NCBI GenBank assembly: GCA_964525635.1 | Contig: CAZGJX010000048.1 | Span: forward strand, 1-28,531 | Direction of reading: 5' to 3' | From: an uncultured archaeon | GTDB taxonomy: Archaea; Asgardarchaeota; Lokiarchaeia; Sigyniarchaeales; SOKP01 | Length of the DNA: 28,531 nucleotides | Shown: positions 1-28,531 of the stretch, one piece after another | How the letters are laid out: each line of letters starts with the position of its first letter | How positions within the stretch are numbered: position 1 is the stretch's first letter | The notes under the pieces: model-generated | The model's database searches: none | What the model was told of the DNA's origin: nothing | Seen by the model: the letters and a program-made list of their open reading frames with translations, nothing else | Position numbers and translations under genes: made by a program

Positions 1-503
1 TTTGCAATTCTTATTGTCATTATCATAGAGGGAATAAAACCTATAAAGCTAATAAAGAAGTACAGCAAAATAAATAATAAATTGCTGTATTTAATTGCTA
101 ATCCCTCATGTAAGAGCATTATACCCTTTGGAATAGATAAAATAACAAATGAAGAGAGACCATATACTATGATAATTGATATCTTCCTTTTTGAATTAAA
201 TATTGATGCTATAAAATAAAGGTCACTTATAAAAATAACCAGAAATATTATACTAAATAATATCATAAAAGTCAACAAAAAATATAAGGATTCTATAAGA
301 CTCATAAATCTACTATCATATGAGACTAATGTAATTGCAAAGATATTCAATAAAAAGGCAATAATGAGTGAAATATAGAATAAGCTTAATGATATTGCTG
401 TACTGTCTTTTCTTCTTTTTAGGATCTTATATACAATAATAAGAAAAAATAATGTGATAATTGTTTGGGGAATTAGAACTATGAAATATCGAGTCAAATC
501 CAT
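1..503 (-). CDS. Stand-alone multi-pass (probably 7TM) membrane protein, runs off the window edge; paralog of 1657..2373
   Basis: Not in the ORF track. Manual translation from ATG at 503 is open to the edge: MDLTRYFIVLIPQTIITLFFLIIVYKILKRKDSTAISLSLFYISLIIAFLLNIFAITLV...EGLAIKYSNLLFILLYFFISFIGFIPSMIMTIRIA. Five hydrophobic segments are visible. It shares Q-x4/5-FF-x-I-x-YKI-x-K(K/R) and EG-x-A-(x)-(R/K)YS with 1657..2373. Confidence 0.85.
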   Translation of the reverse strand, partial: MDLTRYFIVLIPQTIITLFFLIIVYKILKRRKDSTAISLSLFYISLIIAFLLNIFAITLVSYDSRFMSLIESLYFLLTFMILFSIIFLVIFISDLYFIASIFNSKRKISIIIVYGLSSFVILSIPKGIMLLHEGLAIKYSNLLFILLYFFISFIGFIPSMIMTIRIA

Positions 504-530
504 TGAATTGACCTTTAATTCTTCTTTATT

Positions 531-562
531 TATTATAAAGTAAAACTATTCTATTATAAAGT
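531..562. promoter_or_regulatory. 11-bp direct repeat TATTATAAAGT x2 in the divergent promoter; reads as a TATA-box-like TTTATAATA on the minus strand
   Basis: Copies at 531-541 and 552-562 (21-bp period, about two helical turns). The proximal copy lies about 28 bp upstream of the ATG at 503. Confidence 0.4.
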
Positions 563-628
563 TTATTAAATAAAAATACAAATTAAATATTAATATTTTT
601 ATATCAAGGAGTCCATACTAATTAATAG

Positions 629-1648
629 ATGGAAGATATTGTCATTGAAGAATCAATAGAAAAAATATATAATCATTTGCAATTAGGAACAAGTATTCCA
701 ATACTCCCTGAGTTTAAAGAACCAACATTATTCGCATTGAAAAATTATGGAGTAAAAGCAATCCTTCTAAAGGAAAAAAATGAAAATAATGTCCTTTTCA
801 GCAAAAGTTGTATTGTAGGAATAAGTTTACTCTATAGCTATGAATCTATTTTATATTTTGGCTTTTTTAAGATATATGATGATGATAGGAAAAAGATTCA
901 AAAATTAATAGATACTATAATCTCTTACGCTAAAGAGCATAACTACACAGCAATTCGAGGTCCAGTTAATATTCCGACAATTATTTTTGGATATGGTTTT
1001 ATGGTTGAGGGAAGTGATACCTCCACATTAATAGCTCGATCTGTTGATTCTCCAATTTATTTAGAACTTTATAACAAAAATGGTTTTGATGAGAAATTTA
1101 TTTTAGATACTTATGTATTTAAATTGCAAAAGCTAAATATAAAAAATATCAAAGAATACCAAGAAATGTATGATTTCCTTATGGTTAATAATGAAGGACT
1201 TTTAAAATATAAGGATAAGTTTGTGAATCTCCATGCAGAAGCCATGCCAGAGTATTCTCAAATAACACCAAATGTTTCAATTAATGCATTAACTATTTTA
1301 AAGCATTTATTTAATTGGGATTTGCCATATAAGTTAGGGGGAATTACATTCCTCAAATCCTCAAAAGAAGTTATATCATGTGGATTTCTAGCCCCTAATC
1401 CATTTAATTTTCACTATATTAATATTGAACAAATAGTAATAGATAAAAAATATCAGGGTTATGGTATAATTAAATTTATCAATTCTGAATTAATGGCATA
1501 TTACTTAAATTTAAAAGATGAAGACAGACCTTATTATGCCTCAGCTTTTGTTAGCGCTGAAAATGAGCGAATGAGTGGCTTTCTAGTAAAATATTATTCT
1601 GCGTGGAGAGGGAGAAGGCATATAGTATTAGAGTATAAGTTAAAATAA
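629..1648 (+). CDS. Tandem GNAT-fold N-acyl/acetyltransferase (YghO-like)
   Basis: LYFGFF...IRGPVN...GYGFMVEG...Y-x2-LY-x2-NGF pattern in the N-terminal half; C-terminal acyl-CoA motif A QIVIDKKYQGYGI and N-x2-M motif (ENERM); AAGGAG upstream. Confidence 0.7.
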   Translation: MEDIVIEESIEKIYNHLQLGTSIPILPEFKEPTLFALKNYGVKAILLKEKNENNVLFSKSCIVGISLLYSYESILYFGFFKIYDDDRKKIQKLIDTIISYAKEHNYTAIRGPVNIPTIIFGYGFMVEGSDTSTLIARSVDSPIYLELYNKNGFDEKFILDTYVFKLQKLNIKNIKEYQEMYDFLMVNNEGLLKYKDKFVNLHAEAMPEYSQITPNVSINALTILKHLFNWDLPYKLGGITFLKSSKEVISCGFLAPNPFNFHYINIEQIVIDKKYQGYGIIKFINSELMAYYLNLKDEDRPYYASAFVSAENERMSGFLVKYYSAWRGRRHIVLEYKLK

Positions 1649-1656
1649 AATAGTTT

Positions 1657-2373
1657 TCACTCATCAAATTTAATTCTTATTGAAATATTTAAAAATAAAA
1701 AGAAGATTGGAATTATTAACACAAATGAAAAAAAAGGAAATAAAATATTAAATATCTCACAATTTAGGCAAGTATTATATAATGCTTGACCATAATGTTC
1801 TATAAAGGTAAAAATTATTCCCAGAGATAGGAATTTTATCTTTTTTTTGAGTTTCTTATCTTTAAACTTTTTATGTATTTTATATGAATCAAATAAAATC
1901 AGCATAAATATGAATCCTGGATCAACTAGTATTAATAAATAGAACATTATCCATGAATAACGAGCAGTACCTTCTATGATTGTTATAGGGAAAAATGTAA
2001 ATATAAGAATTATGCCAAGTGATCCCAGAATTAGACATATAGCAAAGAATATTTTAAACTTCTTTTTTTGGTTTATATTTTTAAAACGGTAAAAGAATTG
2101 ATAAAGGAAAATAAATGAAATAAGGATAAAATAAAGAGAGATTACATATATAATATAAAAAATATCTTGGTTCATAACTTTACGAAATGGTGCTGTAATA
2201 GATAAAAGTAAATACCCAGCAGTTTGAACTAATAGATATCCAATGAGAAATTTAGTATAATTATTAAAATTTTTCTTAATAATTTTATAGCTTATGAATA
2301 TATAGAAAAATACCGTAAGCATTTGACCTAAATATCCAAAAGTTCTAAATATTTGCTCTATAATTAATCTCAC
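1657..2373 (-). CDS. Stand-alone 7TM membrane protein (HisKA_7TM-like sensor fold without an output domain)
   Basis: Seven hydrophobic segments with Lys-rich loops after TM1, TM3 and TM5 (KIHKKFKDKKLKKKIK), implying N-out/C-in topology; GTG start preceded by AAGGA. Confidence 0.75.
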   Translation of the reverse strand: MRLIIEQIFRTFGYLGQMLTVFFYIFISYKIIKKNFNNYTKFLIGYLLVQTAGYLLLSITAPFRKVMNQDIFYIIYVISLYFILISFIFLYQFFYRFKNINQKKKFKIFFAICLILGSLGIILIFTFFPITIIEGTARYSWIMFYLLILVDPGFIFMLILFDSYKIHKKFKDKKLKKKIKFLSLGIIFTFIEHYGQALYNTCLNCEIFNILFPFFSFVLIIPIFFLFLNISIRIKFDE

Positions 2374-2394
2374 ACAATCCTTGATTTATGTTCT

Positions 2395-2931
2395 TTAATA
2401 CAATACTGATTCTGCAACCTTCTCTTCGAGATGAGATTGAAGTTTTTCTTCAAATTTTTGATAAAATTTCTCAGAAAAATCTCTGGGTAAATCAGAATAT
2501 TCTTCCCTAAAGATATCTTTTAAGAGAATCTTTACTTCATTGTTATATTTATCTAAAATATTCAGAGACTCATTGTAATTAATTTTATTCGACCTCCTCT
2601 TAAATATTTCTGAAAGTGTATGCCTATATATTAGAGGTATTATGGGTAATATAAAATCATATAATCTCTGTTTTGCAGACTCTGGAACCGTTAGGATTCT
2701 CTTTCCCAATTCATCATTTTCTTTCACTAACTTGTTGGTTCTTAAATCTTTTACAATATTATAGCAAGTCTTTTTATTAATTCTTGTGATTTGATGAATT
2801 ATATTTACTATGGTTCTTAACTCCTCTCCTTCAAAATTTAGAATAATAATCATAACATAGTAGGTCTTTTTAAAGAAACTATTTGATTGTTTATTAATCT
2901 TTAGTTTGAAAATGCCATTTTTACCCTTCAT
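2395..2931 (-). CDS. Hypothetical protein, possible winged helix-turn-helix DNA-binding protein
   Basis: LRTIVNIIHQITRINKKTCYNIVKDLRTNKLVKENDELGKRILTV resembles an HTH plus wing, followed by a helical C-terminus; 21 bp upstream of the 7TM gene on the same strand. Confidence 0.45.
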   Translation of the reverse strand: MKGKNGIFKLKINKQSNSFFKKTYYVMIIILNFEGEELRTIVNIIHQITRINKKTCYNIVKDLRTNKLVKENDELGKRILTVPESAKQRLYDFILPIIPLIYRHTLSEIFKRRSNKINYNESLNILDKYNNEVKILLKDIFREEYSDLPRDFSEKFYQKFEEKLQSHLEEKVAESVLY

Positions 2932-3039
2932 AAATTATCACGAAATTATAATTATATTACAATTATATATAAATTCTTATAAATAAAAAATTCCCTTAAA
3001 ACCTTCTATATTTTTTTTAATATGAAATTTTCAATATTT

Positions 3040-3336
3040 TTATAGACAATTGCTATTTTTAGGCGGTCCTTTTCCAATGAAAATAATTTCTCCTGTCGTA
3101 CACATGATTTTTGGATAATTAAGACATATAAATACCTTTTTATGAGAGTCGTAGAATAAGATAATAAGTTGATGCTTAATTTTTTTTACTTCTACCTTTC
3201 TACTCTGTTCAAACATGAATTTTATAATCTTTATGTGTTGATGAATCTTTATCGGTCTTACTGGAATTGATTCAAGATTAGTATTACTTAGGTCTAGACT
3301 TATTAAAGATGGAAAATCTCCTATCGAGGTGGGAAT
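3040..3336 (-). pseudogene. Leucine-rich-repeat gene remnant
   Basis: Start-less 98-codon open frame beginning just after an in-frame TAG (3339-3337). The first 25 codons read IPTSIGDFPSLISLDLSNTNLESIP, one LRR unit; the rest is unrecognisable. Confidence 0.6.
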
Positions 3337-3341
3337 CTAAT

Positions 3342-4172
3342 TTATATTATCTGACCACAATAATTTCCACCAAAAGGTCTTTTAGAAATTGGTTTTATTA
3401 CTTTAAATGGTTTTTTTCCTATTAACTCATAGGGAATATTAAAAATCTCACAGAATTCTTTTAAATATGATTCCACTTGTTTTAAATCCTCCTCACATGG
3501 TTCAAAAAGCTTAGCTCCAACTCCTAATTTATCCTCTAAATCCTCTTCAGTTCTTAAAAAGATTTTCCCTCTATGTATCCCTGTACCCAATTCATTTCCA
3601 CATATGGAACTTTCATTTTCAATAATATTACCATCAGGAAGGAATTTCAGACCAAGAATTATAATAAGACCTCCAGCCATGTATTCTCCTAAGAAATCTC
3701 TAGCTATCCCCCCAACAATTATCACCGGATGTTTTCTTTCATATTCTTTAATATGGATTCCAACTCTATATCCAACATCTTTTTTTATATAAATTTTTCC
3801 ACCTCTAGCGGATAATCCAATGACATCTCCTCCATCTCCATGAATTATAATAGTTCCATCATTCATTGTATTTCCAGCTTGATCTTCACAACTTCCATTC
3901 ACGGTTATTTTAGGACCATCCATAAAAATGCCTAAATCATTACCAGGTACACCATTTATTTCAAATTCTAGATCTCCTTGAAGTGAAGCACCAATGAATC
4001 TCTGACCACAAACATCGTTTAAGATAATTTTTTTGTATCCTGAATTTACAGCTTCATGGATTTGTTCATTTAATGTTTTATATTCAATTGGTTCTCCATT
4101 AGGAGCGCTATTTATATTAATTATCTTATTATTTTGAATAGTTTTTCCCTTTTGTATTGTATTTTCAACCAT
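3342..4172 (-). CDS. gltB3: Glutamate synthase large-subunit domain 3 (GXGXG beta-helix), archaeal split type
   Basis: GQRFIG, GVPGNDLGIFMDG, GNTMNDG, GYRVGIH, DFLGEYMAGG, GTGIHRG repeats; 3 bp downstream of gltB2. Confidence 0.92.
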   Translation of the reverse strand: MVENTIQKGKTIQNNKIININSAPNGEPIEYKTLNEQIHEAVNSGYKKIILNDVCGQRFIGASLQGDLEFEINGVPGNDLGIFMDGPKITVNGSCEDQAGNTMNDGTIIIHGDGGDVIGLSARGGKIYIKKDVGYRVGIHIKEYERKHPVIIVGGIARDFLGEYMAGGLIIILGLKFLPDGNIIENESSICGNELGTGIHRGKIFLRTEEDLEDKLGVGAKLFEPCEEDLKQVESYLKEFCEIFNIPYELIGKKPFKVIKPISKRPFGGNYCGQII

Positions 4173-4175
4173 TTT

Positions 4176-5696
4176 TTATTCACCTGCATGTTTTACATTT
4201 AAAATTTCAGCTATTCTTGGATTTGGACCAATATAACGTAAACGATCCCTATTTGAACGTAGAGACTCAACAGAATCAATACCCATAGCACCAAGCACTT
4301 CTTTTAATTCTTCATTCCATGAATGAAAAAGATTGATGATTCGATTTCTAGCTACATCAATGTCAAGTCTTTTAACCAGATACTCTCTTTGACTGGCGAT
4401 ACCCCAACTACAGAGCCCCCTAAAGCATTGTTGACATACTCTACAGCCCATAGCAATTAGAACAGGCATTCCAACCATCCCCACATCTGCACCTAATGCT
4501 ATTGCTTTAATCAAGTCCGCAGAATATCGAATTGATCCTCCTGCTACAAGAGTTATTTGGTCTCTTAATCCTTCTTGACGTAATCGTTGATCAACTGATG
4601 CGATTGCCAATTCGATTGGTATTCCTGCATGATCTCTGATAATTCTTGGAGCTGCGCCAGTACCTCCTCTAAAGCCATCTAAGGTAAGAAAATCGGCTCC
4701 GCCTCTCACAATTCCTACTGCTATTGGAGCACTGTTATGTACAGCAGCGATTTTCACACCGATGGGAACTTTATACCTAGTTGCTTCTTTAAGAGCGGCT
4801 ATTAATTGAGCAAGGTCCTCAATAGAATAGATATCATGATGTGGATATGGACTTAAAGCATCAGATCCTTTGGGAATCATTCTTGTTTGGGATATAAGGG
4901 AATTCACTTTTTCTCCTGGTAGATGTCCCCCATGACCTGGTTTTGCTCCTTGTCCTATTTTAATCTCTAATCCTGCAGTATTTTGTAAATATTTAATATC
5001 TACACCAAATCTGCCAGATGCGACTTCTGTAATGATGTTTTTTCCATACTCATAAAAATCGGGATGTAAACCACCCTCCCCAGAACCTGCTAACACATTT
5101 AATTCATTTACTGCTTGATATATTGCCATACACGCATTATAGCTAATGGAACCAAGACTCATATGTCCGATCATCAATGGCATATCTATTTCAAAATGTG
5201 GTAAAAATTCCGTTTTGAGAGACACCTTATTAGGATCTTTAGGATCGACAGAAAAGTCAAGTTGTTGAGGTTTTCGACCAAAAAATATTTTTGTTTCAAT
5301 TGTTTCTCTCAATGGATCAATACTTGGATTCGTAACTTGACAGGCATCTAAAAGTAGATCATCAAATATTGATCTTATTGGTCTATCATTCCCAGTAGCA
5401 CTCAATAAAACACCTCCATTCCCTGATTGTGCCCATATAATATTTCGGATTCGTTGGGTGTAATTTCCATGTTGAGGTAAATAAGATTCATCTTTAACAA
5501 CTCGAATAGCTTTACCTGGACACATTGAAACACAGCGCTGGCAAGCAACACATTTTGAATCATCTGCTATAATTTTCTCGCCATTAAATGAAAGTGCTCC
5601 ATATGAGCAGTGAGAAACACATCTTTTGCATTTCTTACAATAATCTCTATCAATTTTAACCCTGAAATAAGTTGGACTTATATGCTGTAATGACAT
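4176..5696 (-). CDS. gltB2: Glutamate synthase FMN-binding subunit with N-terminal 2x[4Fe-4S] ferredoxin domain
   Basis: CKKCKRCVSHC and CVACQRCVSMCP; QVTNPSIDPLRE; MSLGSIS; SGEGG; VASGRFGV; EIKIGQGAKPGHGGHLPGEKV; HHDIYSIEDL; [3Fe-4S] motif GCRVCQQCFRGLC. Confidence 0.95.
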   Translation of the reverse strand: MSLQHISPTYFRVKIDRDYCKKCKRCVSHCSYGALSFNGEKIIADDSKCVACQRCVSMCPGKAIRVVKDESYLPQHGNYTQRIRNIIWAQSGNGGVLLSATGNDRPIRSIFDDLLLDACQVTNPSIDPLRETIETKIFFGRKPQQLDFSVDPKDPNKVSLKTEFLPHFEIDMPLMIGHMSLGSISYNACMAIYQAVNELNVLAGSGEGGLHPDFYEYGKNIITEVASGRFGVDIKYLQNTAGLEIKIGQGAKPGHGGHLPGEKVNSLISQTRMIPKGSDALSPYPHHDIYSIEDLAQLIAALKEATRYKVPIGVKIAAVHNSAPIAVGIVRGGADFLTLDGFRGGTGAAPRIIRDHAGIPIELAIASVDQRLRQEGLRDQITLVAGGSIRYSADLIKAIALGADVGMVGMPVLIAMGCRVCQQCFRGLCSWGIASQREYLVKRLDIDVARNRIINLFHSWNEELKEVLGAMGIDSVESLRSNRDRLRYIGPNPRIAEILNVKHAGE

Positions 5697-5697
5697 T

Positions 5698-6891
5698 TTA
5701 AACCCCCATAACAGATAATTGTATTTTTTCTAAAGGTTTTTCCAAACCATTATATAATAAACCTTCCCCTACACGTGCGATAATTGCTGTACCACTTTTT
5801 GGATGCCAGATCTCACTAAATTCATATTTAAATTCTTCATTAAGCATAAGTCTCTTGAAACTAGCCTCCTCACTACTTAGGTAAATGGTGTTTTCATCTT
5901 CAGATGCAGCAGCGACTAATGGTCTTAATTTCTTTCTATCTGATAATCCAATCATAGTTGAAGTGGGGTCGTTATATCCTATAACGACTGAAAATGGACC
6001 ATTTAGCATCGCTGATCGATACGTTGCTCTAATATTTTTTAATGCAATCTGATATTTTTTATCCATCTTTTTAATTTCATCAAATAATGGTGGAGCTAAC
6101 GCTAAATTTGCTATTGGTAATGGTAATTTATGTCTTCTAACTAATAAATCAAATAAATATGCAATAACTTCAGTATCCGTAAATAATGTGCATTTATATC
6201 CAAAGGATTCTAGATATCTTTTATTTGTACCATAAGATGTTATTTCACCATTATGTACCACTGATGTACCCAATAAATTAAATGGATGTGCTCCGCCCCA
6301 CCATCCTGGGGTATTTGTTGGAAATCTACTATGAGCAAGCCACATATGTGCTTTATAATCTTTTATATTATAAAATTCTGCGATTTCATGAGACCATCCA
6401 TTTCCTTTGAATACTCCCATATTTTTTCCAGAAGACATTATAAATGCTCCATTAAAATGTTCATTTATTTGCATTACTAAATTTACTATTTGTTCATCGT
6501 TAGAAATACTTTTCATCTGTTTTGGTTCATAAAAAACTCTCCAAATAATTGGAGGATTATCAATATTACTAGGTGTTTTTGTAGGGATAGGTTCTGAATG
6601 AATAATATAACCTATTTTCTCAAGATGAGATAAGACTTTTTCTTTAATTTGCTCAGTATCAAATAAAAAATGAAGTGCATAATAATCTTTATAATTTGGA
6701 TATATTCCATAACCAGCAAAACCAGCTCCTAATCCATTTTCTCTATCATGTAGGATACATAACATATCAATTACTTTAGATCCACTATCACGTTTTCCAT
6801 CAATGTTAAGATATCCAGAAATACCACATCCATCAAATATCCTCTGATTTCGAAAAATTTCAGGTAGACTTGTATAATTCTCCCATTTCAT
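5698..6891 (-). CDS. gltB1: Glutamate synthase glutamine amidotransferase subunit (class II/Ntn)
   Basis: DGCGISG (Cys22 is the probable mature N-terminal nucleophile after a 21-aa propeptide), NGLGAG, AHSRFPTNT, HPF, VVHNGEITSY, TDTEV, DR-x2-LRP. Confidence 0.93.
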   Translation of the reverse strand: MKWENYTSLPEIFRNQRIFDGCGISGYLNIDGKRDSGSKVIDMLCILHDRENGLGAGFAGYGIYPNYKDYYALHFLFDTEQIKEKVLSHLEKIGYIIHSEPIPTKTPSNIDNPPIIWRVFYEPKQMKSISNDEQIVNLVMQINEHFNGAFIMSSGKNMGVFKGNGWSHEIAEFYNIKDYKAHMWLAHSRFPTNTPGWWGGAHPFNLLGTSVVHNGEITSYGTNKRYLESFGYKCTLFTDTEVIAYLFDLLVRRHKLPLPIANLALAPPLFDEIKKMDKKYQIALKNIRATYRSAMLNGPFSVVIGYNDPTSTMIGLSDRKKLRPLVAAASEDENTIYLSSEEASFKRLMLNEEFKYEFSEIWHPKSGTAIIARVGEGLLYNGLEKPLEKIQLSVMGV

Positions 6892-8237
6892 GTTTGACTT
6901 TCCTCTTTAATTTTTTTTAATAATTTTAATAAATCATCAAGTTGCGGTTTATTTGAATCAAGACCAACCCTTTTTCGAGCTGATTTTGAAAACATTGCAA
7001 CAGTTCCCATTTTTCTAAATGATTCAAATTCGCGTTCAAATCCTTTTACAATAAATCCTCTTTCTTTTGCGAGATTACGAAGAATAGTAAATATTTCTAC
7101 TAATCCTATTTTAGATGGACATAATTCATAACAAACATAGCAGTCTAAACACATCCAAATGCTTGGATCTTTTATAATCTGTTCAATTTTTCCATCTAAA
7201 ATATCACCCACTATTTTATTTGGATCAAAACTAGTAATTTTTGCAACAGGACAATCATTATTGCATGCTCCACATGCTTTACATTTTTTTAAAAACTCTA
7301 TATCAAAATAATCTTTAATCTCATCATTTCTTCTATGGATAGAATCTATTTTTTTAAAAATGATATCAACTGGAGTCCTGTGAAACTTTTTAATAATATC
7401 TTTTATTTCAATTCCCAAAGCTATACATAACAATTCAGAATAATATAATACAGGAATATCATAATTATAATCAATTTTCTTTAATTCTTGTTGAAGGTGA
7501 TCAAATTGAATAAAACATTGTGGGCACCCTACCACAATGCAATCTATTCTATATTCTTTCATTGCTTCCAATTTATTTTGAATCATCTCCAAAGCAGAAT
7601 CGGGATTTCCTGCTCTTTCTAGACTTCCTCCACAACAATCCATTTTTCTATCATATTCTATACTTTTAGCTCCTAAATCTTCAATTAAAGAATCAAATAT
7701 ATGGGGCTCCATAGGATCATCCATTTGAATCTTATTACTCGGACGAAGGAAATGACATCCATAATGAACAGCTACCCTCAATCCATTTAAAGGATATTGT
7801 ATATTATCTTTTATTGTATGTTTTCCTAATTTATGAAAAAATTCAACTAAATGAAATACATCAATTTTACCAGAGACATTTAAATCAATATCTCCAAGAT
7901 ATTTATTCATTTCATCACGAAAATTGGGATTTGCTTTTATTTCACTTCTAATACCTTTTAAGGTCTCAAAACAACCATTACATGGAGTTAGAATACTTTC
8001 TTCTTCTTTCTCTGCTAATGCTAGGTTTCTTGATGCAGTTATTGAATAAATAAGCTCATTTGAATTTTTTATACCATTTGGTTCAGGACAACATGAAAAA
8101 TGAGGATTAGGATCTGAAATATTAATTCCAAAAAATTCTAATATTTTTCTAATTGAAACTTCAATAAAAGGGAGCCTATAACTAATAACACATCCAGGAA
8201 ATAACGTTACTTTTTGTTGAATTATATTTAACACCAA
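6888..8237 (-). CDS. hdrBC: Heterodisulfide reductase HdrB::HdrC fusion protein
   Basis: Two CCG domains (FPGC...SCCPEP...RNL...TPCNGC; HYGCHFLRP...DCCGG...GCPQC...QFD) followed by HdrC-type CKACGACNNDCP and IWMCLDCYVCYELCP. The stop overlaps the gltB1 start (ATGA, 6888-6891). TTG or GTG start uncertain. Confidence 0.92.
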   Translation of the reverse strand: MVLNIIQQKVTLFPGCVISYRLPFIEVSIRKILEFFGINISDPNPHFSCCPEPNGIKNSNELIYSITASRNLALAEKEEESILTPCNGCFETLKGIRSEIKANPNFRDEMNKYLGDIDLNVSGKIDVFHLVEFFHKLGKHTIKDNIQYPLNGLRVAVHYGCHFLRPSNKIQMDDPMEPHIFDSLIEDLGAKSIEYDRKMDCCGGSLERAGNPDSALEMIQNKLEAMKEYRIDCIVVGCPQCFIQFDHLQQELKKIDYNYDIPVLYYSELLCIALGIEIKDIIKKFHRTPVDIIFKKIDSIHRRNDEIKDYFDIEFLKKCKACGACNNDCPVAKITSFDPNKIVGDILDGKIEQIIKDPSIWMCLDCYVCYELCPSKIGLVEIFTILRNLAKERGFIVKGFEREFESFRKMGTVAMFSKSARKRVGLDSNKPQLDDLLKLLKKIKEESQT

Positions 8238-8546
8238 ATAATATTGATAATAATTATAGTTATATTTATTATATCTGGGATATATTCATGCTTAATAGTT
8301 ATATAATTATAAAATATATAAAGTTTATGATTTATTCATAATTATTATTATTTTTCGCTAAAAAGTAAATTTAAATGGAATATAACAATATAATTAGTTA
8401 TATTTAATAAATAACTCTTTTTTTTTTAAAAATTATAAAATATCTTTTTTTCTGCTTCTAAATGCTCAGATGATAGTTTTATTTAATAAGAAAACAGGTT
8501 AATTTACTAAAAAAAGGATATTTTATTGGCTATATTCAATATATTA

Positions 8547-8563
8547 AATATACCCCATATATT
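8547..8563. promoter_or_regulatory. Palindromic operator candidate AATATA-N5-TATATT (copy 1)
   Basis: AATATA CCCCA TATATT in the divergent hdrBC / FMN-enzyme promoter region; the same motif occurs at 13464 and 23562. Confidence 0.5.
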
Positions 8564-8724
8564 TGTTTAACTAATAATATATATTATAATGGTTAATTTT
8601 TATAATTAAATAATTCATAATTTGTATGAACTTTTATGAGAAGACCTTTAAAAATACTGCAAATTATGAGCTATGATAATTAAAAACCCATTAAATTATA
8701 ATAATTAAAATTAGGTAAAGAATA

Positions 8725-10374
8725 ATGACAAAATTTTCAATGGTAACTCACAGATCTTCAATGATAGGTACAAGAACTCGAGTAGAAGATTCATGTGAAT
8801 CGGGTTTATGTCCAATATGTACATATGATTGTCCTGTATTTTGTGAGGTTAGTAAAAGTGCCCTTAGAGGTCGTGAAGTACTTTATCCTATGAGAGAATA
8901 CTTTGGGAATTCTACAGCAGGGACTCCAAAAGATTTTGGTTTTTCTTATGGAGATTTTCAAATACAATTTGAGGTTAGAGGAGCAAAAGGCCTTGATAAA
9001 GTTGATGAAGATACTGTAATCTTTCCAAACGTAGATATTTCAACAATGTGGGGAAATATACCACAAAAAGTTCCACTTGTAATCGCTGGTCTTGGTAGTA
9101 CATATGTAGCTAAAAGAAACTGGGATGGATTAGCTATGGGTGCTGCACTTGCAGGTGCTAGTATAACTGTCGGTGAAAATGTAGTTGGAATGGATTCAAA
9201 TGCAAAATTTAATTCAAGTGAAAAATATCCAAAAGTTATTGATACTGAGGATATGAAATATAGAGTAGAAGCATACAGGGAATTTTGGGATGGTACCCAC
9301 GGGGATATTATTATTCAAAAAAATGTTGAAGATACTCGATTAGGTGTTTTTGATTATGTTTTATCTAAATTAGATTGTACTTCCTTGGAGATTAAATTTG
9401 GTCAAGGAGCAAAAGCAATTGGGGGAGAAGTGAGACTTAGTACTTTAGAGAGAGCTCAATTATTACAAAGTAGAGGATATTTAGTTATACCTGATCCTTC
9501 AAATCCGTCTGTAATAGAAGAATGGAATGCCGGACTAATTCCAGATTTTGAGAGACATAGTCGTGTAGGTTTATCATCAACAGAAGAAGTTTTAGAAGAA
9601 ATTGACCAATTAAGATCTGCTGGAGCTAAGAATTTATTTATAAAAACTGGAGCTTATCGACCTGCTGCGACTGCTTGGATTATTAGATTAGCTGTAGAGG
9701 GTAAGGTAGATGGTTTAACATTGGATGGGGCTGGTGGGGGTACTGGAATGAGTCCTGTAAGTATGATGAATGAAGGATCAATACCCACTACTTATTTACA
9801 AGCTTTGACAGTAGGATGTTTAGATATGATAAAGAAAAAAACTCCCAATGCAAAAATCCCAACAGTAGCAATTGCTGGTGGGCTATCTAATGAGACTCAA
9901 ATATTTAAATCATTAGCAATGGGTGCTCCATATGTTACTTGTATCGCAATGGCTCGTGCTCCAATAACAGCTGCTATGAAAGCAAAAAATGTTGGTAAAT
10001 GGATTAATGAAAAATCAATGTCTCGAGGAATGCTTAGTTCATTAGGTTTTCAAAAAGATAAAGATCCAGAAACTCTCACTTTAGCAGAAGCCTTTGTAGA
10101 ATATGATCAATTAAATAGAAAATTCAGTGATAAAGTGATCCCTCCTGCTGCTTTAGGTGTATATACTTATTTTATGAGTAAACTTGGAACTGGATTAAAA
10201 CAACTACTCGCAGGTGTTAGGAAATTTAAATTAAATCTTTTAACCCGAGATGATATTGCTTGTATTTCACAACGATCTATTGACGTATGTAATCATTGGG
10301 ATTTAGGTATAAAATCTCAAGAAGATTTAGACTTAGAGTTAGTAAAGAAAGAAATATATTCTGGAAATTACTAA
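8725..10374 (+). CDS. FMN-binding glutamate synthase family protein, non-canonical type (N-terminal Cys cluster, no amidotransferase)
   Basis: SGLCPICTYDCPVFCEV, RGREVLYP, GLGST, VGENV, NVEDTRLGV, EIKFGQGAKAIGGEV, FERHSRVG, KTGAYRP, DGAGGGTGMSP; clear paralog of 26775..28355. Confidence 0.88.
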   Translation: MTKFSMVTHRSSMIGTRTRVEDSCESGLCPICTYDCPVFCEVSKSALRGREVLYPMREYFGNSTAGTPKDFGFSYGDFQIQFEVRGAKGLDKVDEDTVIFPNVDISTMWGNIPQKVPLVIAGLGSTYVAKRNWDGLAMGAALAGASITVGENVVGMDSNAKFNSSEKYPKVIDTEDMKYRVEAYREFWDGTHGDIIIQKNVEDTRLGVFDYVLSKLDCTSLEIKFGQGAKAIGGEVRLSTLERAQLLQSRGYLVIPDPSNPSVIEEWNAGLIPDFERHSRVGLSSTEEVLEEIDQLRSAGAKNLFIKTGAYRPAATAWIIRLAVEGKVDGLTLDGAGGGTGMSPVSMMNEGSIPTTYLQALTVGCLDMIKKKTPNAKIPTVAIAGGLSNETQIFKSLAMGAPYVTCIAMARAPITAAMKAKNVGKWINEKSMSRGMLSSLGFQKDKDPETLTLAEAFVEYDQLNRKFSDKVIPPAALGVYTYFMSKLGTGLKQLLAGVRKFKLNLLTRDDIACISQRSIDVCNHWDLGIKSQEDLDLELVKKEIYSGNY

Positions 10375-10382
10375 CTACTACA

Positions 10383-10415
10383 TTTTTATTTAATATTTTT
10401 TTTATTTTTTCTTTT
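10383..10415 (+). terminator. Oligo-T terminator tract
   Basis: TTTTTATTTAATATTTTTTTTATTTTTTCTTTT starting 9 bp after the stop at 10374. Confidence 0.5.
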
Positions 10416-10516
10416 AAAACTTCTATAAAACAAACTTATATTCATAAATCTTTAAATAAGAGAAAAACGAAGATTAATATCATAACCAATTTATTTTATA
10501 AAATCACGTGATTTAT

Positions 10517-11725
10517 ATGAAAAAAAAAACACCAGTTTTACTATTGGTATTAGTTTTATTTTCAACCAGTACATTTTCATTAATGCCAATTAATACAGGA
10601 TCTGCATGTGGAAACTGTGATTTCGAATTTGGAGTTTCTTGGTGGGAAGAAAGTGGTTCACAACAATATCTAAGAGTTATTGCTACAGATCATTACCAAT
10701 TAGGCTTACAAATGGGTCAAAAACTTATAGTACAACTTTTAACCTTTGATACTATTTTAAAGGGTATAGCTGATATGAGTGGTATTTCTATTGATGAAGT
10801 AACTTATCTCATGAACTTCTATGATGCTTCGATTCCTGATGAATATAAGTCTTTTATTCAAGGTGTCTCAGATGCCACGGGACTTACTTATATTGAAGTA
10901 ATGTTTCAAGTTACATATATGGATGTCTATTATGGAATTTTACTCCCTATGATGGTTCAAGCAGCAACACAAACCCCCGCAGAACAAATAGCAGGATGTT
11001 CAGCTTTAGGCTCCAATCAAGTGATTGGACAAACCTTCGATTTATGGGGTGTTATGCCACCTACTCTTGCTTTTGTAAAATATACCTTATTAGGTCGACA
11101 CCCATCCACTGCTTTTGGACTTTGGCAAGGCGCTTTTTGCTATCCTATTGGTAAAAATCATTATGATGTCATGATCGTTACAAATCTTCTTCAGACTATA
11201 CTTCTTGGTGATTTCGGTACTCCTACATCAATAAAATCGATGATGGCTTTTGAAACTACAAGAACAGCAGAGGAATTCCTAGATATTATGCTTTCTAGCT
11301 TTCCTGCAGGTTATAATTATATTATTACTGATAGGAGAGGTAATGGTGTCGCTGTTCATACTATTCCAGTAAGTCCATATTTACCTGAAAATGTTGATAT
11401 TCAAGAAATTGATTCATTCGCAGTAAGAACTAATACTTATTTACGACCTGATTTCTTTGCTTTCTTAATTGATCCAACTTATTCTTTCGCTCGACAAGTT
11501 AAAGCTGAGGAATTAGCTACTGCTGAATATAATGACGATGGAAAGCTTTCTACAGGTGAAATAATTGATATTTTACAATATAACGATGGTACTGACGCTA
11601 CTATAAATAGACCATATGTTTCTGATTTTGAACCAGCTACCATGGCATATATTTCTATGGATAAATATCATATTAAATTTGGAATTGGCTTAGTTAGTGA
11701 AGATTACGGAGTTACATGGATGTAA
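10517..11725 (+). CDS. Secreted C45-family (acyl-CoA:6-APA acyltransferase / NAAA-like) Ntn hydrolase
   Basis: Signal peptide MKKKTPVLLLVLVLFSTSTFS (ATG 10517 preferred over GTG 10508); YQLGLQMG alpha-chain motif; GCSALG autocleavage Cys followed by GQTFD; GYNYIITD; RTNTY; S-x2-R motif (SFAR). Confidence 0.75.
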   Translation: MKKKTPVLLLVLVLFSTSTFSLMPINTGSACGNCDFEFGVSWWEESGSQQYLRVIATDHYQLGLQMGQKLIVQLLTFDTILKGIADMSGISIDEVTYLMNFYDASIPDEYKSFIQGVSDATGLTYIEVMFQVTYMDVYYGILLPMMVQAATQTPAEQIAGCSALGSNQVIGQTFDLWGVMPPTLAFVKYTLLGRHPSTAFGLWQGAFCYPIGKNHYDVMIVTNLLQTILLGDFGTPTSIKSMMAFETTRTAEEFLDIMLSSFPAGYNYIITDRRGNGVAVHTIPVSPYLPENVDIQEIDSFAVRTNTYLRPDFFAFLIDPTYSFARQVKAEELATAEYNDDGKLSTGEIIDILQYNDGTDATINRPYVSDFEPATMAYISMDKYHIKFGIGLVSEDYGVTWM

Positions 11726-11746
11726 ATTTTACATCCTCTTTTTTTT
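11718..11746 (+). terminator. Hairpin plus U-tract intrinsic terminator overlapping the stop codon
   Basis: Perfect inverted repeat GGATGTAAA-T-TTTACATCC followed by TCTTTTTTTT, between convergent genes. Confidence 0.65.
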
Positions 11747-11789
11747 CTAAAGTTTTATTATTTTTATTTAAGAGATTTTTAATTTTTTA

Positions 11790-13352
11790 TTACTCAAATT
11801 CAATAGTACTTGGGGGTTTATTTGATATATCATAAACGACTCTATTTATTCCCTTAACTTCATTAATAATCCTTGAGCTAATTTTTTCCAATAAATCCCA
11901 ATTTAATTTTGCAAAGTTAGCTGTCATTGCATCCATAGATTCAACAATCCTTATTGCACATAAAAACTCATATGTCCTAAAATCTCCCATAATACCCACT
12001 GTTTTAAGGGGTAAAAAAACACAAAAAGCTTGCCATAAGTCATCATAAATTCCTGCTTTCTTTATTTCCTCTATTAAAATTGAATCAGCATCTCTTAGAA
12101 TATTTAATCTTTCTTTATTAATAGCACCAATAATTCTGACAGCTAATCCAGGACCAGGAAATGGATGACGGTTTATTATTTCCTTTGGAAGTCCCAATTG
12201 TAATCCTATACGTCTAACCTCATCTTTATATAAATCTTTGAGTGGTTCTATTATTATTAGTTTCATATCTTCAGGTAGAGTTAAATTATGATGAGATTTT
12301 ATCTTAGCAGCTGATTTACTTGTTGTTGCTGTTTCGACTCGGTCTGGATAAATAGTCCCTTGAGCAAGATATTCAATATCAGGATACTTCTCTTCTAATT
12401 CAAATGTTTTTTTTTCAAAAACATTGATAAATTCATGTCCAATTATTTTACGTTTTTCTTCAGGATCTTTAATATTTTCTAGTTTTTCTAAAAAAATGCG
12501 TTCAGCATCAATATAATGAAAGTTTTTAAATCCTAATTTTTCTTTAAATGTTTTTTTTACTTCAATCTCTTCATTTTTACGTAATAATCCATTATTAACA
12601 AATATACAATGTAATCTTTCACCAATTGCTTTATGTAATAAAATTGCAGTAACAGAAGAATCAACACCTCCGCTTAGTCCTAATATCACTTTATTCTTTT
12701 GTCCAATAATGGTCCTGATATCCTCTATTGCCTGTCCTATCCAATTTTCTAATTTCCATTCTTTTTTAGCTCCTGCAATATCAGAAATAAAATTATTAAG
12801 AATTAAATCTCCTTTAGGTGTATGTTTTACTTCAGGATGAAATTGGACTCCATATAATAATTTATTATCATTTTTATAAGCTGCATTTGGGCTTGTTTTT
12901 GTAGAAGCTATTATTTGAAAGTCATTAGGCATTTCAATTACTTGATCTCCATGTGACATCCACACTGTTTCGCTTTTATTTAAACCCTTTAAAAGGTTTG
13001 ATAAGTTTGTAGATATATCTAATTCAGTAATACCATATTCCTTATGATGATGAGCTTCTATATTTCCACCTAATTGATAAATAATTAAGTGAAAACCATA
13101 ACAAATACCTAAAACGGGTATTTTTTCTGTAATAGTATATTGAAAAAAACTATCTGATAATTTTGGACTATTAACATCATATACACTATTCGGACCACCA
13201 GATAATATTATACCCTTTGGATTTTTTTTTTTTAGTTTTTCAATTTCTATATCAAAAGGGAATATTTCAGAATATACACCTAAATCTCGAACACGCCGTG
13301 CAATTAAGTGGGTATATTGGCCTCCAAAATCCAAAATAATTATCTTATCCAT
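11790..13352 (-). CDS. guaA: GMP synthase (glutamine-hydrolysing), single-chain GATase + ATP pyrophosphatase
   Basis: ILDFGGQY, LSGGPNSV, LGICYG, WMSHGD, QFHPEV, LSGGVDS, QGTIYPD, KSHHN, HPFPGPGL, KPPSTIEFE. Confidence 0.98.
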   Translation of the reverse strand: MDKIIILDFGGQYTHLIARRVRDLGVYSEIFPFDIEIEKLKKKNPKGIILSGGPNSVYDVNSPKLSDSFFQYTITEKIPVLGICYGFHLIIYQLGGNIEAHHHKEYGITELDISTNLSNLLKGLNKSETVWMSHGDQVIEMPNDFQIIASTKTSPNAAYKNDNKLLYGVQFHPEVKHTPKGDLILNNFISDIAGAKKEWKLENWIGQAIEDIRTIIGQKNKVILGLSGGVDSSVTAILLHKAIGERLHCIFVNNGLLRKNEEIEVKKTFKEKLGFKNFHYIDAERIFLEKLENIKDPEEKRKIIGHEFINVFEKKTFELEEKYPDIEYLAQGTIYPDRVETATTSKSAAKIKSHHNLTLPEDMKLIIIEPLKDLYKDEVRRIGLQLGLPKEIINRHPFPGPGLAVRIIGAINKERLNILRDADSILIEEIKKAGIYDDLWQAFCVFLPLKTVGIMGDFRTYEFLCAIRIVESMDAMTANFAKLNWDLLEKISSRIINEVKGINRVVYDISNKPPSTIEFE

Positions 13353-13461
13353 GATTAATAAAAATAATCTTCCATATCATAAAATTTTTTCATACTTTAA
13401 TTATGATTTTATTAATAAATATGAAAGTATAAACAAATTTCTTCTAAAAAATAATTATAAT

Positions 13462-13482
13462 TCAATATATCTGATATATTGA
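13462..13482. promoter_or_regulatory. Perfect 10-1-10 palindrome containing AATATA-N5-TATATT (copy 2)
   Basis: TCAATATATC-T-GATATATTGA, about 70 bp upstream of the nuoE start, in the divergent guaA/nuoE region. Confidence 0.6.
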
Positions 13483-13549
13483 TAATCAAAAATTTAAAAT
13501 TATTCTCTGCTTTTAAGAATTTAAACAGAAATAGAAGTGACATGGTTTT

Positions 13550-14050
13550 TTGGCTCAAGATATTGCTTATAAATTGACAAGTAAAGATAAAAGTAGTATT
13601 TTAGACGTTTTAAATCATTATAACAGTGATAAAACTAATCTAATTTCAATTTTACAGGAAGTACAAAATTTATTTGGATTCTTGTCCCGTAATGTTATTT
13701 ATTTTCTTTCAAGAAAGCTGAAAATGTCTCCTGCTGAAATTTATGGAGTTGCTACTTTTTATACACAATTTAAATTTAAAAAAATTGGTAAATATTTAAT
13801 TGTATGCTGTGATGGGACCGCTTGCCACGTAAAAGGATCTACATTAATACTCAATTTTATAGAGGGATTCTTAGAAATTAAACCTGGAGAAACAACAAAA
13901 GATAAATTATATACTTTGGAATCAGTAGCATGTCTTGGATGTTGTGCTATTTCTCCCGTGTGTATAATAAATGGAAAAACATACGGAAATTTAACGACTA
14001 ATAAAATTAAGAGAATCCTAACGAAATTGGAAAAAAAAAGTAAGGTATGA
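13550..14050 (+). CDS. nuoE: NuoE/HydC-like [2Fe-2S] subunit (BfuC type)
   Basis: LISILQEVQ, YGVATFYTQF, CDGTACHVKG, CLGCCAISP; TTG start with GAAGTGA upstream. Confidence 0.92.
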   Translation: MAQDIAYKLTSKDKSSILDVLNHYNSDKTNLISILQEVQNLFGFLSRNVIYFLSRKLKMSPAEIYGVATFYTQFKFKKIGKYLIVCCDGTACHVKGSTLILNFIEGFLEIKPGETTKDKLYTLESVACLGCCAISPVCIINGKTYGNLTTNKIKRILTKLEKKSKV

Positions 14051-14057
14051 ATCAAAA

Positions 14058-15878
14058 ATGGAACTCAATTATCAAAAAAGAACTGTTTTAGTTTGCCGAG
14101 GTTCTGGTTGTAATTCTATGAATGCAGGGAGTATTTATACTTTATTAAATGAACTTATCCAAAAGAAAAATCTAACGGATTTTATTGATGTTAAATTAAC
14201 TGGTTGTCACGGGTTTTGCCAAGTGGGACCTACATTAATAATTCAACCAGATGATATATTATATATTCATTTAAATGTTAATAAAATAGAAGAAATTATT
14301 GATAATCATTTAATAAATAACAATATTGTTGAAAAATATCTTTACAAGGATCCAGAAAGTGGTGAATACATTAAAGACATCAACAATATTAGATTTTATA
14401 AAGAACAATATCCCATTATTACAGAGAAATGTGGAAAAATAAATCCAGAAGATATTAATGAATATATTACAAAGGGAGGATATGAATCATTTAAAAAAGC
14501 AATAAAAGAATTTAATCCTTTAGATGTCATTGAGGAAGTTAGAAGATCTGGACTGAGGGGTCGAGGTGGAGCTGGATTTTTAACTGGTCAAAAATGGAAA
14601 TTCTGTTATCAAGCACCTGGAAATCCTAAATATTTGATTTGTAATGCAGATGAGGGCGATCCTGGTGCTTTTATGGATAGGACAATATTAGAAAGTGATC
14701 CTCATAGTGTCATTGAAGGAATGCTTATTGGAGCATATGCAATAGGTGCATCTCAAGGATATGCGTATATCAGAGCAGAATATCCTCTCGCTATAAAAAG
14801 ATTTGAAATTGCTTTACATCAAGCAGAAGAAGCAGGTCTTCTTGGAAAGAATATTCTTAATACTAAGTTTAATTTCGATATAAAATTAAAAAAAGGAGCA
14901 GGGGCTTTTGTTTGTGGTGAGGAAACGGCATTAATGGCTTCAATTATGGGTAAAAGAGGTATGCCAAAACCAAAACCTCCTTATCCGGCAACTTCTGGAT
15001 TATGGAAAAAACCAACTAATATCAATAATGTAAAAACTTATGCAACAATTCCGAAAATTATTGAAAAAGGTGCAGAATGGTTCAGATCAATTGGAACTAA
15101 AGATGCTCCTGGAACAATTGTTTTAGCTTTGACAGGGAAAATTAACAATTCAGGATTAGTAGAATTACCATTAGGGTCATCTATTAGAAAACTAATATAT
15201 GATATTGGAGGGGGTATTCCAAATAATAAAAAATTTAAAGCAGTTCAAACAGGGGGACCTTCAGGGGGTTGCATTCCTGAAAAATTTTTAGATACTCCCT
15301 TAGATTATCAACATTTAACCGAACTGGGATCAATCATGGGTTCTGGAGGTTTTATTGTATTAGATGAAGATAGTTGTATGGTAGAACTAGCTCGATATTT
15401 TATTGAATTTACTCAAAATGAATCATGTGGTAAATGCACTCCTTGTAGAATTGGTACAAAAAGAATGTTAGATATATTAACTAAAATTACCAATGGAAAA
15501 GGTACTTTAGAGGATTTAAATGATTTGGAAAAAATAGCAAACATAGTTAAAAATACTAGTCTCTGTGGTTTGGGTCAAACGGCTCCAAATCCTGTTTTAA
15601 CAACTATAAAATATTTCAGAAAAGAGTATGATGCTCATATTTTAAATAAGAGTTGTCCAGCTTTAGTTTGCGAGAATTTAATCGAATATCATATAAATCA
15701 AGAATTATGTACTGGTTGTGGTTTGTGTAAAATAAATTGTGCCTCTAAAGCAATTGAAGGAGAACAGAAAAAACCTCATATTATTTCCCAGGAATTATGC
15801 ATTAAATGTGGTGTTTGTTTCAGTACATGTTCCTATAATGCTATATATAAAAAAACAAACGAGATTAAGAATGAGTGA
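14058..15878 (+). CDS. nuoF: NuoF/HydB-like FMN/NAD-binding subunit with electron-bifurcating (BfuB) architecture
   Basis: N-terminal thioredoxin-like [2Fe-2S] (CRGSGC...GCHGFC), SGLRGRGGAGF, NADEGDPGAFMDR, GAGAFVCGEETAL, ESCGKCTPCR...SLCGLG, DSCMV...HILNKSCPALVC, and two C-terminal [4Fe-4S] motifs. Confidence 0.95.
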   Translation: MELNYQKRTVLVCRGSGCNSMNAGSIYTLLNELIQKKNLTDFIDVKLTGCHGFCQVGPTLIIQPDDILYIHLNVNKIEEIIDNHLINNNIVEKYLYKDPESGEYIKDINNIRFYKEQYPIITEKCGKINPEDINEYITKGGYESFKKAIKEFNPLDVIEEVRRSGLRGRGGAGFLTGQKWKFCYQAPGNPKYLICNADEGDPGAFMDRTILESDPHSVIEGMLIGAYAIGASQGYAYIRAEYPLAIKRFEIALHQAEEAGLLGKNILNTKFNFDIKLKKGAGAFVCGEETALMASIMGKRGMPKPKPPYPATSGLWKKPTNINNVKTYATIPKIIEKGAEWFRSIGTKDAPGTIVLALTGKINNSGLVELPLGSSIRKLIYDIGGGIPNNKKFKAVQTGGPSGGCIPEKFLDTPLDYQHLTELGSIMGSGGFIVLDEDSCMVELARYFIEFTQNESCGKCTPCRIGTKRMLDILTKITNGKGTLEDLNDLEKIANIVKNTSLCGLGQTAPNPVLTTIKYFRKEYDAHILNKSCPALVCENLIEYHINQELCTGCGLCKINCASKAIEGEQKKPHIISQELCIKCGVCFSTCSYNAIYKKTNEIKNE

Positions 15879-18800
15879 TAATAATTTAAAAAAAGGTAAA
15901 ATATTCATAGATAATAAAGAAATAGATTTTATAGAAGGAGAAACTATATTAGAAGCAGCTAATAAGGCTGAAATCTATATACCCACTCTATGTTATATTA
16001 AAGGATTAGAACCCTATGGAGGGTGTCGTCTGTGTATAGTACAAATCGAAGGAATGAAGGGATATCCTCCTGCTTGTACGACCCCTGCTCAAGAAGGTAT
16101 GAAAATAAAAAATAATGATGATGAAATTTTAGATTTTAGAAAAGAGATATTTGAACTGTTGCTTAGTGAACATCCATATTCATGTCTAATTTGTTCAAAT
16201 AAAGAAAATTGTGAAAAAATCCGGGATAATGTTGATAAATTTGGGAGAATATTTGGATGTTTTACATGTGCTAGTAAAGATTCATGTGAACTCAGGAAAA
16301 TTGCAGAATATTTAGGTATTGAAGAGATTCCTTATGAATTAGAATATCATAATTATCCTCTCAAGAGAGATGATCCTTTTTTTGAAAAAGATTATAATTT
16401 ATGTATCCTATGTGGTAAATGCGTTAGAATATGTAATGATTTAAGAGGAGTTGGTGCTATAAATTTCATAAATCGAGGGCATAATACTCAAATTTCAACT
16501 GAATTTGATTTACTAAATGTTAATACAGATTGCCAATTTTGTGGTTCTTGTGTTGATATTTGTCCAACTGGAGCATTAAGTTCAAAAAATACAAAATGGG
16601 ATATAGGAAATACAGAAGCTAAGTCATCTGTATGTGGTTTTTGTAGCGTTGGATGTGGATTTGATTATTACTCCAGGCAAGGAGAATTATTTGAATCAAT
16701 ACCAAATAATGAAAATATAATAAATAAAGGTCATGGATGTGTTATTGGAAGGTTCTGTCCTCCTCAATTTAATAATGGAAGAGATAGACTTAAATATCCT
16801 TCAATAAAAGAAAATGGAGAATTAATTCCATCTGATTGGGAGAATATTTATTCTAAAATAAAAGAGAATTTAGAAAAATACGATCCTAAAGAAATTGCCT
16901 TTCTGGTATCACCTAATTTATCTAATGAATCTGCTTATTTATTAAATAAATTTGCTAATAGTGTTATTAAAACAGAGAATATTGCAATTATTTCTAATAA
17001 TAATTCTATTGATATATATTATAACTTATTAAAAAATAATCTAAATAAAGATTACTTATGTAGATCTATTCAAGATATTGAAAAAGCAGAATTATTAATA
17101 TTAATCAATACTAATATTCAGAAATCTCATCCTGTATTGTTTAATCATTTATTTAAAGCAAGAAAAAATGGATCCAAAATTATATCTCTTAATTTAAATA
17201 ATATCAAATCATCAACAATAACAAAGAGAATTTTAGACTATGAAATAAACTTCTCAAAAAAAGAACTTATTCTATTTTTATTAGAGTTATCAAAAAGATT
17301 ATCTGAAGGTATTAATGAATTTAAATTGGCGAATTTTGATTATAAATCGTTTTATAATTATATAAAAGATTTTAAATACAATGAAAAAAATCATAAGGAG
17401 AATGGATTAATTGATGATTTTATTAGTACTATAAAAAAATCAGAACAATCTAAAAGTATAATTCTAGTAGACTTAGACAGAAATTTATCGGATAATTATA
17501 TTGAGGATTTAATAGGAACTCTATTTAATTTATTAATTCTTTTAGATAATAAAATTGATCTAATTCCATTATGGCATTATGGAAATAAAGAAGGTGTATT
17601 TCAAAATATTTCATATAATATCAAACCGAAATCTATCAAAGATATTATAAATAATATAAAAAATAATCAAATAAAATTACTTTACCTTACTGAAAGATTT
17701 GAAAATCCTGAGATATTGAATAATATTGAATTTATCATATTACAAGATATTTATTCATCTAATAATTATGATTTAGCAGATATTATTTTACCTACTTGTA
17801 CATATTTAGAGGATTCTGGAACTTTTTTAAATGCTGAACTAAAAAGCCAAAATTTTCTTAAAATTGCTGATAGTAAAGGATATTCTAAACCTGATTGGCA
17901 AATTATAAGTGAATTAGGAAAAACCTTTGGAAATAATTATGTAAGAGATTTTTCATTTGATAATTCAAAAGATATCTATAAAGAATTGATGTTGGAGAAT
18001 CTCTATTTTAATGATGATTTAAATAGAGAAACTAAAAAGAATCTGAAATTTCATTTTCCCGATCTACAGAAGATTTATTTTAATGAAGATTTAGATTCAT
18101 TCGGTCTGAGATCTTTTGTTTATAGAGGTGAACCTATTTATAATCAAGTAGATGATTTAAGGGAGCTAATTAATTTTAATGAGTCTCTAAAAGATGATTC
18201 AGCTGATGAAATTAAAAAGCAAGAACAAATAAAAACTCAGTTTAAAGTATTATCTAATAAAGAAATAGTACCAAATACATTTGAGCTTATTGTTGAAGCT
18301 CCCTTAATAGCTAAGAAAGCAAAACCAGGAAACTTCGTCATTATAATGAAAAACCAAGAAAGTGAGAGATTACCAATGACTCTTTCAGATTGGAATATCG
18401 ATCAGGGATTAATAAAAATATATTATCAAGAAAAGGGGTTCTCTACAAGAGAATTAACTTCTCTTAAAAAAAATGATTATATTTTTAGTATTGTTGGTCC
18501 TTTGGGTAAAGAGTATCCAATCAAACATTATGGTACTGTATTATTAGGTGGGGGTTGCTATGGCAATGCTGCAATTTACCCTATAGGAAAAGCGTTAAAA
18601 GAAGCAGGTAATAAAATAATCATTATTTTAGAAGGAAAAAATAAGGATTTATTCTATTTGATAAACGAAATTGAAGAAATTTCAGATGAAATTATTTATT
18701 GTACTTCAGATGGCTCAAAAGGATTAAAAGGGAAGATAGATATTGGAATAAATTATGCACTTAATAAAGAAAAGAAAATTGATAGATGTCATTTTATTGG

Positions 18801-19113
18801 TTGTAATTATATGATGATGGATGCTTCAGAAAAAACGAAGATCTCTGGAAATATCCCAACAACTGTTTCTTTAAGTACTATTATGATTGATGGTACTGGT
18901 ATGTGTGGAGGATGTAGACTTTCACTAATTGAAAATGAAAAAGAAATAACAAAATTTGCATGTGTTGATGGGCCAATATTTGATGGTCATTCTATAAATT
19001 GGAGCGAATTAATTCATAGACAATATCGATTTAACTTTGATGAAACACAAATATATCAAACACATAGTTGTAAGTTAAAAGCTTTTATAAAAGAGGGAGA
19101 GAAAAATGAGTGA
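15871..19113 (+). CDS. Fusion: NuoG/FdhA-like Fe-S wire + degenerate molybdopterin-fold domain + NfnA (SudB/FNR-like) domain
   Basis: The true start is probably ATG 15871 (MSDNN), overlapping the nuoF stop; the ORF track start at 15739 lies inside nuoF. Motifs: IPTLC...GGCRLC...PAC, HPYSCLIC, CILCGKCVRIC, CQFCGSCVDICP, CGFCSVGC...GC-x2-GRF, ADIILP...EDSGTFLN...KPDWQII. From about 18241 NfnA: APLIAKKAKPGNF, ERLPMT, GPLG, DGTGMCGGCR, FACVDGP. Confidence 0.9.
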   Translation: MSDNNLKKGKIFIDNKEIDFIEGETILEAANKAEIYIPTLCYIKGLEPYGGCRLCIVQIEGMKGYPPACTTPAQEGMKIKNNDDEILDFRKEIFELLLSEHPYSCLICSNKENCEKIRDNVDKFGRIFGCFTCASKDSCELRKIAEYLGIEEIPYELEYHNYPLKRDDPFFEKDYNLCILCGKCVRICNDLRGVGAINFINRGHNTQISTEFDLLNVNTDCQFCGSCVDICPTGALSSKNTKWDIGNTEAKSSVCGFCSVGCGFDYYSRQGELFESIPNNENIINKGHGCVIGRFCPPQFNNGRDRLKYPSIKENGELIPSDWENIYSKIKENLEKYDPKEIAFLVSPNLSNESAYLLNKFANSVIKTENIAIISNNNSIDIYYNLLKNNLNKDYLCRSIQDIEKAELLILINTNIQKSHPVLFNHLFKARKNGSKIISLNLNNIKSSTITKRILDYEINFSKKELILFLLELSKRLSEGINEFKLANFDYKSFYNYIKDFKYNEKNHKENGLIDDFISTIKKSEQSKSIILVDLDRNLSDNYIEDLIGTLFNLLILLDNKIDLIPLWHYGNKEGVFQNISYNIKPKSIKDIINNIKNNQIKLLYLTERFENPEILNNIEFIILQDIYSSNNYDLADIILPTCTYLEDSGTFLNAELKSQNFLKIADSKGYSKPDWQIISELGKTFGNNYVRDFSFDNSKDIYKELMLENLYFNDDLNRETKKNLKFHFPDLQKIYFNEDLDSFGLRSFVYRGEPIYNQVDDLRELINFNESLKDDSADEIKKQEQIKTQFKVLSNKEIVPNTFELIVEAPLIAKKAKPGNFVIIMKNQESERLPMTLSDWNIDQGLIKIYYQEKGFSTRELTSLKKNDYIFSIVGPLGKEYPIKHYGTVLLGGGCYGNAAIYPIGKALKEAGNKIIIILEGKNKDLFYLINEIEEISDEIIYCTSDGSKGLKGKIDIGINYALNKEKKIDRCHFIGCNYMMMDASEKTKISGNIPTTVSLSTIMIDGTGMCGGCRLSLIENEKEITKFACVDGPIFDGHSINWSELIHRQYRFNFDETQIYQTHSCKLKAFIKEGEKNE

Positions 19114-20524
19114 TACAAAGAAAAAGAAAAGGCGCATTGATCTTCCAAGAAATAAAATGCCTGAACAAAATCCAAATTTAAGAAATAAAAATTTCAAGGA
19201 AGTTAATTTAGGTTATACTAATGAGATGGCGAAAGCAGAAGCAGAAAGATGCTTACAGTGCGAAAAACCTTTATGTGTTGAGGGTTGTCCTGTTAATATC
19301 AACATACCTGGATTCATTAAATTTATCAAAGAAGGTAATTTAAAAGCTTCTATTGAATGTATAAAAGATTATAATATATTACCTGCTGTATGTGGAAGAG
19401 TATGTCCTCAGGAAGTACAATGTGAGGGAAAATGTATTCTAGGTAAAAGATTCGAACCTGTAGCTATAGGGCATCTGGAAAGATATGTTGCTGATTGGGA
19501 AAGAGCTAATAAAATAAATGCTTGTCCTGAATGTAAATCTCCAAATAATATTAAAATAGCAATTATAGGATCTGGTCCTGCAGGAATTACATGTGCCGCA
19601 GAACTTGCTAAAGAAGGTTATGATATAACAATTTATGAGGCCTTTCATAAAGGTGGTGGTGTCCTTGTATACGGTATTCCTGAATTTAGATTACCTAAGG
19701 AAATCGTAGCAACTGAAATCAATACTCTGAAATCACTTGGAGTAAAAATAGAATATAATATGATAATAGGTAAAATCTTGACTATTGATGATTTATTTAA
19801 TATGGGATATAAAGCAATATTTATTGGTATAGGAGCAGGAACTCCAATATTCTTGAATATCCCAGGCTCGAATTTAAAAGGTGTTATATCAGCAAATGAA
19901 TATTTAACAAGGATAAATTTAATGAAAGCATATGACTTTCCAAATTATAAAACTCCTGTATCTTTAGGAAAATATGTTACTGTCATAGGGGGGGGAAATG
20001 TAGCTATGGATGCTGCTAGATCTGCATTAAGACTTGGAGCAGAAAAAGTTATTATTGTATATAGGCGTGCATTAGAACAAATGCCTGCAAGGAAAGAGGA
20101 AATCCATCATGCACAGGAAGAAGGAATTGAATTTAAGCTTCTCACGAATCCTTTGCGATTTATTGGAAATATCTATGGTAATGTTACAGAAATGGAAGTT
20201 ATAAAAATGAAGCTTGGAGAACTAGATGCATCAGGTAGAGCTAGTCCTATCCCTATAGAGAACTCAGAATTTCGTATAAAGACAGATTTAATAATTAATG
20301 CGATTGGAAATAATTCTAATCCATTATTAACTTCTACCTATCCTATATTAGAATTAAATAAATGGGGTAATATTGTAGCTGATGAGGATGGGAGGACTAA
20401 TGTTGATAGCATTTATGCGGGAGGTGATATCGTTACTGGTACAGCTACCGTAATTTCAGCAATGGGTGCTGGGAGAAGAGCAGCAAAGGCAATAAATGAA
20501 TATTTAATTGGCTTAAATAACTAA
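19106..20524 (+). CDS. nfnB: NfnB / SudA / GltD-like NADP(H)-binding Fe-S flavoprotein
   Basis: NFKEVNLGY, RCLQCEKPLCVEGCPV, CGRVCPQEVQCE, IGHLERY, GSGPAG, YGIPEFRLPK, GGGNVAMDAAR, YRR, AGGDIVTG; directly follows the NfnA domain with an 8-nt overlap. Confidence 0.9.
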   Translation: MSDTKKKKRRIDLPRNKMPEQNPNLRNKNFKEVNLGYTNEMAKAEAERCLQCEKPLCVEGCPVNINIPGFIKFIKEGNLKASIECIKDYNILPAVCGRVCPQEVQCEGKCILGKRFEPVAIGHLERYVADWERANKINACPECKSPNNIKIAIIGSGPAGITCAAELAKEGYDITIYEAFHKGGGVLVYGIPEFRLPKEIVATEINTLKSLGVKIEYNMIIGKILTIDDLFNMGYKAIFIGIGAGTPIFLNIPGSNLKGVISANEYLTRINLMKAYDFPNYKTPVSLGKYVTVIGGGNVAMDAARSALRLGAEKVIIVYRRALEQMPARKEEIHHAQEEGIEFKLLTNPLRFIGNIYGNVTEMEVIKMKLGELDASGRASPIPIENSEFRIKTDLIINAIGNNSNPLLTSTYPILELNKWGNIVADEDGRTNVDSIYAGGDIVTGTATVISAMGAGRRAAKAINEYLIGLNN

Positions 20525-20709
20525 ATAATTAAGTTAAATTATATATATTAAATCATAAATGAAACTTATAGCATTTCATTAGTCTTGATTAGTCTATTTG
20601 TAATGAAATTTATTAAAATTCTAGAAAATAATTATTCTAAAATCTAGTGGAATTTGGAATTATTTAAGGAATCTGTGTTGATAATTTTTTTTTATATGAA
20701 TAATCTACC

Positions 20710-23328
20710 CTATAAATCAAAATATAATATAGCTGTTTGATTTATGGTGTCAGCGTATATTCTCATTTTCTCTTGATTAGATTCATTATTATATTCAAAA
20801 ACTTTTATTATATCTTCATATTTTTCAACCTCAGGTAAAATTTTAGCTAAGATATTATCCATCTTTGACAATAGGTCCTTATTTAATATAGATTCTTTAT
20901 GTTTAGGATCGATAGCGATGTAAAGCATATCATTTTCAACAAGATCATTGAAAAAGTGAGTTCCTAATGAAGCGTCTGGAGTCAAATTCTCATGCATTTC
21001 AGCTATCTCACAAATAATTGATATTGTATTTATTTCACGAAAAGTCACAGGAATTCCTAAAGAAGGACTTGATGTAGCCCACCTACCAGGACCTGCAAGT
21101 AAAAAGATTTTATCTTCTTGTTTATCCATTTTTTGATTTAGTTTTCCTATTATTCTAGCAATACTACTTCTTTCTTGGTTTGGTAATTTACCATATAATT
21201 CTGGTACTACGTATATTAATCTATCAACCATTTTTGAAATCCCATTACCTATGATCGGTCCATTAGTTTTGAAAATAATATTTTGATCCTTTATATTTTT
21301 AGGTTCTTCTATTTTTTCAGTTTCACTTTTTATCTGAAATGGACGACACTGGAGAATATATATTTTATATTCATTATCTTTGATAAAATTAATAGCAAAT
21401 TCTATATCTATGGAATAATCATACACTTCTGATAATGTACGTAAAATATAATACATATCTTCTATTATGGAAGATTTTAATATTGATTTATCTAAATCAA
21501 GGAAATAATACAATTTTGTTTTTCCTAATTGTTTATATTTCTGTTCAATACTAAAATCACGAGTTCCAAAAAGCTCTATTGGGAGATTTGGTGAATTAAG
21601 AACAATATCATCGAAATATTTAGTGATAAATTTATTGTTTTTTAAGTCAATTACATCAACCTTACGTTGATTATATTTGCGTGTATCCAATAAACTAGTT
21701 TCTGGTCTCTTTTCTGGAATATTTAAAGCGATAATTCGAGTATAATCATCATCATATCTTTCTACTGCTCTAGTTCCTAAACCAAATACTAACCTAATCA
21801 AACCATCTTCGGGTCTTATATCTTTATTCCAAACAAAAGGATTATAAGAATAACCCACACCTGCTAATTGTGGATAAAATAGATTTCCATATAGTGAACC
21901 TGAAACTCTCTGAACTAGAATACCCATTTGTTCATCTTTATCTAATAAATTCCTTCTTAAGCGATAAAATAATGCTTCTTCACTTAAAGTACTTTTATAT
22001 ACCTCTCGAATAGCATTCATGAATTCATCGAGTCTTTGTTCTGGAGTACCTTGATTTGCAAGAAATATACTTTCATATTTTCCAGAAAAAGCATTATCAT
22101 AGGCATCTTCTAATAGACTACTACTTCTAACAATTATAGGAGATTGACCATAATAATTAAGAATTTTTTTAAATTGTTCAATAATATCATTTGGAAATTT
22201 ACCTTTCTCCATAATATTTCTTGCTTCTATTGCATATTTCTTAAAATTTTTATTTTTACGAATCTTATATCTGAGCCACCAACAATCATTAATAACAAGA
22301 TAAGTATAAAATACATCTGCACCTATAAAAAAAGAATCATGTTGCTCTAATTTATGATACCATTTCAGATCTTTTTTCTTTAAGATAGATTGAGCTAATA
22401 ACATTCCTAATGACTTACCACCAATTAAACCTGTCCCAATCATTCTCTTGCCAATATTTATCAAATCCTCTATATTAAAATATTCATTAGCGAGAGGATA
22501 TAATTGGGGATCTTGAGTCATTACCATTCGTATAATTTTCTCTTTAAGAAGATCTAAATCATCCTTTTTAATAGTTTTATTATCATAATTAGCATAACTT
22601 TGATAAGCTTCTCTAAATGTGCTAGTCCATATATCTTGTGTCTTTGATGTAAAATCTATCCATTGTGATGCATATTCTGTAAGTATTTCTGAGATTTTTG
22701 AACTTTTTAATACTGGAATAAATTCCTTGTTTTTCCATATATGGAGCATATACATAGTAGTAGAATGCCTTTTCCATACTTTGATTGGATGGATATAATA
22801 ATTTTTATCTTTTTTATAAACATCAATTATGATTTGGGCAGTGCTATGAATTTTAGATATAGTATATTCACTATGTCTATTTCTTATAAGTGCAAAAAAG
22901 GTTTCTGTTTCAAAATCGAAGAGATAAGGACATGTAAGCATAAAGAAGTTAGCAACCATTCGATCACTATACCAATCTACAGTTAAATCACTCAATGAAT
23001 CAAAAACATAAGCAGCTCTTTTCCCATATTTCTCAATAATAGTAAAAATTTCATCAATAAAATGTTCAAATCCCACCTCTGGATGAACTTCCAAAATGTC
23101 TGCTTTGACATTCTTAGGTATAAGTGAAATATGATTAGCAAATCTAAAATATATTAATTTACGATTCTGAGTATTTTTATCCTTACAAAATGCATGAACG
23201 AAAGGAATAAATTGATCTATTGACTTTATCTGAAACACGATATTATCTCCAGGTAAAATACCATGCAAGATGGTATCTAGACCAGTTATTCCAGTACTAA
23301 AAGTATTTGGATCCATCTTATCTTCCAA
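20710..23328 (-). CDS. PEP/pyruvate-binding (PPDK_N, ATP-grasp) domain protein with N-terminal degenerate KaiC/RAD55-like domain
   Basis: FSTGITGLDTILHGI (no Walker A) and YVFDSLS; then IGGKSLG, IVRSSSLLED...FSGKYES, MGILVQRV, GLGTRAV, DIEFA, ILQCRP; C-terminal GPGRW...LGIPV...SLGTHFF. The start may be ATG at 23316. Confidence 0.85.
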   Translation of the reverse strand: MEDKMDPNTFSTGITGLDTILHGILPGDNIVFQIKSIDQFIPFVHAFCKDKNTQNRKLIYFRFANHISLIPKNVKADILEVHPEVGFEHFIDEIFTIIEKYGKRAAYVFDSLSDLTVDWYSDRMVANFFMLTCPYLFDFETETFFALIRNRHSEYTISKIHSTAQIIIDVYKKDKNYYIHPIKVWKRHSTTMYMLHIWKNKEFIPVLKSSKISEILTEYASQWIDFTSKTQDIWTSTFREAYQSYANYDNKTIKKDDLDLLKEKIIRMVMTQDPQLYPLANEYFNIEDLINIGKRMIGTGLIGGKSLGMLLAQSILKKKDLKWYHKLEQHDSFFIGADVFYTYLVINDCWWLRYKIRKNKNFKKYAIEARNIMEKGKFPNDIIEQFKKILNYYGQSPIIVRSSSLLEDAYDNAFSGKYESIFLANQGTPEQRLDEFMNAIREVYKSTLSEEALFYRLRRNLLDKDEQMGILVQRVSGSLYGNLFYPQLAGVGYSYNPFVWNKDIRPEDGLIRLVFGLGTRAVERYDDDYTRIIALNIPEKRPETSLLDTRKYNQRKVDVIDLKNNKFITKYFDDIVLNSPNLPIELFGTRDFSIEQKYKQLGKTKLYYFLDLDKSILKSSIIEDMYYILRTLSEVYDYSIDIEFAINFIKDNEYKIYILQCRPFQIKSETEKIEEPKNIKDQNIIFKTNGPIIGNGISKMVDRLIYVVPELYGKLPNQERSSIARIIGKLNQKMDKQEDKIFLLAGPGRWATSSPSLGIPVTFREINTISIICEIAEMHENLTPDASLGTHFFNDLVENDMLYIAIDPKHKESILNKDLLSKMDNILAKILPEVEKYEDIIKVFEYNNESNQEKMRIYADTINQTAILYFDL

Positions 23329-23561
23329 GTTTTAATTAATAATACTCAAAAATGATTTTTGAAGTTATTCATATTTATATTTTTAAGTATAGTTGATTTA
23401 CTAAATAGTAATTAGTAATAATTTGAAATCATTTTATTTTATGGTAGATTTTCCATAAATTCTTAAATAAATTTTTATTAACACATAATATTATTGAAAA
23501 TATTTCAAGATTTATCAAAGTAAATTGATTGTTTTTCTAAAAGGACATATGAATTAGAAAA

Positions 23562-23578
23562 AATATATTGTATATATT
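23562..23578. promoter_or_regulatory. Palindromic operator candidate AATATA-N5-TATATT (copy 3)
   Basis: AATATA TTGTA TATATT in the divergent promoter between the PPDK_N gene and the second nuoE operon. Confidence 0.5.
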
Positions 23579-23635
23579 ACTTATATTGTTTATATTAATT
23601 GTATCGCTTATATTCGATAAATTGGTAATATTTTT
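23564..23635. repeat. Degenerate 9-bp tandem array TATATTnnn x8
   Basis: tatattgta tatattact tatattgtt tatattaat tgtatcgct tatattcga taaattggt aatattttt. Confidence 0.6.
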
Positions 23636-23746
23636 ATTTTTTTTTACTCGCTTATTATTATTAAAATTTTTTTTATAAAATACAAAAAAGAATATCTTTG
23701 AAATAAAAAATGCCACATTCAAATTAAAAATTAAAGAATAGTTAAA

Positions 23747-24211
23747 ATGACGATAGATGAAACTTTTATTGATAAAACTATAGAAAAAAATAATAGGTCT
23801 CTTATCTCTATTTTACAGGATATACAAGAAAGTTATAATTATTTACCTGAAGAGTCTCTTATTAAAGTTGCAGAAAAAATGCAAATTCCGCTGATAGATG
23901 TATATTCAGTAGTTACATTTTACCATTCATTCTGTCTTATTCCTAAAGGTGAGTATATTATTACTGTTTGTTTAGGAACTGCATGTTATATACGAGGTGG
24001 AAAAAAAATAGTTGATTTATTAACAAAAGAATTGGAAATAATACCAGGGGAGACTACAAAAGATAATAAATTCACACTTGAAACAGTTAATTGCCTTGGT
24101 TGTTGTGCTATTGGACCTATCGTAAAAATAAATAATGAATATCATGGAGAGATGACTCCAAATAAGACAAAGAAACTTATAAAGTCCTTGAAGAGGGAAA
24201 AAAATGACTAA
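23747..24211 (+). CDS. nuoE: NuoE/HydC-like [2Fe-2S] subunit (second copy)
   Basis: LISILQDIQ, YSVVTFYHSF, VCLGTAC, CLGCCAIGP. Confidence 0.92.
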   Translation: MTIDETFIDKTIEKNNRSLISILQDIQESYNYLPEESLIKVAEKMQIPLIDVYSVVTFYHSFCLIPKGEYIITVCLGTACYIRGGKKIVDLLTKELEIIPGETTKDNKFTLETVNCLGCCAIGPIVKINNEYHGEMTPNKTKKLIKSLKREKND

Positions 24212-26042
24212 ATTACTCTCAATAAATGAATTCGATAAAATATCTAAGAAGATTACAGAACGTCAGGATTTTAATAAACATATTATCTCTATATCTTCGG
24301 GTACATGTGGACATGCAAGTGGTTCCATTAAGGTTGCAGAAGCATTAAAACAAGCTGTTAAAGGATATGAAGACAAAATTAGTATAAAACTGACAGGATG
24401 CCATGGATACTGTGCGGCAGAACCTAATATAATAATCTTCCCCCAAAAAGTTTTTTATAAAAATTTAAAGCCAGAGGATGCACCAAATATAATACAATCT
24501 ATATTAAAAGGAGAGATAATTGAAAACTTAGTTATTAAAGAGAATGGAATCAATTATACCCATATTGATGAAATTCCTTTTTATAAATACCAAAAGAATA
24601 TTCTTATAGGAGATAATCCGCTTATAGATCCTAAAAATATCGAAGATTATATAGCAATTGGTGGATATAAAGCATTTTCTAAAGCTTTATGTATGCGACC
24701 TAATGAAATTATTGAAGAGATAAAGAAATCTGGATTGCGGGGTAGGGGAGGAGCAGGATTTTCAACAGGGATTAAATGGGAAGTAGCAAGTAAACAAAAA
24801 AGTGATACAAAATATATAATTTGTAATGCTGATGAAGGGGATCCTGGTGCTTATATGGATAGAAATCTGCTTGAAGGTAATCCACAATTAATTATTGAAG
24901 GTATGATAATCGGGGCTTATGCAATAGGTGCAAATAAGGGATGGATTTATGTTCGAGATGAATATCCCCTTGCTGTGAAGAATATCACAATAAATATTAA
25001 GCAAGCTAGGGAAATGGGCTTTCTTGGTAAAAATATCCTTGGTTCAAGTTTTGATTTTGATATACAAATTACTCGTGGTGCAGGTGCTTTTGTTTGTGGG
25101 GAAGAGACAGCTCTTATTCAATCTATAGAAGGTAAAATAGGTGATCCACGTCAGCGACCTCCTTATCCCGCTCAAATGGGCCTTTTTGGCAAACCTACAA
25201 ATATAAATAATGTAGAAACATGGGCTAATATTCCTAAAATAATTGATAAAGGTGCAGACTGGTATGCTAACATCGGTACCAAGACGAGTAAAGGTACAAA
25301 GATTTTCTCACTCGTTGGTAAAGTTAAAAATACCGGATTAGTTGAAGTACCTATGGGTATTACAATAAAAGATATTGTATATAATATTGGAGGTGGATCT
25401 CCAACTGATCGTAAAATTAAAGCTATACAAACAGGGGGTCCCTCTGGTGGATGTATTCCAGAAGATCTATTTAATTTACCTATCGATTATGAATCGCTTA
25501 AACAGGCTGGATCTATAATGGGATCGGGAGGAATGATTGTATTGGATGAAGATACTTGTATGGTTGATTTTGCAAGGTACTTTACAAATTTCTTACAAAA
25601 TGAATCATGTGGTAAATGCTCATCCTGTAGAGAGGGTATTCAGCGTATGTTTGAAATATTAACAGATATAACCGAAGGTAAAGCAAATGATACAAGTATT
25701 GAGCTACTTGAAGAGCTTGGTAGTGTAATAAAAGATACTTCTTTGTGCGCCCTTGGTCAAACTGCCCCAAATTCTGTACTCACTTCAATTAGATATTTTA
25801 GAAATGAATATATTGCTCATATAAAAGATAAGAAATGTTTCGCAGGAGTCTGTCGGGCATTAATAAGATATAAAATAGATAAAGAGATATGCACTGGTTG
25901 TGGTGTATGTAAAATAAATTGTCCTGAGGGAGCAATAGTAGGTGAATTGAAACAGCCACACCTTATTCTTCAAGATAAATGTATTAAATGTGGAATTTGT
26001 CATGATAATTGCAATTTTAACGCAATTAATTTGGATGTATAA
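24204..26042 (+). CDS. nuoF: NuoF/HydB-like FMN/NAD-binding subunit with BfuB architecture (second copy)
   Basis: GCHGYC, SGLRGRGGAGF, NADEGDPGAYMDR, GAGAFVCGEETAL, ESCGKCSSCR...SLCALG, DTCMV...HIKDKKCFAGVC, CTGCGVCKINCP, CIKCGICHDNC. Confidence 0.95.
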   Translation: MTKLLSINEFDKISKKITERQDFNKHIISISSGTCGHASGSIKVAEALKQAVKGYEDKISIKLTGCHGYCAAEPNIIIFPQKVFYKNLKPEDAPNIIQSILKGEIIENLVIKENGINYTHIDEIPFYKYQKNILIGDNPLIDPKNIEDYIAIGGYKAFSKALCMRPNEIIEEIKKSGLRGRGGAGFSTGIKWEVASKQKSDTKYIICNADEGDPGAYMDRNLLEGNPQLIIEGMIIGAYAIGANKGWIYVRDEYPLAVKNITINIKQAREMGFLGKNILGSSFDFDIQITRGAGAFVCGEETALIQSIEGKIGDPRQRPPYPAQMGLFGKPTNINNVETWANIPKIIDKGADWYANIGTKTSKGTKIFSLVGKVKNTGLVEVPMGITIKDIVYNIGGGSPTDRKIKAIQTGGPSGGCIPEDLFNLPIDYESLKQAGSIMGSGGMIVLDEDTCMVDFARYFTNFLQNESCGKCSSCREGIQRMFEILTDITEGKANDTSIELLEELGSVIKDTSLCALGQTAPNSVLTSIRYFRNEYIAHIKDKKCFAGVCRALIRYKIDKEICTGCGVCKINCPEGAIVGELKQPHLILQDKCIKCGICHDNCNFNAINLDV

Positions 26043-26056
26043 TTTGAGGGATATGA

Positions 26057-26755
26057 ATGCCAAAAATAAAAATTGATGGAATTGAGTTTGATTGTTCAGA
26101 AAATTCAACAATACTTGATGTCGCTAAAATATTAGGAATAGATATACCAACTCTCTGCTATCACGAGGGCCTTTCAAGATGGGGTGGCTGTCGTTTATGT
26201 ATTGTTGAAATAGGAAGAGATGAAAATACTAAACTAGTTTCCTCGTGTACATATCCTGTTCAAGAAGGTCTTATTGTTCGAACTGCAAGTAAAAGGGTTA
26301 TTAATGCAAGAAAAATGATACTTGAACTTTTAATTGCACAAAATCCAACTTCCAAGGTATTACAAGATCTTGCATCAAAAATAGGTTTAAAAGAGGTCAG
26401 ATTCAAACCAAAATGGGAAACTTGTATTTACTGTGGTTTGTGTGTAAGGATATGTAAAGAACAGATGATGGCAAATGCTATTGGATTTGTTAATAGAGGA
26501 AATAAGTTAAAAATAACTACCCCCTTTGATAAAAATTCGGAGGATTGTCGAAGATGTGGTGCGTGCATGTATATATGCCCAGCATGTACAATAAGATGTG
26601 ATGGCCCCAATCCAGAAAGCGTGTTATGTAATGGCTGTTACAATGCACTCCAACCTACATGTTTGGAAGTTTATGATAATTTTTCATGTTGGATGGGATT
26701 AAAAGGTGAATGTGGAACATGTGTAGATATATCAAAGAATCAAAAAAATAAATGA
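26057..26755 (+). CDS. Short NuoG/HoxU-like Fe-S subunit with Cys-rich C-terminal tail
   Basis: IPTLC...GGCRLC...SSC [2Fe-2S]; CIYCGLCVRIC and CRRCGACMYICP; no H-x3-C-x2-C motif; no catalytic domain; GAGGGA upstream. Confidence 0.88.
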   Translation: MPKIKIDGIEFDCSENSTILDVAKILGIDIPTLCYHEGLSRWGGCRLCIVEIGRDENTKLVSSCTYPVQEGLIVRTASKRVINARKMILELLIAQNPTSKVLQDLASKIGLKEVRFKPKWETCIYCGLCVRICKEQMMANAIGFVNRGNKLKITTPFDKNSEDCRRCGACMYICPACTIRCDGPNPESVLCNGCYNALQPTCLEVYDNFSCWMGLKGECGTCVDISKNQKNK

Positions 26756-26774
26756 ATAAAAGGAGATATGAAAA

Positions 26775-28355
26775 ATGGTAAACTTTAAAATAAATGCTTC
26801 AGCTGCAACTCTGTCAAAGAATAGAACTGAGGATTCAGTTGTGCCTGAAAGTGGAATGTGTGCTACTTGTATAGATGGTTGTATTGGTATGTGTGAAGTT
26901 GGAAAATCTGCATATAGAGGTTCAGAAGTACTATATCCAAAACCATTTGGTATGATAACAACTGCAGGTGTAAAAAACTATCATATAAACTTCTCTGATT
27001 TTACAATACAAGGTACATGTATAGGAGCATATGGTATTGATGCCGATTCTGATACCGCTTTGTTCACGAATGTGAATTTAGAACAAAAAATAGGTCATGA
27101 TAAAAAAATAAGGGTAAAACTTCCTATTATTCTTCCAGGACTTGGTTCGACATCTGTAGCGAAAAATAATTGGGAAGGGCTTGCTATTGGAGCAGCACTT
27201 TCAGGAATAATTGTTACAGTTGGTGAAAATGTATGTGGTATGGATCCAAATTCAAAAATACAAAATGGAAAGATTGTATATTCAGAAGATCTTAAAAATC
27301 GAATTAATCTCTATAAAGAATGGCAACAAGATGGTTATGGCGGTATTGTTGTTCAAGCAAATGTAGAGGATACAAAACTTGGCGTACATGAATATGCAAT
27401 AGATAAATTAGGAGTTGAAATAGTAGAACTCAAATGGGGGCAAGGAGCTAAAGATATTGGTGGAGAAGTAAAATTAAAAACTTTACAGCATGCCCAAAGA
27501 CTTAAAGATAGGGGATATATTGTTCTGCCAGATCCATATGATCCAACTGTTATAAATTCATTTGAAAACCATGTTTTTAATGAATTTGAGCGCCATTCAA
27601 GGGTAGGTATGGTAAATGAGGAGACATTCTATAAACGAGTAGAAGAATTAAGATCTTTAGGTGCGAAATATATTTTTTTAAAAACAGGAGCATATAGACC
27701 TAGAGATTTAGCTCTTGCAGTAAAATGTGCATCTGAAGCGAAGATTGATTTGTTAACAGTAGATGCAGCAGGAGGTGGAACAGGAATGAGTCCATGGAGG
27801 ATGATGAACGAATGGGGTGTACCCCGTTTTGAGCTTTGGTCATTTCTTTATCAATATATTGATAAATTATCGAAGAAAGGGAAATATGTACCTGATATTG
27901 CAATTGCCAGTGGTATTTCTATGGAAGATCAGATAATTAAAGGTTTAGCATTAGGTGCCCCCTATTTTAAAATGATAGGTATGGCTAGAGCACCTCTTGC
28001 AGCAGCAATGGTGGGTAAAACAATAGGTAAAAGTATAGATAGTGGTGAATTACCTGTATATATTTCCCGTTTTGGAAGAACAAAAGAAGAAATTTTTATA
28101 ACAACTCCTGAACTTCAACATAAATTTGGGGCTAAATTCGACTCGATACCTACAGGTGCAATTGGTTTATATACTTATATAACTAGACTTAAGCAAGGAC
28201 TTCAACAATTGATGTGCGGAGCAAGAAAATTTGCATTAAAATATATTAGAAGAGATGATATTGCTTCATTAACACATGAAGCAGAGGATATAACTGGAAT
28301 CCCATTTATAATGGATTCAGATAAAGAAGAAGCTGAAAAACTTCTTGATTTCTAA
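26775..28355 (+). CDS. FMN-binding glutamate synthase family protein, non-canonical type (second copy)
   Basis: SGMCATCIDGCIGMCEV, RGSEVLYP, GLGST, VGENV, NVEDTKLGV, ELKWGQGAKDIGGEV, FERHSRVG, KTGAYRP, DAAGGGTGMSP; AAGGAGA RBS; 19 bp after the short nuoG. Confidence 0.9.
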   Translation: MVNFKINASAATLSKNRTEDSVVPESGMCATCIDGCIGMCEVGKSAYRGSEVLYPKPFGMITTAGVKNYHINFSDFTIQGTCIGAYGIDADSDTALFTNVNLEQKIGHDKKIRVKLPIILPGLGSTSVAKNNWEGLAIGAALSGIIVTVGENVCGMDPNSKIQNGKIVYSEDLKNRINLYKEWQQDGYGGIVVQANVEDTKLGVHEYAIDKLGVEIVELKWGQGAKDIGGEVKLKTLQHAQRLKDRGYIVLPDPYDPTVINSFENHVFNEFERHSRVGMVNEETFYKRVEELRSLGAKYIFLKTGAYRPRDLALAVKCASEAKIDLLTVDAAGGGTGMSPWRMMNEWGVPRFELWSFLYQYIDKLSKKGKYVPDIAIASGISMEDQIIKGLALGAPYFKMIGMARAPLAAAMVGKTIGKSIDSGELPVYISRFGRTKEEIFITTPELQHKFGAKFDSIPTGAIGLYTYITRLKQGLQQLMCGARKFALKYIRRDDIASLTHEAEDITGIPFIMDSDKEEAEKLLDF

Positions 28356-28365
28356 TCTATAATTA

Positions 28366-28376
28366 TTCTTTTTTTT
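28366..28376 (+). terminator. Oligo-T terminator tract
   Basis: TTCTTTTTTTT about 10 bp after the stop at 28355. Confidence 0.45.
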
Positions 28377-28531
28377 AATTATTAGGAGAATTATATAAGC
28401 CTAAGAATAAAATCTATTTCAAGAAAAGTATTAAGTTAATTTAGACTATTTTCAACTTTTTCTTTTATAAAAATCCTTTTTTATTTTTTTTTTCTTCACA
28501 TATTTTAAATCATAATCTTTATTAGCACATG

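Follow-up and report, generated by a model that had tools for sequence, protein, structure and literature searches.

Organisation of the operon

We analysed a stretch of 28,531 nucleotides (the window) from a Lokiarchaeia (Promethearchaeota) genome, in which hdrB::hdrC, gltB1, gltB2 and gltB3 are all intact and densely packed (Table 1). The intergenic distances are −4 bp between hdrB::hdrC and gltB1 (a 4-nt ATGA overlap), 1 bp between gltB1 and gltB2 and 3 bp between gltB2 and gltB3, which confirms the tight coupling described in an earlier note on this DNA. This operon encodes the only complete glutamate synthase (GOGAT) of the host Asgard genome. Also in line with the earlier note, hdrA and mvh are absent from the window, and the operon itself has neither gltD nor frhB; a GltD-family gene (19106-20524) sits in a separate nuoE-nuoF-fdhA-like operon of the window, and canonical hdrABC-mvh clusters occur elsewhere in the host genome. 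Scanning the locus for promoters and terminators with a bacterial model, applied here to an archaeal host, gave promoter-like matches at chance level.

Table 1 Features of the hdrBC-gltB locus (positions within the window)
Feature	Position	Strand	Domains, residues or source
hdrB::hdrC fusion, 449 aa, proposed electron-input subunit	6888-8237	-	Pfam 2xCCG + Fer4 dicluster
Segment of the fusion ORF	7347..8210	-	residue roles from PMC13261682
HdrC-like 2x[4Fe-4S] part, aa about 313-444	6906..7301	-	C319/322/325/329 + C363/366/369/373
gltB1, class II glutamine amidotransferase, 397 aa	5698-6891	-	Pfam GATase_2
gltB2, 506 aa	4176-5696	-	Pfam Fer4 + Glu_synthase
gltB3, GXGXG beta-helix subunit, 276 aa	3342-4172	-	Pfam GXGXG
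Stand-alone glutamate-synthase-like FMN protein, divergent orientation, 487 bp from hdrBC	8725..10374	+	

The HdrB::HdrC fusion and the glutamate synthase core

Residues about 10-300 of the fusion match solved HdrB, and residues about 313-440 match HdrC. The AlphaFold2 model (pLDDT 87.9) adopts the same fold as methanogen HdrB/HdrC (PDB 5ODC/5ODR, 7BKB, 8RVU, 9SFI), with target-normalised TM scores of 0.92-0.93 against the HdrB chains. All ten non-cubane cysteines, the bridging His162 and two CxxCxxCxxxC cubane motifs are present, so that both CCG domains and both HdrC clusters are intact, as the earlier note observed. Equivalents of R14 and R201 in the CoB pocket are likewise shared with the methanogen protein (residue roles in HdrB from PMC13261682), whereas those of F233 and R240 are replaced by Q and H; R240 is also variable among methanogen HdrB. 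The protein differs further from the methanogen system in the fused B-then-C order and the tie to gltB1-3, in a loop behind the second CC that is one residue shorter, and in extra acidic residues flanking one cluster (D328 and D365 of the HdrC part, a fusion-specific signature). Most bacterial hosts offer it no HdrA partner, and it is proposed to run in the oxidative direction.

The fusion scores below the curated cut-offs for both HdrB (TIGR03288, 257 vs 345 bits) and HdrC (TIGR03290, 87 vs 160 bits), and it evolves under constraint among Loki orthologues (dN/dS 0.05-0.17). The non-cubane ligands are invariant across fusions and the R14 equivalent is conserved in 36/40; the ten cysteines, the bridging histidine and the substrate-binding arginine persist in relatives down to about 31% identity. 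The invariant ligands make thiol oxidation by the fusion a good inference at the level of sequence. In the phylogeny of the fusion family, the free tree needs several changes, and a single clade is not rejected (p-AU 0.47).

The core subunits retain the Ntn cysteine, the glutamine-site residues, the FMN and 2-oxoglutarate motifs, the catalytic glutamate and the FeS cysteines. In GltB1 the nucleophile is C22, behind a short propeptide, and C22, R50, H187, R189, N214, G215 and D239 are invariant in 87 sequences. GltB2 combines an N-terminal 2x[4Fe-4S] ferredoxin domain, an FMN barrel and a CxxCxxCxxxxC cluster; K252, E293 and the four cluster cysteines are invariant in 86 sequences. Its FMN barrel motifs, catalytic glutamate loop and FeS cysteines align with those of GltBD and Fd-GltS (PDB 1EA0, 1LLW), which, unlike the operon enzyme, consist of a single 1500-aa chain and are reduced by NADPH through GltD or by free ferredoxin. 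From these residues and the glnA context described below, the operon enzyme is predicted to convert glutamine and 2-oxoglutarate into two glutamate.

Conservation of the linkage and alternative electron-input genes

Glutamate synthases use NAD(P)H or ferredoxin as reductant, and F420 has been proposed. We found gltB1 directly downstream of the fusion in 96/96 distinct sequences with downstream DNA, a count that excludes six further fusion sequences stopping at contig ends. The hosts comprise Loki-, Hel- and Freyarchaeota, one Halobacteriota MAG bearing an alkyl-CoM reductase, Zixiibacteriota and Coriobacteriia; the adjacency is thus spread over archaea and bacteria and not, as the earlier note had considered, unique to one genome. 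Among 301 Asgard genomes surveyed, all 32 with the fusion also have gltB1. No hdrA was found adjoining the fusion loci. Type I glnA is present in 25/55 large fusion loci, and ANTAR, amt and PII genes are further recurrent neighbours.

Five Asgard gltB operons without the fusion (G035, G039, G237, G068, G058) carry instead an FeS (HydN/CooF-like) and NAD(P)H oxidoreductase pair; they share the same core, with GltB2 50-55% identical, and differ in that the input there is a pyridine-nucleotide flavoprotein pair. This pair and the fusion were not seen together in one operon; G058 has both operon types at separate loci. The putative F420-dependent split GOGAT (MTH193), with its FrhB-like fourth subunit, has the same three-gene GltB core and an exchangeable input gene, whereas the fourth subunit here is a CCG/ferredoxin protein without an FAD/F420 site; the F420-dependent enzyme itself is not yet proven by purification (PMC3087415, PMC9012536). 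FrhB genes occur in G000 on other contigs only, and none was found in G309.

The linkage can be broken. Genes gltB1-3 occur without the fusion in G105, G199, G234, G033, a Methanomassiliicoccales MAG and L092, corresponding to about five separate events on the GltB2 tree, and they are still under purifying selection, indicating that the fusion is not strictly obligatory and that GltB2 probably accepts electrons from another donor. After fusion loss, dN/dS of GltB2 is 0.136 vs 0.035-0.089, and the extra changes are scattered over the whole protein and not limited to the ferredoxin domain, so the domain-wise rate test maps no docking site. GltB2 R25 is present in 86/86 fusion-linked copies and in 0/5 copies of the alternative-partner clade, and is lost in two fusion-loss genomes; the D328/D365 signature may face this residue or the substrate cleft. 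The correlation between fusion and GltB2 distances (rho 0.64) shows only that the genes travel together, and the prediction of a GltB2-fusion complex (score 0.00) carries no weight for or against binding.

These losses, together with the ferredoxin domain of GltB2 and the occurrence of CCG domains in the non-thiol enzymes GlpC, GlcF and LdhH, lend some weight to an alternative in which the fusion, though dedicated to GltB1-3, oxidises no thiol: this core would be basically ferredoxin-driven, and HdrBC would act as relay, dock or buffer or be reduced by a non-thiol carrier. We consider this unlikely, though the most serious of the alternatives, given the conservation of cysteines, histidine and arginine to about 31% identity and the match to HdrB (257 bits), which far exceeds that to any non-thiol CCG protein (≤91 bits).

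Bacterial hosts and probable independence from HdrA

In the order of Parvivirga hydrogeniphila, the fusion is matched in 101/112 genomes and GltB2 in 99/112, against 13/112 for HdrA, and the fusion occurs in at least 88 Coriobacteriia genomes in which HdrA goes unmatched at E≤1e-40. In P. hydrogeniphila itself HdrA is unmatched even at 1e-5, the single HdrB is the fusion, and neither GDH nor FrhB is matched. Bacterial hosts thus do not require HdrA; the earlier note had named co-purification of HdrBC with HdrA as evidence against its reading. Several hdrA genes in the Lokiarchaeia genome leave room for a bifurcating HdrABC-type complex that the fusion would join, with GOGAT merely co-regulated or fed indirectly; in view of the bacterial gene sets, and because the host hdrA genes are already paired with their own hdrB/hdrC, we regard such a complex as improbable.

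P. hydrogeniphila grows lithoautotrophically without yeast extract, and quinones were not detected (PMC9686372). This bears on an SdhE-like role, in which the CCG domains would form a membrane anchor and electrons would come from quinol. The SdhE anchor is the second-best NCBIfam match of the fusion (143 bits, cut-off 500), but besides the cultured host without detected quinones, menaquinol would yield only about −1.5 kJ/mol and the fusion has no strongly hydrophobic helix, leaving this role very improbable. Equally so is a supply of electrons in trans by the GltD-family protein, with the fusion incidental: the protein passes the TIGR01316 cut-off and has 54-56% identical homologues in Coriobacteriia hosts, yet this reading leaves the 96/96 linkage unexplained, and the protein looks like NfnB, being preceded by a PyrK/NfnA-like domain in the window and, in bacteria, by an NfnA-like gene.

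In P. hydrogeniphila glnA adjoins the operon, whose four genes comprise WP_267192256 and its neighbours. An N-methylglutamate synthase (MgsABC) cluster would have a type III, gmaS-like gene at this place; the neighbour instead scores above the threshold for type I GlnA (541/429 bits) and below that for type III (346/470 bits).

The 96/96 adjacency, the NAD(P)H-type pair found elsewhere in its stead, the failure to find HdrA in most bacterial hosts and the gene set of P. hydrogeniphila indicate that the fusion is most likely a dedicated electron-input subunit for nitrogen assimilation, independent of HdrA. Comparative genomics thus supports well the part of the earlier proposal that makes HdrBC the dedicated partner of GltB1-3, standing where the usual electron-input subunit would be, while showing that several lineages dispense with it.

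Proposed mechanism and electron donor

With moderate confidence, we favour a soluble, four-subunit biosynthetic GOGAT in which HdrB::HdrC oxidises thiols as electron input; the physical complex, thiol oxidation, electron path and direction are all inferred. In this model, (i) GltB1 would hydrolyse glutamine and pass ammonia via GltB3 to the FMN site of GltB2, where 2-oxoglutarate would be reductively aminated by standard chemistry, (ii) the two non-cubane clusters of the fusion would form a disulfide from two thiols (or a dithiol), and (iii) electrons would flow from these clusters through the HdrC clusters, the GltB2 ferredoxin domain and the GltB2 FeS cluster to FMN. Neither HdrA nor bifurcation would be needed. 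Estimated dG0' values of −14 to −43 kJ/mol with thiol donors (potentials from PMC12054007 and textbook values) bear out the thermodynamic plausibility claimed earlier.

Lokiarchaeia are amino-acid fermenters and HdrB is normally a disulfide reducer, both of which fit a catabolic or sink role, with glutamate oxidised or electrons drained from GltB2 and a disulfide reduced. We judge this highly unlikely: the reaction is uphill by 14-43 kJ/mol, glnA, amt, PII and ANTAR genes lie nearby, the host genome has a GDH for catabolism, and the autotrophic host has none.

The donor of the proposed thiol-oxidising GOGAT may vary by host. CoM/CoB is probably not used in the Lokiarchaeia host, since mcrA was not found in G000 (100% complete), G309, G075 or G058 (only G310 has it) and conservation of the CoB pocket is incomplete. 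Our leading guess, a weak one, is a protein-bound dithiol such as dihydrolipoyl-GcvH. Two GcvH queries found no GcvH near the fusion loci examined, although a divergent LbpA could escape them; the Halobacteriota host yielded no GcvH and five hosts no DsrC, and we saw neither a thiol carrier nor a disulfide-recycling gene recur beside the operon. TfrAB of methanogens, whose CCG domains draw thiol electrons into a biosynthetic reduction, is a functional precedent, but its FeS domains precede the CCG domains, it passes electrons to fumarate at an FAD subunit, its donors are CoM-SH and CoB-SH, and its sequence similarity to the fusion (TfrB profile, 81 bits) is far lower than that of HdrB. The sHdr-LbpA system of sulfur oxidisers likewise links HdrB-type proteins to lipoate-bearing proteins and not to CoM/CoB; unlike the fusion, it requires HdrA, LbpA and sulfur transferases, and no GcvH-like gene was detected close to the fusion loci.

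We found no published description of the hdrBC and gltB1-3 pairing in a search of mainly open-access literature, in agreement with the earlier claim of novelty; the electron supply by HdrBC is probably undescribed and thiol-fed. On balance we lean slightly towards a fourth class of GOGAT electron input, an HdrA-independent HdrBC oxidising a thiol other than CoM/CoB, possibly on a lipoyl protein. If true, Asgard archaea and anaerobic bacteria would power ammonium assimilation with an HdrBC-fed GOGAT, a new reductant would be added to the main route of this assimilation, and a handle would be gained on what HdrB-type proteins turn over where CoM/CoB is absent. Donor screening is feasible in P. 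hydrogeniphila, a cultured autotroph with no HdrB found besides the fusion and with glutamate formation as a simple read-out. The stand-alone FMN protein is encoded close to the operon in 8/55 large loci and is possibly an accessory rather than a core component.

Operon architecture and conservation

The tight coupling of hdrBC, gltB1, gltB2 and gltB3 seen in the earlier note is borne out: the four ORFs are co-oriented in the window and, from hdrBC to gltB3, are joined by a 4-nt overlap, a 1-bp gap and a 3-bp gap. Residues 10–300 of the fusion match solved HdrB and residues 313–440 match HdrC, and its AlphaFold2 model (pLDDT 87.9) gives target-normalised TM-scores of 0.92–0.93 on HdrB chains. 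Among 40 diverse fusions, the bridging His and the ten non-cubane Cys never vary where the alignment covers them, in line with the earlier claim of intact CCG domains. Also invariant are C22 and six glutamine-site residues of GltB1 (87 sequences) and the FMN-site residues, E293 and four cluster Cys of GltB2 (86 sequences). Purifying selection acts on the fusion (dN/dS 0.05–0.17), and by sequence all catalytic parts of the operon proteins look intact. The operon holds the sole full GltB2 of this genome; close relatives are, by label, mostly Promethearchaeota, which makes the host an Asgard archaeon of Lokiarchaeia type.

Genes of the hdrBC–gltB operon in the window
Feature	Position	Strand	Basis
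Two-CCG + 2×[4Fe-4S] protein (hdrB::hdrC)	6888–8237	−	ORF and domain profiles
Class II amidotransferase (gltB1)	5698–6891	−	ORF and domain profiles
Ferredoxin-FMN protein (gltB2)	4176–5696	−	ORF and domain profiles
GXGXG protein (gltB3)	3342–4172	−	ORF and domain profiles

Linkage of the fusion to glutamate synthase

We gathered 102 distinct fusion sequences, 96 of them with downstream DNA, and gltB1 lies directly downstream in all 96 (three cases verified by hand); the adjacency is general and not unique to this genome. The search also turned up canonical loci with split hdrC-hdrB; hdrA/mvhD often accompanies these, and gltB lies beside none of them. Archaeal hosts include Loki-, Hel- and Freyarchaeota, Ranarchaeia and a Halobacteriota MAG that carries several MCR-like genes; bacterial hosts include a Zixiibacteriota MAG and many Coriobacteriia. 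Among 301 Asgard genomes, whose kinship makes partner counts non-independent, 40 have gltB1. The fusion accompanies it in 32 of them and an FeS and pyridine-nucleotide oxidoreductase pair alone in 4; in 3 there is no partner gene, and in 1 the locus is truncated at a contig end. One genome (G058) carries both operon types at separate places. By this distribution, the fusion takes the slot of the electron-input module. The fusion and the oxidoreductase pair were not seen together in one operon.

R25, within the first ferredoxin motif of GltB2, is present in 86/86 fusion-linked copies. All five copies from the clade with the alternative partner lack it, which, for a single clade, counts as one event, and two genomes that lost the fusion have lost this residue too. 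The HdrC part of the fusion is acidic at 328 (98/100) and 365 (92/100), where canonical HdrC has mostly Gly/Ala/Ser or Thr. The pattern is compatible with a docking surface.

The gltB1-3 core is kept without the fusion in G105, G199, G234, G033, a Methanomassiliicoccales MAG and locus L092, G033 and some of these MAGs being incomplete; on the GltB2 tree these cases amount to about five events. In G105 (100% complete), all that is left of the fusion is a decayed C-terminal stretch of 68 codons with two stops (L212:7148-7351), lying upstream of an intact gltB1-3. GltB2 of G105/G234 evolves faster (dN/dS 0.136 vs 0.035–0.089; relative-rate chi2 >5 in 4/5 Loki comparisons), yet is still constrained. 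Such persistence suggests that a different donor, e.g. ferredoxin or canonical HdrBC in trans, can probably feed the core. On this account a relay or accessory role for the fusion keeps some weight, though we consider it unlikely. The proposal that HdrBC is the electron-input subunit keeps slot occupancy and the 96/96 linkage on its side and has these events against it; we are fairly confident that the fusion is a dedicated electron-transfer partner of glutamate synthase.

Probable independence from HdrA and quinones

Because this genome carries its own hdrABC-mvh clusters, the window alone cannot decide whether HdrA is needed. The cultured Coriobacteriia species Parvivirga hydrogeniphila carries this operon as well, flanked by an ANTAR two-component system and type I glnA; it has no HdrB other than the fusion, and searches there for HdrA, glutamate dehydrogenase and FrhB found none. 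This species grows as a lithoautotroph with no yeast extract supplied, and quinones were not detected (PMC9686372). In its order the fusion is matched in 101/112 genomes and GltB2 in 99/112, but HdrA in just 13/112. These data therefore remove most support both for dependence of the fusion on HdrA and, given a host without detected quinones, for a quinol feed; by gene content, the bacterial hosts do not require HdrA.

Membership in the CoB-CoM HdrABC family was rejected: the fusion scores below the curated cut-offs, most bacterial hosts lack an HdrA partner, and the present host lacks MCR (no mcrA was found in its genome). Thiol:fumarate reductase is a conceptual likeness for the working of the HdrBC-GltB system. 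In architecture the operon resembles the FrhB-bearing split glutamate synthase (PMC3087415, PMC9012536). No account of an HdrBC-glutamate synthase pairing came up in our search of the open literature, and the operon is a real, widely conserved and apparently undescribed glutamate synthase variant.

Direction and possible thiol donor

Fusion loci recurrently carry ANTAR, amt and PII genes, and 25 of 55 large loci carry glnA. Textbook values place the (glutamine + 2-oxoglutarate)/2 glutamate couple at about −0.07 V; a thiol donor with a potential between −0.14 and −0.29 V would yield an estimated −14 to −43 kJ/mol, which upholds the thermodynamic plausibility argued earlier. The CoM/CoB potential has been revised from −138 to −281 mV (PMC12054007). 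The reaction is far more likely to run towards assimilation than backwards, and feeding of the synthase by thiols through the fusion is somewhat favoured. GOGAT is not strictly the sole ammonium entry in P. hydrogeniphila, since this species can also fix ammonia into glycine.

The CoB site of 5ODR comprises R14, R201, R240 and F233 (PMC13261682). The fusion studied here keeps R14 and R201, with Gln and His at the F233 and R240 positions, and CoM/CoB are very improbable thiols in this organism. The donor may differ by host, since the copy of the MCR-bearing Halobacteriota MAG keeps R14, F233 and R240. A search of five hosts turned up no DsrC; GcvH is present in four of five hosts, with none near the fusion loci examined, and a dihydrolipoyl protein is a candidate donor. 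Elsewhere, a canonical hdrC-hdrB pair has a GcvH-like gene (L168:861-1202) ~3 kb upstream.

Other genes in the window and related genomes

Three ORFs at 629–2931 (339, 238 and 178 aa) have no Pfam or NCBIfam match. Positions 23747–28355 (+) encode nuoE-like and nuoF-like proteins, a short 2Fe-2S/4Fe-4S subunit that lacks an H-cluster domain and a stand-alone glutamate-synthase-like FMN protein; this looks like a BfuABC-type module partnered by the FMN enzyme. Neither glutamate nor GltB is mentioned in the Bfu survey (PMC9304861). A second such FMN protein (8725–10374, +) shares 44% identity with that at 26775–28355 and ~26% with GltB2 over part of the barrel, and its gene type recurs beside the hdrBC-gltB operon in Loki and Coriobacteriia alike. 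An apparent Bfu-Nfn hybrid at 13550–20524 (+) comprises nuoE-nuoF, a molybdopterin-oxidoreductase-like subunit that also bears a fused FeS domain of PyrK/NfnA type, and an NfnB/GltD-family gene. In two Loki genomes (L083:6776-13753, L084:3401-10180), genes for ~800-aa GltB2-like and GltB1-like proteins precede two ETF-like genes (by N-termini), possibly another electron-input variant. HdrA matches elsewhere in the present genome contain in-frame TGA codons (one in C109:8395-10308, two in C87:9839-11746), possibly encoding selenocysteine. The 872-aa protein at 20710–23328 (−), with PPDK_N as its sole domain match, has homologues adjoining the operon at four loci (L033, L086, L142, L211).

What the first reader, a model, noticed from the sequence alone, without database searches (positions are those of the whole stretch)
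3342..28355. A glutamate redox island: three GltB-type FMN enzymes beside several different electron-input modules
Seen: one canonical split glutamate synthase, two non-canonical FMN paralogs, two NuoEF(G) modules, NfnAB, HdrBC, a PPDK_N protein, a glutamine-using guaA and a secreted amidase lie within 25 kb, and the three divergent promoters share a motif. Inference: a co-regulated system that sets the direction of 2-oxoglutarate/glutamate flux (assimilation versus oxidative deamination) according to the thiol, NAD(P)H and ferredoxin pools, as expected in an amino-acid-fermenting anaerobe. The 8725 paralog has no adjacent electron donor and might use HdrBC (divergent neighbour) or the 13550-20524 complex.
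Basis: inference. Interest (0 to 1): 0.7.

Follow-up and report, generated by a model that had tools for sequence, protein, structure and literature searches.

The report
Glutamate and redox gene neighbourhood, Asgard archaeon
A salt-marsh Asgard archaeon has gathered its only three glutamate-synthase-type enzymes and its only two NADH "bifurcating" modules into 25 kb; these are separately inherited units rather than one switch, but three of them are enzyme combinations I found described in no paper.

Summary
The gene inventory is real. The window is a whole 28.5-kb contig of a Lokiarchaeial (Asgard) MAG from salt marsh.

**What the region holds**
- A fused HdrB-HdrC gene heads a split archaeal glutamate synthase (GOGAT) operon.
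- Two members (A and B) of an uncharacterised Cys4+FMN GltB-like family.
- guaA and a PPDK_N protein.
- A Bfu module whose NuoG-like subunit is fused to NfnS, followed by NfnL.
- A second Bfu module ending in paralog B.

**What the tests showed**
- The claimed shared promoter motif is no better than shuffled sequence.
- The region is not one conserved unit. In relatives it breaks into pieces that recur in changing combinations with gdh, glnA, guaA and nfn. This holds only within one family; in three single-contig genomes of sister families the modules they carry lie 0.4-3 Mb apart.
- HdrBC sat directly beside GOGAT in every locus I could check (16/16). A sister family has a ferredoxin plus an NAD(P)H flavoprotein in that operon instead. 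HdrBC is therefore the likely electron input of GOGAT, not of paralog A.
- Paralog A is a vertically inherited, Asgard-only clade that needs no Bfu module.
- The paralog B operon is a pan-prokaryotic cassette, here of lateral origin. This scan has already reported it on other DNA.

Substrates and co-regulation remain unproven, and no RNA data exist.

The parts
6888..8237 (-). Fused HdrB (two CCG domains) and HdrC (2x[4Fe-4S]) protein. It is the first gene of the GOGAT operon and the likely electron-input subunit.
   Evidence: PF02754 scores 98.7 bits in 2 stretches, with Fer4_8 as well. TIGR03288 scores 257 bits, below its cut-off of 345, and TfrB and SdhE also hit. Orthologues lie directly upstream of GATase-FMN in 16/16 loci. 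All named homologues are Asgard.
5698..6891 (-). Class-II glutamine amidotransferase subunit of the split GOGAT. Cys22 sits in DGCGISG behind a 21-residue leader.
   Evidence: PF00310, 43.9 bits; translation.
4176..5696 (-). GOGAT synthase subunit: an N-terminal 2x[4Fe-4S] domain plus a full FMN domain.
   Evidence: PF01645 scores 422 bits over profile positions 6-368 of 369, with Fer4 hits at residues 13-67.
3342..4172 (-). GXGXG (GltB C-terminal domain) subunit.
   Evidence: PF01493, 108.6 bits.
8725..10374 (+). Paralog A: a stand-alone Cys4+FMN GltB-like protein of an Asgard-only clade.
   Evidence: PF01645 scores 56 bits, a partial match. It is 45% identical to paralog B. Its clade of 18 Asgard rows has support 100.
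10508..11725 (+). C45-family-like protein with a signal-like N-terminus. It is seen only in this genus, so it is not a conserved partner.
   Evidence: NF040521 scores 66 bits against a cut-off of 85; translation. It appears only in L013 and L103.
11790..13352 (-). guaA, the glutamine-hydrolysing GMP synthase. It is the most conserved neighbour of paralog A.
   Evidence: NF000848, 742 bits. It is adjacent in 10 of 15 loci.
13550..14050 (+). BfuC1 (NuoE/HydC-like [2Fe-2S] protein).
   Evidence: PF01257, 160 bits.
14058..15878 (+). BfuB1 (NuoF/HydB-like). It has an N-terminal 2Fe-2S-like domain and a C-terminal 2x[4Fe-4S] domain.
   Evidence: PF01512, PF10589 and Fer4 at residues 545-597; 2Fe-2S ferredoxin hit at residues 6-91.
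15871..19113 (+). BfuA1, a full-length NuoG-like protein with a degenerate molybdopterin domain, fused to NfnS (an FAD/NAD-binding, [2Fe-2S], PyrK-like domain).
   Evidence: TIGR01973 scores 304 bits. NF004862 scores 298 bits, above its cut-off of 220, at residues 835-1113 of the long ORF. The called product is 1080 aa, and the fusion is widespread in Asgard. No Cys/Sec-His catalytic motif was seen.
19106..20524 (+). NfnL/NfnB (GltD-like, Fer4_20 plus FAD/NADPH domains).
   Evidence: TIGR01316 scores 608 bits against a cut-off of 472.
20710..23328 (-). 872-aa PPDK_N (ATP-grasp, PEP-synthase-like) protein of unknown role. It is a recurrent neighbour.
   Evidence: PF01326, 162 bits. It lies next to NfnL in G001, next to HdrBC in G018 and next to paralog A in G024.
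23747..24211 (+). BfuC2.
   Evidence: PF01257, 167 bits.
24204..26042 (+). BfuB2, with the complete bifurcating-type architecture.
   Evidence: It matches 7t2r_B, 9n5u_B, 8a6t_B and 9mqx_B over residues 26-610 at 690-756 bits. Non-bifurcating NuoF proteins match only about residues 145-540.
26057..26755 (+). Short BfuA2: a [2Fe-2S] domain, a 2x[4Fe-4S] domain and a Cys-rich tail, with no catalytic domain.
   Evidence: Best solved relative is 9mqx_A (247 aa, E 3e-35); translation.
26775..28355 (+). Paralog B: the Cys4+FMN GltB-like subunit and presumed catalytic end of the Bfu2 complex.
   Evidence: PF01645, 47.9 bits. The family is 65-88% identical across more than 20 phyla. Operon conservation is 77/77 for BfuA and 60/60 for BfuB. 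The model has pLDDT 84.

Best explanation
The stretch is not one machine. It is a lineage-specific neighbourhood of five or six separately inherited transcription units. All of them handle glutamate/glutamine nitrogen or the NAD(P)H/ferredoxin pools.

1. **hdrBC-GATase-FMN-GXGXG.** This is a glutamine-dependent archaeal GOGAT. I infer that the Asgard-specific fused HdrB-HdrC protein is its electron-input subunit. Electrons would run from the HdrB CCG clusters through the HdrC clusters and the N-terminal clusters of the FMN subunit to FMN. The donor is most likely a thiol/disulfide couple or an Hdr-type partner, by analogy with thiol:fumarate reductase TfrAB.
2. **Paralog A.** A vertically inherited, Asgard-only, stand-alone member of a Cys4+FMN GltB-like family. 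It is probably reduced directly by ferredoxin (inferred).
3. **guaA.**
4. **bfuC-bfuB-bfuA::nfnS-nfnL.** An NfnSL transhydrogenase physically fused to a Bfu NADH/ferredoxin module.
5. **The PPDK_N protein.** Its role is unknown.
6. **bfuC-bfuB-short bfuA-paralog B.** A pan-prokaryotic, type-2 Bfu-style enzyme that this lineage acquired laterally. NADH and ferredoxin electrons would be exchanged with the FMN subunit through the short BfuA.

The A/B family most likely acts on the 2-oxoglutarate/glutamate couple with free ammonia. This rests on gene neighbours and sequence relationship only.

**Shown:** the gene content, the operon structure, the conservation patterns and the lateral origin. **Inferred:** the substrates, the electron donors, any bifurcation and any common regulation.
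For: **Operons and clustering**
- Operon tightness can be read from the coordinates: 4-nt and 8-nt overlaps and gaps of 1-19 nt.
- All PF01645 and PF01512 genes of the genome lie on this contig.

**HdrBC with GOGAT**
- They lie on the same contig at the spacing of one GATase gene in at least 12 relatives.
- They are directly adjacent in 16/16 loci from families f1, f10, f18 and f21, at 37-78% identity.
- HdrBC-fusion orthologues occur only in genomes that also have this GOGAT.
- Family f2 has a 155-aa Fer4 protein and a 424-aa Pyr_redox_2 protein inside the operon instead of HdrBC.

**Paralog A**
- It forms an Asgard clade that follows the family structure.
- Its neighbours are guaA, gdh, glnA and nfn.
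- No NuoF homologue is found in 14 of 19 genomes that carry it.

**Paralog B**
- Among 40 relatives it is found only in G000.
- Its operon is conserved in 80 loci from more than 20 phyla.
- With L020 it nests among Bacteroidota, Clostridia and Desulfatiglandales rows, apart from the other archaeal rows.
- BfuB2 and BfuA2 match solved bifurcating enzymes over their full length.

**Link to glutamate**
- gdh lies within 8 kb in 16 of 80 loci and glnA in 7 of 80.
- hhalign against the canonical FMN subunit gives probability 96.6% and aligns the GQGAK and GGTG motifs.
- Glutamate synthase is the top Foldseek match.
- An FrhB-fused family member exists, of the kind discussed as an F420-dependent glutamate synthase (PMC9012536).

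**Physical linkage.** A contig from another sample bridges PPDK_N to the start of bfuC2.
Against: - No expression data exist and no regulatory motif was found. Functional coupling of the units rests on neighbourhood alone.
- Relatives share ancestry, so repeated adjacency overstates the independent support.
- In single-contig genomes of sister families the modules are dispersed.
- The fold does not single out glutamate synthase. By VIA-align, alpha-hydroxy-acid oxidases and IDI-2 tie at Z 25-26.
- The A/B family lacks the amidotransferase, the GXGXG partner and the internal cluster cysteines.
- The HdrB part is below NCBIfam's HdrB cut-off. No HdrA gene is nearby and no thiol cofactor is known for these archaea.
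- The tree is FastTree only and unrooted, so the direction of transfer is inferred.
Confidence: 0.55

Rival explanations
1. The whole 25 kb is one co-regulated island whose three FMN enzymes set the direction of 2-oxoglutarate/glutamate flux according to the thiol, NAD(P)H and ferredoxin pools.
For: - The clustering is extreme: every GltB-type and NuoF-type gene of the genome is here.
- Subsets recur together with gdh and glnA in relatives.
- In G222 the paralog-B operon also sits between guaA and gdh genes.
- A TATATCTG(N0-3)ATATA palindrome stands in two of the three divergent spacers and occurs only 8 times in the genome.
Against: - No word shared by the three spacers exceeds shuffles.
- The palindrome was defined after seeing it and is missing from the third spacer.
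- The full set occurs only in this genome.
- HdrBC and Bfu1 are not partners of paralog A.
- No RNA data exist.
Confidence: 0.15
2. The neighbourhood has no functional meaning. It is inherited gene order plus one chance insertion of a mobile operon, and the shared 'glutamate' labels come from homology of the parts.
For: - The linkage holds only within one family.
- In the single-contig genomes G033, G032 and G038 the modules they carry lie 0.4-3 Mb apart.
- Paralog B is a laterally moving cassette.
- guaA is convergent with paralog A, so the two are not co-transcribed.
Against: - The adjacencies survive rearrangement in different orders and orientations: L007, L008, L012, L102 and L103.
- The gdh and glnA association of the paralog-B operon recurs in unrelated phyla.
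- Four independent units within 25 kb of 4.45 Mb would be expected at about 7e-7 under random placement (my estimate).
Confidence: 0.15
3. Paralogs A and B are not glutamate enzymes. They would be Fe-S/FMN dehydrogenases for another 2-oxo or 2-hydroxy acid or imine, for example 2-hydroxyglutarate or lactate, as in the confurcating lactate dehydrogenases. The glutamate label comes only from Pfam.
For: - VIA-align ranks flavocytochrome b2, glycolate, lactate and mandelate oxidases and IDI-2 at Z 25-26, and no glutamate synthase is among the top 50.
- Only positions 185-303 of the 369-position Pfam profile match.
- No amidotransferase, GXGXG partner or internal cluster cysteines are present.
- A gdh neighbour would also fit a step after 2-oxoglutarate.
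Against: - Sequence profiles link the family specifically to the glutamate synthase FMN domain. The Lys-bearing GQGAK motif, the GGTG motif and the HH-type motif all align.
- Glutamate synthase is the top Foldseek match.
- glnA and gdh are neighbours.
- FrhB fusions resemble proposed F420-dependent glutamate synthases.
Confidence: 0.25

Closest known systems
WorABCSL, the tungsten aldehyde oxidoreductase Bfu enzyme of Acetomicrobium mobile (PDB 9MQX; PMC12318220). It is a type-2 Bfu enzyme in the scheme of Schut et al. 2022 (PMC9304861).
   Same: - It has the same BfuC, full-architecture BfuB and short catalytic-less BfuA of about 240 aa, which hands electrons to a separate catalytic subunit.
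- 9mqx_A is the best solved match of 26057-26755 (E 3e-35).
- 9mqx_B matches BfuB2 over its full length.
   Different: - The catalytic partner here is a Cys4+FMN GltB-like protein, not a tungstopterin enzyme.
- No such partner is mentioned in PMC9304861: the terms 'glutamate', 'GltB' and 'Glt' each occur 0 times.
- No activity has been shown.
Nfn-Bfu (NfnABC/Stn; PMC7483475, PMC11829005, PMC12018979) and the classical NfnSL/NfnAB.
   Same: - The 13550-20524 operon has BfuC, BfuB, a BfuA-type subunit and a GltD-like NADPH flavoprotein.
- NfnL scores above the TIGR01316 cut-off and NfnS above the NF004862 cut-off.
   Different: - In described Nfn-Bfu enzymes BfuA carries the NfnL-like domain.
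- Here a full-length NuoG-like BfuA is fused to NfnS, and a complete NfnL is encoded separately. That amounts to a whole NfnSL joined to a whole Bfu core.
- Relatives G011 and G021 have unfused NfnS-NfnL at the same place.
Thiol:fumarate reductase TfrAB of Methanothermobacter. The comparison rests on my own knowledge; the NCBIfam TfrB model NF004898 hits at E 7e-23.
   Same: An HdrB/HdrC-like CCG iron-sulfur subunit is encoded with, and feeds, a flavoenzyme that reduces a carbon substrate.
   Different: - The partner here is a three-protein glutamine-dependent GOGAT.
- The HdrB and HdrC parts are fused in B-to-C order.
- The thiol donor is hypothetical and nothing has been assayed.
Archaeal-type split glutamate synthase (Methanocaldococcus-type three-gene set) and the proposed F420-dependent glutamate synthases (FGltS; PMC9012536).
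   Same: - The amidotransferase, Fer4+FMN and GXGXG proteins are encoded separately.
- Electron-input modules vary between lineages.
   Different: - The operon starts with an Asgard-specific HdrBC fusion.
- Family f2 uses Fer4 plus Pyr_redox_2 instead.
- My searches found no paper that links Hdr-type proteins to GOGAT.
The FMN (synthase) domain of glutamate synthase (PF01645; PDB 1OFD, 1LLW).
   Same: - It is the top Foldseek match.
- hhalign gives probability 96.6%.
- The GQGAK and GGTG motifs align.
   Different: - Only part of the profile matches.
- The Fe-S cluster is bound by an N-terminal CxxCxxxCxxxC motif instead of internal cysteines.
- There are no amidotransferase, central or GXGXG domains.
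- No natural solved structure is found by sequence.

Membership tests
Archaeal-type split glutamate synthase | Class-II amidotransferase subunit with a nucleophile Cys | tested here: met
   PF00310 scores 43.9 bits. Cys22 lies in DGCGISG after a 21-residue leader. Removal of the leader is assumed.
Archaeal-type split glutamate synthase | Full FMN synthase domain with Fe-S input, plus a GXGXG subunit | tested here: met
   PF01645 scores 422 bits over profile positions 6-368 of 369. Fer4 hits lie at residues 13-67. PF01493 scores 108.6 bits.
Heterodisulfide reductase HdrBC | Two CCG domains plus a 2x[4Fe-4S] HdrC part | tested here: met
   PF02754 matches in 2 stretches at 98.7 bits, with Fer4_8 at residues 316-377. 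The cysteine motifs were read.
Heterodisulfide reductase HdrBC | Scores as an HdrB equivalog and is associated with HdrA | tested here: not met
   TIGR03288 scores 257 bits against a cut-off of 345. There is no hdrA in the window. The gene sits in the GOGAT operon.
Bfu (BfuABC) electron-bifurcating enzymes | BfuB with an FMN/NADH site, extra N-terminal 2Fe-2S and C-terminal 2x[4Fe-4S] domains; BfuC; a BfuA-type Fe-S subunit | tested here: met
   Both modules have these features (Pfam and NCBIfam). BfuB2 matches 7t2r_B, 9n5u_B, 8a6t_B and 9mqx_B over its full length, and BfuA2 matches 9mqx_A. BfuB1 was not compared with solved structures.
Bfu (BfuABC) electron-bifurcating enzymes | Coupled reduction or oxidation of NAD and ferredoxin with a third substrate | not testable with these tools
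   This needs purified enzyme.
NfnSL/NfnAB transhydrogenase | NfnS (FAD/NAD, 2Fe-2S) and NfnL (2x[4Fe-4S], FAD, NADPH) as a free heterodimer | tested here: not met
   Both parts score above their cut-offs: NF004862 at 298 against 220, and TIGR01316 at 608 against 472. NfnS, however, is fused to the NuoG-like BfuA.
Glutamate synthase FMN domain family (PF01645), for paralogs A and B | Passes the Pfam gathering score | tested here: met
   Paralog A scores 56.1 bits and paralog B 47.9 bits against a cut-off of 20.4. Only profile positions 185-303 match.
Glutamate synthase FMN domain family (PF01645), for paralogs A and B | Internal Cys motif for the [3Fe-4S]/[4Fe-4S] cluster, with amidotransferase and GXGXG partners | tested here: not met
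   There are no cysteines where the canonical subunit has its cluster cysteines. No such partner genes lie in the operon. An N-terminal Cys4 motif is present instead.
Glutamate synthase FMN domain family (PF01645), for paralogs A and B | Acts on 2-oxoglutarate/glutamate | not testable with these tools
   Only indirect evidence exists: the GQGAK Lys aligns and gdh and glnA are neighbours. The fold ties with alpha-hydroxy-acid oxidases.
Single co-regulated genomic island or regulon | A shared operator or promoter motif in the divergent spacers | tested here: not met
   The best shared words are matched in 58-100% of shuffles.
Single co-regulated genomic island or regulon | Conserved as a unit in relatives | tested here: inconclusive
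   Subsets recur within family f1. The whole set is seen only in G000, and the modules are dispersed in sister families.

The most novel reading that the evidence does not exclude
This Asgard archaeon wires the 2-oxoglutarate/glutamate couple to three different redox pools through three FMN enzymes:
- a thiol- or Hdr-linked glutamine-dependent GOGAT (HdrBC-GltB);
- a ferredoxin-linked ammonia-dependent enzyme (paralog A);
- an NADH plus ferredoxin bifurcating or confurcating enzyme (Bfu-paralog B).

An NfnSL-Bfu super-transhydrogenase lies beside them. Glutamate would then serve as a central electron sink and source in syntrophic amino-acid fermentation. HdrBC would also answer the old question of what reduces archaeal-type GOGAT.
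Probability: 0.2. Interest if true: 0.8.

Novelty: new variant of a known kind. Interest (0 to 1): 0.6.

Why it matters
- **Archaeal GOGAT.** To my knowledge the physiological reductant of archaeal-type glutamate synthase has never been established. The strict HdrBC-GOGAT operon in Asgard archaea, and its replacement by a ferredoxin plus an NAD(P)H flavoprotein in a sister family, give a direct and testable candidate.
- **Bfu-GltB-like enzyme.** The operon occurs in hundreds of anaerobic species. It would add a nitrogen-metabolism reaction to the Bfu family.
- **NfnSL-Bfu fusion.** It is Asgard-wide and joins two different bifurcating machines.
- **Asgard metabolism.** Together these parts bear on how the closest archaeal relatives of eukaryotes balance NADH, NADPH, ferredoxin and perhaps thiols during amino-acid fermentation.

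The 'island' itself is of modest interest. Its parts are the real finds.

Tried and rejected
Context came from the search for related loci, the genome search and the fetch from genomes instead.
- **Expression.** No RNA holder was listed for the stretch, so co-expression could not be tested.
- **Shared promoter motif.** I tested it by the best common word against shuffles and rejected it. The exact pattern ATATCTG(N0-2)GATAT occurs once in the window.
- **Solved structures by sequence.** For paralog B, and for the family profile, only designed TIM barrels matched.
- **Bfu1 as a formate dehydrogenase-HydBC.** I rejected this. There is no Molydop_binding domain and no Cys/Sec-His motif.
- **Paralogs A and B as recent tandem duplicates.** I rejected this. 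They are 45% identical and sit in separate clades.
- **HdrBC or Bfu1 as the partner of paralog A.** I rejected this on co-occurrence.
- **Literature.** Searches for Hdr with glutamate synthase, and for Bfu with glutamate synthase, found no description.
- **Not attempted or not possible.**
  - Multimer structure prediction was not on offer.
  - The joint seen could not be re-examined because read laying is capped at one call.
  - The metagenome-contig scan was not used.

Full report
**What is there.** The window is the whole contig C48 of a 4.45-Mb, 245-contig genome with 26.8% GC. The closest homologues are named Promethearchaeota or Lokiarchaeota, and the DNA is held by salt-marsh metagenomes.

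The refinements are these.

- On the minus strand, four genes with a 4-nt overlap and gaps of 1 and 3 nt form one operon:
  - a fused HdrB(2xCCG)-HdrC(2x[4Fe-4S]) protein, 6888-8237;
  - a class-II amidotransferase, 5698-6891;
  - a 2x[4Fe-4S]+FMN synthase subunit, 4176-5696;
  - a GXGXG protein, 3342-4172.
- Paralog A (8725-10374) and paralog B (26775-28355) are 45% identical to each other. They relate to the canonical FMN subunit only at profile level: hhalign probability 96.6% over 259 columns at 26% identity.
- Both carry a nearly invariant N-terminal CxxCxxxCxxxC motif and keep the GQGAK and GGTG motifs. They have no cysteines where the canonical subunit binds its internal cluster.
- The 13550-20524 operon encodes BfuC, BfuB, a NuoG-like BfuA fused to NfnS, and NfnL. 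The fusion protein truly starts at 15871 and is 1080 aa long. Its molybdopterin-like part is degenerate and shows no catalytic Cys/Sec-His.
- The 23747-28355 operon encodes BfuC, BfuB, a 232-aa BfuA without a catalytic domain, and paralog B.

**Is the clustering more than chance?** The only three PF01645 genes and the only two PF01512 genes of the genome lie on this contig. For four independent units in 25 kb of 4.45 Mb, random placement gives about 7e-7 (my estimate).

The two paralogs and the two Bfu modules are not recent duplicates. The paralogs are 45% identical and the BfuB proteins 55%, and the paralogs sit in separate clades.

The claimed common promoter motif fails. The three spacers have 15% GC. 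Their best shared 10-16-mers are equalled in 58-100% of dinucleotide shuffles.

**Comparative genomics.** I compared 40 relatives from the same genus, family and order.

- *Paralog B* is found only in this genome. Paralog A orthologues occur in 14 of 24 genomes of family f1, 4 of 4 of f4 and 0 of 11 of f2.
- *Neighbours of paralog A.* The conserved ones are guaA (10 of 15 loci), a glutamate dehydrogenase (6 loci, sometimes in tandem), glutamine synthetase (5 loci) and NfnS-NfnL or Bfu-NfnS/NfnL.
- *Changing order.* G024 reads Bfu-NfnS/NfnL-gdh-PPDK_N-paralog A-guaA. G021 and G011 read paralog A-guaA-NfnS-NfnL(-gdh). G018 has PPDK_N next to HdrBC-GOGAT. G002 has the window's order but without paralog A.
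- *Limits of the linkage.* In the single-contig genomes G033, G032 and G038 the modules they carry lie 0.4 to 3 Mb apart.
- *This genome.* glnA lies on another contig. The family-type gdh is missing, and only a 31%-identical ELFV dehydrogenase is present.

The island is therefore a family-level neighbourhood that is rearranged from genome to genome. It is at its fullest in this genome.

**HdrBC belongs to GOGAT.**

- Full-length orthologues of the fusion lie on the same contig as the FMN subunit, at the spacing of one GATase gene, in at least 12 relatives.
- In a 200-genome sample of the phylum, they lie directly upstream of GATase-FMN in 16 of 16 loci with enough flank. These loci span four families at 37-78% identity.
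- All named homologues are Asgard.
- Family f2 genomes carry the same GOGAT without HdrBC. They have a 155-aa 4Fe-4S protein and a 424-aa Pyr_redox_2/Rubredoxin_C flavoprotein between the FMN and GXGXG genes. G033 has the bare three genes.

This swapping of modules is what one expects of interchangeable electron-input subunits. The nearest analogy is thiol:fumarate reductase TfrAB (my knowledge; a TfrB model hits). The donor itself is inferred.

**Paralog A.** It forms an Asgard-only clade whose branching follows the families (FastTree). Fourteen of the 19 relatives that carry it have no NuoF homologue. It occurs both with and without the HdrBC-GOGAT operon. Direct reduction by ferredoxin through its Cys4 cluster is the simplest inference.

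**Paralog B and Bfu2.**

- The protein is 65-88% identical across more than 20 bacterial and archaeal phyla. At 50% clustering the family has only about 15 full-length clusters.
- In 80 loci, the short BfuA precedes it in 77 of 77 with enough flank, BfuB in 60 of 60 and BfuC in 54 of 56. A GltD-like part, in frame with BfuB in L020, is present in 36 of 60. The window has the form without GltD.
- BfuB2 matches the BfuB subunits of solved bifurcating enzymes over its whole length. BfuA2 is most like the 247-aa BfuA of WorABCSL, 9MQX.
- The window's paralog B groups with that of Promethearchaeota 33X4 (G222). Both nest among Bacteroidota, Clostridia and Desulfatiglandales rows, apart from the Thermoplasmatota and Methanobacteriota rows. 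That indicates lateral origin.
- In G222 the operon lies between guaA-gdh and two more gdh genes. That genome has neither paralog A nor the HdrBC fusion.
- A contig from a different sample (X4) covers 23110-23756, reaching only 10 nt into bfuC2 (starts 23747), under the tool's 31-letter bridging rule. The only full bridge, 22849-23977, is from X2, a possible source sample. Depth is even across the region.

**What do A and B do?**

- The AlphaFold model (pLDDT 84) is an FMN-type (beta/alpha)8 barrel.
- Foldseek puts glutamate synthase 1OFD/1LLW first. VIA-align ties alpha-hydroxy-acid oxidases and IDI-2 at Z 25-26. The fold alone therefore does not fix the substrate.
- The case for 2-oxoglutarate/glutamate rests on four things: the sequence relationship, gdh and glnA neighbours in many phyla, an FrhB-fused member, and published proposals of F420-dependent glutamate synthases (PMC9012536).
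- Schut et al. 2022 do not mention such a partner. I found no paper describing it.
- This scan has already reported the same operon on other DNA several times, and separately for 23747-28355 of this window.

**Verdict.** The 'one co-regulated switch' reading and the proposed donors for paralog A are not supported.

The value lies in three undescribed combinations: HdrBC-GOGAT, NfnSL fused to Bfu, and Bfu with a GltB-like subunit. It also lies in seeing them together in an Asgard archaeon.

Noticed in passing
window 23682-28471: In two salt-marsh runs (X4 at depth 5, X5 at depth 2) a contig joins 23682 to 28471 through 40 other letters. This would be a form lacking the whole Bfu2-paralog B operon. 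Both sides are AT-rich and the right side can be at most 61 nt, so this may be a repeat artefact.
   Followed up: partly
window 8270-8284 and 13466-13478: The palindrome TATATCTG(N0-3)ATATA stands in two of the three divergent spacers and only 8 times in the 4.45-Mb genome. I defined it after seeing it, so it is a weak lead for an operator.
   Followed up: partly
L120:5899-7637 and L121 (family f2 genomes G035 and G039): The split GOGAT operon of a sister family carries a 4Fe-4S protein and an NAD(P)H-type Pyr_redox_2 flavoprotein between the FMN and GXGXG genes, in place of HdrBC. In L121, glnA is divergent next to it.
   Followed up: partly
window 15871-19113; proteins P0274-P0363: The NuoG-like::NfnS fusion is widespread in Asgard archaea (Loki-, Hel-, Thor- and Heimdall-labelled MAGs, about 890-1100 aa). 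Shorter forms of about 830 aa occur in Desulfobulbus and Dehalococcoidia. It is annotated only as a 'sulfide/dihydroorotate dehydrogenase-like' protein.
   Followed up: partly
P0215 (800 aa, metagenome protein): A member of the paralog A/B family is fused to an N-terminal FrhB/FdhB-type (F420-binding) module with a 4Fe-4S dicluster. This is a third kind of electron input for the same catalytic domain.
   Followed up: partly
L045, L073, L086, L097 (bacterial paralog-B loci) and window 20710-23328: PPDK_N-type proteins (24-33% identical to the window's) lie within a few kb of the Bfu-paralog B operon in four unrelated bacterial loci, and next to paralog A, NfnL or HdrBC in Asgard relatives. The role is unknown.
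   Followed up: no
window 20525-20709, compared with L007: In G024 a gdh gene sits between NfnL and PPDK_N, but in this genome that gap is 185 bp. The family-type gdh is not found anywhere in the assembly; there is only a 31%-identical ELFV dehydrogenase on C95.
   Followed up: partly
window 5698-6891: The amidotransferase has a conserved 21-residue leader before the presumed nucleophile Cys (DGCGISG). This implies propeptide removal, as in some other Ntn amidotransferases.
   Followed up: no
window 26597-26755 (BfuA2 residues about 181-232): The short BfuA ends in a tail with seven further cysteines beyond its three predicted clusters. This is a possible extra cluster facing the Cys4 end of paralog B.
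   Followed up: no
window 3-2931: Four ORFs upstream of the finding have no Pfam or NCBIfam family. The 339-aa one has four paralogues elsewhere in the genome, on C14, C1, C58 and C51.
   Followed up: no
G002:C251:1972-3591: A same-genus relative has a 1021-aa BfuB::GltD-type open frame near a contig end. It may therefore carry a paralog-B-type operon that the assembly cuts off, even though paralog B itself was not found there.
   Followed up: no

Follow-up and report, generated by a model that had tools for sequence, protein, structure and literature searches.

Two types of transhydrogenase, NfnSL and NfnABC/Stn, are treated in the literature as unrelated and mutually exclusive solutions to one reaction, Stn being devoid of NfnA and Nfn devoid of HydBC (PMC10482914). 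In its classical form, NfnSL (NfnAB) is a free-standing heterodimer, with 'no HydBC homologue' (PMC10482914). StnABC/NfnABC enzymes (type 1 Nfn-Bfu; S. ovata 8OH5, C. saccharolyticus 9BOV, T. sibiricus 9N5U) have features of their own: an NfnL-like domain inserted in BfuA, a Lys-ligated cluster, a non-bifurcating FAD and no NfnS. A further precedent is NfnII from P. furiosus, whose NfnS has an altered NAD domain and which displays no NAD-dependent activity (PMC6405883). We found no published description of an architecture joining a complete Nfn module to a Bfu core, and the literature searched treats the two as separate enzymes.

The window considered here, a stretch of 28,531 nucleotides from an uncultured Asgard archaeon, carries on its + strand an operon, bfuC-bfuB-bfuA'::nfnS'-nfnL, in which a NuoG/Fdh-like subunit devoid of its cofactor connects a Bfu (HydBC-type) core to the two Nfn subunits, as a sequence-only reading of this DNA had proposed. 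It comprises four genes:

13550..14050, + strand: bfuC, NuoE/HydC-like, 166 aa, with a thioredoxin-like [2Fe-2S] domain (C1 cluster) (Pfam)
14058..15878, + strand: bfuB, NuoF/HydB-like, 606 aa (Pfam, alignment to 7t2r_B)
15871..19113, + strand: bfuA'::nfnS' fusion gene, 1080 aa (translation, Pfam, full-length orthologues, AlphaFold2)
19106..20524, + strand: nfnL, NfnB/GltD-type, 472 aa (matches to 4ylf_B and 5jca_L)

The order nuoE-nuoF-(nuoG::nfnA)-nfnB, the strand and the overlaps described in that reading all stand, the sole correction being the start of the third gene. The GTG at 15739, start of the mechanically defined ORF, was replaced by the ATG at 15871, which lies inside ATGAGTGA, yields the 1080-aa product and gives an 8-nt overlap with bfuB; the fusion gene and nfnL also overlap by 8 nt (19106-19113). 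The motifs that had been quoted were all recovered (GDPGAFMDR and C...H-x5-C-x4-C in BfuB, DGTGMCGGCR in NfnS', YGIPEFR and YRR in NfnL).

Reality of the fusion and distribution of the operon

An assembly artefact, named at the outset as something that could undo the proposal, is ruled out, as orthologues of the same length (1080-1082 aa; 76% and 66% identity) occur in independent Asgard assemblies. The same long open frame is found in a genome of the same genus, and the AlphaFold2 model of the whole fusion chain reaches a pLDDT of 85.6 and a pTM of 0.83. The BfuA'::NfnS' fusion is found, with the same junction, in Asgard archaea and several bacterial phyla, and bfuA' and nfnS' are adjacent ORFs elsewhere, in many bacteria, including one case where they are split in frame by a single TAG.

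Whether fused or adjacent, the genes stay together as a conserved operon, encountered in Thermoplasmatota, in Methanothrix and in some ten phyla of bacteria. The order bfuC-bfuB-bfuA'-nfnS'-nfnL is encountered in Thermoplasmatota, Aminicenantes, Bacillota, Bacteroidota, Desulfobacterota, Planctomycetota, Hydrogenedentota, Verrucomicrobiota and Ignavibacteriota, as well as in 13 further Asgard loci. The immediate neighbours are here guaA and a gene encoding a PPDK_N-domain protein. No flanking gene is conserved: none recurs in more than 5 of the 29 related loci, those 5 being closely related, which leaves without support the suggestion that the complex feeds neighbouring FMN enzymes. In two Asgard genomes (L100 and L101), a classical-type NfnSL lies about 6 kb from this operon, a hint that the two are not simply redundant. 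The host genome, 100% complete by marker genes, carries neither a canonical NfnSL nor a Stn-type gene.

The Bfu core

BfuC consists of a 2Fe-2S_thioredx domain (Pfam, E 3.5e-47), its best solved relatives being Csac NfnC (9bov_C, E 3.9e-48), Tm HydC and Tsi NfnC. In BfuB, Pfam detects Complex1_51K, NADH_4Fe-4S and a C-terminal 2x[4Fe-4S] domain. Together with the Cys motifs and the alignment, this delineates an N-terminal [2Fe-2S] cluster (B5), the FMN/NADH site with its GDPGAFMDR signature, the B1 [4Fe-4S] cluster, the B2 site and the C-terminal pair (B3, B4), which is the predicted ferredoxin-docking domain. Residues 8-598 align to the A. mobile NiFe-BfuB (7t2r_B, E 1.4e-243); A. woodii HydB (7q4v_B), Tsi NfnB (9n5u_B) and Csac NfnB (9bov_B) also align, and the near-full-length matches to structurally proven bifurcating BfuBs range from E 1e-198 to 1e-243. 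The B2 site is located as follows:

15375..15671, + strand: BfuB B2-site ligands C440, T478, H527, C533 and C538 (alignment to 7t2r_B)

The B2 ligands of the A. mobile protein have been named as C438, C476, H525, C531 and C536 (PMC9304861). In the alignment, C440, T478 and H527-x5-C533-x4-C538 match them, Thr replacing C476, and the conserved His, which is absent from non-bifurcating homologues, is present. Judged by its motifs, the Bfu core is intact: every cluster motif of BfuB is kept, including the B2 His/Cys site, and it is accompanied, as in the Bfu family, by a [2Fe-2S] BfuC and by a BfuA carrying at least A1 and A2.

The BfuA' half of the fusion

Along the fusion, Pfam detects Fer2_4, NADH-G_4Fe-4S_3, Fer4_Nqo3, Molybdop_Fe4S4, Molybdopterin (306-684) and DHODB_Fe-S_bind (1003-1042). 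By motif, the BfuA' half would hold A1, a His-ligated A2, a pair of clusters of the ferredoxin type and the Molybdop_Fe4S4 cluster, and it has an additional three-Cys motif:

16171..16287, + strand: duplicated His-cluster motif, H101-x3-C105-x2-C108-x5-C114 ... C130-x2-C133-x5-C139 (invariance, alignment)
16375..16767, + strand: two ferredoxin-type [4Fe-4S] motifs, C178-C188 and C221-C231, and the Molybdop_Fe4S4 cluster C255/C258/C262/C290 ('A5') (Pfam)
16786..18195, + strand: cofactor-less molybdopterin/formate-dehydrogenase-like scaffold (Pfam Molybdopterin 306-684)

All seven ligands of the duplicated motif are invariant among 60 fused proteins and would suffice for the usual A2 [4Fe-4S] cluster and, presumably, one extra centre; the Cys residues of the two ferredoxin-type motifs and of A5 are also all invariant. 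In other BfuA/FdsA chains the motif is single, and each half of the duplicated one aligns to it. The second C-x2-C-x5-C motif occurs in every BfuA adjoining an NfnS of the Cys class (see below), whereas the motif is single in the one BfuA that adjoins a canonical NfnS (L059). By these sequence patterns, BfuA' is specialised in step with NfnS', the duplicated motif tracking Cys-class NfnS. Csac NfnA (9bov_A), which is also the closest relative of BfuA' by sequence (E 1.5e-70), carries its NfnL-like insertion between the two motif halves, at the very position of the extra BfuA' motif.

The Fdh-like domain had been read as devoid of the Mo/W ligand, and the alignment agrees: positions 16924-17001 read NESAYLLNKFANSVIKTENIAIISNN, without the Cys/Sec-His pair and without any Cys or Sec in the aligned segment. 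Pfam detects no Molydop_binding domain (domain IV), so that both the Cys/Sec-His ligand and the pterin-capping domain of Mo/W-bisPGD formate dehydrogenases are missing. The predicted fold of the scaffold resembles those of FDH alpha, NuoG and Csac NfnA (Z 32-34), and the central part of the scaffold is deleted, according to the alignment, in relatives of about 830-890 aa.

The Nfn subunits

NfnL matches T. maritima NfnB over nearly its full length (4ylf_B, E 3.5e-175), and it also matches 5jca_L (E 7.9e-156); its matches to GltD and to the NfnL-like domains of NfnABC/Stn are far weaker. It consists of Fer4_20 and Pyr_redox_2 domains (Pfam) and carries the sites of an Nfn large subunit: two [4Fe-4S] clusters, the proximal one with Glu103 as ligand (CPQE), an FAD site with Arg195 near N5 (YGIPEFRLPK) and the two-Arg NADPH site YRR (319-321). 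E103, R195 and YRR do not vary among 31 Bfu-linked and 55 canonical NfnL, and YGIPEFR and YRR are thus retained, as initially noted, in both classes. A comparison of 36 Bfu-linked with 50 canonical NfnL at 70%/20% thresholds yielded no clade-specific residue, and the two groups interleave in the tree. By its sequence, NfnL is canonical and keeps every hallmark of a bifurcating site.

The situation is different for NfnS', annotated at present by NCBI as 'sulfide/dihydroorotate dehydrogenase-like FAD/NAD-binding protein', in which the following features were located:

18238..19050, + strand: NfnS' domain, comprising an FAD-binding barrel (ERLPMT), a remodelled dinucleotide-binding domain and an Asp+3Cys [2Fe-2S] site (5jca_S, 4ylf_A)
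18391..18393, + strand: W841, clade-specific (Trp in 39/40 Bfu-linked and 8/64 canonical NfnS)
18556..18558, + strand: C896, at the third Gly position of the GGG-x-G loop, which becomes GGC[YF]G (Cys in 40/40 Bfu-linked, Gly in 64/64 canonical)
18802..18804, + strand: C978, replacing the Pro of xGP, giving GC (Cys in 40/40 Bfu-linked, Pro in 64/64 canonical)

The domain matches 5jca_S (E 2.4e-66) and 4ylf_A (E 1.2e-61), and its predicted model superimposes on 5jca_S with Z 35.2 and an rmsd of 2.4 A over 263 residues. It retains the FAD motif and the Asp+3Cys [2Fe-2S] site of Nfn small subunits, D1007GTGMC1012GGC1015R...C1031 (DGTGMCGGCR at 18889-18918), both invariant. In place of the canonical GGG-x-G and xGP, it displays GGC896YG and GC978, and these two Cys are always paired, without a single mixed sequence among the 40 Bfu-linked and 64 canonical NfnS. 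In the predicted model, C896 ends strand 889-894 and precedes helix 898-911, while C978 ends strand 972-976 and precedes helix 979-991; if the strand order usual for this fold (3-2-1-4-5) applies, the strands bearing the two Cys would be adjacent. The Bfu-linked NfnS' form a separate clade, a single branch splitting the two classes even when the signature columns are removed (SH-aLRT 87).

From the two motif changes we infer that NfnS' has lost the classical NAD(H) pocket. The initial description of a 'complete NfnAB' is thus accurate for NfnL, all of whose hallmarks are kept, but not for NfnS', whose NAD(H) pocket is remodelled (GGC[YF]G, GC, W841). This remodelling favours the alternative mentioned in the same reading, namely that one site is bypassed or replaced.

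Proposed mechanism and alternatives

The explanation that we prefer, to which we give about an even chance, is that the four genes encode one soluble complex in which the NAD(H) function of NfnS has passed to BfuABC. In its favour are the recurrent fusion and the shared gene order with no other conserved neighbour, the intact Bfu core, the canonical NfnL, the parallel specialisation of NfnS' and BfuA', and the precedent of P. furiosus NfnII. NfnL, with its NADPH site, its bifurcating FAD and two [4Fe-4S] clusters facing ferredoxin, would pair with NfnS', which would keep its FAD and Asp/Cys [2Fe-2S] cluster, would be devoid of an NAD(H) pocket and would be covalently tied to the C-terminus of BfuA'. 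The BfuA' wire, with its cofactor-less Fdh-like scaffold and extra Cys motif, would lead to BfuB and BfuC, which would provide FMN, an NAD(H) site and ferredoxin docking. The high-potential arm would run from the [2Fe-2S] cluster to S-FAD, then to a BfuA' cluster (either the extra centre at residues 105-139 or A5), along the BfuA chain to BfuB-FMN and finally to NAD(H). The best reading of the net chemistry would be NADP(H)/NAD(H)/ferredoxin transhydrogenation. Because the genome carries no other Nfn-type enzyme, the complex probably makes NADPH from NADH and reduced ferredoxin. Three observations count against this explanation: the Methanothrix loci carry the operon without nfnL; the operon coexists with a classical-type NfnSL in L100 and L101; and, were an NAD(H) site all that BfuABC provides, it would be hard to see why the full bifurcating core (B2-B5, BfuC) is kept.

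NfnL could instead be only an NADPH dehydrogenase, as in Stn, its two [4Fe-4S] clusters docking on the extra BfuA' cluster and both electrons running down the wire, with the BfuBC flavobicluster as the sole bifurcating site and NfnS' as a clamp or side branch. The extra Cys motif sits at the Stn/NfnABC insertion point, where the distal cluster of the inserted domain feeds the chain (PMC10482914); furthermore, BfuA' is nearest in sequence to Csac NfnA and the Bfu core is fully conserved. This route nevertheless appears unlikely: NfnL keeps Arg, and its cluster ligand is Glu where Stn has Lys; it also shows no clade-specific surface change and swaps freely with canonical NfnL in the tree, which is unexpected for a permanent interface at the ferredoxin face. 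For NfnS', the invariance of the FAD and [2Fe-2S] motifs and the clustering of changes in the NAD pocket are unexpected for a mere clamp.

The sequence-only reading had also envisaged that NADPH electrons be split serially, at NfnB and again at NuoF. With E' of about -280 mV (NADH), -500 mV (Fd) and -380 mV (NADPH) (PMC9304861), a donor at about -380 mV would have to give products with a mean potential of about -445 mV for 4 NADPH to be converted into NADH and 6 Fd(red), so that serial splitting is thermodynamically excluded in the NADPH-oxidising direction. The same arithmetic makes the NADP+-reducing direction exergonic and its reverse endergonic. Both centres could then be active in that direction only, Bfu confurcating NADH and reduced ferredoxin onto the wire towards the high-potential arm of NfnL while a second ferredoxin feeds the low-potential arm (approximately NADH + 6 Fd(red) -> 4 NADPH). 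Every hallmark is kept at both sites, and two-module enzymes have been proposed for Bam-Bfu with HdrA (PMC9304861) and for the HdrA-NfnB fusions of ANME-1 (PMC9012536). About 12 kJ would, however, be dissipated per NADPH in organisms thought to be energy-limited, and we regard this possibility as quite unlikely.

It seems improbable that the NfnS' pocket, in which remodelling has brought paired Cys and a Trp beside the FAD, accommodates a fourth, high-potential substrate, for instance a disulfide or a sulfur compound. The position of the two invariant Cys at strand ends beside the flavin site of the predicted model would suit such a role, P. furiosus NfnII is thought to use a high-potential acceptor of unknown identity (PMC6405883, PMC7483475) and some genomes keep a classical Nfn as well. 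Nevertheless, the Cys changes go without exception with Bfu linkage and with the extra BfuA' motif, which points to an internal partner, and no candidate substrate-pathway gene is conserved nearby in the related loci. Finally, two independent enzymes, Bfu-type and Nfn, merely co-transcribed or brought together by misassembly, would fit the separate bfuA' and nfnS' ORFs of many bacteria but are very improbable, given that the fusion recurs with the same junction across independent assemblies and phyla, that gene order is kept across domains, that the NfnS' and BfuA' signatures co-vary and that BfuA' without NfnS'L would have no catalytic module.

More speculatively, and as an unlikely extension, the enzyme could have two centres, a flavin-only one (NfnL-FAD) and a flavin/iron-sulfur one (BfuBC), coupled via the NfnS' flavin and linked by a new metal or dithiol centre to which NfnS' would contribute its clade-specific Cys and BfuA' its additional Cys motif. 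If so, its stoichiometry or driving force would go beyond that of Nfn or Stn.

Significance

What is new here is the existence of a separate Bfu-linked NfnS clade with a remodelled NAD pocket and of a second C-x2-C-x5-C motif in BfuA' at the Stn insertion point. These provide an annotation rule: GGC[YF]G and GC in NfnS', plus a doubled C-x2-C-x5-C in BfuA'. A widespread complex holding all the parts questions the dichotomy between NfnSL and NfnABC/Stn. Because the Stn insertion point coincides with the duplicated BfuA' motif, the family may be an evolutionary link between the two transhydrogenase types, suggesting a route for the origin of Stn-type enzymes. It also offers a one-protein system for studying flavin-only and flavin/iron-sulfur bifurcating sites. 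As the only Nfn-type enzyme found in the host genome, the complex probably provides the main connection among the pools of NADPH, NADH and ferredoxin, and Asgard redox metabolism bears on models of eukaryote origin.

Comparison with known systems

SfrAB from Geobacter sulfurreducens, compared by description only, likewise combines a NuoG/Fdh-like subunit without catalytic site and a separate GltD/NfnB-like NADPH subunit (PMC7483475), but neither a NuoE/NuoF core nor an NfnS is reported for it. Bam-Bfu (class II benzoyl-CoA reductase) and the ANME-1 HdrA-NfnB fusions are also proposed pairings of two bifurcation-capable modules, although their second module is HdrA, their substrates differ and neither includes NfnS. 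P. furiosus NfnII/Xfn (5VJ7) shares a divergent NAD domain in its small subunit and the absence of NAD-dependent activity, its high-potential arm having to end elsewhere; it differs by other motif changes (GP is kept), the lack of Bfu linkage and an unknown partner.

The resemblance to NfnSL/NfnAB (T. maritima 4YLF/4YRY; P. furiosus NfnI 5JCA) is closer: NfnL is orthologue-grade, with Arg at FAD-N5, a Glu-ligated proximal cluster and the NADPH arginines, and NfnS' shares the fold, the FAD motif and the Asp+3Cys [2Fe-2S] site. Unlike this free two-subunit enzyme, NfnS' is fused or adjacent to the BfuA wire (here fused, in an operon with bfuB and bfuC), its NAD pocket carries the G-to-C and P-to-C changes and the Trp, and a full BfuBC is added.

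With StnABC/NfnABC, the complex shares the BfuBC core, a BfuA with a dead Fdh-like domain (9bov_A, Z 32.7), a special BfuA site at the same position and, presumably, NADPH as third substrate. It is nonetheless distinct from it, as first claimed, Stn having neither NfnA nor NfnS (PMC10482914). Instead of an inserted NfnL/GltD-like domain with a Lys ligand, the insertion point (residues 105-139) holds only the three-Cys motif, while NfnL is separate and canonical and NfnS' is present.

Gene content of the operon

The predicted complex is encoded by four genes of the + strand, which are listed with their Pfam domains and a second Bfu-type operon of the window.

Features of the window
13550-14050, + strand: NuoE-like gene (bfuC), 166 aa; thioredoxin-like [2Fe-2S] domain of NuoE type
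14058-15878, + strand: NuoF-like gene (bfuB), 606 aa; Complex1_51K, NADH_4Fe-4S, two-cluster ferredoxin domain at the C-terminus
15871-19113, + strand: bfuA'::nfnS' fusion, 1080 aa; Fer2_4, NADH-G_4Fe-4S_3, Fer4_Nqo3, Molybdop_Fe4S4, Molybdopterin (306-684), DHODB_Fe-S_bind (1003-1042, C-terminus)
19106-20524, + strand: nfnL, 472 aa; Fer4_20, Pyr_redox_2
23747-28355: second Bfu-type operon; nuoE-like gene, nuoF-like gene, short bfuA (232 aa) and gene of an FMN protein with a Glu_synthase domain

The fusion starts at ATG 15871 within ATGAGTGA, with an 8-nt overlap with the bfuB stop, and not at the GTG 15739 of the ORF listing. An 8-nt overlap is found again at the junction between the fusion and nfnL. 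Molydop_binding was not found among the Pfam domains of the fusion protein. The sequence-only reading had recognized here a HydBC/Bfu-type module joined by a NuoG-like chain to a complete NfnAB; each motif that it quoted was found at its position, which confirms this observation. The flanking genes in the window are guaA and a gene encoding a PPDK_N-domain protein. Outside the operon genes themselves, the neighbourhood is not conserved among related loci.

Relationships of the subunits with solved structures

BfuB aligns over nearly its full length with proven bifurcating BfuB subunits, namely those of A. mobile (NiFe-HydB, 7t2r_B, E 1.4e-243), A. woodii (HydB), and T. sibiricus and C. saccharolyticus (NfnB in both). 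The five ligands of the His/Cys site B2 named by Schut et al. (PMC9304861) correspond, from the 7t2r_B alignment, to C440, T478, H527, C533 and C538, and the His, which is missing from non-bifurcating homologues, is present in the window BfuB. The nearest relatives of the NuoE-like protein are Csac NfnC and Tm HydC.

NfnL matches T. maritima NfnB (E 3.5e-175) and P. furiosus NfnI-L (7.9e-156), its matches to glutamate synthase small chains and to the NfnL-like domains of NfnABC/Stn being far weaker (around 1e-80 to 1e-97). It keeps YRR at the NADPH site, as well as R195 in YGIPEFRLPK, whose counterpart in bifurcating NfnB forms a hydrogen bond with FAD-N5. Also kept is the Glu-type ligand (CPQE) of its proximal cluster, at the position where Stn has a Lys (PMC10482914).

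At the C-terminus of the fusion, 300 residues correspond to NfnS of P. furiosus (E 2.4e-66) and NfnA of T. maritima (E 1.2e-61). The full-length fusion was modelled with confidence by AlphaFold2 (pLDDT 85.6, pTM 0.83); in this model, the segment 789-1060 can be superposed on 5jca_S (Z 35.2, 2.4 A over 263 residues) and the segment 6-780 on FDH alpha subunits, NuoG and Csac NfnA (Z 32-34). The Fdh-like domain has neither the Cys/Sec-His ligand nor domain IV and is therefore a scaffold, as in Stn.

Conservation and spread of the fusion and of the operon

Relatives of the fusion were searched for among 5.8 billion proteins and compared in two alignments, A1 and A2. The full-length relatives are of three sizes. 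Those of 1030-1100 aa (identity down to 44%) are present in many independent Asgard assemblies; the fusion is therefore real and not the assembly artefact that the sequence-only reading had envisaged. Shorter relatives of ~890 aa are also found in Asgard archaea, and others of ~830 aa in Deltaproteobacteria, Hydrogenedentes, Dehalococcoidia and Kiritimatiellae; in all of these shorter forms, the central part of the Fdh-like domain has been lost and every cluster ligand kept. In alignment A1, the block matching residues 390-590 is absent from both shorter forms, and the ligands of A5, the Molybdop_Fe4S4 cluster, are retained. The Fdh-like scaffold is undergoing erosion, and the A5 ligands retained by the shortened relatives suggest that this cluster is needed although the pterin site is gone.

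Searches of species-representative genomes by tblastn revealed the order bfuC-bfuB-bfuA'-nfnS'-nfnL in Thermoplasmatota, Aminicenantes, Bacillota, Bacteroidota, Desulfobacterota, Planctomycetota, Hydrogenedentota, Verrucomicrobiota and Ignavibacteriota, and a rearranged form of the operon in Methanothrix. The Methanothrix loci (L006:6986-10274; L008, L011) carry bfuC-bfuB-bfuA' and a separate nfnS' with an 8-nt overlap and the Cys signature described below, in an operon without nfnL; in L008 and L011, a divergent nfnL adjoins a second bfuA' paralogue.

In most of these other genomes, bfuA' and nfnS' are separate neighbouring ORFs. In the Asgard locus L101 (8021-8050), they lie in one frame, split by a single TAG immediately followed by ATG, and this pair is one codon short of the fused form. 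Recoding had been considered for in-frame stops within some Asgard NfnS matches; in L101, the one that was read, the TAG is a plain bfuA' stop. Fission and fusion of this kind usually point to two proteins working in contact.

Among 201 sampled genomes of the window's phylum, an NfnS-like gene is present in 126 and scores E 1e-74 or better in 26. All the high-scoring loci that were fetched (13/13) are Bfu-linked, and all the lower-scoring ones (7/7) are ordinary nfnSL pairs.

Signatures of the Bfu-linked NfnS' and BfuA'

NfnS sequences (n=104) were assigned to classes by alignment column, using the numbering of the 1080-aa fusion product. Cys is found at both 896 and 978 in 40 of them and Gly and Pro in the other 64, no sequence being mixed; W841 is present in 39/40 sequences of the Cys class versus 8/64 of the Gly/Pro class. 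A tree built without these columns still splits the two classes by one branch (SH-aLRT 87). In canonical NfnS, these positions correspond to the third Gly of the GGG-x-G loop (896) and to the Pro of the xGP motif (978). In the AlphaFold2 model, each lies at the C-terminal end of a strand of the dinucleotide-binding domain (889-894 and 972-976, respectively). Given the 3-2-1-4-5 strand order of FNR-type domains, we take these strands to be neighbours lining the NAD pocket beside the flavin.

Every BfuA encoded beside a Cys-class NfnS carries a duplicated His-cluster motif, H101-x3-C105-x2-C108-x5-C114 followed after ~15 residues by C130-x2-C133-x5-C139, whose seven ligands are invariant in 60/60 sequences. 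The sole BfuA found beside a canonical NfnS (L059) has an ordinary single motif. Using HMMER, each half of the duplicated motif aligns with the motif that other BfuA chains have only once, and Csac NfnA (9bov_A) aligns in two parts, query residues 10-105 with chain residues 5-100 and 128-295 with 561-729. Therefore, the duplication brackets the exact insertion point of the NfnL-like domain of NfnABC/Stn.

NfnL itself displays no class-specific residue at the 85%/10% or the 70%/20% thresholds. Furthermore, Bfu-linked and canonical proteins are intermixed in the NfnL tree, which requires at least 6 class changes, and the window NfnL clusters with canonical NfnL of its own family. It is thus BfuA' and the NAD pocket of NfnS' that are adapted to the Bfu partner, and not the bifurcating subunit.

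Other Nfn and Bfu genes

The window's genome (4.45 Mb, 100% complete by marker genes) encodes no Nfn-type enzyme other than the window complex. Its only other NfnL-like gene, on contig C12 (L083:7461-10217), was ruled out as an Nfn: the 918-aa product is a Fer4-GltD-CCG fusion, in which two HdrB-type CCG domains accompany a 4Fe-4S dicluster domain and a GltD/NfnL-like flavin module. The only other BfuB of this genome is encoded by the neighbouring operon of the window, the two BfuB genes being 8 kb apart and the nuoF-like gene of the second operon showing 55% identity to the first.

Two Asgard genomes (G139 and G107) harbour a Bfu-linked operon and, ~6 kb downstream (L100:14754-18106; L101), a classical-type Nfn, which argues that the two are not simply redundant. 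The small subunit of this second pair (639 aa) combines the canonical motifs GP and GGG with a thioredoxin-reductase-like Pyr_redox_2 domain at its N-terminus, and is another undescribed Nfn fusion.

In Hydrogenedentes (L014:3873-7004), and in L059 too, a GltD-like module joined to BfuB (1043 aa in all) replaces its usual C-terminal ferredoxin-docking domain. The L014 protein combines Complex1_51K, NADH_4Fe-4S, Fer4_20 and Pyr_redox_2, in an operon with bfuA'::nfnS' and nfnL. Such a variant would have four flavin sites.

Proposed mechanism

On the simplest and most likely interpretation, BfuABC would have taken over from the NfnS NAD(H) site. Hydride from NADPH would still be accepted by NfnL, whose two clusters would still face ferredoxin. 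On the high-potential arm, electrons would pass from the [2Fe-2S] cluster through S-FAD to a cluster of BfuA', not to NAD+, and onward to the BfuB FMN. The receiving cluster may be A5, which is invariant and adjoins the empty pterin site, or the extra centre located where Stn has its insertion. C896 and C978 could ligate a metal, form a dithiol or merely block NAD. The net reaction would be confined to NADP(H), NAD(H) and ferredoxin.

Alternatively, the remodelled NfnS' pocket may accept a new substrate, as is likewise suspected for P. furiosus NfnII (PMC6405883); among the flanking genes, examined for hints of a fourth substrate, none is shared by more than 5 of 29 loci. Another alternative is a Stn-like route, in which electrons would travel via the NfnL clusters and NfnS' would act as a clamp. 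The serial bifurcation from NADPH at two centres put forward in the sequence-only reading is excluded by arithmetic on potentials of about -380 (NADPH), -280 (NADH) and -500 mV (ferredoxin) (PMC9304861): for 4 NADPH -> NADH + 6 Fd(red), we calculate that the products average about -445 mV versus about -380 mV for the donor. The reverse direction, a ferredoxin-rich synthesis of NADPH, is allowed yet dissipative.

Relation to known systems

NfnSL and NfnABC have been described as unrelated and, as a rule, mutually exclusive (PMC12018979; PMC7483475), and Stn has been stated to be devoid of any NfnA homologue and Nfn of any HydBC homologue (PMC10482914). The survey of Bfu enzymes left out metagenomic data and listed Nfn-Bfu only with an NfnL-like domain within BfuA (PMC9304861), and none of the four patterns in a survey of Nfn architectures includes a NuoG-like partner (PMC6405883). 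No published description of a Bfu core associated with NfnS' and NfnL was found within the full-text literature searched. The proposed two-module precedents involve HdrA, namely Bam-Bfu (PMC9304861) and the HdrA-NfnB fusions of ANME-1 (PMC9012536).

Judging from its sequence, the window complex can be considered a Bfu enzyme with a modified NfnSL as a third-substrate module. Indeed, it is positive in all sequence tests for the Bfu family, as is its NfnL in all those for an NfnL subunit. Among the features of NfnSL, it lacks the NAD motifs and the free-dimer state, and among those of Stn/NfnABC, it lacks the inserted NfnL-like domain and the Lys ligand.

Follow-up and report, generated by a model that had tools for sequence, protein, structure and literature searches.

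An anaerobe operon in which a Bfu-type module is probably partnered with a glutamate-synthase-like FMN protein

Introduction

In characterized Bfu enzymes, NAD and ferredoxin jointly exchange four electrons with a third substrate (PMC9304861). Among the closest described systems to the operon reported here is WorABCSL of Acetomicrobium mobile (Type 2 Bfu; PDB 9MQX; PMC12318220, PMC9304861). It has a short BfuA with clusters A1, A2 and A4, without A3 or a catalytic domain, and its operon encodes a separate catalytic subunit, the tungstopterin protein WorL with its WorS wire; the Cys-rich tail of WorA docks the catalytic module. In the Nfn-Bfu transhydrogenases (NfnABC/StnABC; 9N5U, 8OH5; PMC12018979), a Bfu core is combined with a GltD/NfnL-like NADP(H) domain, carried on BfuA as the third-substrate site; Zn occupies the B5 site in an active enzyme of this kind. 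The Bfu enzymes listed by Schut et al. (2022) include none linked to glutamate (the word "glutamate" has 0 occurrences). Glutamate-forming FMN barrels are represented by the FMN/synthase domain of GltB (PF01645; 1EA0, 1OFD; PMC8097209) and by archaeal split GltB2. FGltS pairs an FrhB-like F420 module with a glutamate-synthase-type subunit; it lacks a Bfu core, and glutamine dependence has been proposed for it.

We analyzed a 28,531-nucleotide stretch of Asgard archaeal DNA (the window), which contains a four-gene operon encoding BfuC, BfuB, BfuA and an FMN-barrel protein, here called X. The earlier note on this DNA knew of no described enzyme of this type, and we found no description of a Bfu/GltS enzyme in the mostly open-access literature searched.

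Results

Four ORFs occupy the + strand at 23747–28355. The first two overlap by 8 nt and the remainder are separated by gaps of 14 bp and 19 bp, exactly as the earlier note had described them. The ribosome-binding sites that it placed before the last two genes are also present (GAGGG upstream of the start of the 232-aa ORF, AGGAG upstream of that of the 526-aa ORF). The features are as follows.

23562..23578, no strand: palindrome AATATA-N5-TATATT, a weak candidate for a shared operator, 185 nt upstream of the first gene
23747..24211, + strand: BfuC, NuoE-like, 154 aa (PF01257, E 2.9e-49; Cys positions)
24204..26042, + strand: BfuB, NuoF-like, ferredoxin-port form, 612 aa (domains, motifs, PDB matches)
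26057..26755, + strand: Type 2 BfuA, 232 aa (match to WorA by sequence and fold; Cys conservation)
26775..28355, + strand: X, FMN (beta/alpha)8 barrel, 526 aa (PF01645; AlphaFold; Foldseek; motif mapping)
28369..28376, + strand: run of 8 T after the last stop, a possible but weak archaeal terminator (sequence)
8725..10374, + strand: paralogue of X, stand-alone and outside the operon, 45% identical to X, of a clade common in Asgard archaea

The T-tract noted earlier at the end of the operon does exist, but it is a weak sign of termination because, at 27% GC, such runs are common in the genome (after 276 of 2162 long ORFs). The palindrome occurs 4 times in the window, where 0.08 matches would be expected. 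Of the 17 intergenic copies of the AATATA/TATATT palindrome in the genome, 3 are in the window, but the N5 spacer shows no enrichment over the genome as a whole. A sigma-70 promoter and terminator scan, with a model ill-suited to an archaeon, gave nothing above shuffled sequences, and the NrpR box GGAA-N6-TTCC is absent upstream of the operon. The same window also carries a split glutamate synthase (gltB1, B2, B3; gltB1/B3 at 3342–6891) and a second Bfu operon.

BfuC has the ligands of [2Fe-2S] cluster C1 (C75, C80, C116 and C120). BfuB begins with a thioredoxin-like domain containing a three-Cys B5 site (C35, C66 and C70; at position 31 the protein has Ser, where 22 of 40 relatives have Cys). 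Its FMN/NAD site comprises A216-Y-M218, F296 and GGPSG (411–415), and it carries clusters B1, B2 (Cys3His; C452/H539/C545/C550) and two C-terminal [4Fe-4S] clusters (B3 and B4). Together with C1, these are the hallmarks of the Bfu family. The Bfu-type features ascribed earlier to the NuoF-like protein were confirmed: GDPGAYMDR, GEETAL, the B2 ligands and two CxxCxxCxxxC motifs. All four features of the Losey set are found in BfuB, namely Ala/Glu and Met at the NADH site, Phe at the FMN site, and GGPSG; all 40 aligned relatives share A216, M218, F296 and GGPSG without variation. The core motifs of BfuB and BfuC are the same as in WorABCSL. The top PDB matches to BfuB are all bifurcating B subunits (639–756 bits), whereas non-bifurcating NuoF proteins score at most 399 bits. 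NuoEFG of respiratory complex I, with a short non-bifurcating NuoF, a full NuoG and clustered membrane subunits, was considered and rejected; no membrane nuo genes occur among the recurrent neighbors of X loci.

The 232-aa BfuA consists of Fe-S domains only ([2Fe-2S] plus two [4Fe-4S]), in agreement with the earlier description of a NuoG-like subunit without a catalytic domain. It has A1, A2 and A4 but no A3 motif, and an A3-type pattern is seen in just 1 of 57 BfuA sequences. With an extra catalytic subunit in the cluster, this is the Type 2 Bfu arrangement. WorA (9mqx_A), the nearest solved BfuA, is the closest PDB match both by sequence (E 3e-35) and by fold. Both proteins have Cys-rich tails; that of WorA has four Cys plus a helix, whereas the tail here has eight further conserved, family-specific Cys (177, 181, 191, 194, 202, 211, 219 and 222). 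The eight-Cys tail is presumably a metal site and docking adaptor for X. A complex prediction of X with BfuA (including FMN and three [4Fe-4S]) gave a score of 0.03 and a mark of 0.32, values that count neither for nor against the complex.

The sole Pfam match to X is PF01645 (E 1.5e-12), and no NCBIfam model matched it. Members of the family are now annotated merely as "FMN-binding glutamate synthase family protein". With the AlphaFold model of X (pLDDT 92), Foldseek placed glutamate synthase 1ofd at rank 1, tied with 2-hydroxy-acid oxidases. Judged by fold, glutamate synthase is no nearer to X than are lactate/glycolate oxidases and type 2 IPP isomerase (Z 26.9, rmsd 2.9 and 294 aligned residues against a 2-hydroxy-acid oxidase fold). 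No glutamate synthase chain was among the matches listed by VIA-align with X (best 50), and phmmer of the PDB returned designed TIM barrels only. Lactate/glycolate oxidase (PF01070) chemistry was rejected, as the HGGR loop after barrel strand 6 occurs in only 1 of 112 X sequences; X has D-A/G-A-G-G-G-T-G at this position.

X is 22–29% identical to GltB2, yet it has the motifs of the glutamate-synthase type that GltB and split GltB2 share (GE, Q, ExKxxQGAK, the beta-5 Lys and GGTG) and retains counterparts of GltB E886, Q909, K931, Q934, K937, K999 and T1030. Ser859, Lys937, Arg957 and Thr1030 are what we take to be the 2-oxoglutarate ligands in 1EA0. K226 and T336 of X match Lys937 and Thr1030, S125 is one residue off Ser859, and none of the invariant arginines R246, R273 and R276 is securely aligned to Arg957. 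The invariant motifs FERHSR and LKxRGY are specific to X and have no GltB counterpart. The [3Fe-4S] motif C-x5-C-x4-C, present in the window's own GltB2, is found in 0 of 112 X sequences, whereas X has a new N-terminal motif, CxxCxxxCxxxC, with invariant C29/C32/C36/C40. In contrast to GltB, X has no amidotransferase, central or GXGXG domain in cis, and class II amidotransferase and GXGXG domains are likewise absent from all 80 X loci. X is presumably the catalytic subunit of the operon.

The earlier note proposed a check of operon conservation across taxa. The four-gene set recurs in hundreds of anaerobic species, and the order BfuC-BfuB-BfuA-X is far beyond chance. A Dethiobacter alkaliphilus MAG, for example, has the operon in its short form. 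BfuA of this type lies upstream in 79/79 X loci having upstream DNA. Reciprocally, X lies downstream in 73/73 BfuA loci found independently with the BfuA alignment alone as query, none of which has this BfuA type without X. This mutual linkage supports the proposal that the FMN protein is the catalytic partner of the Bfu-type module. On the X tree, Bfu-linked X form one side of a branch. X also occurs stand-alone, without Bfu, and a distant X (P0213) is fused to an F420-binding FrhB-like domain, a combination resembling FGltS; the stand-alone and F420-fused forms suggest a large enzyme family.

Input modules are of ferredoxin type (32 loci), GltD type (37 loci) or FrhB type, and the low-potential port has been exchanged at least 9 times on the X tree. 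The ferredoxin-docking clusters are missing from about half of the operons, which have a GltD-like NADP(H) domain there instead. These long variants resemble Nfn-Bfu in joining such a domain to a Bfu core, but they carry it on BfuB rather than on BfuA, and the window's operon has no NADP(H) domain. The donor modules associated with X (ferredoxin, GltD-like NADPH and F420) correspond to the three donors of known or proposed glutamate synthases.

Genes of the glutamate dehydrogenase (GDH) family adjoin 16 of 80 X loci (21 genes against 0.53 expected). They also neighbor 7 of the 19 stand-alone X from Asgard archaea, as well as both of the F420-fused X examined; the glutamate-type GPxKGG is kept in 46/46 GDH-like ORFs checked. 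Glutamine synthetase (GS) occurs in 8/80 X loci, gltB1/2/3 in 0/80, and Amt or GlnK genes in 0/80. Searches of 50 host genomes (MAGs, which may be incomplete) turned up no GltB amidotransferase in 39 of them. GDHs of the archaeal GdhA/GdhB type are often catabolic, and since most of the adjoining GDHs are of this type, the neighborhood does not fix reaction direction. NAD(P)-dependent GDH (ELFV family) would share the net chemistry of the X third-substrate site, but it has an unrelated fold and uses direct hydride transfer, with driving force limited to one pyridine nucleotide. The host genome already carries GS, GDH and a split GltB. It also encodes two large subunits of NiFe hydrogenase, and an FdhA-like gene occurs in it as an orphan. 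One close relative is located near 2-oxoacid dehydrogenase E1 genes.

Discussion

The X operon probably encodes a Bfu-type module with an FMN protein partner whose substrate is the 2-oxoglutarate/glutamate couple. To this extent the earlier proposal of a glutamate-synthase-like FMN enzyme stands; its placement of NADH at the midpoint is not supported. We propose, with a confidence a little short of even, a soluble Type 2 Bfu complex that catalyzes NADH + 2 Fd(red) + 2 (2-oxoglutarate + NH4+) -> NAD+ + 2 Fd(ox) + 2 glutamate. We infer the substrate, the formation of the complex and its direction. The four proteins would form one complex for the reductive amination of 2-oxoglutarate with free ammonium. 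By analogy with known Bfu structures, NADH would enter at the BfuB FMN, ferredoxin electrons would come in at B3/B4 and C1, and the exit would run via B1, A1, A2 and A4. The Cys tail of BfuA would presumably hand the electrons on to the N-terminal cluster of X and so to its FMN, which would reduce 2-iminoglutarate as the GltB synthase site does. NADPH would replace ferredoxin in GltD-fused variants. This scheme differs from WorABCSL in having a single FMN barrel in place of WorL and WorS, and in a third substrate whose potential would exceed that of the pooled donors.

Pooled NADH and ferredoxin constitute a donor computed to lie near -390 mV, and the glutamate couple spans -212 to -330 mV under assumed concentrations (1 mM 2-oxoglutarate, 50 mM glutamate, 0.1 M to 10 μM ammonium). 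At the assumed metabolite levels, amination driven by NADH alone stalls near 0.5 mM ammonium, whereas the pooled donor keeps it downhill to ∼0.1 μM. Because the affinity for free ammonium at an FMN site may be poor, this thermodynamic advantage need not be kinetic. Glutamate oxidation with the canonical Bfu wiring was rejected, at +12 to +100 kJ per two glutamates.

The earlier note placed NAD(H) at a potential between the 2-oxoglutarate + NH4+/glutamate couple and ferredoxin. The reaction would be 2 NADH + 2-oxoglutarate + NH4+ + 2 Fd(ox) <-> glutamate + 2 Fd(red) + 2 NAD+; run in reverse, it would pull glutamate oxidation. In the GltD-fused form, NADP would stand in for ferredoxin. NADH is indeed near the midpoint at standard concentrations (-11 kJ, with NAD at -320 and Fd at -450 mV), and with 0.1 M ammonium the reaction comes close to equilibrium. 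The geometry would permit it, to judge from PMC12018979, as the B1 and C1 branches lie to either side of the BfuB FMN. However, NADH and ferredoxin are never on opposite sides in characterized Bfu enzymes, the family's authors predict the two as joint donors for high-potential third substrates, and the forward direction costs +4 to +52 kJ per turnover at the concentrations assumed above, or +4 to +58 kJ across all cellular conditions considered. In reverse, the reaction is downhill at cellular concentrations, but it needs the same unprecedented wiring and spends reduced ferredoxin making NADH. Fermenters must dispose of NADH. We regard this inverted wiring, in either direction, as distinctly improbable; if true, the complex would be a glutamate oxidoreductase of a new kind, as well as the first Bfu with NADH and ferredoxin on opposite sides.

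The complex and wiring that we propose could instead serve another 2-oxoacid/amino-acid couple, an alkylamine (cf. N-methylglutamate synthase) or some unknown metabolite of amino-acid catabolism. The low identity to GltB2, the unplaced Arg957 site, FERHSR and LKxRGY, the tie among FMN barrels and the relative beside 2-oxoacid dehydrogenase genes are compatible with this, yet the glutamate-type GDH link is common to Bfu-linked, stand-alone and F420-fused X, and the GQGAK and GGGTG loops are of GltB type, with HGGR so rare; we consider it unlikely. A loosely coupled enzyme, to which NADH, ferredoxin or NADPH could each deliver electrons alone, would fit the repeated port exchange and the existence of stand-alone X, and coupling conserves no energy because amination is strongly downhill. 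The invariance of the bifurcation signature residues argues against it, as does Wor-Bfu, which is strictly coupled even with both branches exergonic, and we judge it improbable. Finally, X might borrow GltB1/GltB3 in trans as half of a glutamine-dependent synthase, or BfuABC might serve a hydrogenase or formate dehydrogenase elsewhere, the latter named in the earlier note as a refuting possibility. The window does contain gltB1, B2 and B3, which may share the palindrome with the operon, and the FdhA-like and NiFe hydrogenase genes offer candidate partners. Against this, gltB1/B3 have their own GltB2 and are missing from all 80 X loci, most host genomes yielded no GltB amidotransferase, and BfuA of this type was never found without X; the case for a partner elsewhere is weak, and both versions are highly improbable. 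An FeFe-hydrogenase partner was rejected, none being found in the 100% complete host genome.

The proposed Type 2 complex would act as an ATP-free ammonium trap or electron sink, opposing the neighboring glutamate dehydrogenases. Ammonium assimilation by GS/GOGAT costs ATP, and GDH has limited driving force; if our reading is true, X-Bfu would be a third, ATP-free amination route for energy-limited anaerobes, with hosts in more than ten phyla plus the Asgard archaea. It would also add a third-substrate class absent from the published Bfu list, and the repeated swap between ferredoxin port and NADP(H) domain would offer a direct test of branch coupling in the Bfu core.

The Operon and Its Setting

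The four ORFs at 23747–28355 (+) are present in the sequence with the spacings and motifs quoted in the earlier note. They form a real, widespread Type 2 Bfu operon in which the FMN subunit (X) resembles glutamate synthase. No description of such an operon was found in the literature searched, and it is apparently undescribed so far. The host genome (4.45 Mb, 27% GC, completeness score 100%) has Promethearchaeota as its nearest relatives among the matches listed, and the window is one entire contig of it. The genome contains no more than two BfuBC sets, both inside the window. Elsewhere in it (G000:C33:1740–3791) lies an FdhA-like molybdopterin protein of 683 aa without an adjoining redox partner gene. 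The island carrying the operon also holds a split glutamate synthase, a stand-alone X and an Nfn-type Bfu operon.

Features accompanying the operon
3342–8237 (−): split glutamate synthase gltB1, B2, B3, headed by an HdrB/HdrC-like fusion (two CCG domains and a dicluster domain)
10508–11725 (+): 405-aa protein with a signal-peptide-like start
13550–20524 (+): second Bfu operon, comprising BfuC, BfuB, a NuoG-like BfuA fused to an NfnS-like domain, and NfnL
8547–8563, 13464–13480, 23562–23578: palindrome AATATA-N5-TATATT, three intergenic copies

The split glutamate synthase operon lacks gltD. The second Bfu operon may unite two bifurcating modules within one complex; plain NfnS-like and NfnL genes occupy a similar place near guaA in related Promethearchaeota (L092, L093). 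The 405-aa protein gave no Pfam match and has two paralogues elsewhere in the host genome (73% and 35%). The palindrome lies 178 nt ahead of the X paralogue and 185 nt ahead of the operon, and locus L001 has a copy 201 nt upstream of the GDH gene heading its cluster; genome-wide, this spacing was not enriched relative to other spacers. Divergent from the operon, 20710–23328 (−) encodes a PEP-synthase-like ATP-grasp domain protein (PF01326), possibly a regulator, with homologues beside X in five of the best 80 loci (of at least 598 relatives) and at one Asgard stand-alone locus.

The Electron Module

The 612-aa protein is a BfuB rather than a respiratory NuoF. Among solved structures it matches best the B subunits of NiFe-HydABCSL, NfnABC, HydABC and WorABCSL (639–756 bits), with non-bifurcating NuoF/FdsB far below (≤399 bits). 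The residues used as criteria for bifurcating B subunits (Losey et al., PMC7311640) are all there (A216, M218, F296 and GGPSG, each invariant among 40 aligned relatives), as are B1, the Cys3His B2 site and B3/B4. The 232-aa protein is a Type 2 BfuA; the A3 motif is absent from it, and WorA is its nearest solved relative by both sequence and fold. Its C-terminal tail carries eight further conserved Cys residues. The WorA tail, a zinc finger plus helix, docks the catalytic module (PMC12318220), from which we infer that the BfuA tail would dock X. The four proteins very probably form one complex.

Linkage of X with BfuA

A scan of species-representative genomes gave at least 598 relatives. Gene order was compared at the 80 best loci of these, and BfuC-BfuB-BfuA-X was kept wherever the DNA permits. 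In a tree of 107 X proteins, a single branch (SH-aLRT 92) separates the Bfu-linked forms from the rest, and a BfuA gene precedes every Bfu-linked form with upstream DNA (79/79). For the reciprocal test, metagenomes were scanned with nothing but the BfuA alignment. X came next at all 73 of the loci that had downstream DNA, directly in 70 and past a short inserted gene in 3. At L136, L148 and L158 (about 3680–4190) a gene between BfuA and X encodes about 130–140 aa and presumably resembles four-helix-bundle (intervening-sequence) proteins.

The window's X groups with a single further sequence from Promethearchaeota, both placed among bacterial ones (support 100), and no match above 56% identity was found in 150 sampled same-phylum genomes, which makes acquisition from bacteria by transfer plausible. 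A Peptoclostridium acidaminophilum plasmid carries a stand-alone X (37% identical; L103:8980–10500) that follows a small FMN-binding protein and offers a cultured source for the solo form.

X Resembles the GltB Synthase Domain

X was modeled as a confident FMN (β/α)8 barrel (AlphaFold, pLDDT 92). Foldseek ranked glutamate synthase 1OFD first, level with lactate oxidases; the predicted fold by itself does not decide between these kinships. The sequence motifs favor GltB. Along the 1EA0 alignment and profile alignments, X residues E151, Q194, K220, Q223, K226, K303 and T336 pair with GltB E886, Q909, K931, Q934, K937, K999 and T1030 and are 90–98% conserved among 112 X sequences; what these residues do in GltB is general background knowledge. 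X lacks both the hydroxy-acid oxidase HGGR loop and the GltB [3Fe-4S] motif; in place of the latter, the invariant C29/C32/C36/C40 motif probably supplies a cluster. A counterpart of GltB Arg957, sought by alignment, was not placed. X is outside the glutamate synthase family as that family is defined, and we infer that it acts like the GltB synthase domain. Its couple is likely to be 2-oxoglutarate/glutamate.

GDH-family genes occur in 16 of the best 80 loci (of at least 598 relatives), which come from many phyla: 21 genes, where 0.53 would be expected given 82 matches across 165 Mb in 50 of these genomes, an excess of about 40-fold among genomes that are related and thus non-independent. GDH genes are also adjacent to stand-alone Asgard X at 7 of 19 loci, and to the two FrhB–X fusions examined, whose identity to X is no more than about 30%. 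The glutamate-type signature GPxKGG is kept in all 46 GDH-like ORFs of the fetched loci. Glutamine synthetase was found in 8 and sigma-54 activator-like genes in 18 of those best 80 loci, and gltB1, B2 and B3 in none. Of 50 host genomes, 13 yielded a canonical GltB and 11 a GltB amidotransferase, the hosts being MAGs, for which non-finding is not absence.

A Swappable Donor Port

Directly past the B2 hinge, 37 of 69 BfuB proteins have a GltD/NfnL-like domain in place of the B3/B4 ferredoxin-docking domain, with the FAD motif and YRR kept in 36/36 checked. In this long form (L001:4162–7257 and 36 other loci), that domain's first two Cys have moved to the C-terminus (RCxRC). The closest relative among the matches listed (core 84% identical) is long-form, and starred branches of the X tree force at least nine changes between long and short forms. 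At L023:439–7928, tandem Bfu sets, one of each form, precede a single X. GltD-like modules pass NADPH electrons on to other subunits (PMC8097209); for the glutamate synthases of methanogens, an F420 module has been proposed (PMC3448663). A divergent X domain is fused after dicluster and FrhB (F420-binding) domains beside GDH genes at L185:6001–8403 (P0213) and L085:6825–9230, a candidate F420-dependent form. The donor types found with X are thus the three that also serve glutamate synthases, known or proposed, and this suggests that X acts reductively.

Energetics and Wiring

The standard 2-oxoglutarate/glutamate couple, from the GDH equilibrium constant, was taken as −132 mV. At assumed levels of 1 mM 2-oxoglutarate and 50 mM glutamate, we computed −212 mV at 0.1 M ammonium, dropping to −330 mV at 10 μM. 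NADH, NADPH and ferredoxin were set at −280, −380 and −500 mV (PMC9304861). The earlier note had placed NADH as donor midway between the glutamate and ferredoxin couples; given the shift with ammonium, that argument holds near standard concentrations and fails elsewhere. Its forward reaction is uphill, by +4 to +27 kJ with its own potentials and +29 to +52 kJ with cellular ones, and such inverted wiring is improbable. Characterized Bfu enzymes route all four of the third substrate's electrons through the BfuB FMN and divide them between NAD and ferredoxin, and Wor-Bfu coupling persists even with both branches downhill (PMC9304861). With this canonical wiring, amination is the only feasible direction for glutamate (computed, −69 to −23 kJ for every two glutamates). 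That amination is strictly coupled and draws jointly on NADH and ferredoxin has, in our judgment, slightly less than an even chance.

Such amination would reach equilibrium near 0.1 μM ammonium, versus 0.5 mM with NADH alone and 0.2 μM with NADPH alone, and thus gains little over an NADPH-GDH. The real gain would be the direct use of NADH and ferredoxin.
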